Below are positions 1 to 64,000 of a stretch of 64,000 nt of DNA, in pieces. A program made the translations under genes and the position numbers. The stretch comes from Squalus acanthias (lineage: Eukaryota). The stretch is from contig CM059430.1 in the NCBI GenBank assembly GCA_030390025.1, positions 73,842,001 through 73,906,000 of the forward strand, given 5' to 3'. Within the stretch, counting starts at the first letter, position 1, and each line of letters opens with the position of its first letter. A model generated the notes under the pieces. That model did no database searches and was not told where the DNA came from. It worked only from the letters and a program-made list of their open reading frames with translations.

Positions 1-2190
1 AAATAAATATATTCCACTGAGGAAAAAAAGGTGTAAAAGAAATGACAGCCATCCATGACTAAGTAAAGAAATTAAATAAAGTATCCAACTAAAAACAAGG
101 ACATATTAGGTAGACAAAGTTAGTGGGAGGATAAAAGATTGGGAAGTGTTCAAAAGACAACAAAAAGTAACTAAAGGATTCATTAAGAAAGAGAAAATAG
201 ACTTTGAAAATAAATTAGCAAAAAATATAAAAACAGATAGCAAGAGTTTCTATAGTTATATAAAAAGAAAAAGAGTGGTTAAGGCAAACGTAGGTCCCTT
301 AGAGGAGGAGACCGGGAAATTAATGGTGGCAAAAATGGAGATGGCAAAAATGCTGAACAAATATTTTGTTTCAGTCTTTACGGTAGAGGACACTAAGAAT
401 ATCCCAACACTGGACAAACAAGGGGCTCGAGTGGGGGAGGAGCTAAATACGATTAAAATCACTAAGGAATTCGTACTCAGTAAAATAATGGGATTCAAGG
501 CGGATAAATCCCCTGGACCTGATGGCTTACATCCTAGGGTCTTGAGGGAAGTGGCAGTAGGAATTGTGGATGCTTTGGTAATAATTTTCAAAAACTCCCT
601 GAACTCAGAAAAGGTCCCGGCAGATTGGAAAACTGCTAATGCAACACTCTTATTTAAAAAGGGTTGTAGGCAGAAGGCTGGAAATTATAGAGCAGTTAGC
701 CTAACATCTGTGGTGGGTAACATTTTGGAGTCTATTATTAAGAGACAGAAACGGAACATTTAGATAAACATAATTTAATAGGACAAAGTCAGCATGGCTT
801 TATGAAGGGGAAGTCATGTCTGACAAATTTGCTCGAGTTCTTTGAGGACATAACGTACAGGGTGGATAAAGGGGAACCAGTGCATGTAGTGTATTTAGAC
901 TTCCAGAAGGCATTCGACAACTAGCCACATAAAAGATTATTACTCAAGATAAAAAATCACTGGATTGGGGTTAATATTCTGGCATGGATGGAGGATTGGT
1001 TATCTAACAGGAAGCAAAGAGGTGGGATCAATGGTTCATTCACGGACTGGCAACCAGTAGCCAGTGGTGTGCCGCAGGGGTCTGTGCTGGGTCCCCAACT
1101 CTTTACAATCTATATTAATGATTTGGAGGAGGGGACCGAGTGTAACATATCAAAGTCTGCAGATGATACAAAGATGGGAGGGAAAGTAGAGAGTGAGGAG
1201 GACATAAAAAACCTACAAAGGGATATAGACAGGCTGGGTGAGTGGGCAGAGATTCGGCAGATGCAATACAATATTGGAAAATGTGAGGTGATGCACTTTG
1301 GCAGGAGAAATCAGAGAGCAAGTTATTATCTTAATGGCGAGAAATTGGAAAGTACTGCAGTACAAAGGGATCTGGGGGTCTTGGTGCAAGAAAATCAAAA
1401 AGTTAGTATGCAGGTGCAGCAGGTGATCAAGAAAGCCAATGGAATGCTGGCTTTTATTGCTAAGTGGATAGAATATAAAAACAGGGAGGTACTGCTGCAT
1501 TGTATAGGGTATTGGTGAGACCGCACCTGTAGTACTGCATACAGTTTTGGTGTCCATACTTAAGAAAATACATACTTGCTCTCGAGGCAGTAAAAAGAAG
1601 GTTCACTCGGTTAATTCCAGGGATGATGGGGTGGACATACGAGGAGAGTTTGAGTAGATTGGGACTCTACTCATTGGAGTTCAGAAGAATGAGAAGCGAT
1701 CTTATTGAAATATATGAGATTGTGAAGGGGCTTGATCGGGTGGACGCGGTGAGGATGTTCCCAATGATGGGTGAAACTAGAACTAGGGGACATAATCTTA
1801 GAATAAGGGGCTGCTCTTTCAAAACTGAGATGAGGAGAATCTTTTTCACTCAGAGGGTCTGGGGCTGTGGAATTTGCTACCCCAGGAAGCTGTGGAAGCT
1901 ACTTCATTAAATAAATTTAAAAGAGAAATAGACCGTTTCCTAGTAGTAACGGGCATCAGGGGTTACGGGGAGCGGGCTGGAAATTGGACATGAGTTTGAG
2001 TTCGGATCTGTCAATGCCCTGTGGGTGGCGGAGCGTGCCCAGGGGCCGAGTGGCCTGTTCCTGCTCCTACTTCTTGTGTTCTTTAGAGTTGAGGTTGGAT
2101 CAGATCAGCCATTACTCATTGAATGGCGGAGCAGGCTCGAGGGGCCGATTGGTCTACTCCTGCTCCTATTTCTTATGTTCTTATGTTCTT
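1..2190 (+). mobile_element. CR1-clade (HER1-like) LINE, 3' portion, with tandem double 3' terminus
   Basis: RT motifs KSPGPDGLHPRVL, NYRAVSLTSV, GVPQGSVLGP and SADDTK broken by stops and frameshifts; (ttcttatg)n tail. Confidence 0.92.
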
Positions 2191-2224
2191 AAATGCAGAC
2201 TGCAGCATTTGACACGTTGGATCC

Positions 2225-2449
2225 CCTGTGACCCACCTCATTGTCTTAGCTGCACTCTTCTGTGTCTTTGATGTAATGCCTCCCTGACGGATTGTATCTC
2301 CGCAGACACATTGTTCTCTGTCTTTAAAAACTTTGTAATCGATTTGTATTCCCTCACTGTACCTGACGAAGGAGCAGAGCTCCGAAAGCTCGTAATTTCA
2401 AATAAAACTGTTGGACTATAACCTGGTGTTGTGCGACTTCTCATTTTTG
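2225..2449 (+). mobile_element. Penelope-type terminal-repeat fragment containing a minimal hammerhead motif
   Basis: Sequence ctgacgaaggagcagagctccgaaagctcgtaatttcaaataaaactgttggactataacctggtgttgtgcgac is the same family as the inserts at 7623 and 48515. Confidence 0.65.
2360..2394 (+). ncRNA. Minimal type I hammerhead ribozyme motif
   Basis: UAC-CUGACGA-A-GGAGC(AGA)GCUCC-GAAA-GCUC-GUA: intact core, 5-bp stem II, palindromic AGCU stem III, CUC cleavage triplet and 3-bp stem I. Confidence 0.6.
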
Positions 2450-3349
2450 TTTTATACTGAAGAAGGAAGCTGTAAACTGCAGTAAGATATCAATAAATTG
2501 GTCAGGTGTGCAGAACAATGTCAAATGGAATTCAATCCGGAGAAGTGTGAGGTAATGCATTTGGGGAGGGCTAACAAGGAATGGGAATACACATTAAATT
2601 GTAGGACACGGCTAGTGTAGAGGAACAAAGGAACCTTGGCGTGCATGTCCACAGATCCCTGAATGTAGCAGAACATGTAGTTAAGGTGGTTAAGAAAGCA
2701 GACGGAATGGTTGCCTTTATTAGACGTGGCATAGAATAAAAGAGCAGGGGGGTTATGTTTCAAATGTATAAAACACTAGTTAGGCCTCAGCTAGAGTACT
2801 GCGTGCCTTTCTTGTCACCACATTACAGGAAAGAGGTGATTGCATCAGAGAAGGTACAGAGGAGATTTACAAGGATGTTGCCGCGAGTGGAGAATCTTAG
2901 CAATGAGGAAAGTCTGGATAGCCTGGGTTTGTTTGCCTTGGAACAGATGAGTTTGAGGGGAGACAGTATTGAGCTGCATAAAATTATGAGGGGCCTAGAT
3001 AAAGTGGATAGAAATGACTTATTTCCCTTTGCAGCGGGGTCAAAATCCAGGGAGCACAGATTTTAAGTAATTGGTGTACGGTTTAGAGGGGATTTGAGGG
3101 AAAATTTCATCACCAAGAGGGTTGTGGGGATCTGGACCTCACTGCCTGAAAGGGTGGTAGATGCAGGAACGCTAAACACATTGAAAAAGAACTTGGATGT
3201 GCCATTGGGATGCTGTAACCTGCAGGGCTACGGACCAAGTGCTGGGAAGTGGGATTAGGTTGGATAGCTCTTTGTTGGCCGGCGCGGACACAATGGACCG
3301 AAATGGCCTCCTTCCATGCTGTAACTTTCAATGATTCTATGATTCTATG
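2450..3349 (+). mobile_element. CR1 LINE 3' fragment
   Basis: YKTLVRPQLEYC and VQRRFTRM motifs; (gattctat)n tail. Confidence 0.88.
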
Positions 3350-5810
3350 ACCACCAAGCATCGAACTAGGCATCGGCTACGGACAAAGCAACGGCACAAC
3401 CAGCCCAGTCGACCCTGCAAAGTCCTCCTAACCAATATCTGGTGAACGGTGGGAACATTGGGAGAGGTGTGCCACAGACTAGTCAAGCAACAGCCTGACA
3501 TAGTCATAAGCACAGAATCATACATTTCAACCAATATCCCAAACTCATCATCACAATCCCGGGGTATATCCTGTTCAACCGACAGGACAGACCCACAAGG
3601 GGTGGCGGCACTGTGGTAAACAGTCGTTAAGGAGTGTCTCTGGGAGTCCACAGCATTGAATCCGGACCCCATGAAGTGTCATGGCTTCATGACAAGTATG
3701 GGCAAGGAAACCTACTTCTGATTACCACATACCGCCCTCCCTCAGCTGACGACTCAGTACTCCTCTATGTTGAACACCACTTGGAAGAAGTACTGAGAGT
3801 AGCAAGGGCACAGAATGTACTCCGGGTGGGGGACTTCAATGTCCATCACGAAGTGTGGCTCGGTAGCACTACTACTGACCGAGATGAACGAATACTGAAG
3901 GACATAGCTGTCAGTCTTATCCTGCGACAGGTGGTGAGAGTACCAACACGAAGGAAATACCTACTTGACCTCGTCCTCACCAATCTACCTGTTGCAGATC
4001 CATCTGTCCATGACAGTGTTTGTACAATTGACCACGGCACAATCGTTGTGGAGACGAAATCCCGACCTCACACTGAGGACAACCTCCATCGTATTGTGTT
4101 GAACTACCAACGTGCGAAATGGGATAGATGCAGATCATATCGAGCAGGTCAAAACTGGGCATCGGTGAGGCGCTGTGGGGCCGACAGCAGTAGCAGAATT
4201 GTATTCCAACACAATCTGTAACCTCATTGCCAGGAATATCCCTTACTCTACCATTACCATCAAGCCGGGGGGGCAACCCTGGTTCAATAAGGTATGTAGA
4301 TGAGCATGCCAGGAGCAGCACCAGGCATACCAAAAAATGAGGTGTCAACCTGGGGAAGATGCAACACCGGACTACATGCATGCTAAAAAGCGGAAGCAGT
4401 ATGCTATAGACAGGGCTAAGCGATCCCACAAACAATGGATCAGCTCAAAGCTCCTCTGTCCTGTCACATCCAGTTGTGAATGGGGGTGGACCATTAAACT
4501 ACTAATGGGAGGAGGAGGCTCCATGTATATCCCCTTCCTCAATGATGGTGGAGCCCAGCATTTGAGTGCAAAAGTCAAGGCTGAAGCGTTAGCAAACTTC
4601 TTCAGCCAGAAGTGCCAACTGGATGATCCATATCGGACTCCTCCTGAGGTCCCCACCATCACAAAAGCCAGAGTTCAGCAAATTCGATTAACTCCACGTG
4701 ATATCAAGGAACGGCTGAGACCGACTTCATTCCGCCTGTCGTGCTGAAGATGTGTGCTCCAGGACTAGCCATGCCTTTATCCAAGCTGTTCCAGTACAGC
4801 TACAACACTGGCATCTATCCGACAATGTGGAAAACTGCCCAGGTCTGTCCTGTCAACAAAATACAGGAAAAATCATATCCGAGCAATTACTCCCCCATCA
4901 GTCAAATTTAATTAATTAGCAAAGTGACGGAAGATGTCATCCACAGTGCACTTACTTACCAACAACCTGCTCACTGATGCCGAGTTTGGGTTCCGCGAAG
5001 GCCACTCGGCTCCCGACCTCATTACACCGTTGATCCATATATGGACAAAGGAGCTGAATTCCACAGGAGATGTGACAGTGAATGCCCTTGACAACAAGGC
5101 AGCATTTTAACGAGTGTGGCATTAAGGAGCCCTAGTAAAACTGAAGTCAATGGGAATCGGGGAGGGGGGACGCTCCACTGGCTGAAGTTATACATAGCAC
5201 AAAGCAAGATGGTTTTGGTGGTTGGATATCAATCATCACAGACCCAGGATATCGCTGCAGGTGTTCCTCTGGCCAGTGTCCTCGGCCCAGCTATCTTCAG
5301 CTGCTTCATCAATGAATTTCGCTCCAACATAAGTTCAAAAATGGGGCTGTTCACTGATTACTGCACGAAGTTCAGTGCCATTCACAGCTCCTCAGATAAT
5401 GAAGCAGTCCATGCCTGCATGCAGCAAAACCTGGGCGACGTTTAGGCTTGGGCTGATAAGTGGCAGGTAATATTGCCGCCATACAAGTGCCAGGCAATGA
5501 ATCTCTGCAACAATCGATATTCTAACCACAGTCCTTTGACATTCGAAGGCGTTACCCTCACCGAGTCCCCCATCATCAACATAATGGGGGTCACCACTGA
5601 CCAGAAAATGTATTGGACCAACCACATAAATATTGTGGCAGCAAGAACGGGTCACAAGCTCGGTATTCTGCGGCGAGTGTTTCACCTCCTGACTCCCCAA
5701 AGCCTTTGAAACCATCTACAAGGCACAAGTCAGGAGTGTGATGGAATATTCTCCACTTGCCTGGATGAATGCAGCTCCAACAACGCTCAAGAAACTCGAC
5801 GCCATACAAT
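3350..5810 (+). mobile_element. Second LINE family (family B), decayed EN-RT ORF
   Basis: Endonuclease motifs YRPP, VGDFNVHH and LLDLVLTN; RT-like AGVPLASVLGP; many stops and frameshifts. Confidence 0.85.
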
Positions 5811-6805
5811 ATGCATTAATGATCTAGATAAGTGAATTAAATTTTATATCTCCAAGTTTGCAGATACACAAAGCTGGGTGGGCGTGTGTGCTGCGAGGAG
5901 GATACCGAGAAACTCCAGGTGATTTGGACAGGTTGGGTGAGTGGGCAGAAGCGTGGCAGATGCAATATAACGTGGATACATGCGCGGTTATCCACTTTGG
6001 TGTCAAAAACAGAAAGGCAGACTATTATATGAATGGCAATAGATTGGGAGAAGGGGAAGTGCAACGAGACCTGGGTGTCCTTGTGCACCAGTCGCTGAAG
6101 GTCAGCATGCAGGTGCAGCAGGCGGTGAAGAAGGCAAATGGTATGTTGGCCTTCAAAGCGAAAGGGTTTGAGTATAGGAACAGGGATGTCCTGCTGCAGT
6201 TTTACAGGGCCTTGGTGAGACCACACCTTGAGTACTGTGTGCAGTTTTGGTCCCCTTATCTGAGGAAGGATGTTCTTGCCATGGAAGGAGTTCAGCGAAG
6301 ATTCGCAAGGCTGATACCTGGGATGGAAAGAATGACATATGAGCAGAGATTGGATCGATTGGGCTTATACTCGCTGGAGTATAGACAAATGAGAGGGGAT
6401 CTCATCGAAACATATAAAATAGTGACAGGTCTGGACAAACTAGATGCAGGAATAATGTTCCCGATGGTCGGAGAGTCCAGAACCAGGAGTCATAATCTAA
6501 GGATAAGGTGCAAGCCATTTAGGACTGAAATGAGGACGATTTTATTCACCCAGAGTCTATGTACCTGTGAAATTCTCTACCACAGAAAGTAGTTGAGGCC
6601 AAGTCATTAAATATATTGAAGAATGATTTAGATATATTTCTTAAAGATAAAGGTATCAAGGGATATGGAGATAAGGCAGGTACAGGGTACAGAGCTTGGA
6701 TGATCAACCATGATCTCATCGAATGGCGGAGCAGGCTGGAGGGGCCGAATGTCCTACTCCTGCTTATATCTTCTATGTTTCTATGTTTCTATGCTTCTAT
6801 GTTTC
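5811..6805 (+). mobile_element. CR1 LINE 3' fragment
   Basis: ORF 5858..6592 is a CR1 RT C-terminus; (ttctatgt)n tail. Confidence 0.9.
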
Positions 6806-9800
6806 ATCCAGTATAAAGCAGCCCACTTTAAACTAAAAAAGTGGGGGAGGGTTCCGGTGACGGGAAATTTAGAAATCTAAAGAGTAAGTTCAAGGCAATA
6901 GAGCAGTGTAGCGATTTGGTCAAAATAAGCAGAGTATTACAGGAAGGGACAGAGAGTTTAATGGTAGCAGTGCAGCAGAAAATAAGGTCAAAGCAGGGGA
7001 AAATGGTCAAAATTTTAAATTCAATTCTCTGTATCTGACTGCACGAAGTATTTGTAAGAAGATAAATTAACTGTTGGCACAAATAGATATGAATGTTTTT
7101 TTTCTATTAGCCATTAAAGAGACATGGTTGAAAGGTGGCCAAGTTTGGGAACCAAATGTACCAGGGTACATGGCGTTTCGAAAAGACAGGCAGAATACAA
7201 AAGGAGGGGGAGTAGCCCTGATAATAAAGGATGACATAAGGAGAGTAGCGAGAAAGAATCTCGGCTCGGAAGATCAGGAGTTAGAATGAGTATGGGTGGA
7301 GATAAGGAATAATAAGGTGCAGAAGTCACTGGTAGGAATAGTATATAGCTCCCCTAATATTAGCTATATCGTTGAACAGAATATTAATCAAGAAATAGTA
7401 AGAACTTGCAACAAAGGTAATGCAGTAATATTGGGCTACTTTAATCTTCATAGAGACTGGACAAATCAAATTGGCAAATGGAGTCTTAAGGATGAGTTCG
7501 TGGAATGCATTCGGGACAGTTTGCTAGAACAATATATCATGGAACCAAACAGGGAACAGGTTATATTTGATCTTCTATTGTGTAATGAGACAAGGTTAAA
7601 TAGCAATCACATAGTAAAGGATAAAAATGAGAAGTCGCACAACACCAGGTTATAGTCCACCAGTTTTATTTAAAATTATGAGCTTTCGGAGCTCCGCTCG
7701 TTCTTCAGGTACAGGACCTGAGCTCCGAAAGCTCGTAATTTTAAATAAAACTGTTGGACTATAACCTGGCGTTGTGCGACATCTCATTTTTGTCCACCCC
7801 AGTCCAACACCGGCATCTCCACATCATATTAAAGGATGCTCTGGTGTAGAGTGATCATAATATGATAGAATTTCACGTTAATTTTGAGTGTGACCTGCCT
7901 CAGTCCGAAAAATAATATTAAACTTAAATAAACCCAATTACACAGGTATGAGAGGAGAGTTGGCTTAGGTAGATTGGAAAAAATAGATTAAAAGGTATGG
8001 CGGTCGATGAACAGTGGCGAGCATTTAAAGAAATATTTCATAATTCTCAACAAAAAAAGGTTCTGTTGATAAACAAAAACTCTACGGGAAAAGTGATCCA
8101 ACCGTGCTTAACTAAATAAGTTAAGGATTGCAATAGTATGAAAGAAAAAGCTTATAATGCTGCAAATAAGAATAGTCATCCTGAGGATTGGGAGAGTTTC
8201 AGACAGCAGCAAAGGTTGACCAAAAAATTGAATAAAAAGGAAAAAATAGAATATGAGAGAAAACTAGCAAGAAATATAATCGCAGATTGTAAGAATTTCT
8301 ACAAGTATGTAAAAATGAAAAGAGTAGCAAAAGTAAACGTTTGTCCCTTAGCGGCTGAGGCAGGAGAAATTATTATGGGGAATAAGGAAATGGCAGAAAT
8401 GTTAAACAAATATTTTGCATCTGCCTTCACATTAGAAGACACAAAAAGCATACCAAAAATGATGGGGAACCAAGGAGCTAATGAGATCAGGACCTTAAGG
8501 TAATCAAGATAAGTACAGAAAAACTACTAGAGAAAATAAAGGGACTAAAAGCCAACAAGTTCCCTGGACCTTATGGCCCACATCCTCGGGTTCTAAAAGA
8601 GGTGGCTGAAGAGATCGTGGATGCATTGCTTTTGATCTTCCAAATTTCCCTAGATTCTGGATTGGTCCCAGACGATTGAAAGGCAGCAAATGTAACACCA
8701 CTATTCAAGAAAGGAGGGAAGAGAGAAAAACAGGGAACTACAGGACAGTTAGCCTGACATGAGTCTTCAGGAAATGCTGGAATCTATTGTTAAGGAAGTG
8801 GTTTCAAGTCACTTAGAAAATCAGAACATCTGTTCAACATGGTTTTATGAAAGGGAAATCATGTTTGACAAATTTATTAGTGTTTTTTGAGGATGTAACT
8901 AGCAGGGTAGATAAAGGGGAACCAGTTGATGTAATATATTTGAATATGCAAAAGGCATTCGATAAGGTGCCACATAAAAGGTGAAACAAGTTAGGGCTCA
9001 TGGGGCTAGGGGTAACATAGTAGCATGGACAGAGGATTGGTTAACTGACAGAAAACAGAGAGTAGGGATAAACGGATCTTTTTCAGGTTGGCAGGCTGTA
9101 ACTATTGGGTGCCACAAGTATCGGTCTTGGGGCCTCAGCTATTTACAATCTATATTAAAGACCTAGATGAAGGCACCAGGTGTAATGTATCCAAGTTTGC
9201 TGATGATAAAAAAGCTAGGTAGGACAGTAAAATGTGAGGAGTACACAAAGAGTCTTGAAAGCGATATAGATAGACTGATTGAGTGGGCAGTAAAGTGGCA
9301 GATGGAGTACAATGTAGGGAAATGTTAGATTATTCACTTTGCTAAGAAGAATAGAAAAACATAATATTTTTTAAATGGTGAGAACGTTTCAAATATTGGA
9401 TTTCAGAGATATTTGGGTGCCCTTCTGCAAGGAACACAGAAAGCTACCATGCAGGTACAGCAAGCAATAAAGAAGGCAAATGGCATGTTGCCTTTATTGC
9501 AAGGAGGTTGGAGTATAAGATTAAGGAAGTCTTGCTACAATTGGACAGGGCCTTGGTGAGACCACACCTGGAGTACTGTGCATAGTTTTGGTCTCCTTAT
9601 CTAAGGAAGGATATACTGGCCTTGGAGGCGGTGCAACGAAGGTCCCCTAGATTGATTCCTGGAATGAGAGGGCAGTCCTATGATGAGAGATGGTGTAGAA
9701 GGTGCCTATACCCTCTGGAGTTTAAAAGAATGGGAGGTGATCTCATTGAAAAATATAAGGTTCTGAAGGGGATTGTCAGGGTAGATGCTGAGAGGTTGTT

Positions 9801-10121
9801 CCCCTTTGCTGGAGTGTCTAGAACTAGGGGCTTTGGTCTCAGGATTAGTAGTAGGCCATTTAAGACTGAAATGAGGAGGAACTTCTTCACTCAGAGGGTG
9901 ATGAATTTTTGGAATTCTCTGCCCAAGAGGGCTGTGATTGCTGAGTCTTTCGTTATATTCTAGGCTCAGATAGATAGATTTTTAGATTCAAGGAACATGG
10001 AAATCGGTCGGGAAAGTGGAGTTGATGTCCATGATCAGCCATGATCTCATTAAATGGTGGAACAGGCTCGAGGGGCCTTATGGCCTACGCCTGCTCTTAT
10101 TTCTTATGTTCTTATGTTCTT
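6806..10121 (+). mobile_element. Long decayed CR1 LINE (EN + RT), interrupted by a Penelope-type fold-back insert
   Basis: AIKETWL and GGGVAL endonuclease motifs, RT fragments and (ttcttatg)n tail. Confidence 0.9.
7623..7824. mobile_element. Penelope-type inverted terminal-repeat insertion with 13-bp TSD
   Basis: Inverted arms of ~70 bp; TSD catagtaaaggat (7610-7622) / catattaaaggat (7825-7837). Confidence 0.75.
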
Positions 10122-10530
10122 GATTGGCACCCCATCCACCACATTAAACATTCACTCCCTCCATCCGCGGTGTATCAAGGCTGCAGAGTGTACCCTCTAC
10201 AAGCTGCACTGCAGCAACTCGCCAAGGCTTCTTCAGCAGCACCTCCCAAACCCGCGACCTCTTCCAATTAGATGGACAAGGGCAGCAAGCACATGGGAAC
10301 ACCACCACCTCCAAGTTCCCCTCCAAGTCACTCACCATACTGACTTGGAAAAATATGGCGTTCCTTTATCGTCGCTGGGTTTAATTCCTGGAAATCCCTA
10401 GCTAATAGCACTGTGGGAGTACCTTCACCACACGGCCTTCAGCGGTTCAAGAAGGCTGCTCAAGGCCAATTAGAGATGGGCAATAAATGCTGGCCTTGCC
10501 AGTGATGCCCACATCCTGTGAATGAATACA
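10122..10530 (+). mobile_element. Family B LINE 3' end
   Basis: Shares the terminal gatgggcaataaatg(c/t)tggcctt sequence with the copy ending near 40640. Confidence 0.8.
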
Positions 10531-10669
10531 ATGTTTGGTAATAATTTCATGCAAAACATTGCGGATTCGGGTTGATGGAAAATAAATCATATTTATGTTG
10601 CAAACCTCCATTTATCTTGCAATCTCCGACCATTTCCTTCTATTCCACATATCCCCAATCCCCCAATTC

Positions 10670-10900
10670 CCTTCAAACCCAAAGTTCCACCTCTTCTGTA
10701 TCTACTAGCTGCACTTTGGAAACTTCATCCACAGACCTGTGGACAACATCCACTTGAACGCTGACAATAACCAGCTCTGCAACTTCACCCTGTCTTTTCA
10801 GCGCTCCACTGATGGAACATGTCGTATTGCTTGTCCACAACATCCATTCTTGCATGAATCGTAAATTTCTCCAGCTAAAGACCAATACACATTTAATGCT
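10670..10900 (+). mobile_element. Highly decayed L2-type RT relic
   Basis: Plus frame LFCIY*LHFGNFIHRPVDNIHLNADNNQL resembles the L2 RT segment around the YADD motif. Confidence 0.5.
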
Positions 10901-10944
10901 GTTGGTGTAGCTCAATTTGAGTTCCAAATTCTTCCAAGACATCT

Positions 10945-11167
10945 ATCTATCGCTGTATGATCGACTGAAAGAAATAGATCTTGGAGAGTAGCGCAACATG
11001 GACGCTCGGAAATCAGCAGGCCATTTCATATCCCACTCGAAATACTTAATCATTGAATTCAAATGGTTCGGTTTTAAATAAGTACCACTTAAGGATAAAT
11101 TCACCACTCCCCTTTTATGTTTATTGGTACAACACATTGAGGTAGATTTTCTTCTTCTCGGGCTGTG
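10945..11167 (-). pseudogene. Possible degenerate Ig V-like (CD2/SLAM-style) exon fragment
   Basis: Acceptor ttttcag|, then AQPEKKKIYLNV, a frameshift, then GVVNLSLSGTYL...IKYFEWDMK...ASMLRYS...FSRSYSDR*. Resembles strands A-D of a V domain; it runs into an L2 relic and has no DxGxYxC. Confidence 0.25.
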
Positions 11168-11749
11168 CTGAAAACGTCAGATTTTCATTCCAATGAATTC
11201 ATTAGAATGTATATAAGACGGGTTTTTATAAAGGTGCGATTCTCCCGGCCCGATTTTGCACCCTCCTGCACCTTCCGGCGATACTTAAGGCCCTCCGCCT
11301 CATTTATTTTTCCTTTTTCCATGGAAAATTAAATACATCGAGCACATTCCCACGATCCCTGATATGGATATGTTGATTATCTCGGTAAAAAAATACATGG
11401 CTGCATATCTCGGCAGCTCTTTGATTGAACGATGTATGCATTAATGCAGACATACATGAAAAAAATATAATAGCCCGGAATTTGCGTTCAGCTGGGAAGC
11501 AAAGTCATTCGCTGCTGGCCCAAAGAAAGCTGCCGACAGAGTTTTTCCGATCTCCGTGGCGAGAAGTTTGCCTCTGTCACATAATGGGGAAAAGCTCGAG
11601 TACTCAGTTCTGACGGCAAAGTGCTCTCTAAGCAGACAATCACATTGCAGAATTCTCACAGAGATCGAACCATGAAGTGAAGAAGGAGGTGTTCCTTTCT
11701 TTTTCCATCTTTGTTAGCTTCCAGGAGAGCCGGAGCTAAAAAGCTGCAC

Positions 11750-14700
11750 AAGAGGGGACAGAGAACCAGCGGTGAGTATTTCTACAGTATTTCTACATTC
11801 CAGTCATTAAAGTAAAAGGAAGGACTCTAGTTTAGAGTTGGTAGTGTTGAAAGGAAATTAATGACCCGAGTGTATTTAATATTCTTTAATTTAAAAGGAG
11901 TTAATTAAGGGTAGGACATGGTAGAGCAGCTCGGCAGCGTGGAGTGCTCCTCCTGTGCTACATTGGAAGTCAGGGACACTTTAGGTGTTCAGGGCGAACA
12001 CATGTGCAGAAAGTATCTCCAGCTGCAGCTACTCGAAATCCGCCTTTCGGAGCTGGTGCTGCGGCTGGAGTCACTGTGGATCATCCGTGAAGCTGAGATC
12101 TTCATGGATAGCACGTTTAACAAGGTGGTCACACCGCAGACAGGTAATGGGTGACCACCAGAGAGAATACAAGATCTAGGAAGGTAGTGCAGAAGTCCTC
12201 TGGGTCGATCTCACTCTCCGACATATTTTCCGTTTTGGATACTGATGGGGGAGATGGTTTCTCAGGGGAATGCAGCATGAGCCAAGTCCGTGACATTACG
12301 AGTTTCTCAGCTGCACAGGATGGGAGGAAAAAGACTGGCAGATTAAAAAGCAGGACTCAAAAGTTGTAATACCTGGATTACTCCCGATGCCGCGTGCGAG
12401 TGAGTATCGGAATAGGAGGATAGAGCAGATGAATGCGTGGCTACAGAGTTGGTGCAGGAGGGAGGGCTTTAGTTTCCTGGATCGCTGAGTCTGCTGCTTT
12501 TGAAGGTCGGACGTGTACAATTCAGACGGTTGCACCAGAACCGGAACGGGACCAACATCCTTGCTTGGAGGTTTGCTAATACTGTTGGGGGCGGAGGTGG
12601 GGGGCGGTGGTTAAACTAACTTGGCAGGGGGATGGGATACCGAGAGCAGCTCTAGTAGGGTGTGATGCACAGCCAAATATAGAGGAAAAAACAAGTCAGC
12701 CTGGACGGCAGAGCAAATATGTAACGGCACAAGGAAGTATGGCAAGGCTGGATGGCATTTATTTTTTATGCAAGGAGTCTTGCGAGTAAGGCAGATGAAT
12801 TGAAGGTACTGATGAACACATGGGAGTGTGATATTGTTGCTATCAGAGACACATGTTTGAGGGAGGGGCTGGACTAGCAGCTCAATATTCCGGGGTATAG
12901 ATTCTTCAGGCGAGACAGAGGTGGGTGGAAAAGAAGAGGGGGTGTCGCAATATTAATCAAGGAGTCAATTACTGCTGTAATGTGGGATGATATCTTAGCA
13001 GATTCATCTAATGAGTACATAGGGTACAACTTAAAAAGAAAAAGGGGGCAAGCACTTTGATGAGAGTGTACTATAGATCCCAAACTTTCACGGAGAGATA
13101 GAGGAATAGATAATAGGCAAATCTCCGAGAAGTGCAGAAATAATAGGGTAATAATAGTAGGTTATTTCAACTTCCCCAATATTAACTGGGGTAGTCAGAG
13201 TGTGAAAGGCTTAGAGGTTGCGGAATTCTTAAAGTGCATCCAGGAGAGCTTTTTGAGCCAGCATGTATAAAGTCCTGCAAGAGAGGGGCCAGTACTGGAC
13301 ATAATTTTAGGGAATGCAGTCGGGTAACTGGGAGAAGTGTTAGTTGGAGAGCATTTTGGTGACAGTGACCATAATTCGTTGAGATTTAAGGTAGTAATGG
13401 AAAAGGACAAAGATGGACCGGAAATAAAGGTTCTAAATTGGGGGAAGACCTATTTTAATATGAAAAGGCAGGATCTGGCAAAAGTGGACTGGGATCAGCT
13501 ACTTGTCGGAAAATCCACATTAGAGCAGTGGGAGTCCTTCAGAAAGGAAATAGAGAGATTACAACGGCAACATGTTCCCATAAAGGTCAAGGTGGGACCA
13601 ACAAGCCCAGGGAACCCTGGATGTTAAGGGATATGCGAGATTGGATTAGGAAAAAAAGGAAGGCTTTTGGCAGATACAAAGGACTAAAAACAGTGGAAGC
13701 CCGAGAGGAGTATAGAAAGTACAGGGGGTAATTAAAAAAGAAATTAGGAAAGCGAAGAGGGGGCATGAAATAACACTGGCGGGCAAAATAAACGAAAATC
13801 CCAAGGTGTTTTATAACTATATTAATGGCAAGACGATAACCAGGGTAAGAGTAGGGCCCATTAGGGACCAAAGTGGCAATCAGTGTTTAGAGCCAGAAAA
13901 TGTAGGTGGGGTTTAAAATGAATATTTTGCATCTGTGTTCACTATGGAGAGGACGATGTCGGCATCGAAATCAGATAGGGGGATTCTGATATACATGAAC
14001 AAATTAGTGCTGAGAGGGAGGAGGTACTAGCGGTTTTAGCGGGCTTAAAAGTGGATAAATCCCCAGGGCCTGACGAGATGTATCCCACGCTGCTGTGTGA
14101 GGCAAGGGAGGAGATTGCAGGGGCTCTGACACAAATTTTCAGAACCTCTCTGGACACAGGTGAGGTAACAGAAGACTGGAGAACAGCTAACGTCGCACCA
14201 TTATTCAGGAAGGGTAGTGGGGATAAACCAGGGAATTACAGGCCAGTGAGCCTAACATCAGTGATAGGGAAATTATTGGAAAAAATTCTGAGGGACAGAA
14301 TTAGTCTCCACTTGGAGAGGCAAGGATTAATCAAGGATAGTCAGCATGGATTTGTCAGGGGGAGATCATGTCTGACCAATTTGATTTAATTTTTCGAGGT
14401 GATGAATAGATGTGTGGATGAGGGTAGTGCAGTTGATGTGGTCTACATGGACTTCAGTAAGGCTTTTGACAAAGTCCCGCATGCGAAACTGGTCAAGTAG
14501 GTAAGAGACCATGTGATCCAGGGCAACTTGGCACATTGGATCCAAAATTGGCTTCGTGGCAGGAGGCAGAGCGTGATGGTCGAAGGTTGCTTTTGTGACT
14601 GGAAGCCTCTGTCCAGTGGTGTACTGCAGGGTTCAGTGCTGTGTCCTTTGCTGTTTGTAGTGTACATTCATGATTTAGATATGAATGTAGGAGGTATGAT

Positions 14701-15640
14701 AAGTAAGTTCGCAGATGACACGGAAATTTTTGGGGTGATAAATAGCGAGCAGGCTAACCTCAGTCTGCAGGACGATATAGGCTGGTCGGTCAGATGGGCA
14801 GAACAGTGGCAAATGGGATTTAACCCAGAAAAGTGTGAGGTGATGCATTTTGGGAGGATTAAAAAGGCAAGGGAATACACAATGAATGGTAGGACCCTAG
14901 GAAGGACAGAGGATCAGAGGGACCTGGGTGTGCTTGTACATAAATCCCTGAAGGCAGCTGGACAGGTAGATAAGGTGGTTAAAAAGGCATATGGAATAAT
15001 TGCCTTCATTAGCCGAGGCATAGAATATAAGAGCAGGGATATTCCGATGGAGCTGTGCAAAACGCTAGTTATGCCACAGCTGGAATACTGTGTGTAGTTC
15101 TGGTCGCCACATAATAGGAAGAATGTGCTTGCATTGGAGAGGGTGCAGAGGACATTCACCAGGATGTTACCTGGGCTGCAGCGCTTCAGCTATAAAGAGA
15201 AACTGGACAGGCTGCGGTTGTTTTCCTTAGAGCAGAGAAGGTTGAGAGGGGACCTGATTGATGCTTACAAAATTATGAGGGGCAAAACTAGGGTAAATAA
15301 AAAGGAACTTTTCCCCTTAGTACATGGGTCAATAACCAGGGGGCATAATTTCAAGTTACGTGGCAGGAGGTTTAGAGGGGTTTTGAGGAAAAACTTTTTC
15401 ACCAAGAGGGTGGTTGGAATCTGGAACTCACTGCCTGAAAGGGTGGTGGAGGCAGGAACCCTCACAATATTCAAGAAGCATTTAAATGAGCACTTGAAAC
15501 GCCGTAGCATACAAGGCTACGGACCAAGTGCTGGAAAATGGGATTAGAATAGACAGGGCTTGATGGCCGGTGTGGACACGATGGGCCGAAGGGCCTCTTT
15601 CTGTGCTGTATAACTCTTTGAGTCTATGACTCTATGACTC
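11750..15640 (+). mobile_element. Near full-length decayed CR1 LINE (ORF1 zinc-knuckle/coiled-coil plus ORF2 EN-RT)
   Basis: ORF1 VECSSC...HMCRKYLQLQLLEIRLSEL; ORF2 GDSDHN, KSPGPD and KFADDT; (gactctat)n tail. Confidence 0.9.
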
Positions 15641-16810
15641 CATGCTTTTATTCTGACTTTTAAAAATTGTTACAGACAGCAAAACATTCGGGCTTCCCAT
15701 GGGGTAAGGTTAAACCTGAAATAAATATGGACAACCGTTTAAAAATGTATATATTTTTAAATGTTCTTAAAAATTATATTTGTTATCATAATGGGGAAAT
15801 TTGTCACTCCACAAAATTAAGATTAGTTTTTCAGGTTCTTATTTTGTTGAGGTATCAGTACACTGTAATACCCCAGTTACACCTAATCCATCAAGACCTA
15901 ATTTTTAGTGGGGTATTTAACAGTGATATTATCGTGGAAAAGCGCAAATTTTCGTCAGTTTAACTGATATCACTGATTAAATTGATTGGCGGCTATAGCG
16001 GTATAGCGCAGCCAGTGTCGGAGCAGTGAATGACTGACCGCAATGTCAGGATTTCCGTTTAGATTCGCAGTCAGTTTCAACAAGACAATAACAGCGAACA
16101 CTGTTAGTTCCGCGTTACTATCCAACGCAAAATCCGGCCCTATATTAAATTTCGATTTCTAGATACTTCATGAAAAGGAAATCTATGAGAACAAGTCTAC
16201 ATAATGCAGTTATAATTTTGGATTGGTGTTCCGGTAGACTCCACTGAAACAACCTGGGTAACTACAAATTTATCCCAGCTGTACAGGATGCGACTCTGCT
16301 AATGAAGTAACTGCAGATGGAGTGCACAATTCAATCACGTTTACCGATCCGTTTTCGATTCTAATGGAAAACACTTTTGCTTCATCAAAGACTTTAAATT
16401 TCATGATCGATTTATTGAAGCAATTCAATAACAAGACATAGAAGAATACTGTTCAAACAGCTGCAGGACGCTTTATCAAGGCTCAATAACAAGGAAAAAG
16501 ATTGGCAAATTACTCAAGTAAAATATTTAACATAATAAACTTTTTTAACTTTAATCCGGAAATTTTTTCATGAATCAAAGTATAACGTTTGGCAATATTT
16601 CAGAAAGGAGCTGGAGAACTTTTGAATGACTCGCTTCGTTCCAGTGTCCACAGCAGAGTAGCGGAGATATTTTATCAACGGGAACAGCGTGGCGCCTTAC
16701 AACTATCTCCTTCACCGATTATCAAATTTTTCTGAACCACTGCTACAGGAAATGTAAAAAAAGAGTTCTCTCTTTCCCTCGACTGACGCTCTCGATGATC
16801 AGCGACTTGC

Positions 16811-17002
16811 TCAGCAGTAGATTCTCTTGTCACATTTATTTGTTATATGACTGTTCCTCCCGACCACCCTTTTCTGGTTTTTGAACTGAACCTGCCCGTA
16901 CACTATGGTCTCCTCTTGCCGTTTCGGTTTTGTATATGTCTTCTGACCGACGAAATCTAGCGCACAGGAAGTCAGCCTTTCATCAGCTACCATTTGCGGA
17001 AT
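16811..17002 (-). CDS. Cytoplasmic terminal exon B with ITIM IVYGQV (IPQMVADERLTSCALDFVGQKTYTKPKRQEETIVYGQVQFKNQ...RIYC*)
   Basis: Acceptor ttctacag| (phase 0), in frame with the exon A donor. ITIM at 16889-16906, stop at 16811-16813, minus-strand AATAAA at 16411-16416. Aligns without gaps to exon A. Confidence 0.62.
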   Translation of the reverse strand: MPQMVADERLTSCALDFVGQKTYTKPKRQEETIVYGQVQFKNQKRVVGRNSHITNKCDKRIYC

Positions 17003-17410
17003 CTGTAGAACAGTTCAGAAATAGCGTTAATATTCTGTCTTCATAAGCCTGCGGATTCCTACCTCAAACAAACTCGGATATTACTGCATAGGATGAGGCA
17101 AATGCGACATGCGAGAACCTACCACAACTTCTCTCACCATCCTGAAGCGACTCAAGCATACCCTGCTGCACCTCAAACCTGAGCCACGTTACCACATTCA
17201 CCTGAACATACATGGGGATATATGTTATGTATAGCCGATTATGATAGTGAAATAACAACATAAACTTCAGCCATAAATTTTCGTGTAAGTATGAAACTGT
17301 TTCCAGCAGCAGAAGTATCGCTAAACAGATTTAAGGTAATTGGCAAAAGAGCCAGAGTTGAGATAAGGAGATTTTTTTTAACACAGTAAGTTATTATGAT
17401 CTGGAATATA

Positions 17411-18043
17411 TTGGCCCATATTGTCTGATCGCAGGTCTCCCGCGGGCGGAGGCCTGCGATCTGGATGAATCTGAGCCCTTACCTGAGGGCTCCCCGGACG
17501 CGCACAGTTCCGATGCTGGGACTCACCAAATTCCAAGAGCGCAGGGCCCACGTATGCCAGAGGCGCATGTGGTTCGCAGCGTCACTGGGATCACGTGGGC
17601 CATGGGGAACCAATCACGTAAGGGAATCTCCCTCCATACATTTGACCTGTCAAATATATGAATGAAGATCAATGAAAAAACATGGTAAAATTAAAAAAAA
17701 TATATTTTTAAATCACTTTCTTAAAAGTAATTGAAATTACAATAAATTAAGTTTAAAATAAAGTATTTTAAAAACTGCTTTTCTTCTCTTATCCTGGTAA
17801 AAGCAGGCCTTACACCTGCTTTTCCCAGGCGGAAGAATTGTAAGTGTTTTCTGCGGGCGGAGGGTCTCCAAAAAGCGGAACTATCCGCCCGCAGATGCCC
17901 TTCTCCAGGGCAGCCGGAGGGTCTGTCAAGAGGATTCTTGACAGAGCGCATGCGTTGTGCGTGCCTGAAAGCTGCATTTGCGATGTCCTACGGGTGGGTG
18001 CACAGTGTGTAGCCACACGGAGTGCTCGGAATATCCGGCCCAT
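17411..18043 (+). mobile_element. Non-autonomous TIR element (MITE family) inserted in a CR1 3' fragment
   Basis: Imperfect TIRs, GC-rich arms and AT-rich core; clear similarity to 32252-32985. CR1 sequence resumes on both sides. Confidence 0.7.
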
Positions 18044-18671
18044 TGTCTGAAGCAGTGGTGGAAGCAGATTCGACAGTACATTTCAAAAGGAAATTAGCTA
18101 TGCGCTTGAAAAGGAAAATGCTATCAGGGTTATGGAGAAAGTGAAAGGGAGTTTGAATAATTTGATAGCTTTCCAAAGAGATGGCACAGGTACGATAGGT
18201 CGAAAAATTCTTCTGTGTTGAAAGATTCTATGACTCTATGATATGCCTGTTAACAAGGAGCACATGCAAAGTCTAACATAAGTGTAATGCTCGAATGCAA
18301 TACCAGTGTGAGACAGCAAATAAGTTTAAGGGGATATTTAATAACGGCTTTCAAGATCATAAAGTGTTGTGTTGCAGTAAATAAGGAGACTTTCTTTCCA
18401 ATCAGAGAATAATTGGTAACAGGTGGACACAGATATGAAGTAATTCTCAAAAGAGTCGAAGTTGAGATGATGAAAAAAATGTTATGCAGCAACTTATTAT
18501 GAACTGGAATGCACTGCCTGAAAGAGTAGTGGAAAGAGATTCACTAGTAACTTTAAAAACGAATTTTAGTAAATATTTATTTTGAGAAAATTTCAGGACT
18601 GTGGGGAAACAGCAGAGGAGTGAGACTGGTTACATAGCATTTACAAAGAGCCGACCCAGGTGGGAAGGACC

Positions 18672-21600
18672 AAATAAGAACACAGGAAATAGGAGCAGGG
18701 GTAGGCCATTCGGCCCCTCGAGCATCCTCCACCATTCAATAAGATCATGATTGATCTGATCTTGGCCTCAACTGCAAATTCCTGCCTGCTCCCATAACCC
18801 TTGACTCCACCGTTTCCCAAATATCTGTCTATCTCCGTCTTAAATATATTCAAAGACTTAGCCTCCACAGCTCTCTGGGGTAGAACATTCCAAAGATTCA
18901 CGACCTCTGAGAGTAGAAATTCATCTTCATCTCCGTTTTAAATGGGCGAACCTTTTTCTGAAACTATGCCCCTCGTTCTAGATTCCTCCACGAGGGGAAA
19001 CTTTCTCACAGCATGCAACCTGCCATGCCCCCTCAGGTTCTTATATGTTTCAATAAGATTATCTCATTCATCTAAATTCGAATGAGTATAGGCCTAACCT
19101 GCTCAACCTTTCCTCATAAGACAACCATATCAACTCAGGAATCACAGCAGTGTACCTTCTCTGAACTGTCTCCAATGCAAGTATATCCTTCCTTGAATAA
19201 GGAGACCAAAACTATATGTAGTACTCCAGGTGTGGTCTCACCAACACCTTGTACAAGTGCAGCAAGAATGTCCTACTTTTATACTCCGTCCCCCTTGCAA
19301 TAAAGGCAAACATTCCAATTGCCTTCCCAATTATTTGCTGTACCGGCATGCTAACTTTTTGTGTTTCATGTACGAGGACACCCATATCCCTCTGTACCGC
19401 AGCATTCTGTAGTCTCTCACCGTTAAAATAATATTTTGATTTTTATTCTTCCTACCAAAGTGGATAACCTCACATTTTCCCACAATACACTACATCTGCC
19501 AGATTTTTGCCCACTCACTTAACCTATCTATATCCCTTTGCTGATTATTTGTGTTCTCCTAATAACTTGCTTTCCCACCTATCTTTGAATAATCAGTAAA
19601 ATTGGCAACAGTGCGCTCGGTCCATTCATCCATGTCATTAATATATTTGTAAATAGTTAAGACCCCAGCACTGATCCCTGTGGTACATCACTAGTTACAG
19701 TTTGCCGAACAGAAATTGACCCATTTATCCCGACACTCTGCTTTCTGTTAGTTGGCCATTGCTCTATCCATTTAAATATATTACCCCCATTACCGTGAGC
19801 CCTTATCTTGTGCAGTTGCATTTTATGTGACACCTTATCGAAAGCCTTCTGGAAATCCAAATACACTACATCTACTGGTTCCCCTGTATCCCCTCCTGCT
19901 CGTTACATCCTCAAAGAACTCTAGTACGTTTGGCAAAAAAGATTTTCCTTTTATAAAACCATTTGACTCTACTTGATTGTATTATGATTTTCTAAATGTA
20001 CTGCTACTACTTCCATAATAATGGATTCCATCATTTTCCCAAAGACAGATGTGAGGCTTACTGGCCCATAGTTTCCTGCGTTCTGTCGCCCTCCTTTCTT
20101 GAATAGAGGCGTTACATTTGCGGTTGTTCAATCCGTTGGGACCTTTCCAGAATCCAGGGAATTTTGGTAGATTACAACCAATGCATCCACTGTCTCTGCA
20201 GCCACTTTGTTTAAGAACCTAGGATGCAGGCCAGCCGGTCCAGGGATCTTGTCAGACTTTATTCCCATTAGTTTGACTAGTACTTTTTCACTAGTGTTAG
20301 TGATTGTTTTAAGTTCCTCCTTCACTTTTTCCCCTTGATTATCTACTATTATTGGTATGCTTTTAGTGTCTTCTACTGTGAAGACAGATACAAAATATAT
20401 GTTCAATATCTCTACCATTTCCCTGTTTCCAATTATAAATTCCCCAGTCTCATGCTCTAAGGGACCAACGTTTACTTTAGCTACTCTCTTAATTTTATAT
20501 ACCTGCAGAAGCGCTAACTGTCTGTTTTTATAATTCTTGCTAGTTTACTCTCTTAATCTATCTTCATCCTCTTTATTTTTTTTTAGTCATCCTTCGCAGG
20601 TTTCTAAAGATTTCCCAATCCTCTGGCCTACCACTAATCGTTGCAACATTGTATGCCTTTTCTTTCAATTTGATACCATTCTTAACTTTCTTAGTAAGCC
20701 ACGGCTGGTTCATCCTTCTCGTAGATTCTTTCCTTCTCACTGGAATATACCTTTGCTGAGAGTTATGAAATATGCGCTCAAATGAGTGCCACTGCTTATC
20801 TACCGTCTACACTTTAACATATTTCCCAGTCCATTTTCGCCAACACTCATCATACCTTTGTAATTGCCTTTATTTTAGTTTACGACACTATTTTCAGACC
20901 CAAGTTTCTCACCCTCAAACTGAAAGGGAAATTCTATAATGCTAAGATCACTCTTCCCTAGAGTATCCTTTACTATCTGATAATTAATTAATCCTGCCTC
21001 ATTGCACATTAGCAGATCTAAAATAACCTGCTACCTGGTTGTTTCCCCTCCAAAAAGTGTTGTTCTAAGAAACCATCCTGAATACACTCTATGAACTCGT
21101 ACTCAAGTCTAGCTTTGCCAATTTGATAGCCTATATGCAGATTGAAATCGCCCATGAATTTGCAGTACCTTTCTTACAAGCCCCCATTATTTCTTGATTT
21201 ATATACTGCCCTATTGTGTAGCTAATGCTAGGGGACCTATAGAGTATTCCCAGCAGTGGCTTCTTTCCCTTACTATTGCTTATTTACACCCAAACTGCTT
21301 CTCCAACTTGATCTTCCGAGCCAATATAATTTGTCACTAATGTACTGGTGTCATCATTTATTAACAGAGCTATCCCACTTCCTTTTCCTTGCTGTCTATT
21401 CTTCCCAAATGTTAAATACCCCTGAATATTTAGTTCCCAGCTTAGGTCTCCTTGCAACCACGTTTCTGTAATGGCTTTCAGATCATACCCATTTATATAT
21501 ATTTGTGCCCTCAATTCATCTATCTTTTTACGAATGCTGCGCGCATTCAGATAAAGAACCTTTAATGTTTTACCATTTCCCCCCTACTCTTAACCGATTT

Positions 21601-21790
21601 GCCAGTGCAGTCTTATGTTTGTACATTCTGTCCATTCCTCTCAGACTCTGGTTATCATTACCCCCATTCACTATCCTGCATTATTATCTCGTCCTTTCTC
21701 TTTAACTTGCTAAAGTTCCCCCACCAGAATCCTCCCCCTACTATTTGGTACAAAGCCTGTCTACAGCCCTAGTTATTCGACGAATGGTCT
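18672..21790 (-). mobile_element. Decayed CR1 LINE (EN-RT)
   Basis: AITETWL, YLDFQKAFDKV and VPQGSVLG on the minus strand; 3' tail near 18675. Confidence 0.9.
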
Positions 21791-23306
21791 CCTTCTGTTC
21801 TGTTAGTTTAAATGATTCTATGTAATTATGTGATAAGTCTGTTGAAGACCACATGAAGAATCTAACTGAAGTATATGTCGCGTATGCCATACCAGTGTGC
21901 AATAGCGGATCTTGACAGCTGTTTCAGCAGTGGAATTTTTTACACATTTGGATTGATTTAATTCATTGCGCCCAGCGATTGCTTTATGAACGAACACTAT
22001 ACGGTTAGCGGTAGGGAAGAAATCTCATTTAGCTCAAAATTGCGATCAAGCTGTGCTTCACACGGAGACCTGGGAGTGTGAACATATCAGGCTTTTTCTC
22101 TCATTGGTGCCGAAGTCAACATTCTCAAATCGGCATTAATAAGGCAATAATAGCCTCAAAATGGAGTTGGCAGTCTTACCGCCCTTATAAACAGACTGGC
22201 TGGACAGAGCTCCTGTGTACTTAGGTGCTAGATCCTTTTAAGATGCAAATCGTAGTCGTATAACGTACAGAGGACCCTTATTGCCATTTTAGGAACTAAC
22301 AGTGTGGAGCTTGTGCCCTGCACTCGCCAACCACGTTTACTGGCTAAACGGCAAATGTTTCTCCAAAAAGGACGGATTGCTCTTCCTGGGTCTATAAAAA
22401 ACAATCTATGACGCTGATCCTCAACTTTCCGCTTCAGAATCGCAACCTCCACTCCAGGACTTACATTGCTGCGATGGGTATTTTCCGCCTACCTCTCTGA
22501 TAATACACCATCCTGAATCCGGTCTAAATGCATCGACATGTCTCTCTAGGGCGAGCAAAGCGCCGTTTCTATTAAAATGAAGCCAAAGCATTAAAATGGC
22601 TCCGGGTTTTTTCCTGCCGGTTTGGGCCGTCCGCTGACACAAAGGTTAAAGATTACCCCAAAGAGTGCACGAACGAATATACAGTAAATTGGTGTTGGAA
22701 ACAGTTGGAGAAGGCAATGGGTGACTTTTGTCTAAGTGCACGCCTGTCAGTTCAGTGTTTAAGAGTCGCAAAATTATGTTAGACACACATCGGGGCAAAG
22801 GTAATTTAGTATTTTATCTTAACCATAGGTAAAATCTAAATCTCACTGTGAATATGCTAGCCTATTCCGTCATTATTTTACAAAAATATAACCGGTTGTA
22901 GTTTTCCAATTGGCTTAATCACCGTAATTGCTGATCAGTCCACATTTTGGAATATGAGAGAGATGGTGTTTGGACACACGAACGATAACAGAATCGATGG
23001 GGGTGAAAGATGCAAAACGGTTGAAGTGTTACGATGTAATTGCGTTGTGCCGCAATACGAATTTCACGCTTTTATTCTAAAACAACGGGGAATAAATTGG
23101 TCTGGGGTGTACTCTTACTGTACAAGAATAGCAGTCTGTTACAACTAAGTAAATCATTATATACGTTGCAGATTCGGCGGCTACAAGCAATGCAGGAAAA
23201 AAATACTTCAACCACACATTGGTTTAAAAATATCTGAAATTGTGTTACATATATATGGTATATATGCATGAAATATTGTTACATTTAGGTATGGAATTAT
23301 CAATAC

Positions 23307-23417
23307 CTCCGCGTGCACTTCGTTCGTTTTCATCTGCTTGGGGTTTGAACGCTTCTTGGGGTCAGTAAACTTCACAGTTGCATAGGTGAGTTGTTCATCT
23401 GTGACGCCTTCCTGAAC
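23307..23417 (-). CDS. Cytoplasmic exon A with ITIM LTYATV (VQEGVTDEQLTYATVKFTDPKKRSNPKQMKTNEVHAE)
   Basis: ITIM consensus at 23373-23390. Acceptor ttgcag| is phase 0; alternative phase-1 AG acceptors give exon starts at 23425 or 23428. The exon either uses donor GAG|gtattg or reads through to a stop at 23208 with AATAAA at 23071-23076. The exact link to the TM exon is uncertain (candidate micro-exons 23691-23719 and 23503-23515). Confidence 0.7.
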
Positions 23418-24189
23418 CTGCAACTCTACTTGCACAACGTTCATTATATTATAGGACAGATTGAGATCGGTTGTAGAATTTAAATTGAATCGTGATACTT
23501 ACCGGGGTTCCATTTCTAAAATTCAATAGTGTTTAATTAATTGCTGAGCATAAATCGTTTTTATATATATTTCTACTTTGATACTCTCACATCGATGTAA
23601 GTTACACTTTTTCTCAATGCAGAATTGCTAATGACTGCCAACTAGAATGTTATATTTGTATTGGTAGCATAATTTAATTAAAAAATGCACCTCTCTCCGT
23701 AGTGCCCGTATGTCGTTGACTACTCATTAAAAGGTCACGTTAACTCGCTCCCATTTCGGTGCATTATTCGTCTTATTATGAAAAAAACAGTAGAAATTTT
23801 ACTCTTTTGGACTGCTTCATGTAGATTATTTTCTCTGTCGCGAATTTCATTTTCAACGGTATAACAGGAGGATTATACATCCGCACATGAAAACCGTCAT
23901 TGGCCTCCCTGATTCTGTAACCTTCTCCAACGTTGCAGCCTCTGAGAACTCTGTCTTTCTCCAACTCTGATTTATTTTGCATCCCGTATTCATTTACCAC
24001 ATGGCTGACATCTGTGCCTTTAGCCCATTAACCCTAACCTCTGGAATTCAGTGATTGATCAATCGGTTTCTACACCACCCTTTGCTCCTTTAAAACTATC
24101 CTTGAACCCGCCTCTTTGATCAAGGTACTGGGAAGCTCTCTCCTTAACGCCAACATTTGCACCATGTCAATTCTTGACTGGCTAAGCGA

Positions 24190-26040
24190 ATTGAATCATA
24201 GAAACAAAGATTCATGCAGCACAGGATGACGCCAGTCTGTCCATCGTGCCGGCTCTTTGGTAGATCTATTCATTTAGTTCTACTCCCACCCTCTTTCCCA
24301 ATAGCCCTGTTATATTTTCCCCTTCAACTGTTTGTCCAATTCCCTTTTGAAAGTTTCTGTTGAATTTGATTTCAACACCCTTTCAGTCAGTAGATTCCAA
24401 ATCACAACAACTCGCTTGTTTCCTCATGGCGCCTCTGTTTCATTTGCATATCACCATAAATCTATGCACTCTGATTACCGACCCTTACGCCACTTAAACA
24501 GTTTCTGCTTATTTACTGTATCAAAACCATTCCTGAAAGTGCAAAGCTCTATCAAACCTCCTCTTAATCTTCTCTGCTTCAAGGAGAACAAACAGGCTTG
24601 CGCAGCCTCTCTAAGGCCTTCATAGCCTTGCTAAAGTGTACTGCCCAGAATTGAACACAATACTCAGGCTGAGGCCTAAGCAGTGTTTCTTACAACTTCC
24701 TTGCTTTTGTACTCTATGCCTTCTCAACTTATGTTGGCACCTTCAACTATTTGTCTACAAGCACGCTAGGTCTCCATGCTCCTGTAAACATTTAAAATGT
24801 ATGATTTATTGTAAACTGCCTCTCCGCATTCTTTGTACCAAGATGTATCACTTCACACTTCTCTGCATGAAATTTCAGCTGCCATGTTTCTGCCCATTTT
24901 AATACCCTTCTTATCTCCTCACGAAATCGGTTACTATTATTATGTTTATTTGTTACATTTCGGAGCTTCCTGTCATGTGCAAACTAAGAAATTATGGCAT
25001 ATTTTCGATGTTCAAGGCCATTTATATATGTCAAAAAAGCAGTTGTCCTTAATACCGACCACTGGGGAACACCATTTTATTCTTCTCTCTGCAACACTAT
25101 CCTCTGCATGCTGTCCCTTGGCCAGTTTCGTATCCATATTGCCATTGTCCCTTAAATTACATGGGCGTTAAATGTGCTAACAAGTCTAATATGTGTTAGT
25201 TTGTCAAATGCCTTTTGGAAGTTAATATACACAACATCAACCACACAACCCTCATCAACGCTTTCTATCACTTCAACAAAGAAGTCGATAGAACTCGTTA
25301 AAAACGATTTCCCTTTAACAAATCCGTGATGATTTTTATTAGCCAATATATTTTTCAATGCCAATTCAGTTCGTCCGGGATTGCACTCTCTAAAAGTTTC
25401 CCCACCATAGATATTAGGCTAACTGACCTGTAATATCAGGGTTTATAACTCTCCCCTTTTTTAGGCAGCTGTGTAACGTTTGCAATCCTCCTGTACTCTG
25501 GCATCGCCTCACTTCGAAGGAGAATTTGGCGATATTGGCCAAAGCCTTGGCAATTTCCACCCTGACTAGAATGTCTATCATCCGGAGTCCGTGAATTTTC
25601 TACTTTGAGGACTGGCCCCCGTTTAAGTATCTTCTGTTTATGTATTTTAATCCTCCTCAATATCGCTGCTACTTTATCCGTTCGTGCTACATTGCAGCAT
25701 TCTATTCTCCAGTGAAGAGACGGTAAATTTCTAATTTTATAACTCAGTCATGCCCTCTGCCTGCAGAGGAATTTTTCCTTTTGGCTCCTCATCGGTCTCA
25801 CCCTTCTGCTGACTTACCTATTACTACTGATATATTTATAAACTGCATTTGTGTTCACTTTTAATTCAGCCGCTAATCTATTCACATTGCCTGTTTTTTA
25901 GATCTCCTCTGCCCTCATCAACCCTTTCCGTTTCTTCAACAAAAAACTCAGTCAAGTTAATCGGATACGATTTGCCTTAAAGAAATCAGTGCTGACTTTC
26001 GTTTATTAGCCCATACTTTTCAAAAAGCCAATGAAGCTTC
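24190..26040 (-). mobile_element. Old, heavily decayed CR1 LINE fragments
   Basis: HHGFVKGKS and VYINFQKAFDKL remnants. Confidence 0.75.
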
Positions 26041-27209
26041 CTGATATGTCTTTTCTTCATCAAACGAATTACATCAATTCAAATTGCTGCTGCACGCTTG
26101 GGCTGCATCTTGAAATGATTCCGAGGAAAATGTTGGCTTGGTGAAGCCGAACGATTGAGGAATGGTTTAACATGAAGCCAGAATAGATTACCTAGAGATA
26201 CAGTGGAGGCCATAATTGTCAGCAATTCCGAAAAGAAGACGGATAGTTTTCCTCGTAAGTTGTCTTGACGCATTACCCTGATTTCCGCCATTGTTCTCCT
26301 GATCTCTAGCGGCAATTTTGGAAGGAATCTGCTCGAATCCCACAGAAATAGACTAGTTAGTTAAAACCCGCGATTGACGCGTTTTTTTCTGGGGAATTTG
26401 CCAATCTTGCACTGAACGTACAGGGCATGGGTAATATATCGAAGTATTTCAGGGTCTACAGGGACATGGTCAACCGAGGAACAGCAAGAACTACCGAGCA
26501 CAGGGCTGCAGCTGCTCGAGATTACTAAACACCCATTAAGGGACAGAAATATTATTTTTCCCCACAACAAGTTCAGGGCACTTGAGTCCACTCAGGTGCT
26601 GAATTATGGCTGACTCCTTCAGCGCGAGATCTATTGAACACCTGAGGGAATGGCGTAAAGGGCAAGGAGCAGCTGTTAACTCAGATTCTCAAGTTCTTGA
26701 ACAAAAGGAAGCATAATCTAGCAGCAATTCTCCCCCCAAGTAGCTCTCAGTTTGTAATCGAGAGTTGTTCGTCTTTTAAGGGCGATTAGAAAATTGGGAG
26801 GAGAAATTCGAATGAGTTCTCCCGACACTCCACAAAATAATTGCAGCACCTCCCAAGGAAAATAGCATAAACAGCAATTTTGAGTCAGTAATGCTCTTTC
26901 TCTGTTTGTTGATTCAGATGCCCACTAAAGTTACGTCGAGGGACTGGCATGATTTCCATGAAATTTCATAGCCCATCTGTCCAAAGTGAGTTACAGTAAA
27001 ACATTCCGCTGAATGTATCTCCTTCTCCAAAAGCCACATTAGCCGAATGCATAAATTGTCTGATTTACAGAAGAATCAGCAACTTTTCTTTAACCTGATC
27101 GAAGCTGTTTATCTTCTCAGGTGCAACTTTTTTCTTCTGTTTATTGCTGATTTAATATTTTGCAGATGCAACAAATCATGATTACAATAAAGAAGATTTG
27201 AATTCTTAC

Positions 27210-27323
27210 CTCTTAATCTAGGCAATTTAAATAGTTTCAATATAGTGACCACCGATAGTAGAATTAACAGTCCAATTCCGAGACAGAGAAACATGTACAA
27301 GAGTGGAAAGCCACTGTCGATAT
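27210..27323 (-). CDS. Exon 4: transmembrane exon (DIDSGFPLLYMFLCLGIGLLILLSVVTILKLFKLPRLR)
   Basis: Acceptor tattttgcag|, donor G|gtaaga, 114 nt, phase 1-1. An uncharged hydrophobic stretch of ~23 aa is followed by basic residues. Confidence 0.82.
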
Positions 27324-27534
27324 CTGCAAAATAAACAGAACTGTCACTCAAAACCTAACCGATCAGTAACAATTATTGTATTAATGATACACGACTTGGA
27401 TAATGAAAACTCTTACTCTGATTTGAAAGGAAATGTAAGATTTATACCGCAATAAAATATATTAAACCTAACTGTCCGCGGGGTTGTCCCTCGATCACGC
27501 CATAAGAAAAGCAGGAGGCCATTGCAACCCCCAC

Positions 27535-28940
27535 AGAAATGATAGAGTCTTAGAAATTTACAGCACAGAAGGAGGCCATTCGACCCATCTGGTCCGTGGC
27601 GGCCGACAAAGAGCTATCCAGCCTAATCCCACTTTCCAGCACTTTGTCCTTAGAATTGTATTTTACAGCACTTCTAGTGCATATCAAAGTAATTTATAAA
27701 TGTGATGAAGGTTTCTGACTCTACCACCCTTTCAGGCAGTGAGTTCCAGATCCCCTCCATTCTCAGGGTGAAGGCATTTCTCCTGGAATCCCATCTAAAC
27801 CTCCTACCAATTACTTTAAATCTATATTCTCTGGTTGTCGTTCCCTCTGCTAAGGGAAATAGGTCCTTCCTATACATTGTATGCCTGCCCCCATAATTTT
27901 ATACACCTCAATTAGGTCTCCCCTCAGCCTCCTCTGTTCCAAAGAATACAACCCCAGCCTATCCAATCTTTCCTCATATCTAACATTCCCCAGCCCAGAC
28001 AACATCCTCGTAAATCTCCTCTGCACCCTCTTTGGTGCAATCACATCCTTCCTGGAATTTGGTGACCAGAACTGCACGCAGTATTCTAGCTGCGGCCTAA
28101 CTAGTGGTTTATACAGTTCAAGCATAATCTCCCTGCTCTTATATCCAAAGCCTCGCATTATAAAGGTAATTATTCCGTATGCCTTCTTAACCACATTATC
28201 TACCTGACCTGCTAACTTTCAGGTATCGGTGGACATGCACTCGACATGCACTCTGAACCTCTGCACTTCTCATCCTCCTACCATTTATTGTGTATTGCCT
28301 TGCCTTGTCAGTCCTCCCCAAATGCATTACCTCACACTTCTCCGGATTGAATTCCATTTGCCAATGTTCTGCCCACTTGACCAGTCCATTGATATCTTAC
28401 TGCAGTCTACAGCTTTCTTCTTCATTATCAACCACACAGCCAATTTTTGTACCATCTGCAAACATCTTAATCATGCTTCCTCCATTCAAGTCCAAATCAT
28501 TGATATTTACCACAAAAATCAAAGGACCCTCTACGGAGCCCTGTAGCACACAAATACAAACAGCCTTCCAGTCACAAAAACATCCTTCGACCATTATCCT
28601 TTGTTTCCTGCCAATTTGCCTTGGATCCCATGGGCTTTTACTTCCGTGACCAGTCTGCAATGCGGGACCTTCTCAAAAGCCTTGTTAAAATTCGTATAGA
28701 CTACATCAAACGTACAACCCTCATCGACCCTCCTTGTTACCTCCTCAAAACATGTAACCATGTTAGCCAGATACGATCTTCCCTTAACAAATCCATGCTG
28801 ACTGTCCCTGATTAATCCATTCCTAAGAAATGTTTCCAATAATTTTTCCACCACCGAGGTTAGACTGACTGGCCTTTAATTACTCGTTCTATTCCTTTGT
28901 CCCTTTTTAATGAACGGTAACACGTTAGCAATCATGCAGT
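27535..28940 (-). mobile_element. CR1 LINE 3' portion
   Basis: DSQHGFVKGRS and LVRPQLEYCVQFWSP motifs. Confidence 0.88.
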
Positions 28941-31429
28941 CCGGCAGAAATGGCAGCATCCGAAGAAAAAATAGTTTAGATGTCCATTTTTTATTCTCTA
29001 CATTATTTGTCTAAAGTTTCTTTGATCTCAAGTCCGAACTGATGGTACATTACAGTGGAGCACAATGAAATTGCAGTTTCATGATCTCTCCACAACCTGT
29101 GTCAATTTTCTTTGTATGAATGTTTCTCTCGCTCTCTCTGCTATTCTACTTGTGTGTCCTTTTATATCCCATTTTGTTGTCTGTCCTTAAGATACTTTAG
29201 CTCTCTCTCGGCACTCTTCTGCATCCTTCTCTGCATATATGCTCTATCACTTGCTGTCGAATGTGATGGGTGGCACAGTGTGTTTTGAACGAGAAAATTG
29301 TTAACTAGTGTAAGAAGGGTGCACTTTGGATGACTTTACATGGACACTCTGGCCCTTACTGGCTCCTTTCCCAGCCTCAAAACTATTATTCATCCCCACA
29401 CATTTTTCTGCTCTAGCTTCTCCCAAGTGTTCGTTTTTCAACCGAAACCTTCCCTTTATATCACTCCTCACTCAGATCCACACTGCCCTGCCTCTTCCTT
29501 ATTGAAATATCCACTCAGCCCCTAAGTAATCCTGTCCACTTGCTCCTATTACATGTAACCTGACATGCTTTTCAGCTGTTCTGCACTCCAATTTAATCCT
29601 CCAGGCTATTGGGTGAGTTGTCTAAGGCAACCTTAAACATTGCTGGTTTCCTGCCTCCTACTATTGTAATTCCTTTCTATTCCTTTCCTTAGATGATGCT
29701 GTATTTAGTTTGAAAAGTTAAAATACTTTTAAAATAACCCATTCAGCATAAACGAAGTCAAAAAATGTCAGCTCGCCCTATCTATATCTCTGGCCCTAAT
29801 TTTGAATTTTATCTCTGTGCGAAACATGGGCGATTGCGAATCGGTCGACCGTTTTCACCTCAATCGATTTTGTGCTGATTTGCTATCACCCATTTTTAGC
29901 TGTGCGAGTAGATATAAAATTACCCACTCTCTCTCTGATGTCGCACATGTTAGTATGTAGAAATTCTGTCGTACCTCTGTGAGAAATTAGCATTTACACT
30001 TTGTAAATGTCACGCAAACATAATTCACAGTTAGCATTAGTGTGACTCGAAATTCAAAATTTATTCTTGTGAAAATGAAATTCATATTAACCTGACTAAT
30101 GACTCTCTTCTGTCCCTTGGTTGTAGCTCTCTCTCCTGTGTACCTTTCTCTTTCTCAATCTCTGACATAAGCCTTTCTCTCTCATGCTCTGTTCCTCATT
30201 ATAATACACTTTCAAAACATAATGGACCATTTTAAACCAAACAATAATAACGTTGTTTAATATTTTTTGTAATATCCCACTTCTCTCTCTCGCTCGCTCA
30301 CACACATATAAACACACGCATGGTCGAATCAAGTCAATCGCTTTTTAAACACTGAATATAAACTTTTCAATAATGAATATTCCAACGTTTTTCCTTTTTC
30401 TGGATGAATCAACAACTGATTAAATGCTGCAGAAAGACAGCACTCGCTCAGAAAGCATGACCTAAAGTCAGCTCAGAGAGCGACAGTTCATGGCAAAATA
30501 TCAATTCAAATCTTTTTTTTCTGTGACTGGCTGAAGATTTCAAGTAATAGCTTAATGAAGGCAATCAGAGATGGAAAGGCAACTCATTTAATACTTCTCA
30601 TCATGCTTTAGTGAAATATCTGATTTTGAACTTGAATATTGTATAATCCGTTAATTTGACTTTAGATATTTAATTCGCTGCACTACAAATTGAAGATCAA
30701 AATTTTAATCTTAAAAAACTGAGAGATAAATTTCGGTGATTGCTCGGGAAAGCTATTTCCTCACCAGATCGTGCCATTACAACGTCAGGTTTAAAAAGTA
30801 ATTGTGTACAGCTTATTCCATTCGTCCGCCATAACTTCGGCGGAAGAGCCGTGAAATTCAGTATTTCGTGGATTTCCTCGGCAATTCCCACGAAGATATG
30901 AACGTACGAGTGGTTGAGCCCGGCTGAAACTCATGTCAGTATAAATGTGCAGCGAGCATCGCGTAATGTTAAACGGTTACAAAAATATGACATCAATAAG
31001 AAAGGTTTTTTTGAGACAGGAAGTGAACAGACATGAGCGGCGTTGATATCCTCGGGAGCTGCCCCAGCCACCGCATCAACCGCTCTTACATCGGTGGGTA
31101 ATTAGTTTAATCCGGGGAGAAACTCATAACCAGCCTTTTTCAGCCCTTTTCATCCGCCTTTGCCCAAAATGTTCCACTGATCTCCCACCGATGTTTGGAC
31201 ACCAGATCATTACAATCTCTCATAAATCCCTGGTGAACACTTTTAGTTAATATATTCATATAAACGGCTGAAGTCACTGAACAATTAAATGTTGAACAGT
31301 TGGTTACCGATGACTGTTCGTCAGAACTTCTAATTCCGTGAAGTGATTCATTTTTATCGTTGCTATTTGTATCAGTGACGCTGAAATACATCAGGCGACT
31401 GACGGTGTAATCCCATGTCCTTAACTGAA

Positions 31430-32195
31430 TGGCACAGAAATTCGGATTTCCCGCTTCCTGCGGGTGCAAGCATCGCGCGCGTACTTGCCCACCGCACCTA
31501 CAGTTGTGCTTTGGGCCCACCAGGACTTCGGGTCCTCGGGCTCCTCCAGCTGCCGGCGCACAGTGCTTGTGTATCCCAGGGGCGCAGTTAGTTCGAAGCG
31601 TCCCCTGGGGTCATGTGGGCCATGGAGAGCCAATCCGAGCAGGGCATTTTCATTCATAGATTTGACAGTAAGACCTGTTAAAATCTATGAATAGAGTTCG
31701 GCCCCAAAACCACACTTAAACCTCAAAAAATAATTTTTTAAATCACATTTTTAATATAACGTTAAGATGAATAAATTAAGTACTTTAAACAATAGTTTAA
31801 ATTTTTGAAAAAATTAATTATACTTTTTAACGGTGCTAAAAATAAACCTACATTTTTTAAAAGTATCTAAAAAAGATAAAGCTGTTGAAAATTTGTCTTA
31901 ATTGTAATTAATTAACCGCTTACCTTGTTAAAAACAGATCTTGCGCTTCCTTTTTAAAAGCGCAGCTTCTTCATACTCACCCTCCCGGAGGAACCTGAAA
32001 AAAAAACTGAAGTTCGCTGCATGCGCGCACCTCTCCCCTGCACGTGGTTCACCTCTGAACCCCTCCCTTCAGGGTAACGGAAGTTCCGGTTTCCCGCACA
32101 TGCGCAGTGCATGCAGGAATCCGGCACTTCCGATGTAGTTGCGAGTGAGCACACAGCTCGTACTCACCCGACAACAGCCGATATTCTGGCCCAAT
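31430..32195 (+). mobile_element. MITE family copy
   Basis: Ends tggcacagaaattcgg / ccgatattctggccca; homologous in reverse orientation to 60335-61089. Confidence 0.7.
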
Positions 32196-32251
32196 ATATT
32201 TAAAATGGAATTGTTTATAAACGGCCACATTTGTGACTGCGCAGAATAATA

Positions 32252-32985
32252 ATGGCCCGTATTTTCTGATCGCAGGCCTCCTTCGGGCGGAGGCCTGTGA
32301 TCTGGGAAAATCTGCGCCATTACCTGAGGGCTCCGGGACGCGTAGAATTCCGATGCTGGGCCTCTCCAAACTCCAAGTGCGCAGTGCCCACGAATCCCAG
32401 AGATGCATGTCGTTCGCAGCATCCCTGGGATCACGTGGGCCATGGGGAGCCAATCACAGAAGGGAATCTCTCTTCATACATTTGACAGTAAGACCTGTCA
32501 TATATATGATGGCTATCAATAAAAAAACATAGTAAAATTTTAAAATATTTTTTTTTAAATCATATTTTTAAAATGACTTGAAATTACAATAAATTCATTG
32601 AAAAAAATCATTTAAGTATTTTACGGGCCTAAAAATAAACTTACCTTTTTTAAAATTATTTTTCAGTGATAAATCAATGAAATTTTGTTTTTAAATTTCA
32701 ACTCTTGTCCTGGTAAAAGCTGGCCTTACGCCTGCTTTTGCCAGGTGTAAGAATTCTAAGGGTTTTCTGCGGTCGGAGGGTCTCCAAAAAGTGGAACTAA
32801 CAGCTCGCAGAGGCCCTTCTTAAGGGCAGCCGGAGGATCTGTCAAGATCAGAAATGCCGGTCTTCAGCGCATGCGCTGTGCATGCCTGAAACCGGCATTT
32901 CCGATGTCCCTACGGGGTGGGGGGGGGGGGGGGGGGGGTGTGCACAGCGCGTACCCACCCGCAGGGATCGGAATATCCCGCCCAA
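32252..32985 (+). mobile_element. MITE family copy with an internal poly-G tract
   Basis: Ends tggcccgtatttt / gaatatcccgccca; homologous to 17411-18043. Confidence 0.7.
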
Positions 32986-33583
32986 TGTTACAATCAGTCT
33001 TTTATTACGATATTCCAGCCATGCTACCAAAACGTGTGCAGATAATATATACTCTCTAAAAATCAATTTGATTGAAATGCTCTAATTCTGGGCATGGTGT
33101 ATCTACAATTAAGCTAATAAATGTTTCTATGGAAGAGAAACGTCTTCCTCATTTCGCAATATAATGAAAATAATGTAAACAAATACATCTATTACCACCC
33201 CTGTAGAACGATGCGCATGCATAGCTGTCCCGTTCTTCTGCTTTAACTTCTTCGGACGATCGCGTAAACATCGCAGAAATCGCATAAACCGCCATAGGCA
33301 TTCCAGCCTGACTTTTGCAGGACGAGTGCGGGCCTTTGGTGAGAGACAATAAAGCAGGATTCCTTCTTCTAATAACTGGAAAATGTCCTTGCTGTAAACT
33401 GCAGGGTGTGGATCATCTTTTACGTGTGGGGAATTGTCTCCTGAAATTCTTAAGGCTCGCACATGCTGACTGGAAACTCACACAGAACACACTGGGGCCG
33501 GCCGTCCATGGAGACGGATCTCAGCAGAATCAAAATTTTCAGCAAAGACTGAGAAAAACCCGAAAAACAAGCATGCCAATTAC

Positions 33584-33889
33584 CTGAAACGCCAATTTGG
33601 TAATGAACACTGGCTCCAGTCTGAAGAGAGATGTGTGATACCTTACAGGTATAATTAATTCCGGTGTGCAAAGGACCTGCTTCACTGAGATCACTGGAAA
33701 CTTCAAAGAGTCCGGCTGGATTACGTTTTGTGATTGTTTCCCTGCCGTTCGCGATTTCCAAACCATTTTTATACCAACTGATGTTCAGATTTTCCGGGAA
33801 AAACCAAGCCGTTTTACACTCAAGATTGAACGAAGTCGAAGAATGTCTTCTAAATCCAATGGTAGAAATCTGCAACGGCGTCGGAGGAA
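33584..33889 (-). CDS. Exon 3: C1-set Ig domain (VPPTPLQI...FNLECKTAWFFPENLNISWYKNG...GLFEVSSDL...NYTCKVSHISLQTGASVHYQIGVS)
   Basis: Acceptor tttttttaaag|, donor G|gtaatt, 306 nt, phase 1-1. Canonical C1 motifs: LxCxxxxFFP, IxWYKNG, FEVSSxL, YTCxVxHxSL. Confidence 0.9.
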
Positions 33890-35479
33890 CTTTAAAAAAA
33901 ATAGAAATAAAATGTTATTTAAATTTAATGGGGGCGAAATTGGTCTTGGAACGTTAGAAGTTTGCAATGCGTGGCTTCAATTTCCATTGACTGGATTCTA
34001 TGATACTATGAGTGTTTCTGATCTCTCACCATAACCTCGGCTGAAAATCCCTCGCCCGAGATCTTCTTAGAAATTCTAGGGCACATGAGTTGGGTTTCTG
34101 ATAGCTCAATCCAGTTTGTTCCATTGCCGTTCTTATGAGTTTGAAGGTGTCTTCTTCAAATGTTTTGTTCTCTTTTAAAAGCGAGTATGGAAATTCTCTC
34201 ATCATTCTATCTGGTGGTGCAGTTCATAGTCTGACCACCTTCTGTTAAAAAATACATTCCAACTTGGTCCAATATTTAAATTAGTTACCTTTAGTTATGA
34301 ACTTACTGGGCAGTGTCTTTTTTTACTATTTACTTTGACAGAACACTTTATAATTTAATACACCTGGAACAGATCTCGTGTTAACTTTCACTGATCAAGG
34401 GAATAAGGGCACAGTTTCTCTCGTCTCTTCTCATTACCTTACCATCTCGTTCCTTTTACGATTTTAGTGAAATACTTTTCAACCCTCTGAATAACATTTG
34501 CATCCTCCCCAAACTAATGCCCTGAAACCAGTTGACTAACTAGGGTTTACCCAGTGAATTGTATATGTTCACTCAGGCAATTGTATTCCTATTGTATTAT
34601 TCCATATAATCAAACCTTACTCCCTGAAATTCCGTAGGAGTTCGATTGATTTCCCGCATTTTTCCTGCAGGGCACGGGCAGTGAAACTTTGCCAAGGACG
34701 AGTTTATGTCATTTAGACCTTTCTCTATGGAATTAGCCAGGCCTCCTACCGGCGTTACGGTTTGAGATCCGGGAAATTTCGGCAGAAGTCGGGGCCTACG
34801 ATACAATTTGCTGTTTTTACATCTTTGGTTATTCTTAAACTTTGCATCCGAACTTGGAAATGGATTCACTCTGCATCTGCATATCATTTGCTTTTAATTC
34901 ATTCTAGGGATGTGAGCGTCGTTGGCACGAGCAGTATTTATTCCCATCCTTGGTTGACCTATGGCAGTGGTGGTGAGCGGTTTCATACAACTGTGAGGCT
35001 TCCGAAATGCTTCAGAGGACAATTGAGAATTAACCATGTTGGGGTTGGAGAAAAGTCGCATATAGTGCAGAATGGTTAAGGAAGGCAAGTTTCTTTCCCT
35101 GAAGGATATTAGTGAAGAAATTGGGTTTTGATGGCAATCCACTTATACCAGCATTTATTTCCATATATTTTCGAATAAGTTAAAATTTTTAAACTGCCAA
35201 ATTGGGAGTTGAACGCACATTCCCTCTATTACTAGTCCAGGCTCTAGATTCGTAGAACAGTTAAATAACAACTACTTCACAGTGTTGGTACATGACGGAG
35301 GGAGAGAGCGATCCTAACCTAGCAACAGTCGAGGGAGCGAGAAAGAATTACAGATCACCCAAGCAACAGCCAGTTTTCAAGATTGAATTAAAGCCTTGCG
35401 ATGTTTATAGTATTGCCATACTTTAAACATCCCACCACATACCATTGCAACCGACGGGAAAGGATGTTGATGCACGAGA

Positions 35480-37195
35480 ACTGTAAAGTTGTGTGGCCCA
35501 ACCAGTCCACATCCACCACCACCCTCCTCCGCCTGGCTGAACTTGTTCTCACATTGAACAAATTCTCTTTGACTCCACCCATTTCCTCCAAATCAAAGTT
35601 GTTGCTATGGGTACCCGCATGGGTCCAAGCTATGCCTGCCTTTTCGTTGGATATGTGGAACACTCTTTGCTCCAATCCTACTCACGATCCATCCGTCACC
35701 TCTTTTTCTGGTACATTGATGACTGTATCGGTGCCGTCTCCTGCTCTCCCCCTGAACTAGAACATTTCCTTCACTGTGCTTCCAATTTCCATACTTCCCT
35801 CAACTTCACATGGTCCATCTTCGAATCTTCCCTTCCCTTCCTCAACTTCTCCGTCTCCATCTCTGGGGATAGGTTATTGACTAACATTCACTACAAGCCC
35901 ACTGGCTCCCACAGCTACCTGGAATACACTTCTTGCCAACCCGCCTCCTTTTAGGACTCTATTCAATTCTCCCAGATTTTCCGTGTTCGCTGCATCTGCT
36001 CTGACGATGCCACATTCCATACCGGTGCTTCCGACATGTCTTCCTTTTTCCTCAACCGAGGATTCCCCTCTACTGTGATGAACACGGCCTTCGACCGTGT
36101 CCGTTCTATCTCCCGCACTTCTGCCCTCACCCCTGCCCCTCCCTCCAGGAACCACGATAGAGTTCCCATTGCCCTCATCTTTCACCCCACCAGCCTCCAC
36201 ATTCAACGGATCATCCTCCGCCATTTCCGCCACCTCCAGTGTGATCCCACCACCAAACGCATCGTCCCCTCACCTCCCCTTTCAGCATTCTGCAGGGACC
36301 GCTTCCTCCGCGACAACCTAGTCCACTCCTCCACCACCCCCAGCACCCCTTCCCCTTCGCCCGGCACCTTCCCGTGCAAGCACAGGAGATGCAACACATG
36401 CCCATCTACCTCCCCTCTTCCCACTGTCCAGGGCCCCAAACACCCCTTTCGGGTGAAACAGCGATTTACTTGTACTTCCACAATTTAGTATACTGTATTC
36501 GCTGCTCACGATGTGGTCTCCTCTACATTGGGGAGACCAAACTCAGATTGGGTGACCGCTTTGCGGAACACCTCCATTCAGTCCGTAAGGGGGACCCCGA
36601 GCTCCCAGTGGCCTATCACTTTAATTCTCCGCTCCACTCACTCTCTGACCTCACCGTCCTCGGCCTATTACACTGTTCCACGGAAGCTCAGCGTAAGCTC
36701 GAGGAACAGCACCTCATCTTTCGTTTAGGCAACCTACAGCCCTCCGGACTCAACATCGAGTTCAACAATTTTAGATCATAACCTCAGCCCCTATCACATC
36801 TTTATTTTATTTTTTCATCCACCCTTTTGTTTGCCCCCCACTTTTTTTTCCCTCCCAGAAGCTGGCAGCTGCCCTTCATTCTGCCAGTGCATTTCACACT
36901 TCATTTAGCCTCAACCTGTCACATTAACACCTCCTCTTGACTTAATTATCTCTTAATGGCTCTCGATGTCTCAAAATCGCTCCTTTTGTTCTTTCATCCC
37001 CTCCCCCTTTTCCCAGCATTATACTTGCTTTAAATCTACATAATTTCCTGATTTTTTCCACTTTTGACGAAAGGTCTTCGACGTGAAACGTTAACTCTGT
37101 TTCTCTCTCCACGGATGCTGCCTGGCCTGCTGACTTTGTCCAACGTTGCTGTTGTTATTTCGGATTTCCAGCATCCGCAGTATTTTGCTATCGTA
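35480..37195 (+). mobile_element. Penelope-like retroelement (RT C-terminus plus GIY-YIG endonuclease plus 3' terminal repeat), 5'-truncated and decayed
   Basis: AMGTRMGPSYACLF and WYIDDC RT motifs; LVYCIRCSRCGLLYIGET...RFAEH...QPSGLNIEF GIY-YIG motif. Terminal repeat carries a degenerate hammerhead at ~37059-37096. Confidence 0.9.
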
Positions 37196-37976
37196 CATTT
37201 TATTGGACTTGTTCTCACCAATCTCCTAATATATTGATATTCTCAGGAAGTTGTGTTCAGTCTTCTAGATAGTGAACCCCCTGTTTGGTGAGCTCTATCA
37301 ATTTTCATGGTGTGCCCCTGCAACAGGTGTTCTCCCAATTTTGACCGGAGTAATTAAATTCCACATTGTGACTGTTGTCTGGGCCCGGTAATTCCACAGG
37401 GCTGCCGCATTGTCTGACAACAATGGAAAAGTAAATCAAACGGGAAGTATAATTGACTGCACATCCGTCACCGTACGCAAAATGGTCGTTTGATAATTCG
37501 CCAGATTTTCCATTTCTTTGAAGTCAATAGGAAAGAAAATGGAGCGGAGTAAATTAAAATTAGCGGATGCCTTGTCCTGAGCTTGGCGCTGCCGCTCAAG
37601 CCGGCATTTACTGTTGTGTTGGTAATAAATAGTTAAATACATATTGACAAGTGGCTAGAGCTAATTAATAAACTGCTTTACTGCTGTAACCATTCTACCT
37701 TTTAATGAATTGTTTTCAGTGTATTGTTTATTATTTTGGGGTCTCACTCATTTGGCATGTTTGGCTCCGTACCCGCATTTCCTGCGTTTGTTCAGCTGTA
37801 GGTGATCCGCAGATGGCTTTATGGGTGGATTACCGTACGTCTGCTTTAAACTCCGCGGAAGAGCCGCCGAAAACCCGAGAATAAAACAGTGTTCCTTGCA
37901 TAATTTTTTCATTGAAAACTCTCATATAATTGGTTGGTTCACGAGTTTCTATTACAGAATCCAGGCTATGGAAGTA

Positions 37977-38480
37977 TTGGCCCAAAATTTGCGATCGGAG
38001 GCTTCCCGCGACCCGATGGCCCGGAAGGTATGGAGAATTGCGATCCTGGGCCACTCGAGACACGCGCGAGCAGAGGCCCACGTATCCCAAGGGCGCATGC
38101 GGTTCGCCCGCGCCCCTGGGATCACGTCGCTCGTCCTAAAGAATAAAAGAAGGGAATAGCCATTCATAATTATGGGAGTTCTGTACGTACGGGAATGCCA
38201 TAAGTATGAATGGGGAATCAGTTAAAAAATACACGAAAACATGAAATAAAAAATAAATTGCATCTTTAAAATTAATTAAAATGCCTAGTAATTAAATATT
38301 TTAACAAAAAATATATATTTTTAAACGGAATTTAACAAGTTTTAACGGGGCTAAAATAAATTACCTTATTGGACAGGTGTTTTAATGTAGAAATGAGTGA
38401 TTACATTTTATTTTTCTATTTGGTATAACTCTTATGCTGGTAAAAGCAGGCCTTAAAAGCAGGATTTACTTTCCCACGTA
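37977..38480 (+). mobile_element. MITE family copy (partial)
   Basis: Starts ttggcccaaaatttgcgatcggaggcttcccgcg, matching the reverse complement of the 61089 end. Confidence 0.6.
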
Positions 38481-38585
38481 CAAACTGGATAACTGTCAAT
38501 CTGTTGCATGTGATTAGATTCTGAGTTCCGCAGCAGTTTAAGGGCGATCTGATTTAAATTTATAGAGAATGATACTGCGAATATT

Positions 38586-38918
38586 TATACTGTTGCTTGA
38601 GTAGATCCGTCAGATCTGTTTACCTTAATTGTCTCTCTGTCTCTCTGTATATATACTGTTGCTTGAGTAGATCGGTCAGATNNNNNNNNNNNNNNNNNNN
38701 NNNNNNNNNNNNNNNNNNNNNNNNNNNNNNNNNNNNNNNNNNNNNNNNNNNNNNNNNNNNNNNNNNNNNNNNNNNNNNNNNNNNNNNNNNNNNNNNNNNN
38801 NNNNNNNNNNNNNNNNNNNNNNNNNNNNNNNNNNNNNNNNNNNNNNNNNNNNNNNNNNNNNNNNNNNNNNNNNNNNNNNNNNNNNNNNNNNNNNNNNNNN
38901 NNNNNNNNNNNNNNNNNN
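38586..38918. repeat. 66-bp tandem repeat running into a 237-N assembly gap (38682-38918)
   Basis: tatactgttgcttgagtagatc(c/g)gtcagat occurs at 38586 and 38652. Confidence 0.7.
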
Positions 38919-38939
38919 CCAGTTATCTTTTATTATCTC

Positions 38940-40640
38940 TGAGCGTTTGCAACTACCTTCAGCCAGACGTGCCGAGTGGATGATCCATATCGGCCTCCCC
39001 CTGAGGTCCCCACCATCACAGAAACCAGTCATCAGCCAATTCGATTCACTCCCCGTGAGATCAAGAAACGGCTGAGTGCATTGGATACAGCAAAGGCTTG
39101 GTGCCCAGTCAACATCCCGGCTGTCGTGCTGAAGACATGTGCTCCAGAACCAGCTGCGCCTCTGGCCAAGCTGTTCCAGTACAGCTACAAAACTGGAATC
39201 TAACCGACAATGTGGAAAGCTGCCCAGGTCTGAACTGTCCACAAAAAGCATGACTAATCCAACCCGTCCAATTACCACCCCATCAGTCTGCTATCAATCA
39301 TTAGCGATGTGATGGAAGTTGTCATTGACATTGTTATCAAGCGGCACTTAATGACTGAGAACCTGCTCACTGATGCCCAGTTTGGGTTCCGCCAGGACAA
39401 TTCGGCTCAAAACATCATTACAGCCTTGATCCAAACATGGACAAAGGAGCTGAATTCCAGAGTTTAATTGAGAGTGAATGCCCTTCACTTCAAGGCAGCA
39501 TTTGACCGAGTGTGGCCTCAACGTGCCGTAGTAAAACAGAAGTCAATGGGAATCGGGGAGAAAACTGTCCACTGGCTGAGGTCGTATCGAGCAAAAAGAA
39601 AGAGGATTGTGGTGTTTGCTGGTCAATAATCACAGCCCAAGGACATCGCTGCCGAGTTCCTCAGGGCAGTGTCCTAGGCGCAAACATATTGAGCGGCTTC
39701 ATCAATGAACTTCCCTCCATCATCAGTTGGAAAATGGGGATGTTTGCTGATGACTGCACAGTGTTCAGTGCCATTCGCAACTCTTCAGATAATGAAGCAG
39801 TCCAGCCCCACATGCAACAAGACCTGGACGACATTCAGACTTGGGATGATAAGTGGCAGGTCACATTTGCGCCAAACAAGTGCAAGGCAATGACTGTCTC
39901 CAACAAGAGAGTCTAACCACCTCCCCGTGATATTCAGCTGCATTACCATAGCCGAATCCCCCACTATCATGATTCTGGGAGCTCACAATTGACCAGAAAC
40001 TTAACTGGAAAAGCTACATAAATACTGTGTCAACAAGCGCTGGTATGAGGCTATTTATTCTGCGACGAGTGTCTCTTCCCATGTCTCCCCAAATCCTTTC
40101 CACCATCTACAAGGCACAAGTAAGGAGTGTCATGGAATACTCTTCACTTGCCTGGATGACTGCAGCTCCAACAACACTCAAGAAGCTCGACACCATCCAC
40201 GATAAAGCAGTCCGCTTGATTAATACCCCAGACACCACCTCAAACTTTAACTCCCTCACCACCGGCCAACCGTGGCTGCAGTGTGTTCCATCTACAAGCT
40301 GCACTGCAACAACTCGCCAACGCTCCTTCGGCAGCATCTCCCAAACCCGGGATCTCTACCAGCTTGAAGGACAAGGGCAGCAGGAGCATGGGAATACCAC
40401 CACCTCCAAGTTCCACTCCAAGTCACACACAATCCTGATTGGAGGTATATCGCCGTTCATTCATGTCACTGTGTCAAAATCCTGGAATTCCCTCTATAAC
40501 AGCACTGTGGGAGTACCTTCACTGCACGGACTGCAGCGTTTCAAGAAGGCGGCTCACCAACACGTTCTCAAGGGCAATTAGCGATGGGCAATAAATGTTG
40601 GCCTTATTGGAGTTGCCCAGATGCCAGGAAAGAATATAAA
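38940..40640 (+). mobile_element. Family B LINE 3' portion
   Basis: VPQGSVLG, MFADDC and IYKAQVRSVMEY motifs; the 3' end lies ~45 bp from the V-exon donor. Confidence 0.88.
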
Positions 40641-40683
40641 AAAGTATATTATTACATTTAGAATTGTATGACACGCCACTTAC

Positions 40684-41004
40684 CATATACAACGAGTTCT
40701 GTGCCGCATCCATCAACAACCTTGTAATGCCGAGATATAACTCTACAGCGATAGAATCCAGAGTCGTTGAAACTCACATTATGAAGATGTAGAAAAAATG
40801 TTCCATTGTCTAGAGGACGCGATTCGGTGCGTTCGTCGAAGGTTATTGTGACATTTAAATTGGAATTGTGCTTCATCCAAAAAATACGTTCAATTTCGTT
40901 GTTCTTGAGGCCAGGCACATTTCCTAGTAAGGTAACATTTTTCCCTCTAATCACCGAAACTGAGTTAGGGAAGGGATGGACATTTGTGGGAACACTTTGG
41001 CTAG
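40684..41004 (-). CDS. Exon 2: V-set Ig domain with germline-joined J-like motif (ASQSVPTNVHPFPNSVSVIRGKNVTLLGNV...IFWMK...FFLHLHNVSFNDSGFYRCRV...DGCGTELVVY)
   Basis: Acceptor ttccaacag|, donor G|gtaagt, 321 nt, phase 1-1. Shows C-strand Trp, E-strand LxLxNV, DSGxYxC and G-strand GxGTxLVV. Lies within ORF 40658..41290. Confidence 0.88.
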
Positions 41005-41186
41005 CTGTTGGAAATAGATATTGCAGCACAATATTTACTTTGAACACAATAGGTAGAGAATTGTTTAATAACAGAACAAACCACAATACGGCAATATAAA
41101 TGTGACAATTAATGAACAATATTTGTATTTTTGTCGACAACTCTCTACTGCAGAACCGGAACTTTTTAATAAAATCGGTCAAATAC

Positions 41187-41253
41187 CTGTGCAGATAATC
41201 CCCATTGTGGCACAATACATAAATACGATATTCCGAACCAGAGCGAAACCCAT
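41187..41253 (-). CDS. Exon 1 (signal peptide) of a V(J)-C1-TM-ITIM Ig-superfamily receptor: MGFALVRNIVFMYCATMGIICT
   Basis: ATG at 41253, then 22 mostly hydrophobic codons plus 1 nt, then donor ACAG|gtattt (phase 1). A 182-nt intron leads to the V exon in frame (G+CT=Ala). Confidence 0.75.
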
Positions 41254-41426
41254 AACTGAGTTGAGGTTTGCAGATACTCCGATCAGACAACTGTTACACT
41301 GACGTGTATGGTGTAACATATCTAAACGGTGTTCCAGCCCGCTGAGGATCTGCGCTGTGCAGGGTGTCTGCTCCGCCCTCAACATGCCGTGTTTCGGTTC
41401 GCTGTTCCACTCCTGCAACTCTAACT

Positions 41427-41447
41427 CAGGAAATGTACACACCACAG
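41427..41447 (-). promoter_or_regulatory. Candidate ETS (CAGGAAAT) plus RUNX (ACCACA) composite site in the proximal promoter of the Ig receptor gene
   Basis: Sequence caggaaatgtacacaccacag lies about 175-195 nt upstream of the leader ATG in non-repeat DNA. Motif match only. Confidence 0.3.
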
Positions 41448-42136
41448 ACAGAAAAAAATAGCTTTAAAATCCGCCTCTGTTAGTGACTTTCAATATCCTA
41501 AGAACAACAACTCGGCTCCTCTCAGTTAAAAATGCAGCAATATAAAAGAATATCCCCGAATGTAAGGTAATAAAGCGATTGAGAACAGGCAGCTGTGAAC
41601 TGCTCGCGGAAGGTAAAGGACATTGTAATGGAACAAAATACGAATATACAGTGCTAGTTGTAAAATTTTCAGGATTTATTTCCAAGGCAAAGTGCGGGTG
41701 GGAGTGAGACAAAGAGGGACAAGGGAGAGGGAGAGGGAGGGCGAAGGGGAGTGGGGAAGGCAGGTCACAACGTGCGAGAGAAGAAGAGCGGGATGAGATA
41801 TCCAGAGGGCAAGTGGACACAGTAGTTTTCAGATAAATAACAATTTCAATTTCATCTACTTGTGTTCTTCTGGAAAATTTGTGTACACGGTTGCGTGATA
41901 AGGCTACACATTGACAATTTAGGTGTCGCGTTAAACCAGGTCAATGTTAGTCTAAAATACACCATGAGCAGACAGTTAACTGCTGATGTACCATTTCACA
42001 ACGTAGAAGTGTTTTAATTTGCACATGATTTAATCTGAGACTAAAGACTTCAAATGTTTGACCTGCTGGTATACAGCAAAGCGTCAGTCAATTTGAGCAC
42101 CTCTTTCCATGCGGCCTTTACAAGACTTCTTAGATC

Positions 42137-44255
42137 ATAAGAACATAAAACATAAGACAAAAGGAGCAGGAGTAGGCCAATCGGCCCCTCGAGCCTGCTC
42201 CGCCATTCAATAAGATCATGGCTGATCTGATTCTAAACTCAAATCTAAAGAACACAAGAAGTAGGAGCAGCACCCGGCCACTCAGCCCCTGGGCCCGCTC
42301 CGCCACCCACAGGGCCTCGACCGATCCGAACTGAGCCTCATGTCCAATTTCCTGCCGGCTCACTGTAACCCCTAATTCCCATTACCTCTCGGAAACTATC
42401 TATTTCTGTTTAAAATTTATTTAATGATGTAGCTTCCACAGCTTCCTGGGGCAGCAAGTTCCACAGACCTACTACCCTCTGAGTGAAGAAGTTTCTCCTC
42501 ATCTCAGTTTTGAAAGAGCAGCTCCTTATTCTAAGATTATGCCCCCTACTTCTAGTTTCACCCATCCTTGGGAACATCCTTACCGCATCCACCCGATCAA
42601 GACCCTTCACAATCTTATATGTTTCAATAAGATCGCCTCTCATTCTTCTGAACTCCAATGAGTAGAGTTCCAATCTACTCAACCTCGCCTCATATGTCCA
42701 CCCCCTCATCCCGGGGATTAACCGAGTGAACCTTCTTTGTACTGCCTCGAGAGGAAGTATGTATTTTCTTAAGTATGGACACCAAAACTGTATGCAGTAT
42801 TCCAGGTGCGGTCTCACCAATACCTTATATAGCTGCAGCAATACCTCCCTGTTTTTACAATGTATCCCCCTAGCAATAAAAGCCAACATTCCGTTGGCCT
42901 TCTTGATCACCTGCTGCACCTGCATACTAAATTATTGATTTTCTTGCACTACTTCACGCAGATCCCTTTGTACTGCAGTACTTTCCAGTTTCTCGCCATT
43001 AAGATAATAAATAGCTCTTTGATTTTTCTTGCCAAAGTGCATAACCTCACCTTTTCCAAAATTGTATTGCATCTGCCAAATCTCCGCCCACTCACCCAGC
43101 CTGTCTATATCCCCTTGTAGGTTGTTTATGTCCTCCTCACTTTCTACTTTCCCTCTCATCTTTGTATAATCTGCAAACTTTGATATGTTACACTCGGTCC
43201 CCTCCTCCAAATCGTTAATACAGATTGTAAAGAGTTGGGGACCAAGCACCGACCCTTGCGGAACACGACTGGCTACTGGTTGCCAGTCCGAGAATGAACC
43301 ATTTATCCCAACTCTCTGCTTCCTGTTAGATAACCAATCCTCCAGCCATGCCAGAATATTAGCCCCAGTCAGTGATTTTTGATCTTGAGCAATAATCTTT
43401 TATGTGGCACCTTGTCGAATGCCTTCTGGAAGTCTTAATACACAACGTACACTGATTCCCCTTTATCCACCCTGTACGTTATCTCCTCAAAGAACTCAAG
43501 CAAATTTGTCAGACATGACTTCCCCTTCATAAAGCCATGCTGACTTTGTCCTATCAAATTATGTTTATCTAAATGTTCCGTTACTGTCTCCTTAATAATA
43601 GACTCCAAAATTTTACCCACCACAGATGTTAGGCTAATTGGTCTATTATTTCCAGCCTTCTGCCTACTACCCTTTTTAAATAAAAGTTTTACTTTAGCAG
43701 TTTTCCAATCTGCCAGGTCCTTTGCTGAGTCCAGGGAATTTTGGAAAATTATTACCAAAGCATCCACAATCCCTACTGCCACTTCCCTCAAGACCCTAGG
43801 ATGTAAGCCAACAGGTCCAGGGGATTTATTCACCTTGAGTCGCATTATTTTACTGAGTACCAATGCCTTAGTGATTTTAATCGTATTTACCTCCTCCCCC
43901 GCACCAGCCCCCTGTTTGTCCAGGGTTGGGATAGTCTTAGTGTCCTCTGCCGTAAAGACTGAAAAAAAATATTTGTTCAGCATTTTTGGCATCTCCATTT
44001 TTCCCACCATTAATTTCCCGGTCTCATCCTCTAAGGGACCTACGTTTGCCTTAGCCAACCTTTTTCTTTTTATATAACTATAGAAACCCTTGCTATCTGT
44101 TTTTAAATGTTTTGCTAATTTATTTTCATAATCTATCTTCCCTTTCTTAATAAATCCCTTAGTTATATTTTGCTGTCTTTTGAAGAGTTCCCTATCTTCT
44201 ATCCTCCCACTAAGTTTGGCTACCTTATATTTCCTTGTTTTTAGTCGGATCATCA
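42137..44255 (-). mobile_element. CR1 LINE, same subfamily as 1-2190, with double 3' terminus
   Basis: ORFs 43435..44256 and 42410..42925 are nearly identical in protein to the ORFs in 146-1910. Confidence 0.92.
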
Positions 44256-44899
44256 CTATTCATTTTTGAAATAGATATATATGTGACACAGAGTTTATTG
44301 TTGGGGTATTCAACATCAGATATCTTCCCAGTGCATTAATCAAACTGGTTAGAAGGGGAAATTCTCTTTTTTCCCTCACAATTCACCGGAAACACATTTG
44401 ATAACAAGAAGATGGTCAGTCAGTAAAATTACTGTAGATTTTAAGGGAACACATTCACAAAACGCTCTGAATTCTTGCCAGATATGTAGACACGCATAAT
44501 GAGAATAATATTGCAGACTGCTAATAGAATTTCAGCTGTTCTTTCCCGTTATTTTTTGCTTTCCATTTTCTGAGCTCCTTATCAGTTCTGCAAATGAGCT
44601 TTCATTCCACGGATACTAGAAACGTCTTGCTGCCTTGAGAATTGTTTCTAATTTTAGACGGGAAGGACAGTTCTTCTTGGTAATCAATCCAAACGGGTCT
44701 GGGTATGGAATGAACAGCCAAGCCAAATTATGTATTCAAGAGGAGATTTCCGCGGAGGATCCCGCTCTTGCGTCTATCTTCGAGATAAAAAGTCCACATT
44801 TCCCCATCAGCCATTCTCTAGGATTTTTGTTCATCTTCTGCCGAACTGTTGCAGCTTTACAAATCGGTAAAAGATAGTGGACAGGTGCATAAGTAATCA

Positions 44900-45600
44900 A
44901 TATAGTATCTGAATGCTGACTTTCCCGATTTCACTCCTGAATGGCCTAGCTGTAATTTTATGATTTTTGTCCACTTGTTCTGGATTCCTGTACCAGAACA
45001 AGTAGTTTATCTCTATCTACCCTATCGAATCGCTTCATAATTTCATACAACTCAATTAGATCAGCCTTCAAACATCTGATCTCAAAGGAATACAAGCCAA
45101 TTTTATGCAACCTGCCCTCGTAATTTAGCACATAAAGCTATTATTTTGAAACTACGCTGTGCACCCTCCAAGTTTAATAATTCCTTCCTGAGGTGCATTT
45201 CCAAAATTTGAATCCAGTACTCCAACTGCGATCTGACCAAGGTTCTGTACAATTGCAGCATAACATCCTACACTTTGCATGCCACCCCCTTGAGACAAAA
45301 ACGAACAAACCATTAGCGTTTTTGAGTACACTTTGTACGTGTCCATTAGCATTTAGTGATTTGTGTACATGGACACCTAAATCGATTTGCTCCTCCACAG
45401 GTCCAAGTCTCTCGCAATTACTAAAATATTCCGATTCATCCTTCCTGGATTCATATTGAAATACTGCACTGGTCTCCGCATTTGAAGTCCATCCGACATA
45501 GTTCTGCCCACTCACTTTATCTGTTTAAGTCCTATTGTTACTTCATACTACCATCTATACAATGTATTGTGCCTACCAACTTAACATCACCTGAAACTTT
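44900..45600 (-). mobile_element. Old CR1 3' fragment
   Basis: DLGVHVHKSL and KNANG remnants. Confidence 0.65.
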
Positions 45601-45749
45601 GAGTGTACAAACACATCAGCAAAAGAATACTGCCAACTGCAGCTTAATTTCTCTTAGAAAGCGTCCCAAGGCTCTCAAAAAGCTGATCAAAAATGGATGG
45701 CCAGAATAGTAAATGCACCACAGAGCCCAAAGGAGATAAGGAGCAAATC

Positions 45750-45950
45750 TTAAAATGCTTGAGAAACTCAGCAGGTTATGTTCCATCTGTGGTTTCAACA
45801 GACCAGCCAACGATTCAGATGTGGACGCTTCGTCCACTAATGACAACAAGTACACACTTGACCCATTGACTACGCTGTTCTCTCCAAAGATACTGCCTAA
45901 GCCGATGCGTGTTTACGACATTTTCTGTTTTTGTTTAAGTTTTCCAGAGT
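45750..45950. mobile_element. Degenerate inverted pair of Penelope terminal-repeat fragments
   Basis: ctctccaaagatactgcct...ttttctgtttttgtt resembles 37100-37190; an opposite-orientation fragment lies at ~45750-45795. Confidence 0.4.
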
Positions 45951-47418
45951 CTGTGGTATTTTTACTCTATTGGGATGGGATCGAAGACCGCTTTCCAAAA
46001 TCGGGAAGCGGTTTGATGGGAATGTGCAGCTTCGGAAAAGCAGTAAAATATACCGCAAAAAAGCTCAAAATTGACCTAAAGAGAATTAAGTGAGACATTA
46101 CTCAGGAAGCTTAAATTTGAACTGCACAGAAGATCTACATCCACTAACATACAGTGATGAAATTTTCTGCAAAGATAAAGTGGATCGAGACTGTGGATGA
46201 ATCTATAACGTCTGGTTATAACATTGACGACTCTGCAGGACCAGAGCTCATATATGGGAGTGATATGCGAATGTGACTTAATGTGGAATAAGATGCAAAT
46301 GGCTAACCCTTTGGCGATTTTAAGCTTAAGAAAGTTGGAGCTCAGGGCATTCGGAAGCATTCAAGAAGTCGAGAGTGGAATGGACATATACGCGGATAAG
46401 TGTTTCTGTGCTGGTTTACTTGCAGGTTTTTAACGCTGTGCCTACGAACATCGGCATTCCCTGTAATTGTAATGAATAAGAAGTGCAGCTCATGCATCAG
46501 CGAGAATGCTCACTCCTGAATTCAGTTCGCATGTGTAGCCAGGTAATAGGATGGAATTGGATGTCAGGCTTCGCCTTTGGTTCGGAGACCATTTTGTCGA
46601 GGCCAAAGTACTCACAATCCCCGTATTGTCATCTGCCAAATACACATCACATGGACTTATATTATGCGAAATTCCTCTAAAGAGTCTTAAACGTTCTTGA
46701 ACTTCTCAACGCATTCATCAAATTCAAATAAATATTTTTGTTTTGCACATATATTTTTCATGCTCAACATCTGCAAAATTAACATTGTCAAAACCGCAAT
46801 GGAAAGAGTTGCGGTTTTTGACCTAAGATCACTTCGAGATTATTGTATTTTTACTCTCGCGAGGTTCAGTAGGCTGTGTTGGAAGACGGGTTTTTTGTTC
46901 ACACATCCTTTGTGGTTGATATGCTTTGTTTGAAGCGTCAAACAGTCATATCTTGCTGAATGTTGCATTTTCTGTGTAAATGCTGAACTAAAGGTTGCTA
47001 ATGTTAATTAAACATATAATAGAATTTCAGAGCTCTGCCACAATATTAAGCAAGTATCCGTGGAAACCCTGGAGATAGGTCTGCAAAGAGATTAAAGGAA
47101 GTTGACTTGAACAGAGTTTTTTATTTGGGAATTTGGTAAGAGCGGGAAGTCGGAGAAGAGGGGGAAGGAGTTGTTGCATTTTACCTACACTACTTGTAGT
47201 GCTTTGTGTTGCAGATAGATATTTAATTTCAGTACACTTAACATATTCTAGATCAAATAAGTAATTAAGAAATTACACTGCAAACTAGGTTAATTAAATA
47301 CAAATCCAATTACATTTAATTAAATAAAATCATTTCATATAGGGATGGCAGTTCAGGTGGTGTGCCGCAGCTGCAACATGTGGGTGTTTGTGGAGAGCAT
47401 TGTGATCCCGGACAACCA

Positions 47419-50164
47419 AACATACATAAGAACATAAGAAGTAGGAGCAGGAGTAGGCCATACAATCCTTCGGGCCTGCTCCGCCACTCAATAGGATCAT
47501 GGCTGATCCGAACCTAGACTCACGTCCACTTCCCTGCCCGCTCCCCATAACCCTTAATTCCCTTTTCAGCTTGGAAACTGTCTATCTCCGTTTTTAATTT
47601 ATTTAATGTAGCAGCTTCCACAGCTCTCTGAGGTAGCAAATTCCATAGATTTACTACCCTCTGAGTGAAGAAGCTTCTCCTTAACTCAATTTTGATAAGG
47701 CAGCCGCTTATTCTAAGATTTTGTCCCCTAGTTCCAGTCTCACCCATCAGTGGAAACATCCTCGCCGCATCCTCCCGATCAAGCCCTCTCACAATCTTAT
47801 ATGTTTCGGTAAGATCACCTCTCATTCTTCTGTATTCCAATGAGTAGAGGGCCAACCTACTCAACCTTTCCTCATAAGTCAACCCCCTCATCTCCGGAAT
47901 CAAACGAGTGAACCTTCTCTGAACCGCCTCGAGAGCAAGTATATCTTTTTTTAAATATGGAAACAAAAACTGCACGCAGTAGTCCAGGTGTGGCCTCACC
48001 AGTACCCTATATAGCTGAAGCAAGACTTCCCTGCTTTTATACTCCATCCCCCTTGCAATAAAAGCCAAGATTCCATTGGCCTTCCTGATCAACTGCTGTA
48101 CATGCAAACTAACCTTCTGTGTTCCATACACCAGGACCCCCAGATCCCTTTCTACTGGAGCACTTTGCAGTTTCTTGCCATTTAGATAACAACTTGCTCT
48201 TTGATTTTTTCTGCCAAAGTGCATAACCTCACACTTTCCAACATTATATTCCATCTGCCAAATTTCTGCCCACTCAATTAGCCTGTCTATGTCCATTTGC
48301 AGGTTTTTTATGTCCTCCTCACTCACTGCTTTCCCTCCCATCTTTGTGTCGTCTGCAAACTTGGATACGTTTCACTTGGTCCCCTACTCCAAATCGTTAA
48401 TATAGATTGTAATGAGTTCGGGTCCCAGCACTGACTCCTGCGGAACACCACTAGTTGCTGATTGCCAACCCGAGAATCAACAATTTATCCCAACTCTCTG
48501 TTTCATTCTAGATAAAATTGATTGGTCGCACAACACCAGGTTATAGTCCAACAGTTTTATTTGAAATCACAAGCTTTCGGAGCTATCGATTGCTCCTTCA
48601 AGCTTGTGATTTCAAATAAAACTGTTGGACTATAACCTGGTGTTGTGCGACCTCTCAATTTTGTCCACCCCAGTCCAACACCGGCATCTCCGCATCATTC
48701 TAGATAGCCAATCTTCCACCCATGCCAGTATATTACCCCTAATCCCGTGATTTTATTTATCTTGTACAGTAATCTTTTGTGTGGTACCTTGTCAAATGCC
48801 TTTTGGAAGTCCGAATACACCACATCCACTGATTCCCCTTTATCCACCTTGTTTGTTACATCCTCAAAGAATTCGAGCAAATTTGTCAATCATGATTTCC
48901 CCTTCATAAAACCATGCTGACTCTGTCCGATTAATTTATGCTTATCCAAATGTCCTGTTACTGCTTCCTTAATAATGGACTCCAACAGTTTACCAAACAC
49001 AGATGTTAGGCTAACTGGTCTATAGTTTCCAGCCTTTTGTCTACTTCCCTTTTTAAATAAGGGTGTTACATTCGCAGTTTTCCATTTGGCTGGAACCTTT
49101 CCTGAATCCAGCGAGTTTTGGAAAATTACCACCGATGCATCCGCAATCCCTACGGCAACTTCTCTCAAGACCCTCGGATCTCAGCCATCAGGTCCAGGGG
49201 ATTTATTCGCCTTCAGTCCCATTATCTTACCGAGTACCATCTCCTCAGTGATTGTAATCGTGTTTAGCTCCTACCCCCCTATAGCCACTTGTTTGTCCAG
49301 TGTTTGGATATTTTTAGTGTCCTCTACTGTAAACAGTGATGCAGAATATTTGTTCAGCGCATTTGCCATCTCCATGTTCCCCACTACTAATTTTCCGGTC
49401 TCATCCTCTAAGGCACCTAAATTCAATTTAGCCACCCTTTTTCTTTGTAAATAACTGTAGAATCTCTTGCTATCTGTTTTTATATTTTTTGATAGTTTAC
49501 TTTCATAATCTATCTTACCTTTCTTAATTAATCTTTTAGTTATTCTTTGCTGGTTTTTAAATGCTTCCCAATCTTCTAGCCTCCCACTAGATTTGGCTAC
49601 TTTAAGTGCCATGTTTTTTGTTGGATACTATCCTTTATTACTTTACTTAGCCACGGATGGCTGAATTTTCTTTTATGACCCTTTTTCCTCAGTGGAATAT
49701 ATTTTTCTTGAAAGTTGTGAAATACCTCCTTGAATGTACACCACTGCTCCTGTACCATCTTACAACTTAATTTATTTTCCCAGTCCACTTTAATCAACTC
49801 TGTTCTCATACCTTCACAATCTCCTTTATTTAGGCTTAGTACGCTGGTTTGAGATCCAACTCTCTCACCTTCCATCTGAATTTGGAATTCAACAATGTTA
49901 TGGTCACTCATTCCAAGGGGATCCTTCACTAGGACATTTTTTATTAATCCTGTCCCATTACACAGGGCCAGATCTAAGATTGCCTGCCCCCTTGTTGGTT
50001 CAGTAACACAAGGCTCAAGGAACCCGTCCCTAATGCATTCTATGAACTCTTCCTCAAGGATGACATGCCCTATTTAATTTTTCCAGTCAATTTGAAAGTT
50101 AAAATCTCCCATGATTATAGCTGATCCCTTATTACAAGCCCCAAATATTTCCTGATTAATACTC
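47419..50164 (-). mobile_element. Nested CR1 LINE with 6-bp TSD caacca
   Basis: RT ORF 47520..48341; TSD at 47413-47418 and 50165-50170. Confidence 0.88.
48515..48694. mobile_element. Penelope-type inverted terminal-repeat insertion with perfect 12-bp TSD
   Basis: TSD tcattctagata at 48503-48514 and 48695-48706; inverted arms of ~60 bp. Confidence 0.78.
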
Positions 50165-53100
50165 CAACCACGTTTGCAGTAAGTGCCTGCATCTTGAGGA
50201 ACTTCAGCTCAGAGTTTTTCAGCTGAGGTCTGAGGTGCAGTCATTGCGGGGCATCAGGAATGGAGTGAGTTATCTGGACACTTTGATCCAGGAGGAAGTC
50301 ACAGCCCTTAGGTTAGGTAGTGGTACAGGTCTGGTTAGTGGTCAGGGACAGAAGGATGTGACTGCAACTCAGGCAGGTAAGTGGACCCCAGGTGCAATGC
50401 TGGAAGAGCCTCAGCGTGTCCAACAGCTATGTGGTTATTGCTGCCTGTGTGGTTGAGGGAAAACCCCGCAGGATGGATCAGCAAGTTGACCATGGCACCA
50501 TGCTGCAGGAGGCTATTCAAGTGGGAGAGTGAAAGGGAATGTAGTTGTGGTACGGGTCAGTATTGTCAAGTGGATAGATACTGTTCGCTGCAGCCGTGAC
50601 CGAGAGTTCTGAATGTGTTGCATGACCGATGCCAGGGTTAAAGACATCTGCTTGAGGCTTAAGAAGCACTTGGAGTGGGAGGGGAGGAGCTAGTTGTCGT
50701 GGTCCACGAAGGACCAACGACATAGGTAGAACTAGAAATGGGGTTCTGCTGAGGGGTCTTGAGGAGCTAGGATCAAAATTAAAAAGCAAAACCTCAAAGG
50801 TAAAAATCTGTGGATTGTTATCTGAACCACGCACAAATTGGCATAGGGACAAATAGATTAGAGGTTTAAATGCGTGGCCCAAAAAGTGGTGTGGGAGGAA
50901 GAGGATTCAGTTCATGGGGCATTGGAACCAGCACTGGGGAAAGAGGGATGTTCCGTTGGGACGGGACCAGGATCCTGGCGAACCGAATAACTAGTGCAAT
51001 AGACAGGGCCTTAAACTAATGAATGGGGGTGTGGAGGGGTGGGAGGACTCAGGAACGAATCAATTTAAAAGCAGCGAGAGAAATGTCAAAGCTCTAGAGC
51101 AGAATAGTGTTTTGTGTTAAAATGAGCAGATTGCGTCAGGAAGGGACAGAGAGAGTAACAAAGATAATAAGGCATCAGTGACTAAGGTGACATCAGGGAA
51201 AATAGATAAGTCAAATCTAAAGGCACTATATCTGAACGCGAAGCATTCACAACAAAAGAGATGAAAAATAGTGCAGATAGAAATGAACATGGTTCATCTA
51301 ATAGCCATAATTGAGACGTGGTTGCAAAGTGGACAATGTTGGGAAAAAAATATTCCAGGATACTTAACTTTTTGAAGAGATAGGTAAAATGGAAAAGTGT
51401 AGCCCTGATAATATAGGATGGGATAAAAGCAGCAGAGAGAAAGGATCTTATCTCCGAAAATCAAGAAGTAGAATCAGTTGAGGTGGAGCTAACAAACATT
51501 GGTGCGAGTTATTTTCGGCTACCAATCAAATGTTGTAATGTAGGGCAGTGTATAAATCAGAAAATTAGAGGCGCATGTCACAAGGGTAATACAACGATCA
51601 TGGGGGACCTTAATCAACATATCAACAGGGCAAACCAAATTTGCAGTAATATTGTGGACGACGAACTAATGGAAAGTATGGCAAATAGTTTTCCAGATCA
51701 GTATATTGAGGAACCAACAAGGGAACAGGCTATTTTAGATGTAATATTGTGCAATGAGAAAGGGTTCATTAATAACCTTGTAGTAATGGGTCATTTTGGT
51801 AAGAGTGACCATAAAATGAGAGAATTTTACACTGAGTTGAAAGTGATTTCGTTAAATCCGAAACTAGGCTTTAAAATCTAATTAAAGCAAACTATGTAGG
51901 TATTAGGGGCGAGTTGGCAATGGTAAATTGGGAAACTTGAAAAAGGTATGATGGTAGACCAAGCAATGGTTAGCATTTAAAGCATTAATCCATCATTTAC
52001 GGCAAATATACCTTCCTTTAAGGCACAAAAGCCCCACAGGAAAAGTGGTACAACCGTGTCTAACATAAGAAGTTAAAGATAGTATTACATCAAAGGAAGA
52101 GCCTTTCAATGTTGCCAAAAAGAGTAGTAAGCCTGAAGATTGGGAGGATTTTAGAATTCAGCAAAGGAAGACCAAGACATTGATGAAGAAAGGGAAAATA
52201 GAATTTGAGGGTAAAATGCTGAGAGACGTAAAAACAGACTGTAAAAGCTTCTATAGGTATGTGAAAAGGTATAGATCAGCGGAAGTAAATGTGGGTCCCT
52301 TACAGGCTGAGACAGGAGAAATTATATTGGAGAATAAGGAAATGGCAGACAAATTAAACAAATAGCTTGTGTCCGTTATCATGGAAGAAGATGCAAAAAT
52401 CTTCCCGGAAATCGTGGAAAACCAAGTCTCCAGCGAGAATGTTGAACTGAAAGATATTATATATTAGTAAAACAATACTACTGGAGAAAGTAACGTGACT
52501 GAAAGCAGATAAATCCTCTGGACTTGATGGCCTGCATCCTAGGGATTTGAAGAGGTGGCTACAGATATATTTGAGGCATTGGTTGTTATTTTCCAAAATA
52601 CTATAGATTCCAGAAGGATTCCCACGGATTGAAAAGCAACAAATGTAATCACACTATTTAAGAAAGGAGGGAGATGGAAAACAGGGAAATACAGAGCAGT
52701 TAACCTGACATCATTAGTAGGGAATTTGCTGGAAACTATTAGTAAGGACGTGGTAACAGGGCACTTCGAAAAAATATTAGGATTGGGCAGAGTCAATACG
52801 GATTTATGAAAGGGAAATCAAAATAGACGAATCTGTTAGTTATGTTTGATGTTTTCACGACCAGAAAAGATAAGGGGGTACATGTATTTGTGGTGCATTT
52901 GGATTTTCAGAAGGTATTCGATAAGGTGCCACACAAGAGGTTATTAAACAATATTAGCCCTCATGGGATTGTGGGTAATATATTAGCAAGGTTTGAGGAT
53001 TTTTTAACGGTTTGAAAACAGAGAGTAGAAATAAACTGTTCATTTCGGGTTGGCAGTCTATAACTATTAGGGCATCGTAAGGATCAGTGCTTGGGCCTCA

Positions 53101-54599
53101 GCTATTCACAATCTACATCATTGTTTTGGATGAGAGGACCAAATGTAATGAATCCAAGTTCGCTGATGATACAAAGCTGGGTGCGAATGTAACTTGTGAG
53201 GAGAATGCAAGGAAGCTTCAAGGGGATAGAGACAAGTTAAGTGAGTGGGCCGGAACATGGCAAATGGAATATAACGTGGAGAAATGTGAAATTATCCACT
53301 TTGGTAGGAAAAATAGAAAAGCAGAGTATTTTCTAAATAGTGAGAGAAAAGGAAATGTTGGTGTTCAGAGGGATCTGTGTCACCTTGTACACGAATCACT
53401 GAAAGTTAACATGCTGGTACATAAAGCAATTGGGAAAGCAAATGGTATGTTGGCCTTTATTTCAAGAGGATTTCAGTATAAGAGTAAAGACGCCTTACTG
53501 CAATTATATAGCGCCCTGATGAGACCACACCTGAAGTATTGTGTTGAGTTTTGGTCTCATTACCTAAGGAAGGATTTACTTGCCATACAGGGAGTGCAAC
53601 GAAGGTTCACCAGTCCGATTCCTGGGATGGGATATTGTCCTATGATAAGAGATTGTGTACAATGGGACTATATTCTCTAGAATTTTGAAGAATGTGAGGG
53701 GATCTCATTTAAAAATACAGCATTCTTACACGGCCTGACATGGTAGATGCAGGGAGGATGATTCCCCTGGCTGGGGTGTCCAGATCCAGGGGTCACAGTC
53801 TCAGAATAAGGGGTTGGCCATTTAGGAGTAAGATGAGGAGAAATGTCTTCACTCAGAGACAGGTGATGCTTTGGAATTCTCTACCCCAGAGGGCTGTGTA
53901 GGCTCAGTCGATAAATATATTCAAGACAGAGATCGATAGATTTTTGAATATTAATGAAATGAATGGATATGGGGATAGTGCAGGAATTGGAGATGAGGTA
54001 GATGATCAGCCACGATCATAATGAATGGAGCATCTGGCTCGAGGGGCCGAATGGCCTACTCCTGCTTCTGTTTCTTATGTTCTTATGTTATTATGTAAGA
54101 AGCCTTGGCGTTTTGCTGCATGCATCTTGTAGATGGTGCATACTGCAGCCGCAGTACGCTGGTGGTGGAGGGAGTGAATGTTTAAGTTGGTGGATGTGCT
54201 AACATTCAAACAGAAGATTTGTCCTAGATGGTATCGAGCTTCTTGAGTGTTGTTAGAGATGCACTACCAACAACTTGGGAGCTCCATGGACCACAGAATA
54301 AAATGGACAGACCACATAAATAATGTGGTTACAAGAGCAGGTCAGAGTCTGAGTATTCTGCAGTGAGTAACTCACTACCGCAATCCCCAAAGCCTTTGCA
54401 CCATCTACGTAGGATTACACAGGATATATGGCACAGAAACAGGCCATTGGTCCCAAACAGTCCATCGTGGTATTCTTAAATTGATGGCCTCTTGTTATGC
54501 ACTTCCACACAAGTGGAAACACTCTCATGTATCTACTCTATCAAAACCTCAGATAAGTATAGAGTATTCCATCGTACTTCTAATAAATGCCTTGTGGAT

Positions 54600-55007
54600 C
54601 TCTTTTTCTCTTGAAAAGAGAAGGCTAAGAGTTGACCAAGTACAAGCCTTTAAAATATTGAAAGGTTTTGATAGAGTAGATACAGGGAGAGTGTTTTCAC
54701 TTGTGTGGAAGAGCATGACTGGAGGCCATCAATATCAGATAGCCACCAAGAGATCAAATAGGGAATTCAGCAGAAACTTCTTTACGCAGAGGTTCGTGAG
54801 AATGTGTAACTCGCTACACGGAGGGAGCAGTTGAGGCAAATTGTATAAATGCATTAAAGTGGAGGCTAGATAAGCATATGAAGGAGAAGCGAATAGAGGG
54901 TTACGCTGATAAAGTTGAATGAGGAAAGACGGGAGCAGGCTCGAGTGGAGCATGGACTGGTTGGGCCGACTAGCCTGATTCTGGGCCATATATCCTCTGT
55001 AATCCTA
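54600..55007 (+). mobile_element. CR1 3' fragment with TSD tgt(g/a)gat
   Basis: FSLEKRRLR and RNFFTQR motifs; tail tgtaatcctatgta. Confidence 0.75.
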
Positions 55008-55034
55008 TGTAGATGTTGGAAAGGCTTTGGGGAT

Positions 55035-55814
55035 TGTAAGAAATAGCTGTTAGATTCAAAGATGGGTTTTAATTCTTAGAACAGAGACTGACAACATGCA
55101 GCCGGGAACAGATAGCAGAAATACCAGCAAGGTCGAATATCAAGCATCAAAAGACAAATAGAAAGTGATAAGGGAATCGTAAAATGGAAAACAACGCAGG
55201 GCGGGGGTAATAGACACAAATTGAGCCGAAAAGTCATAAAATATCCTTAAAGAAACATAACACAACATTCCTCAGAAAGATAACAGGAAGGCATTGTCAA
55301 ACAGGCAGAAAGGGACGGCGATGGATTCCTTCCCGCTTCACAATTGGACAACAGGATGGGGGATTAAAATTGATTGACACCAGGTGATTATCAGCCCACC
55401 GAAATAACTATAAATATAGACCACTGAGAGAGAAAATCAGGTAGTAAGGGGCGAAGGCTTCTCCGAGGTGGCTACGGCCTAACACCTTGGTCAAGTATAG
55501 CCTCTGAGGTGGCTGATGGCCTAACACCTCCAACAGCTTGAGAGATGACCCAACGGAAGCGACCGCTGCAGCAGAATGCAGGAATCCACCAAATCCGAGA
55601 CCACTGTACTGCCTCCCCATCCGTCCGGTCGAGTCATTCCGATTCGGGAGTCGTAGATCGCTCCTACTGTCACGGGTTGTATGTCCATTATACTCGGCTT
55701 AAACCATATGTAATACCTGATTATTCTTTAATTCTGCAGCTCTTTAATAAAAGCCTTACAACTTATAAAACCCTTTTGGGTAATCTGTGTGTAGCCTGTG
55801 ATCCGGAACTTACA
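55035..55814 (+). mobile_element. Solo LTR (780 bp)
   Basis: TGTAAG...CTTACA termini; 4-bp TSD ggat/ggag; TATA-like tataaata at ~55409; AATAAA at ~55746; internal duplicated gaggtggct..ggcctaacacct motif. Confidence 0.8.
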
Positions 55815-56879
55815 GGAGTGCGGAGTTCAGTTACTCACTGCAGAATACTCATCCTCTGACATGCTCTTGTAGCCACAGTATTTATGTTCTTTGTCCATTT
55901 ATGTTTGTGTTCCATGGAGCTCCCAAGTTGTTGGTAGTGGGGGATGCGCCCGTGGTAATGCCATTGAATGTCAAGGGGAGGCGTTTACGCTTTTTCTTGT
56001 TGGAGATGCTCATTATCTGGCAGTTGTGTGTCGCGAATGTTACTTGCCACTTATCAGCCCAAGCCTGAATGTTGTCCAGGTCTTGCTGTATGCGGACACG
56101 CACTGCTTCATTTTCTGAGGTGTTGCGAATGGAACTCCACACTGTGCAATCGTCAGCAAACATTCCCACTCCTGACCTCATGTTTGCGGGAAGGTTATTG
56201 ATGAAGCAGCTGAATATGGGTGGGCCTTGGACACTGTCATGAGCAACTGCATCAGCGATGTCCTGAGGATGAGATGTTTGGCCCCAAACAATAACAACGA
56301 TCTACCTCTCTGCTAGCTATGATTCCAAAAAGTAGAGAGCTTTTCCGTGGTCCCATTGGTTTTTATTTTACTAGGTCTCTTTGAAGCCTCACTCGGTCAA
56401 ATGGTGCCTTGATGTCAAGTGTTGTCACTCTCAACTCACCTGTGCAATTCAACTCTTTTGCCCATGTTTGGTCCAAGGCTGTAATGAGGTCTGGAGCTGA
56501 GTGGACCTGGCGGATCACAAACTGAGCTGTGGTAAGCAGGTTATTGATGAATAAGTGTCGCTTGACAGTACTTTCTATGACAAATCCCATCAATTTGCTA
56601 ATGATTGAGAGTAGGCTGATGGGTCAGTCATTGGTTGATTGGATTTGTCCTGCTTTATGTGGAAAGGACATACCTGGTAATTTTAAACGTTATTGTTTAG
56701 ATACCTGTGTTGCTACTGTATGCAACAGCTTGGCTAGAGACATGGCTATTTATGGAGCACAAGTCTTCAGCACTACAGCCGAGATGTTGTCAGCGCCCGC
56801 TGATGTAGCTTCCACCAATAGCTAAAAGCTCCTTACCTGTCTCTGCAACGGCCAAGCCTGCGAGGCTTAATCATTTTTT

Positions 56880-58130
56880 GTATACTTTCCTGTAATGTAG
56901 GCATCGCTACCAAGGCCAGCAATTATTGCCCATTCGTAATTACCCTTGAGAATGTGATGCTTTGATGCCACCTGAATCCGCTGCAGTCCGTGTGCTGAAG
57001 GTACTCCCAGAATGGTTTTAGTGAGGGAGTTCCTGGATTTTTATACAACGACGAAGAAGAATGGCGTTATATTACCAAGTCATGATGGTGTGTGAGTTGA
57101 AGGGGAAATTGCAGGTTATGCTGTTCCCATGCGCCTGCTGCCCTTATCTTTCCAGTGCTTGAGGTAGAGGGTTTGGGAGCTGCTGCCGAAGAAGCCATGT
57201 CGAGTTGCTGCAGTGCATCTTGTAGATTGTACGCACTGGAGCCACGGTGCGCCAGTGGTGCAGGGAGTGAATTTTTAAGGTTTTGAGTGGAGTGCCAATG
57301 AAGCGGGATGCTTTAACCTGGATGGTGTCGAGCTTCTTGAGTGCTGTTGTAGCTGCAGTCCTCCAGACAAGTGGAGAGTATGCATCACACTCCTGACTTT
57401 TGCCTTGTAGATAGTGGAAAGGCTCTGGGGAGTCACGAGGTGAGACATTCGCCGCAGAATACCCAGCCCCTGACCTGCTCTTGAAGCCACAATATTTAAG
57501 TGGCTGTTACATTAAATTTTCTGGTCAATGATGACCCCCAGGATATTGATGATGGGGTTTTCAGTCAAGGTAAGTCCGTTGAATGTTAAAGGGCGGTGGT
57601 TAGACTCTCGCTTCTTGGATGTAGTCATTGCCTGGTACTTTTGTGGCGCTAATGTTACTTACACATATCAAACCAATCCTAAATATCATCCAGTTCTTGA
57701 TGCATTTGGGCATGGACTGCTTCATTATCTGAGGAGTTCCGAATGGAACTGTACTTTGTGCAATCATCAGCCCACATCACCACTTCTGACGTTATGATGG
57801 AGGGAAGGTCATTGATGAAGCAGCTGAAGATGTTTGGGCCTTGGACACTGCCCAGAGGAACTCCTGCAGCGATGACCTGGGCTGAGATGATTGATCTCCA
57901 AAAACTATAACCATCTTCCTTTTTGCTAGGTATGACATCACACAGTGGAGAGTTTTTCCACTGATCCCCATTGACTTAAGTTTTACTAGGGCTCCTTGAT
58001 GCCACACTCGGTCAAATGCTGCCTTGATGTCAAGGTCAGTCACTCTCACCTCACCTCTGGAACTCAGCTATTTTGTCCATGTTTTAACCAAGACTGCAAT
58101 GAGCTCTGGAGCCGAGTTGACCTGACGGAA
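56880..58130 (-). mobile_element. Family B LINE 3' portion
   Basis: DLDIKAAFDRVWHQG and STIYKAKVRSVM motifs. Confidence 0.85.
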
Positions 58131-59329
58131 CCATAAGTCATTAAAGTTGGGGAAATTTGGTAAGCTAAGTGACATATGGATAAGTAGCTGGATAGATAAG
58201 TGATCGGTCCTGCTCGTTCATCAGCATCAGTGATAGGAAAACACAGTCGATGCCGTCACTGACTATCTGGAAAACTTTCTCAAGGATCGAAATCTAACAA
58301 AATTAAAATGATGTCAGCTATCATTCTGTGTTTACCCTTCGCGCTACCGCACCTGCACTGTCAGAAACCGTAATTCAGGAAAATATCTGACGGAAAACAC
58401 AATCTAAAGGTCAAAAACAGAAGTTTGAACATTTATGGAAACAGAATGCACAGAAAAGCAATGATAGTAGAAAACAAGCAGGGGAAGTTATCTGCTCGGA
58501 AGCTTTACATTTATCCGCCTTCAAAATGAAAATTTGGTGGTAAAGTATCAGGGAACAGCGTTAGAGGAAGATAATGAAGAATTGAAATGAACATATGATC
58601 AAGACTGTCCGCTTTCTTAAGATATCTGATCCCAACACCAATCCCGAGACAACGGCTTCAGGAGATCACCACCAAAGGAAGAACGAAAGTGGTACTACTA
58701 TGATTCACTAACATACATTGCCGTCCGGTCTCCCACCATCACAAATTCAAAGTTATCACGTTTGTGTTCAAATTTCTTCCTGTCTCTGTAACCGTCTCCA
58801 GCTCGGCAAACGTCCGAGAACGCTGTTAGACCAACACTGGAATAACCTGCCATAACCTCTCCGCCTGTCCACCTCACTCTACTCCTTTGGAACCCATCTT
58901 CAGAGCAAACATGTTTGACCAAGATTTCCGTCACCTCTCCACATCTCTCCTTTGCTTCAGTGTCGATTTTTATCCGAGTACGTTTCTGTGAAGCGAGTTG
59001 GATCATTTTCCTAAGTTAAAGGCGTTATATGATTGCAAGTTGTAGTTGCGCAGTTAGCTTTGCACTTGAATTGCCGGATATGTGGACTTTTCATGAAAAT
59101 ATGTGTGGGAAAGTATGAGCAGAGGATTGGAAGCTGCCTCTGGTGCAGTTTCAGATGCTTCATTCATAAGCGATGTTTGATTCCCATTGCAAAATATGTT
59201 TTCCCTATTTTGCGAAGGTATCACCCATTGTAGTGTCAGAAGCCGTGGTATAAATTCTCCAAAAGTAATTTGTAACAGAAAAAGGCAGCAAAACCTAAAC
59301 AAACTATTCAGAATGTTGCTAGAAATGTT

Positions 59330-60020
59330 TTTATAGGAACAGAGGAAAATAGAAACATTAGTTGTCCAATCAAACAGTTTCATGAATTCAATTAAATCAT
59401 GGCTGATCTTTATGACAACACATTTATCCGCTTTGGATGCACATCCTTGAATACCGTTACCTAACAAAAAAATCGATCAATCTCAGTTTTGATATTTTCA
59501 GTTGACCTAACCTCAACAACTTTTGGAGTGAGAAAGTTCCTGATTTCCACTAACCTTTGTGTGAAAAAATGTTTGCTGACTTCACTCCTGAACCGCCAAT
59601 GTCTAATTTTAAGTTTATTCCCCCCTGTTCGACACAACCCCGCCAGAGAAAACAGTTTCTCTCTATCTAGCATGTTGAATATTTTCATCATCTTAAACTG
59701 GGCGCTCCTCAAAATTACAATTTAGAGACAGTGCCGGATTCGAGAGAGGTGGTGGCGAGGTACAGCTGGCTGTCGTCAGTGCGCATGTGGAATATAACGT
59801 GGTGTTTTTGAATGATTTCGTAGAGGGGAAGCATGCAGATTGAGAAAGAGGAAGTTTCAAGGTGATCCTGTGGCTTCAACTGTATAGATAAGAATAGAAC
59901 CAGGCGAGTGCAGTCCCACCCAGATGGAAGCGGAGGAGAGGTGTTGTCTGAGGATGGTGTGGCCAAAAGTGTCAAGGGCTGCAGAAAGGTCGAGTGGACG
60001 AGAATGGATAATTTAGGCAA
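59330..60020 (-). mobile_element. CR1 3' fragment followed by an L2 RT relic
   Basis: KHFFTQRLV motif (CR1); ICMLPLYEIIQKHHVIFHMRTDDSQLYL (L2-like). Confidence 0.65.
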
Positions 60021-60334
60021 AATGTTCTTTACAGTTAGAATTGTCGTTTGTTTCAAGGGCTACAAAATGAGACAATAACCACGAAAATAAAGGAAGATTG
60101 TACTGAGCCTAAAAGCAAAGATTAGGGGTCACAAGAAATTGTCTGCTCTGGATATGTCCGGGTTAACCCTATGATTGGGTAGAATGGGGGAGTATTGGAG
60201 AAAACATGATTGGATGACGTTTCTCTCAGATCTGCTTTTTTCGGTATAAGCAAGCGAATTTGCGCCTCTCTCAGGGTAAAGGATTGAACTGAGGGACCAG
60301 GGTCGAAAGCCGAGGTTGTCTGGAACAAAGTCAC

Positions 60335-61089
60335 ATTGGGCCAGAAATTCGGGTCTCCACGCGCTGTGTACTCACCCATAGACCCAACAAATGTTCCGGT
60401 TTCGCGCATGCACTGAGCATGCGCTGGAAACTGGAACTTCCGTTCCCTCGAAGGAAGGGGTTCCGAGATCAAACGCGTGCGCTGGAGAGGCAGCGTGTGG
60501 GGATCGAATTTCTGCTTTTTACCCGCGCAGCTGCCAGGGGCTGACCCTCACGGAGAAACCCGAATAAAGCGGAAATTCCTGCTTTTAACAAGGTAAGTGG
60601 TGAATTAAGCAAAATTTAAACATTTTTTGCGCAGGTTTATCTTTTCTAAATACTTTAAAGAAAGGTAAGTTTATTTTTATCCCCGTTAAAAACTGTAATT
60701 AACTTTTTCATAAATTTAAATTTTTGTATAAAATAGTTAATTTATGTAACTTATAGTTATTTAAAAAATGTGATGTGTTCTTTTAAATTTATTTGAAGTT
60801 TTAGTTAGCTTTTGGGATCGATCTCTATTCATAGATTTGGCAGGTCTTCCTGTCAAATGTATGAATGGAGATTCCCTGCTCGGATTGGCTCTCCATGGCA
60901 CACGTGATCCCTGGGTCGCTTCGAAATAACTGCGCCCCTGGGATACGCAAGAACTGCACATGGGCAGCTGGAGAAGGCCCAGGATCGGAATCCCACGCGG
61001 GCCCACAGCACAACGGCAGGCGCGCTAGTAAAGAGCAGGTCGGGGGCTATCACCCGCGGGAAGCCACCGACCCGAATTTCTGGCCCAAT
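60335..61089 (-). mobile_element. MITE family copy with a perfect 21-bp terminal inverted repeat
   Basis: attgggccagaaattcgggtc (60335-60355) / gacccgaatttctggcccaat (61069-61089). Confidence 0.8.
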
Positions 61090-62204
61090 TGTCTCCCCAA
61101 GGGACGACGGTGTAATTTAATTCTGAACGGTGTCTTGTACACTCGTTCTTAAGTACTGCAATATATTGATTCTTGCTTGTTCCTAAATAATAGTCCGTAC
61201 CGTTATCAATATAGTGCCAGTTTCAAACAATTGAACAGGCAGTCCAAATGGACTACAGATCAGCGACCATGGCAGGACGCTGATTAACGGTTATTTGCAT
61301 ATTTTGTTGTCAGTAGGAAATTAGGACCGACGAGGCTGATCACCTCGTCGATGAAGGAAGGATACTTTCGCGGAGCATAGTGCACGTGATGCTCCATTAA
61401 AACTGACAAACTCAACCAATGTAGAGAAAGCCCGAGGTAAGATGTTTGAGTAGTTAAGCATGACAGAATTAGGTTCATTTTTGAACAGTCCAGAAGTGAA
61501 CCTGTGTCTCAAAGCGACAGATTGGATCCAGAGACAAGCCAGTCTGGGAAAAATCAAATCAGACAAGGGCTGGCATTTTCAGTTTGCGTGAAAGTTTGTG
61601 TGAATGTATGGAATTTTCCTGAAATACGAATGTTTCATAAGTTAACGCATTGCTTTTGTTTGAAAGTCTGTCTTTAAAAAAGTGTCGGTTTGAAGTATGC
61701 TTTTATTGTCAGCGCCACCCTCTTCTGTTCACAGATCTAAAAGCAGTTTAACCCTTTGTAGACCTGTCTTTGACGTTGGAAGTATTTAAAAATTTTAATC
61801 AATGTCATTTCCACAAACGAATGTTGTTTTATGTTTGTTAATTTTTTTCACTCTCTATATATACACATATGTATTATTTTGGGATATTTTTCATCATGTT
61901 TTAGGTTTCGAGCTAATTGAAACAGTGCGAATATTTCTTGGTCTCGCGAGCTGGGACTGCCCCATAAAATGTGGCGCTTTCCACGTTCATAGTCAATACA
62001 GGGCTCAGTGTTTCTAAGCAACATGAAAGGGTGAATATGGTGGTCGAGTATATTCATTTCAATTTAAGATTGCGCACCCAGAATTGGGGGAAACGTTGAA
62101 TTACATTTTACGTTAAAGACAATTTTTACTAAAGCTCAGCTGTGCGACTGTGAAAAGCAGAAGTGTGAGTTTTATAAAAGGTAAGCTTCTGCCTTGCATT
62201 TACA

Positions 62205-63745
62205 GTTACATAGGATTACCTAGGATATACAGCACCGAAACAGGCCATTCGTCCCAACCTATCCATGCTGGTGTTTCTGCTCCAATCGAGCTATTCGCTT
62301 CAACCACTCCCTGTAGAAATGACTTCCAAATTCTCAACACTCTCTGTGTAAAGATTTTTCTTCTGAATTTCCTACTTGATTTCTTGCTGACTATCGTATA
62401 TTGATGGCGTATATATTTTTGCGCTTCCCTACAAGTGCAAACACTCTCTCTGTCTCTACTCTATCAAAAACTTTCATGATATTAAGGAGCTCTATTAGGT
62501 CAACACAAAAGAGATCCCGCCTGTTCATCCTTGTAAATCTTCTTTGCAACCTCTCCAGTGCCTCTATATTATTTTTATTATATGGCGACCAGAATTGTAC
62601 GCAGTATTCCAAGTATTATCTAGCCAAGGTTCGATACAAGCTTAGCATAACTTCGCTTCTTTTCAATTCTACGCCTCTATCAATAATACCTAGTTTTTGA
62701 TTTGCTTCTTTGTGGCCTTGTTACTTTTAGTGATTTGTGTATTTGAACTCCGAGATCCATTTTCTCCTCTATCCCATTTAAATTCTTATTTTACAAGTAA
62801 TATCTTACCTCCCACTTTTTCTCCCCAAAATGCAATAACTCACATTTAGCTGTGTTGCATTTAATTTACCAATTATATGCCTATTCTGCAGGATTATTAA
62901 TGTATTCTTGTAATTTGTTGACTTACTCCTCAGTATTTACTATCTCCCCCAATTTGGTGTCATCCGCAAATTTAGAGATTATGTTTTGATTCCAAAATCG
63001 AAATCGTTAATATAAGTTGTGAAAAACAGTCGTCCCAGCAGTGATCCTTGTGGAACACCACTTCCTACCTTCTGCCACTCTCAATAGCAAACCTTTATCC
63101 CTACTCTTTGCTTTCTGTCTTGAAGCCAGATATCTCTCCATTCTGCTACTTGCCCCATGACTCCGCATTCCCTGACCTTATTCATTACTCTATTATATGG
63201 TAACTTATCGAAGGCCTTTTGAAAATCTAGATAAATTACATCTACTACATTAATCTTGTCTACTGTCTCTGTTACCTCTTCGAAAAATTCAATTAGATTG
63301 TTTAAGCAAGACTTTCCCTTTTGAAATCCAAGCTGATTATTTATTATTTTATTTTTTATTGCCGGATGTTCTTCTATTTTCTCCTTTAGCAGGGATTCCA
63401 TTATTTTTCCGAACACCGATATTAAGCTGACTGTTCTATAGATCTCTGAACATGTTCATCTCCCTTCTTACGTATAGGCATTATGTTAGCTATCCGCCAG
63501 TCCTCTGGCAGTACACATTTTTCTAATGAATTACTAAATATGTGCAGCAATGCCTCTGAATCTTTTAGAATGCCGGATGTAATCCGTGTGGACCAGGGGA
63601 TTCATCCTCTTTGAGTTGCATTAGTTTATTTAATATATCTCCTCGTTTTATTTTAAATGCAGTTATCTCATTACTAATTTCATCATCCAATATAATCTCT
63701 ACCTGTTCTATCTCCCTGGTAAATAGTGAAGTAAATGAATTATTT
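62205..63745 (-). mobile_element. CR1 LINE 3' portion
   Basis: IYLDFQKAFDKLP and EYCVQFWSPY motifs. Confidence 0.87.
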
Positions 63746-63747
63746 AA

Positions 63748-64000
63748 TGGGGCAGAAATTAGGGTCTCCACGGGTGATTACGCGCTGTGTGCTCACCCGC
63801 AGGGCCATGGGAAGTGCCGGTTTCACGCATGCACTGCGCATGCACGGGAAACCGGAATTTCCGGTCTCGTGAAAGAAGGGGTTCGAGGGTCAACCTCGTG
63901 CGCCAGAGAGGCAGCGCACACGCAGCGAATTTGTTTTTTTTTCAGGTTTCTCCGTGAGGGTAACTATGGAGAAGCTGCGCAGGAAAAAAAGGAGGTGCAA
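63748..64000 (-). mobile_element. MITE family copy cut by the window edge
   Basis: Starts tggggcagaaattagggtctccacg, homologous to 60336 onward. Confidence 0.7.

Follow-up and report, generated by a model that had tools for sequence, protein, structure and literature searches.

Two neighbouring exons in the genome of Squalus acanthias, here called A and B, encode similar cytoplasmic stretches, yet A has kept only the first and B only the second of two tyrosine sites. This pattern raises the question of whether the two copies divided the work of an ancestral two-ITIM tail between them, as a preliminary description of the locus had proposed, or whether a redundant tail has simply worn away. We analysed the window around them, a stretch of 64,000 nt (GCA_030390025.1 CM059430.1:73842001-73906000) in which all coordinates below are counted. 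We consider it probable, albeit with some reservation, that A and B are serial tail modules of one predicted inhibitory receptor of 372 residues, following its transmembrane (TM) segment in the order TM, A, B, and that the redundant tail has been eroded without any division of labour.

Exon anatomy and homology of the two tail modules

A and B form the 3' end of a minus-strand gene with leader, V, C1 and TM exons. Six exons with GT-AG ends give an open frame of 372 codons, free of stops and frameshifts, when TM, A and B are joined and A is taken to start at 23425. The features of the locus are listed here in the direction of the gene; P0011 denotes a horn-shark protein introduced in the next section.

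41187..41253, minus strand: leader exon, ATG at 41253, phase-1 donor; located by tblastn of P0011 and splice sites
40684..41004, minus strand: V exon with a germline-joined J-like end; Pfam V-set, 4.4e-11
33584..33889, minus strand: C1-set exon; Pfam C1-set, 1.9e-08; 59% to P0011
27210..27323, minus strand: TM exon, 114 nt, phase-1 donor
23503..23515, minus strand: 13-nt micro-exon-like element with a strong donor (8/9)
23307..23425, minus strand: tail module A, phase-1 acceptor at 23425, phase-0 donor after 23307; ITIM LTYATV with Tyr codon 23384-23382, His codon 23315-23313
23208..23306, minus strand: read-through of A beyond its donor, open for 32 codons up to a stop; possible alternative last exon
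23280..23297, minus strand: ITIM consensus IPYLNV in the A read-through, its Tyr 31 residues after the proximal Tyr of A
23243..23263, minus strand: putative remnant matching B at 16848-16828, 17/21 nt on the same ungapped diagonal
23071..23076, minus strand: AATAAA 132 nt downstream of the read-through stop
18660..21790 (limits approximate), minus strand: decayed LINE, from repeat families; 19660-19902 matches RVT_1 with E 3.2e-06 and does not reach the curated cut-off
16811..17002, minus strand: tail module B, last coding exon, stop 16813-16811; proximal Ser codon 16969-16967, ITIM IVYGQV with Tyr codon 16900-16898
16835..16840 (AATAAA inside the coding part of B) and 16555 (ATTAAA), minus strand: other signals of B
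16411..16416, minus strand: first AATAAA after the stop of B, 395 nt downstream

Searching the window by tblastn with the fetched proteins of the family described below revealed a single leader, V, C1 and TM exon, no ectodomain remnant between A and B and no further gene. The intron between A and B measures 6304 nt, and the decayed LINE fills about half of it. Inclusion of the 13-nt element alone would shift the frame. In the V exon, Gly replaces the B-strand cysteine that is present in 25 of 25 aligned V domains of the family, and the window gene lacks the canonical B-F disulfide of V, a bond typical of the family but not diagnostic of it. Despite the lost cysteine, the V domain is predicted to fold (mean pLDDT 86.5, from a model that leans on the family rows).

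Read on the minus strand from 23417 and 17002, A and B gave the sequences quoted in the preliminary description, including the four diagnostic codons: proximal Tyr (TAT, 23384) and distal His (CAC, 23315) in A, proximal Ser (TCC, 16969) and distal Tyr (TAC, 16900) in B. Their gapless alignment contains 11 of 41 identical residues and 61 of 123 identical nucleotides (50%), the latter distributed as 21, 23 and 17 of 41 over the three codon positions; at this identity, 37 codons offer too weak a signal for an estimate of dN/dS. Shuffling had been proposed beforehand as the test of this alignment, and A and B passed it as homologous sequences. The BLOSUM62 score of 48 was reached by none of 20000 fixed-register shuffles and the 11 identities by 4 of 20000, while the local score of 53 was reached by none of 5000 shuffles and the DNA identity by none of 20000. 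The likeness is ordinary for the family, amounting to 10/37 between A and B; in all 11 multi-module proteins, modules 1 and 2 agree at 7-14 of 34-37 positions. On a module HMM seeded without window sequences, A scored 19.2 bits and B 33.8 bits; this HMM was built from Tyr-bearing seeds and did not detect some first modules, yet it gave the higher score to the Ser-bearing B. The family modules also bear out the earlier claim that A and B derive from one ancestral unit carrying both tyrosines.

The shark receptor family and the probable order of the tyrosine losses

A search with the C1 domain returned 438 matches; among the best 150, which were listed, P0011 was the closest (59%), and many members lay at 40-55%. 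Ten matches were identified. Nine of these either are cartilaginous-fish models with the names PTPNS1-like (SIRP-like) or tapasin-related-like or fall into a cluster with such a model; one clusters with an NCR3LG1-like model. Family models occur in Callorhinchus, Heptranchias, Heterodontus and Mobula. The same domain found no match among 49 candidates when searched against longer proteins. For the family count, 99 proteins shorter than 530 aa were fetched, 87 of them matched C1, and 76 were left after dropping 11 cluster mates or isoforms; of the 76 proteins, 51 have a TM segment and 26 have modules.

Like the window gene, members of the family have a joined J-like V domain, one C1 domain, a TM segment and a tail of one to three modules of about 37 residues. 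Unlike it, most have a spacer before module 1, the V B-strand cysteine and a Tyr at every proximal site. The window gene possesses the C1 type, the tandem tyrosine modules of about 37 residues and the V domain with a joined G-x-G end, and on this sequence evidence it belongs to the shark V-C1-TM family, being one more member of an expanded, database-annotated and little-studied group of receptors. We found no paper on the tail modules of this family in the literature searched, mainly papers available without subscription; VJ-C1 genes are discussed in PMC10751288 and PMC11599192.

The modules of the family are regular. Their proximal Tyr is present in 40 of 40, and of 14 pairs of neighbouring modules, 13 have a spacing of 36-39 residues. 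Internal modules have the distal Tyr in all but one of 14 cases, the exception being A of the horn shark, and carry Thr or Asn at the distal +3 position in 8 of 14. Of the 26 last-found modules, 21 have the distal Tyr and one, in P0079, clearly has His; the other four rows seem to be truncated or out of register. Compared with P0160, isoform X3 of the same horn-shark paralogue (P0161) is shorter by precisely one module of 37 residues, the last position of which is distal Tyr+2; this fixes an exon border there, matching the position of the A donor. The spacer from TM to the first Tyr is 26-37 residues long in 16 of 16 other members and 23 residues in the window gene and P0011.

P0011 is XP_067905014.1 from the horn shark, Heterodontus francisci, an NCBI model named 'tyrosine-protein phosphatase non-receptor type substrate 1-like'. 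The window gene is identical to it at 137 of 252 residues over leader-C1-TM-A-B. In both, the leader, C1 and TM segments are followed by a single tail with A before B, and both have a His at the distal site of A and the same short spacer. The horn-shark model differs in having Tyr at both sites of B, where the window gene has Ser proximally, in having Ala rather than Gly at the distal +1 position of B, in lacking a V domain and in ending 8 residues earlier. The tyrosines of the horn-shark tail are separated by 36 and 23 residues, as opposed to 60 in A+B of the window. Compared with its horn-shark counterpart, B is 59% identical over 54 aa and is thus as conserved as C1 (59%). In the module tree (27 rows and 37 columns, 15 single-module rows left out), horn-shark module 1 was the partner of A (99/96) and horn-shark module 2 that of B (96/87); these two pairings are the only starred ones of 24 inner branches, the rest being mostly unresolved.

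Because the horn-shark tail has A then B, the His in A and both tyrosines in B, the duplication and the His of A are, as read from the sequences, older than the divergence from the horn shark. The Ser of B probably arose afterwards, in this lineage or in this allele alone. This order follows from parsimony on two taxa with the family as outgroup, and it rests on one predicted gene model that has no V domain and may be incomplete. P0011 was the sole orthologue found, no other appearing among 11 matches from 2274 candidates obtained with a query alignment in which A was misplaced over B; a search with the P0011 tail retrieved only itself among 2 candidates. The complementary losses had been read as subfunctionalisation. 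Horn-shark B keeps both tyrosines though A and B have both been kept there, and since the A His coexists with both B tyrosines in that species, the two tyrosine losses probably fell on different branches.

Reading frames, the proposed origin of the tail and its possible ends

The donor of A after 23307 and the acceptor of B before 17002 are both phase 0, as had been described, and A+B joins in frame into a tail with two ITIMs, LTYATV and IVYGQV, at the long spacing foreseen, namely 60 residues. The start of A had to be revised. With an acceptor at 23417, A does not continue the frame of the TM exon, the donor of which is phase 1; a TAG acceptor lying 8 nt farther upstream, which makes the exon begin at 23425, restores the open frame. 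Nor could each copy be used alone in frame, as had been supposed: TM spliced to the acceptor of B meets a stop 6 residues into B and yields no ITIM. Because the TM donor is phase 1, an in-frame B-only tail would need either a cryptic TAG 16 nt inside B, which would rescue the frame, or an unseen spacer exon. Strict rules gave 0 candidates for a phase 1-to-0 spacer exon with a donor of at least 7/9; loose rules gave 8 with donors of 6/9, and 7 candidates, with donors of 6-7 of 9, could pair with the 13-nt element at 23515-23503. An SVTYIDV-like stretch near 23610-23590 was also considered as a further exon; it has only weak splice sites (6/9) in frame and was set aside as chance.

The donor of A agrees with the U1 consensus at 5 of 9 positions and is the weakest in the gene, the others reaching 7-8; 1399 of 3316 minus-strand GT sites match that consensus as well or better. 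The acceptor of A is weak too, with 6 of 17 pyrimidines. The stop and downstream AATAAA that had been ascribed to each exon do exist, but the AATAAA sites are weak evidence. An AATAAA as near to a stop as that of A, within 140 nt, follows 13% of minus-strand positions. For B, the nearest one lies inside its own coding part and the next is found at a distance, within 400 nt, that applies to 33.5% of positions.

Beyond its donor, A stays open for 32 codons and contains the ITIM consensus IPYLNV, which the preliminary description had not mentioned. Open read-through of this length was found in 31120 of 127141 windows, and an ITIM-type motif in 1252 of those 31120. Farther on, 154 nt from the exon start and on the exact A/B diagonal, lies the 17/21-nt match to the 3' part of B. 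A match of this quality was reached by 0 of 5000 shuffles, by 0 of 3000 dinucleotide shuffles each way, and by 7 and 3 of 126533 window offsets. At this match, B has an AATAAA that is absent from A. The matched 21-mer is AT-rich.

Because the A intron retains this match, an origin of the tail by copying of the last exon is supported. In the eroded-tail history that we favour, the last exon would have been copied with the whole module, and the upstream copy would have obtained its donor from the GT in the Val codon that completes the distal motif, with splicing cutting the distal motif of A after position +2. Such cutting does not generally free the distal Tyr, because 13 of 14 internal modules keep it. 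The change of the distal Tyr of A to His would predate the divergence from the horn shark; three tyrosine motifs, spaced by 36 and 23 residues, would then have been left. The proximal Tyr of B would have changed to Ser later, removing the 23-residue pair best suited to tandem SH2 domains. The main product is likely the series TM-A-B, with a weakened tail and its ITIMs 60 residues apart. A 37-codon module that has its donor within the distal motif, at the Val codon, would be a simple rule for tail lengthening, and the same rule would explain why internal distal motifs are often imperfect, which may be of modest value to comparative immunologists. The locus is otherwise mostly ordinary, with one lineage-specific tyrosine loss. 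The lost V cysteine and the V-less horn-shark model are in line with erosion.

The weak donor and the open read-through could instead make A a composite exon, its donor often being skipped and its message terminating with the AATAAA at 23076, which would give a tail with LTYATV and IPYLNV 31 residues apart. The 5/9 donor, the 32 open codons with their ITIM consensus and the diagonal match to B all favour this reading, as does family protein P0063, which appears to continue past its first module with Val. Moreover, IPYLNV has Leu at +1, a residue that permits SHP1 binding according to PMC8631942. The composite exon was, however, found after the fact; its matched 21-mer is AT-rich, an AATAAA at such a distance stands at 13% of positions, and IPYLNV lacks a counterpart in B and, by the protein models, in the orthologue. 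We regard a regularly used composite exon as unlikely, while an A-terminal isoform as such is possible from the open frame. Its A-terminal isoform would give a strong signal and A+B a weak one, which is compatible with the history favoured above.

A broader proposal, which we hold to be decidedly unlikely as a whole, combines tail growth by last-exon copying, with the GT of the ITIM Val codon turned into a donor, and a switch between strong A read-through and weak A+B through intronic polyadenylation. In such a switch, IPYLNV would be a second ITIM that the read-through acquired from what had been 3' sequence, at a nearly optimal distance from the first, and the spliced A+B tail would have become weaker. 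Were the read-through isoform real, an ITIM would have been born from former non-coding sequence.

Very unlikely, in our estimate, is a gene in decay, or a private haplotype or assembly change, in which the Ser of B and the missing V cysteine reflect relaxed selection on a tail without tuned function. B lacks the proximal Tyr found in all 40 family modules, V lacks the cysteine found in all 25 family domains, the horn-shark model has no V at all, and Gly stands at +1 where the horn shark has Ala. Against these signs, the 372 codons contain neither stop nor frameshift, all splice ends are canonical and the V domain is still predicted to fold.

B might also be a relic last exon that is no longer spliced to the gene, A being terminal in all messages. 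The loss of an otherwise invariant Tyr and a weak part of the module tree, which groups B among the first-type modules and A among those of the later type (66/76), point this way. The intact acceptor, the open frame and the 59% identity to horn-shark module 2 speak against it, as do the missing ectodomain remnant between A and B and the single leader, V, C1 and TM in the window; we consider a relic B highly improbable.

Equally hard to credit is the proposal that a duplicated two-ITIM exon was kept since each copy lost a different tyrosine, with A-only, B-only and A+B tails chosen by splicing. The tyrosine pattern in this genome is as described, and alternative tails find a parallel in paralogue isoforms annotated as skipping one module (P0161 and probably P0162), but those paralogues have a longer TM-to-Tyr spacer (26-37 residues in 16/16 others, 23 here), B-only is out of frame through the B acceptor, spacer exons exist only as loose-rule candidates with donors of 6-7 of 9, and horn-shark B retains both tyrosines. 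Neither the timing of the losses nor the reading frame agrees with subfunctionalisation.

No RNA source came up for 33450-34050, the region of the C1 exon. RNA contigs (X1-X3, three runs from one study, their kind guessed) were placed on 15600-34100 at a likeness of 80%, where repeats overwhelmed the signal. These results carry no weight for or against expression: 0 of 15 listed joints (97 more are unlisted) join exon ends, and the bins 23004-23620 and 16217-16833 have next to no cover. One X3 contig aligns unspliced on 16927-17075 with 9 differing letters at unlisted places, and the Ser codon of B is not readable in it.

Relation to known receptors and predicted signalling

By analogy, the gene would encode an inhibitory receptor that recruits SHP-1/SHP-2 and works like a SIRP-type ITIM receptor. 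Mammalian SIRP-alpha has two C1 domains and four tail tyrosines and binds CD47. The window gene shares with the mammalian protein a joined VJ-type V domain, as described for SIRP-alpha in PMC11599192, a C1-set domain and ITIM-type tyrosine motifs, and differs in having one C1 exon instead of the V-C1-C1 layout. Its C1 domain matched the SIRP-alpha structure 2wng at 1.2e-08 and, by profile, at 1.5e-29, with antibody chains and UrIg2 scoring as high or higher in both comparisons. Its single C1 lends no support to orthology with SIRP-alpha. Shark UrIg2 provides the best solved-structure match for C1 (9dmx, 3.1e-17) and has a similar non-rearranging VJ-C1 design. UrIg and UrIg2 have several C1 domains after VJ, nine in UrIg2 according to PMC12227049, in contrast to the single C1 of the window gene, and the main text of that paper does not contain the word ITIM. 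The window gene is not UrIg2.

The ITIM consensus is [I/L/V/S]xYxx[L/V], and it is found twice in either tail, as LTYATV and IVYGQV in A+B and as LTYATV and IPYLNV in the A read-through. In PD-1 and BTLA, the ITIM and ITSM tyrosines lie 25 residues apart and bind SHP-1/SHP-2 bivalently, as reported in PMC8631942, and linker length matters for SHP2 activation according to PMC10231330. One intact module resembles these tails, its two tyrosine motifs being about 23-25 residues apart, as in horn-shark B with 23. The pair is gone from both window modules, and the remaining motifs are spaced by 60 residues in A+B and by 31 in the A read-through. Effects on SHP binding are carried over here from human receptors, in which Gly at +1 inhibits SHP1 recruitment (PMC8631942). 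Because the 23-residue pair is lost and Gly occupies the distal +1 position, A+B would signal more weakly than the horn-shark tail, with its Ala at that position. Recruitment of SHP-1/SHP-2 by the two ITIMs 60 residues apart would persist, albeit in weaker form.

The V domain of the receptor

The V domain of the window gene (41004-40684, minus strand) lacks the B-strand Cys as well as the Gln at position 11 that is typical of the family, and its G-x-G end carries an additional Cys. Its predicted fold is nearest to shark VNAR domains, with a TM-score of about 0.8 at 20-24% identity. The V domain is missing from the horn-shark model (XP_067905014.1), and skipping of the V exon would preserve the frame in the window gene.

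The tail modules A and B

In the module tree, the proximal tail module A grouped weakly with later-type paralogue modules and the distal module B with first-type modules (66/76), a placement opposite to their order in the gene. A micro-exon-like element sits 85 nt upstream of the A start of the preliminary description:

23515-23503, minus strand: micro-exon-like element of 13 nt with a strong donor

Included by itself, this element shifts the frame; it could be what is left of the spacer exon seen in the family, or else a poison exon. At the other end of the tail, B extends 8 residues beyond the horn-shark stop position (16848-16811, minus strand), and an AATAAA lies within this coding part, at the place matching that stop.

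Transposable elements and repeats

Decayed LINE copies are numerous in both orientations (1-15600, 18660-21790, 24200-29000 and 42300-58100), and the arms of I1 (83-742 and 43591-44250) are 91% complementary. Individual repeat-related features are as follows, the GC-rich copies having been recognised by eye from their alike translations and sequence:

14501-15094 and 3631-4218: reverse-transcriptase and endonuclease matches
about 17420-18060, 31430-32980, 37830-38140 and 60830-61150: recurring GC-rich interspersed repeat
36245-36778, plus strand: reading frame resembling GIY-YIG, its Pfam match (E 6.6e-4) falling short of the cut-off

The GIY-YIG-like frame lies in the V-C1 intron and suggests a Penelope-like element there. 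The same intron contains an assembly gap, an N run at about 38680-38920.

What the first reader, a model, noticed from the sequence alone, without database searches (positions are those of the whole stretch)
16811..41253. Hidden non-rearranging VJ-C1 antigen-receptor-like inhibitory receptor gene spread over ~24 kb of repeats
Seen: leader, V, C1 and TM exons (67, 321, 306 and 114 nt) have GT-AG sites and phase-1 junctions that splice into one open frame. The V exon already contains a J-type GxGTxLVV strand, with no intervening RSS. Two downstream exons carry ITIMs and the TM has no charged residue. Established: C1-set domains are largely restricted to Ig/TCR/MHC, tapasin, SIRP and some B7 proteins. 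A V-with-J-motif plus C1 plus ITIM layout is SIRP-like and resembles the proposed pre-RAG ancestor of antigen receptors. Inference: this is a lineage-specific, probably uncharacterised inhibitory immune receptor of a cartilaginous fish, likely one member of a cluster.
Basis: partly seen in the sequence, partly recalled or inferred. Interest (0 to 1): 0.85.

Follow-up and report, generated by a model that had tools for sequence, protein, structure and literature searches.

The report
Shark SIRP-like inhibitory receptor gene
This is a real but ordinary-in-kind immune receptor gene of a shark-like fish, an unannotated and unusual member of a large family of inhibitory receptors that public databases already list under automatic names, and its outermost (V) domain may not be used.

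Summary
The exons are there as described, on the minus strand: leader 41253-41187, V 41004-40684, C1 33889-33584 and TM 27323-27210, plus two cytoplasmic exons. All have AG/GT sites and compatible phases, Pfam calls V-set and C1-set, and there is no RSS.

The gene is not a lone novelty. It is a divergent, unannotated member of a multigene V-C1-TM-ITIM family. That family is already predicted in 16 cartilaginous-fish species under inconsistent automatic names (SIRP-alpha-like, tapasin-related-like, Ig-lambda-like). I found no paper describing it.

Its closest relative, Heterodontus francisci XP_067905014.1, matches the leader, C1, TM and both tail exons in order. This ties the two sides of the N gap (38682-38918, inside an intron) to one gene. 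That relative has no V domain.

The V exon here is intact, but it is the oddest V in the family. It has Gly in place of the canonical first Cys, a CD79b-like Cys in the J motif, and the longest branch in the tree. The only transcript-like contig leaves the leader at its donor and does not enter V.

Only two of four ancestral tyrosine motifs survive.

First-stage notes report the same kind of gene elsewhere in this genome; I did not check them.

The parts
41187..41253 (-). Leader exon (67 nt): ATG at 41253, donor GT at 41186-85, ends in phase 1. It encodes a hydrophobic signal peptide.
   Evidence: Read and translated. It shares 12 of 21 residues with the N-terminus of P0189 (XP_067905014.1). 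A 188-nt contig from run X1 matches 41187-41281 with 1 mismatch and stops exactly at this donor.
40684..41004 (-). V exon with its own J strand (321 nt, phase 1 in and out). It is non-rearranging. Gly replaces the canonical first Cys, and a Cys sits in the J motif (DGCGTELVV).
   Evidence: Pfam V-set, E 4.1e-11. It keeps 13 of 16 conserved family columns; the three changes are Q10P, C27G and V40I. The AF2 model has pLDDT 83, and its best Foldseek matches are shark VNAR and TCR V-alpha domains. CD79b (3kho_B) is the best single-domain sequence hit and includes the xCGTELxV motif. No RSS was found. Three small runs gave zero coverage of this exon.
38682..38918 (.). Assembly gap (237 N) inside the V-to-C1 intron.
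   Evidence: It abuts no exon. The leader on its right and the C1, TM and tail exons on its left match one H. francisci protein in order. The gap was not filled or looked up.
33584..33889 (-). C1-set exon (306 nt, phase 1 in and out). It begins with the family's VPPTP motif.
   Evidence: Pfam C1-set, E 1.8e-8. It is 56% identical over 101 residues to P0189. It keeps 21 of 22 conserved family columns. In the tree it pairs with P0189 at 90/94 support. The AF2 model has pLDDT 82.4, and its best Foldseek matches are MHC class II beta-2 and Ig light-chain constant domains.
27210..27323 (-). Transmembrane exon (114 nt, phase 1 in and out). The membrane span is uncharged and is followed by basic stop-transfer residues.
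   Evidence: Read. BLASTP against P0118 gives E 1e-4 and against P0189 E 4e-6. Its length equals that of the TM exon inferred from H. francisci isoforms.
23307..23428 (-). Cytoplasmic exon a. It has a tandem acceptor, giving a start at 23428 (122 nt) or 23425 (119 nt), enters in phase 1 and leaves in phase 0. It carries the ITIM LTYATV. Its second motif has His in place of Tyr.
   Evidence: Read. It shares 20 of 40 residues with P0189, and the His is shared too. The junctions match the P0189 protein.
16811..17002 (-). Cytoplasmic exon b (phase 0, stop TGA at 16813-16811). Its first motif has lost the Tyr (LTSCAL). Its second is the ITIM IVYGQV.
   Evidence: Read. It shares 32 of 54 residues with P0189, which keeps the Tyr (LTYCAL). 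Exons a and b are weakly similar to each other.

Best explanation
The locus is a genuine, apparently intact gene of a cartilaginous fish. It belongs to a large chondrichthyan family of non-rearranging, SIRP-like receptors. Family members share a split leader, a single-exon V with a J strand, one C1 domain, an uncharged TM, and a tail built from two duplicated units that each carry two tyrosine motifs.

**Shown:**

- The leader, C1, TM and both tail exons form one gene.
- Its nearest annotated relative is Heterodontus francisci XP_067905014.1.

**Inferred mechanism:** the protein is a type I membrane receptor. After tyrosine phosphorylation, its two surviving ITIMs (LTYATV and IVYGQV, about 60 residues apart) would recruit SH2-domain phosphatases of the SHP-1/SHP-2 type and dampen activation of the cell that carries it.

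**The V exon:** it sits in the canonical place, 182 nt after the leader, and is open with good splice sites. But it is the family's most aberrant V. The available evidence suggests that at least one main transcript joins the leader directly to C1, which is in frame and collinear with the H. francisci protein. I therefore read V as either alternatively included or recently retired.

**If V is included (speculative):** the J-motif cysteine, which aligns with the same cysteine of CD79b, could make a disulfide-linked dimer.
For: **Gene structure.** The exon anatomy and phases were read directly. Pfam gives V-set and C1-set above their cutoffs.

**Family membership.**
- The V and C1 exons hit the same shark and ray proteins in the right order, and VPPTP opens the C1 exon in every case.
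- The family has 40 hits and 58 of 60 hits from cartilaginous fishes.

**Nearest relative.** Every exon except V matches P0189. The TM|exon a and exon a|exon b junctions fall at the same places as in P0189. The C1 exon pairs with P0189 in the tree at 90/94 support.

**Doubt about V.**
- P0189 has no V.
- The X1 contig matches 41187-41281 and ends at the GT donor. Its other 93 nt lie on neither the intron nor the V exon.
- Cys23 is Gly, against 30 of 30 Cys in the family.
- The V terminal branch is 1.78, against a median of 0.37.
- The ratio of V identity to C1 identity is the lowest of 23.

**SIRP-likeness.** The family profile scores 62.5 bits against SIRP-alpha d1-d2 and 44.8 bits against d3.

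**J-motif cysteine.** The alignment to CD79b is.
Against: **Signs that V is still in use.**
- The V exon is fully open over 107 codons.
- It has a consensus GTAAGT donor and a reasonable acceptor.
- It keeps 13 of 16 conserved columns.
- It folds confidently in AF2.
- An exon left unused for the length of its branch (1.78 changes per site) should have collected stop codons. My rough estimate is about 10 expected.

Selection must therefore have acted on it until recently.

**Weakness of the transcript evidence.**
- It is one contig at depth 3.9, in a small run whose RNA status is only a guess.
- It could come from a paralogue.
- The other 93 nt of that contig could not be placed.

**Weakness of the comparison with P0189.**
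- P0189 could be a paralogue, a minor isoform or an incomplete model.
- I could not inspect its locus.

**No functional data.** Nothing shows expression of the C1, TM or tail exons in this species. ITIM function is inferred from the motifs alone.
Confidence: 0.6

Rival explanations
1. The V exon is always spliced in, and the product is a V(J)-C1-TM-ITIM receptor. The odd V (no Cys23, extra J-motif Cys) is a functional, fast-evolving ligand-binding domain.
For: The V exon has an intact ORF, intact splice sites and a compatible phase. It sits in the canonical split-leader position. It scores as V-set at E 4.1e-11. The AF2 model is confident and its fold matches are antigen-receptor V domains. 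Most family members do have a V.
Against: The nearest relative has no V. The only contig touching the leader does not enter V, and V has zero coverage in three runs. Cys23 is lost here alone among 31 aligned V domains.
Confidence: 0.25
2. The whole gene is a recently inactivated, unexpressed relic. It decays slowly inside a repeat-rich region and has already lost two of four tyrosine motifs and the V-domain disulfide.
For: The Tyr to Ser change in exon b is specific to this window, and Tyr to His in exon a is an older loss. Cys23 is lost. The acceptor of exon a is weak, and a stronger out-of-frame acceptor lies 8-11 nt downstream of it. No gene model exists in the collections searched. Introns are packed with LINE fragments.
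Against: All six exons are open with usable AG/GT sites. C1 keeps 21 of 22 conserved columns. A contig covering the 5' UTR and leader, ending at the splice donor, suggests transcription and splicing.
Confidence: 0.1
3. The scaffold is misjoined at the N gap. The leader and V on one side, and C1, TM and the tail on the other, belong to two different family members.
For: The gap flanks are unrelated repeats, so continuity cannot be read from the sequence. V leans weakly towards one family clade (90/78) while C1 sits in the other (99/99).
Against: The leader on the right of the gap and the C1, TM and tail exons on the left all match the same single H. francisci protein, in order and orientation. 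The position of V between the clades is unresolved and conflicts with neither. There are no spare V or C1 exons in the window.
Confidence: 0.04

Closest known systems
Heterodontus francisci XP_067905014.1 (P0189; automatic name 'tyrosine-protein phosphatase non-receptor type substrate 1-like', 252 aa)
   Same: The leader (12 of 21 residues), C1 (56% over 101), TM, tail exon a (20 of 40) and tail exon b (32 of 54) all match in order, with junctions at the same places. The His in the second tail motif is shared. It is the sister of the window's C1 in the tree.
   Different: It has no V domain; the leader runs straight into VPPTP. It keeps the tyrosine of the third motif (LTYCAL), which the window has lost (LTSCAL).
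The chondrichthyan V-C1-TM-ITIM family under mixed automatic names, for example XP_067905923.1 (H. francisci 'tapasin-related-like'), XP_038661939.1 (S. canicula 'SIRP-alpha-like') and XP_007902902.2 (Callorhinchus milii)
   Same: Same architecture and exon logic: split leader, single-exon V with a G-x-G-T-x-L J strand, a C1 exon opening with VPPTP, a 38-codon TM exon, and a tail of two units each with two tyrosine motifs.
   Different: The window's V is only 23-37% identical to family V domains, against 36-58% for C1. It lacks the Cys that is invariant in the family and has a Cys inside the J motif. Only 2 of 4 tail tyrosines remain.
SIRP-alpha (PDB 2wng) and the SIRP paired-receptor family
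   Same: It has a V with a J-like strand followed by C1-set domains, an uncharged TM and an ITIM tail. The family profile hits 2wng at E 6.4e-30, with 62.5 bits for V-C1 and 44.8 bits for the third domain, including a shared VPPT linker. From memory, and not tested here, SIRP-alpha also has a tail with four tyrosines.
   Different: There is one C1 domain here, not two. The ectodomain similarity is no greater than to Ig light chains (64.2 and 60.9 bits for V-C units). No tetrapod SIRP appeared in the profile search, although that search is limited by its word index. CD47 binding and synteny were not testable.
UrIg2 / UrIg, non-rearranging shark VJ-C1 genes (PDB 9dmx; PMC12227049, sections 4 and 7 read)
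   Same: They have a non-rearranging single-exon VJ with a split leader followed by C1-type domains, and they are found in elasmobranchs. 9dmx is the best PDB hit of the window's C1 exon, at E 3.5e-17 summed over three domains and 29.6 bits for the best domain.
   Different: According to the paper, UrIg has three C domains and is secreted, and UrIg2 has nine or more C domains. Neither ITIM nor SIRP occurs anywhere in that text. The window's V exon does not list 9dmx among its 60 best PDB hits.
CD79b (Ig-beta; PDB 3kho, 8e4c)
   Same: It is the best single-domain PDB sequence match to the F-G part of the V exon (23.9 bits), with the same x-C-G-T-E-L-x-V motif. From memory, and not tested here, that cysteine in CD79b makes the disulfide to CD79a.
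   Different: CD79b has no C1 domain and, from memory, signals through an ITAM. The rest of the family has Asn or Thr, not Cys, at that position, so the resemblance is probably convergent.

Membership tests
Chondrichthyan V-C1-TM-ITIM ('SIRP-like') multigene family | Split leader followed by a single-exon V that ends in a G-x-G-T-x-L-x-V J strand | tested here: met
   The leader is 67 nt, the intron is 182 nt, and the V exon ends in DGCGTELVVY. It aligns with 30 family V domains.
Chondrichthyan V-C1-TM-ITIM ('SIRP-like') multigene family | Invariant V-domain core: Cys23, Trp41, D-x-G-x-Y-x-C | tested here: inconclusive
   Trp, Asp, Gly, Tyr and the second Cys are kept. The first Cys is Gly, against 30 of 30 Cys in the other members.
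Chondrichthyan V-C1-TM-ITIM ('SIRP-like') multigene family | One C1-set domain whose exon opens with VPPTP | tested here: met
   Pfam C1-set, E 1.8e-8. It keeps 21 of 22 conserved columns. It lies inside the family tree next to P0189.
Chondrichthyan V-C1-TM-ITIM ('SIRP-like') multigene family | A 38-codon TM exon and a tail of two units, each with two tyrosine motifs | tested here: met
   The TM exon is 114 nt, the same size as in H. francisci isoforms. Tail exons a and b match P0189. Only 2 of the 4 tyrosines are kept.
SIRP family (SIRP-alpha type) | Ectodomain of V-C1-C1 (three Ig domains) | tested here: not met
   There is only one C1 exon between V and TM, and no further C1-like exon in the window.
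SIRP family (SIRP-alpha type) | Significant, specific sequence similarity to SIRP | tested here: inconclusive
   The family profile hits 2wng at E 6.4e-30, but IgA1/lambda-type and kappa V-C units score the same. No tetrapod SIRP appeared among the 60 hits.
SIRP family (SIRP-alpha type) | Cytoplasmic ITIMs that recruit SHP-1/SHP-2 | not testable with these tools
   The motifs LTYATV and IVYGQV fit the ITIM consensus. Binding needs a bench test.
SIRP family (SIRP-alpha type) | CD47 binding and conserved synteny | not testable with these tools
   No neighbouring non-repeat genes lie in the window.
Rearranging antigen receptors (IgL / TCR) | V and J are separate segments flanked by RSS | tested here: not met
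   The J strand is inside the V exon. There is no RSS between 40300 and 41300. The window holds 1 RSS-like site, against 0.68 expected by chance.
UrIg / UrIg2 | VJ followed by three or more C1-type domains, with V and C closest to UrIg | tested here: not met
   There is one C1 exon only. C1 has its best PDB hit in 9dmx, but V does not. The family's features were taken from PMC12227049, sections 4 and 7.
CD79b | Single Ig domain, TM and an ITAM tail | tested here: not met
   A C1 exon is present and the tail motifs are of ITIM type. Only the J-motif cysteine is shared. The ITAM of CD79b is stated from memory.
PRARP (Fu et al. 2019, J Immunol, pmid 30770416) | Non-rearranging VJ IgSF genes first found in chicken. 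I recall the details only vaguely. | not tested
   The paper is not held. It is only cited in PMC10751288.

The most novel reading that the evidence does not exclude
The V exon is alive and alternatively spliced, so one gene makes both a C1-only and a VJ-C1 inhibitory receptor. The VJ form has given up the intradomain disulfide and gained a CD79b-like cysteine in the J strand. It would pair V to V through a disulfide, like an antigen-receptor dimer.

The family as a whole is undescribed in print as far as my searches reach. It would be the cartilaginous-fish counterpart of SIRP, and a third lineage of membrane-bound pre-RAG-type VJ-C1 genes beside UrIg and UrIg2. According to unchecked first-stage notes, other members lie among Ig light-chain clusters in this genome.
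Probability: 0.18. Interest if true: 0.7.

Novelty: new member of a known kind. Interest (0 to 1): 0.4.

Why it matters
Non-rearranging genes that combine a V domain with a built-in J strand and a C1 domain are the models for what the RAG transposon invaded when antigen receptors arose. Recent work presents UrIg and UrIg2 as the shark relics of that state (PMC12227049).

A membrane-bound VJ-C1 family with ITIM tails, present from chimaeras to sharks and rays, bears on that discussion and on the origin of SIRP-type paired receptors. It is so far known only through inconsistent automatic names.

This particular gene adds a small case study. It shows how such receptors decay or diversify through loss of the V disulfide, a new J-strand cysteine, loss of tail tyrosines and probable V skipping. 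It is one divergent member of the family, not the ancestor-like form itself.

Tried and rejected
**Checks that led nowhere or were rejected**

- **Missing exon between TM and exon a.** The obvious ttgcag acceptor gives the wrong phase, so I looked for a short extra exon. A scan of 167 candidate AG...GT exons between 27215 and 23300 found nothing resembling the acidic mini-exon of H. francisci. The problem disappeared once I saw the tandem acceptor at 23430-29 / 23427-26, which matches the P0189 junction.
- **Second V, C1 or TM exon in the window.** None was found at E below 0.5. Ten family proteins hit only the known exons.
- **Ig octamer ATGCAAAT upstream of the leader.** There are 5 in the window against 4.6 expected, and none is near 41253.
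- **V and C1 from different family clades.** In the best tree V sits between the two clades. Both groupings are already present in that tree, so no AU test was run and nothing is rejected.
- **Membership in CD79b or UrIg2.** Rejected; see the membership table.
- **Earlier findings searched by sequence.** Both look-ups were blank.

**Literature**

- Nine searches were answered. I saw only the listings and abstract openings.
- I read the outline, sections 4 and 7 and find passages of PMC12227049.
- I read find passages only of PMC11599192 and PMC10751288.
- None of these describes a shark V-C1-TM-ITIM family.
Table S1 and figures S1-S2 of PMC12227049 list genes around the shark Ig/TCR clusters and might name such genes.

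**The 150 listed hits**

I fetched only 10: the rows with a single stretch covering most of the query, plus two fragments. The other 140 were multi-Ig proteins matched in several short stretches. I did not examine them.

Full report
**Observation**

The gene lies on the minus strand. I read the sequence directly and translated each exon on its own.

| Exon | Coordinates | Length | Splice sites and phase |
|---|---|---|---|
| Leader | 41253-41187 | 67 nt | ATG start, GT donor, ends in phase 1 |
| V | 41004-40684 | 321 nt | AG acceptor, GTAAGT donor, phase 1 in and out |
| C1 | 33889-33584 | 306 nt | AG/GT, phase 1 in and out |
| TM | 27323-27210 | 114 nt | AG/GT, phase 1 in and out |

- The membrane span of the TM exon has no charged residue.
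- Pfam scores the V exon as V-set (E 4.1e-11) and the C1 exon as C1-set (E 1.8e-8). Both are above the curated cutoffs.
- The V exon ends in DGCGTELVVY, so the J-type strand is part of the exon.
- An RSS scan found nothing at or near the V exon. It found one site in the whole window, against 0.68 expected by chance.

All searches, folds and trees used single exons. The joined, spliced protein was never built.

**The tail exons**

- Exon b runs from 17002 to 16811, in phase 0, and ends in TGA.
- Exon a ends at 23307, in phase 0.
- The conspicuous ttgcag acceptor of exon a would put it out of frame with the TM exon and lead to an early stop.
- A weak tandem acceptor restores the frame, with AG at 23430-29 or at 23427-26.
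- The second of these acceptors gives a junction of exactly the length seen in the closest relative.
- A scan for an intervening mini-exon found none.
- The two tail exons are weakly similar to each other.

Each tail exon holds two tyrosine-motif positions:

| Exon | First motif | Second motif |
|---|---|---|
| a | LTYATV (tyrosine kept) | His in place of Tyr |
| b | LTSCAL (tyrosine lost) | IVYGQV (tyrosine kept) |

This agrees with the first-stage note s1-890715.

**The gap**

- The 237 N at 38682-38918 lie inside the V-to-C1 intron, far from any exon.
- The flanks are unrelated repeats: a short direct repeat on the left and a LINE fragment on the right.
- Indirect evidence is good. The leader, right of the gap, and the C1, TM and tail exons, left of it, all match one Heterodontus francisci protein in order and orientation.

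**What it belongs to**

- I ran a full phmmer search of the V exon against 1.84 billion representative proteins. It gave 187 hits at E up to 0.001.
- Most of the 150 listed were giant multi-Ig proteins matched in short pieces.
- The hits with a single stretch covering nearly the whole query were shark and ray proteins of 263-450 aa, at 29-39% identity. I fetched ten of them.
- They show a common plan: leader, V ending in NG-x-GTELIVH, VPPTP-C1, TM and a tail with ITIM motifs.
- Their automatic names disagree: SIRP-alpha-like, tapasin-related-like, Ig lambda-1 light chain-like, NCR3LG1-like and 'uncharacterized'.
- A search with one of them returned 40 proteins. A search with an 18-member profile returned 60.
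- In the profile search, 58 of the 60 are from cartilaginous fishes, and two weak hits are from teleosts.
- With the family covers 16 species, including the chimaera Callorhinchus milii.
- No protein encoded by this window appeared in any of these searches, so the gene is unannotated in those collections.
- H. francisci isoforms show that the V, C1, TM and tail-unit exons are each skipped in some models.

**Closest relative**

The C1 exon has a clearly nearest protein, P0189 = XP_067905014.1 of H. francisci.

| Window exon | Match to P0189 |
|---|---|
| Leader | 12 of 21 residues |
| C1 | 56% over 101 residues |
| TM | E 4e-6 |
| Tail exon a | 20 of 40, with the His shared |
| Tail exon b | 32 of 54 |

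- The window's C1 and P0189 pair in the tree at 90/94 support.
- P0189 keeps the tyrosine that the window has lost in exon b.
- P0189 has no V. Its leader runs directly into VPPTP.
- A search starting from P0189 found no closer V-bearing relative; it gave 4 hits.

**Is the V exon used?**

For use:

- It is open over 107 codons, with a consensus donor and a reasonable acceptor.
- It sits in the canonical position, 182 nt after the leader.
- It keeps 13 of 16 conserved family columns.
- Its AF2 model has pLDDT 83. The best structural matches are shark VNAR and TCR V-alpha domains.
- Its branch in the V tree is 1.78 changes per site. By my rough estimate, neutral drift over that length should have produced about ten stop codons. 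It was therefore under selection until recently.

Against use:

- It has Gly where all 30 other family V domains have the first Cys. It also has Pro at a position where 29 of 30 have Gln.
- It has the longest branch in the tree, 1.78 against a median of 0.37.
- It has the lowest V-to-C1 identity ratio of 23 members, 0.64 against a mean of 0.83.
- Its nearest relative lacks V.
- The read evidence points away from it, as set out next.

**The read evidence**

- Only three small runs of one study were found, and their RNA status is a guess.
- Laid on 40500-41500, they give no coverage of the V exon.
- One X1 contig of 188 nt has 95 nt that match 41187-41281 with one mismatch.
- That match ends exactly at the leader's GT donor. 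The other end, at 41281, is not preceded by AG.
- The remaining 93 nt lie on neither the intron nor the V exon.
- The simplest reading is a leader spliced to an exon outside the stretch I laid.
- A direct leader-to-C1 join is in frame and collinear with P0189.
- This is one contig at depth 3.9, and it could come from a paralogue.

I put V-skipped or alternative transcripts at about 70%. I put some remaining coding use of V at about 40-45%.

**Mechanism**

- Shown: the domain types, an uncharged TM, and two motifs that fit the ITIM consensus.
- Inferred: a type I membrane receptor. After phosphorylation, its ITIMs would recruit SHP-type phosphatases and inhibit the cell that carries it.
- The two motifs are about 60 residues apart, because the two motifs between them have lost their tyrosines.
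- The Cys in the J motif aligns with the same Cys of CD79b. CD79b is the best single-domain PDB hit for that region (23.9 bits).
- From memory, that cysteine makes the interchain disulfide of CD79. A disulfide-linked dimer here is therefore a hypothesis only.

**Comparison with known families**

- The family profile hits the following at similar levels: an IgA1 entry whose first part is a lambda-type V-C unit (3.9e-33), UrIg2 (5.8e-33), SIRP-alpha (6.4e-30), SIRP-gamma (1.2e-26) and CD276 (6.7e-22).
- Scores per V-C1 unit are 64.2 bits for the lambda-type unit, 62.5 for SIRP-alpha d1-d2, 60.9 for a kappa unit and 57.2 for UrIg2. SIRP-alpha d3 gives the best single C1 score, 44.8 bits.
- The C1 model matches MHC class II beta-2 and light-chain constant domains.
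- The family therefore works like SIRP and looks as much like an antigen-receptor chain as SIRP does.
- It fails the three-domain SIRP layout. Specific SIRP ancestry is not shown.
- It is not UrIg or UrIg2. Those have three or more C domains, and their paper never mentions ITIM or SIRP.
- PRARP (Fu et al. 2019) could not be compared because the paper is not held.

**Literature**

- Nine answered searches found no description of a shark V-C1-TM-ITIM family.
- Subscription journals and supplementary files were out of reach.

**Context**

- The rest of the window is LINE reverse-transcriptase and endonuclease debris, plus a weak GIY-YIG hit.
- There is no Ig light-chain gene and no second family member in the window.
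- First-stage notes, unchecked, report many genes of the same VJ-C1-TM-ITIM kind on other pieces of this genome. Some are said to lie among light-chain clusters. One is described as C1-only, and one is a relic 35 kb beyond this window.

**Verdict**

The gene is real and unannotated, but it is one divergent member of a family already visible in public protein sets. The use of its V domain is doubtful. Interest is moderate, and it attaches to the family more than to this gene.

Noticed in passing
window 40500-40605: A short interspersed repeat just downstream of the V exon draws very high summed contig depth (tens to hundreds of thousands) in all three runs, at 90-95% likeness. It is a highly repeated and probably transcribed element of this genome.
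   Followed up: no
window 35400-36800 (+): An ORF with a weak GIY-YIG nuclease hit (E 3.8e-4, just below the cutoff) lies in the V-to-C1 intron, next to ORFs that gave no Pfam hit. It may be a Penelope-like retroelement.
   Followed up: partly
window 146-6592, 14513-15547, 39512-40581, 42410-48341, 53087-53680: Many LINE fragments on both strands fill the introns and flanks. They include reverse transcriptase (RVT_1, E 7e-11 to 8e-7) and endonuclease (Exo_endo_phos_2, E 1.5e-10).
   Followed up: partly
window 23418-23431 (-): There are three AG acceptors within 13 nt at the start of tail exon a. Two form a tandem NAGNAG pair that keeps the frame. The third, which looks strongest (ttgcag), would truncate the protein just after the membrane, giving a form without a tail.
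   Followed up: partly
window 33583-33450 (-): The reading frame stays open for 44 codons past the C1 donor. It aligns weakly with the TM region of H. francisci proteins in tblastn. The stretch holds K, R, S and Q, so it is probably a chance match.
   Followed up: no
proteins P0099 (Mobula hypostoma), P0110 (H. francisci), P0185 (H. francisci): Some family members have very short tails without tyrosine motifs. P0099 has Arg residues within or beside its membrane span. This suggests activating or decoy partners, as in paired receptor families.
   Followed up: no
protein P0043 (Scyliorhinus canicula XP_038661939.1): This 450-aa model carries the TM-plus-tail block twice in tandem. It is either a recent internal duplication or a gene model that fuses two neighbouring genes.
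   Followed up: no
window 46440 (-): This is the only RSS-like site in the window: heptamer CACAGCG, a 24-nt spacer and a nonamer with two mismatches. It is at the chance level (1 found against 0.68 expected).
   Followed up: yes
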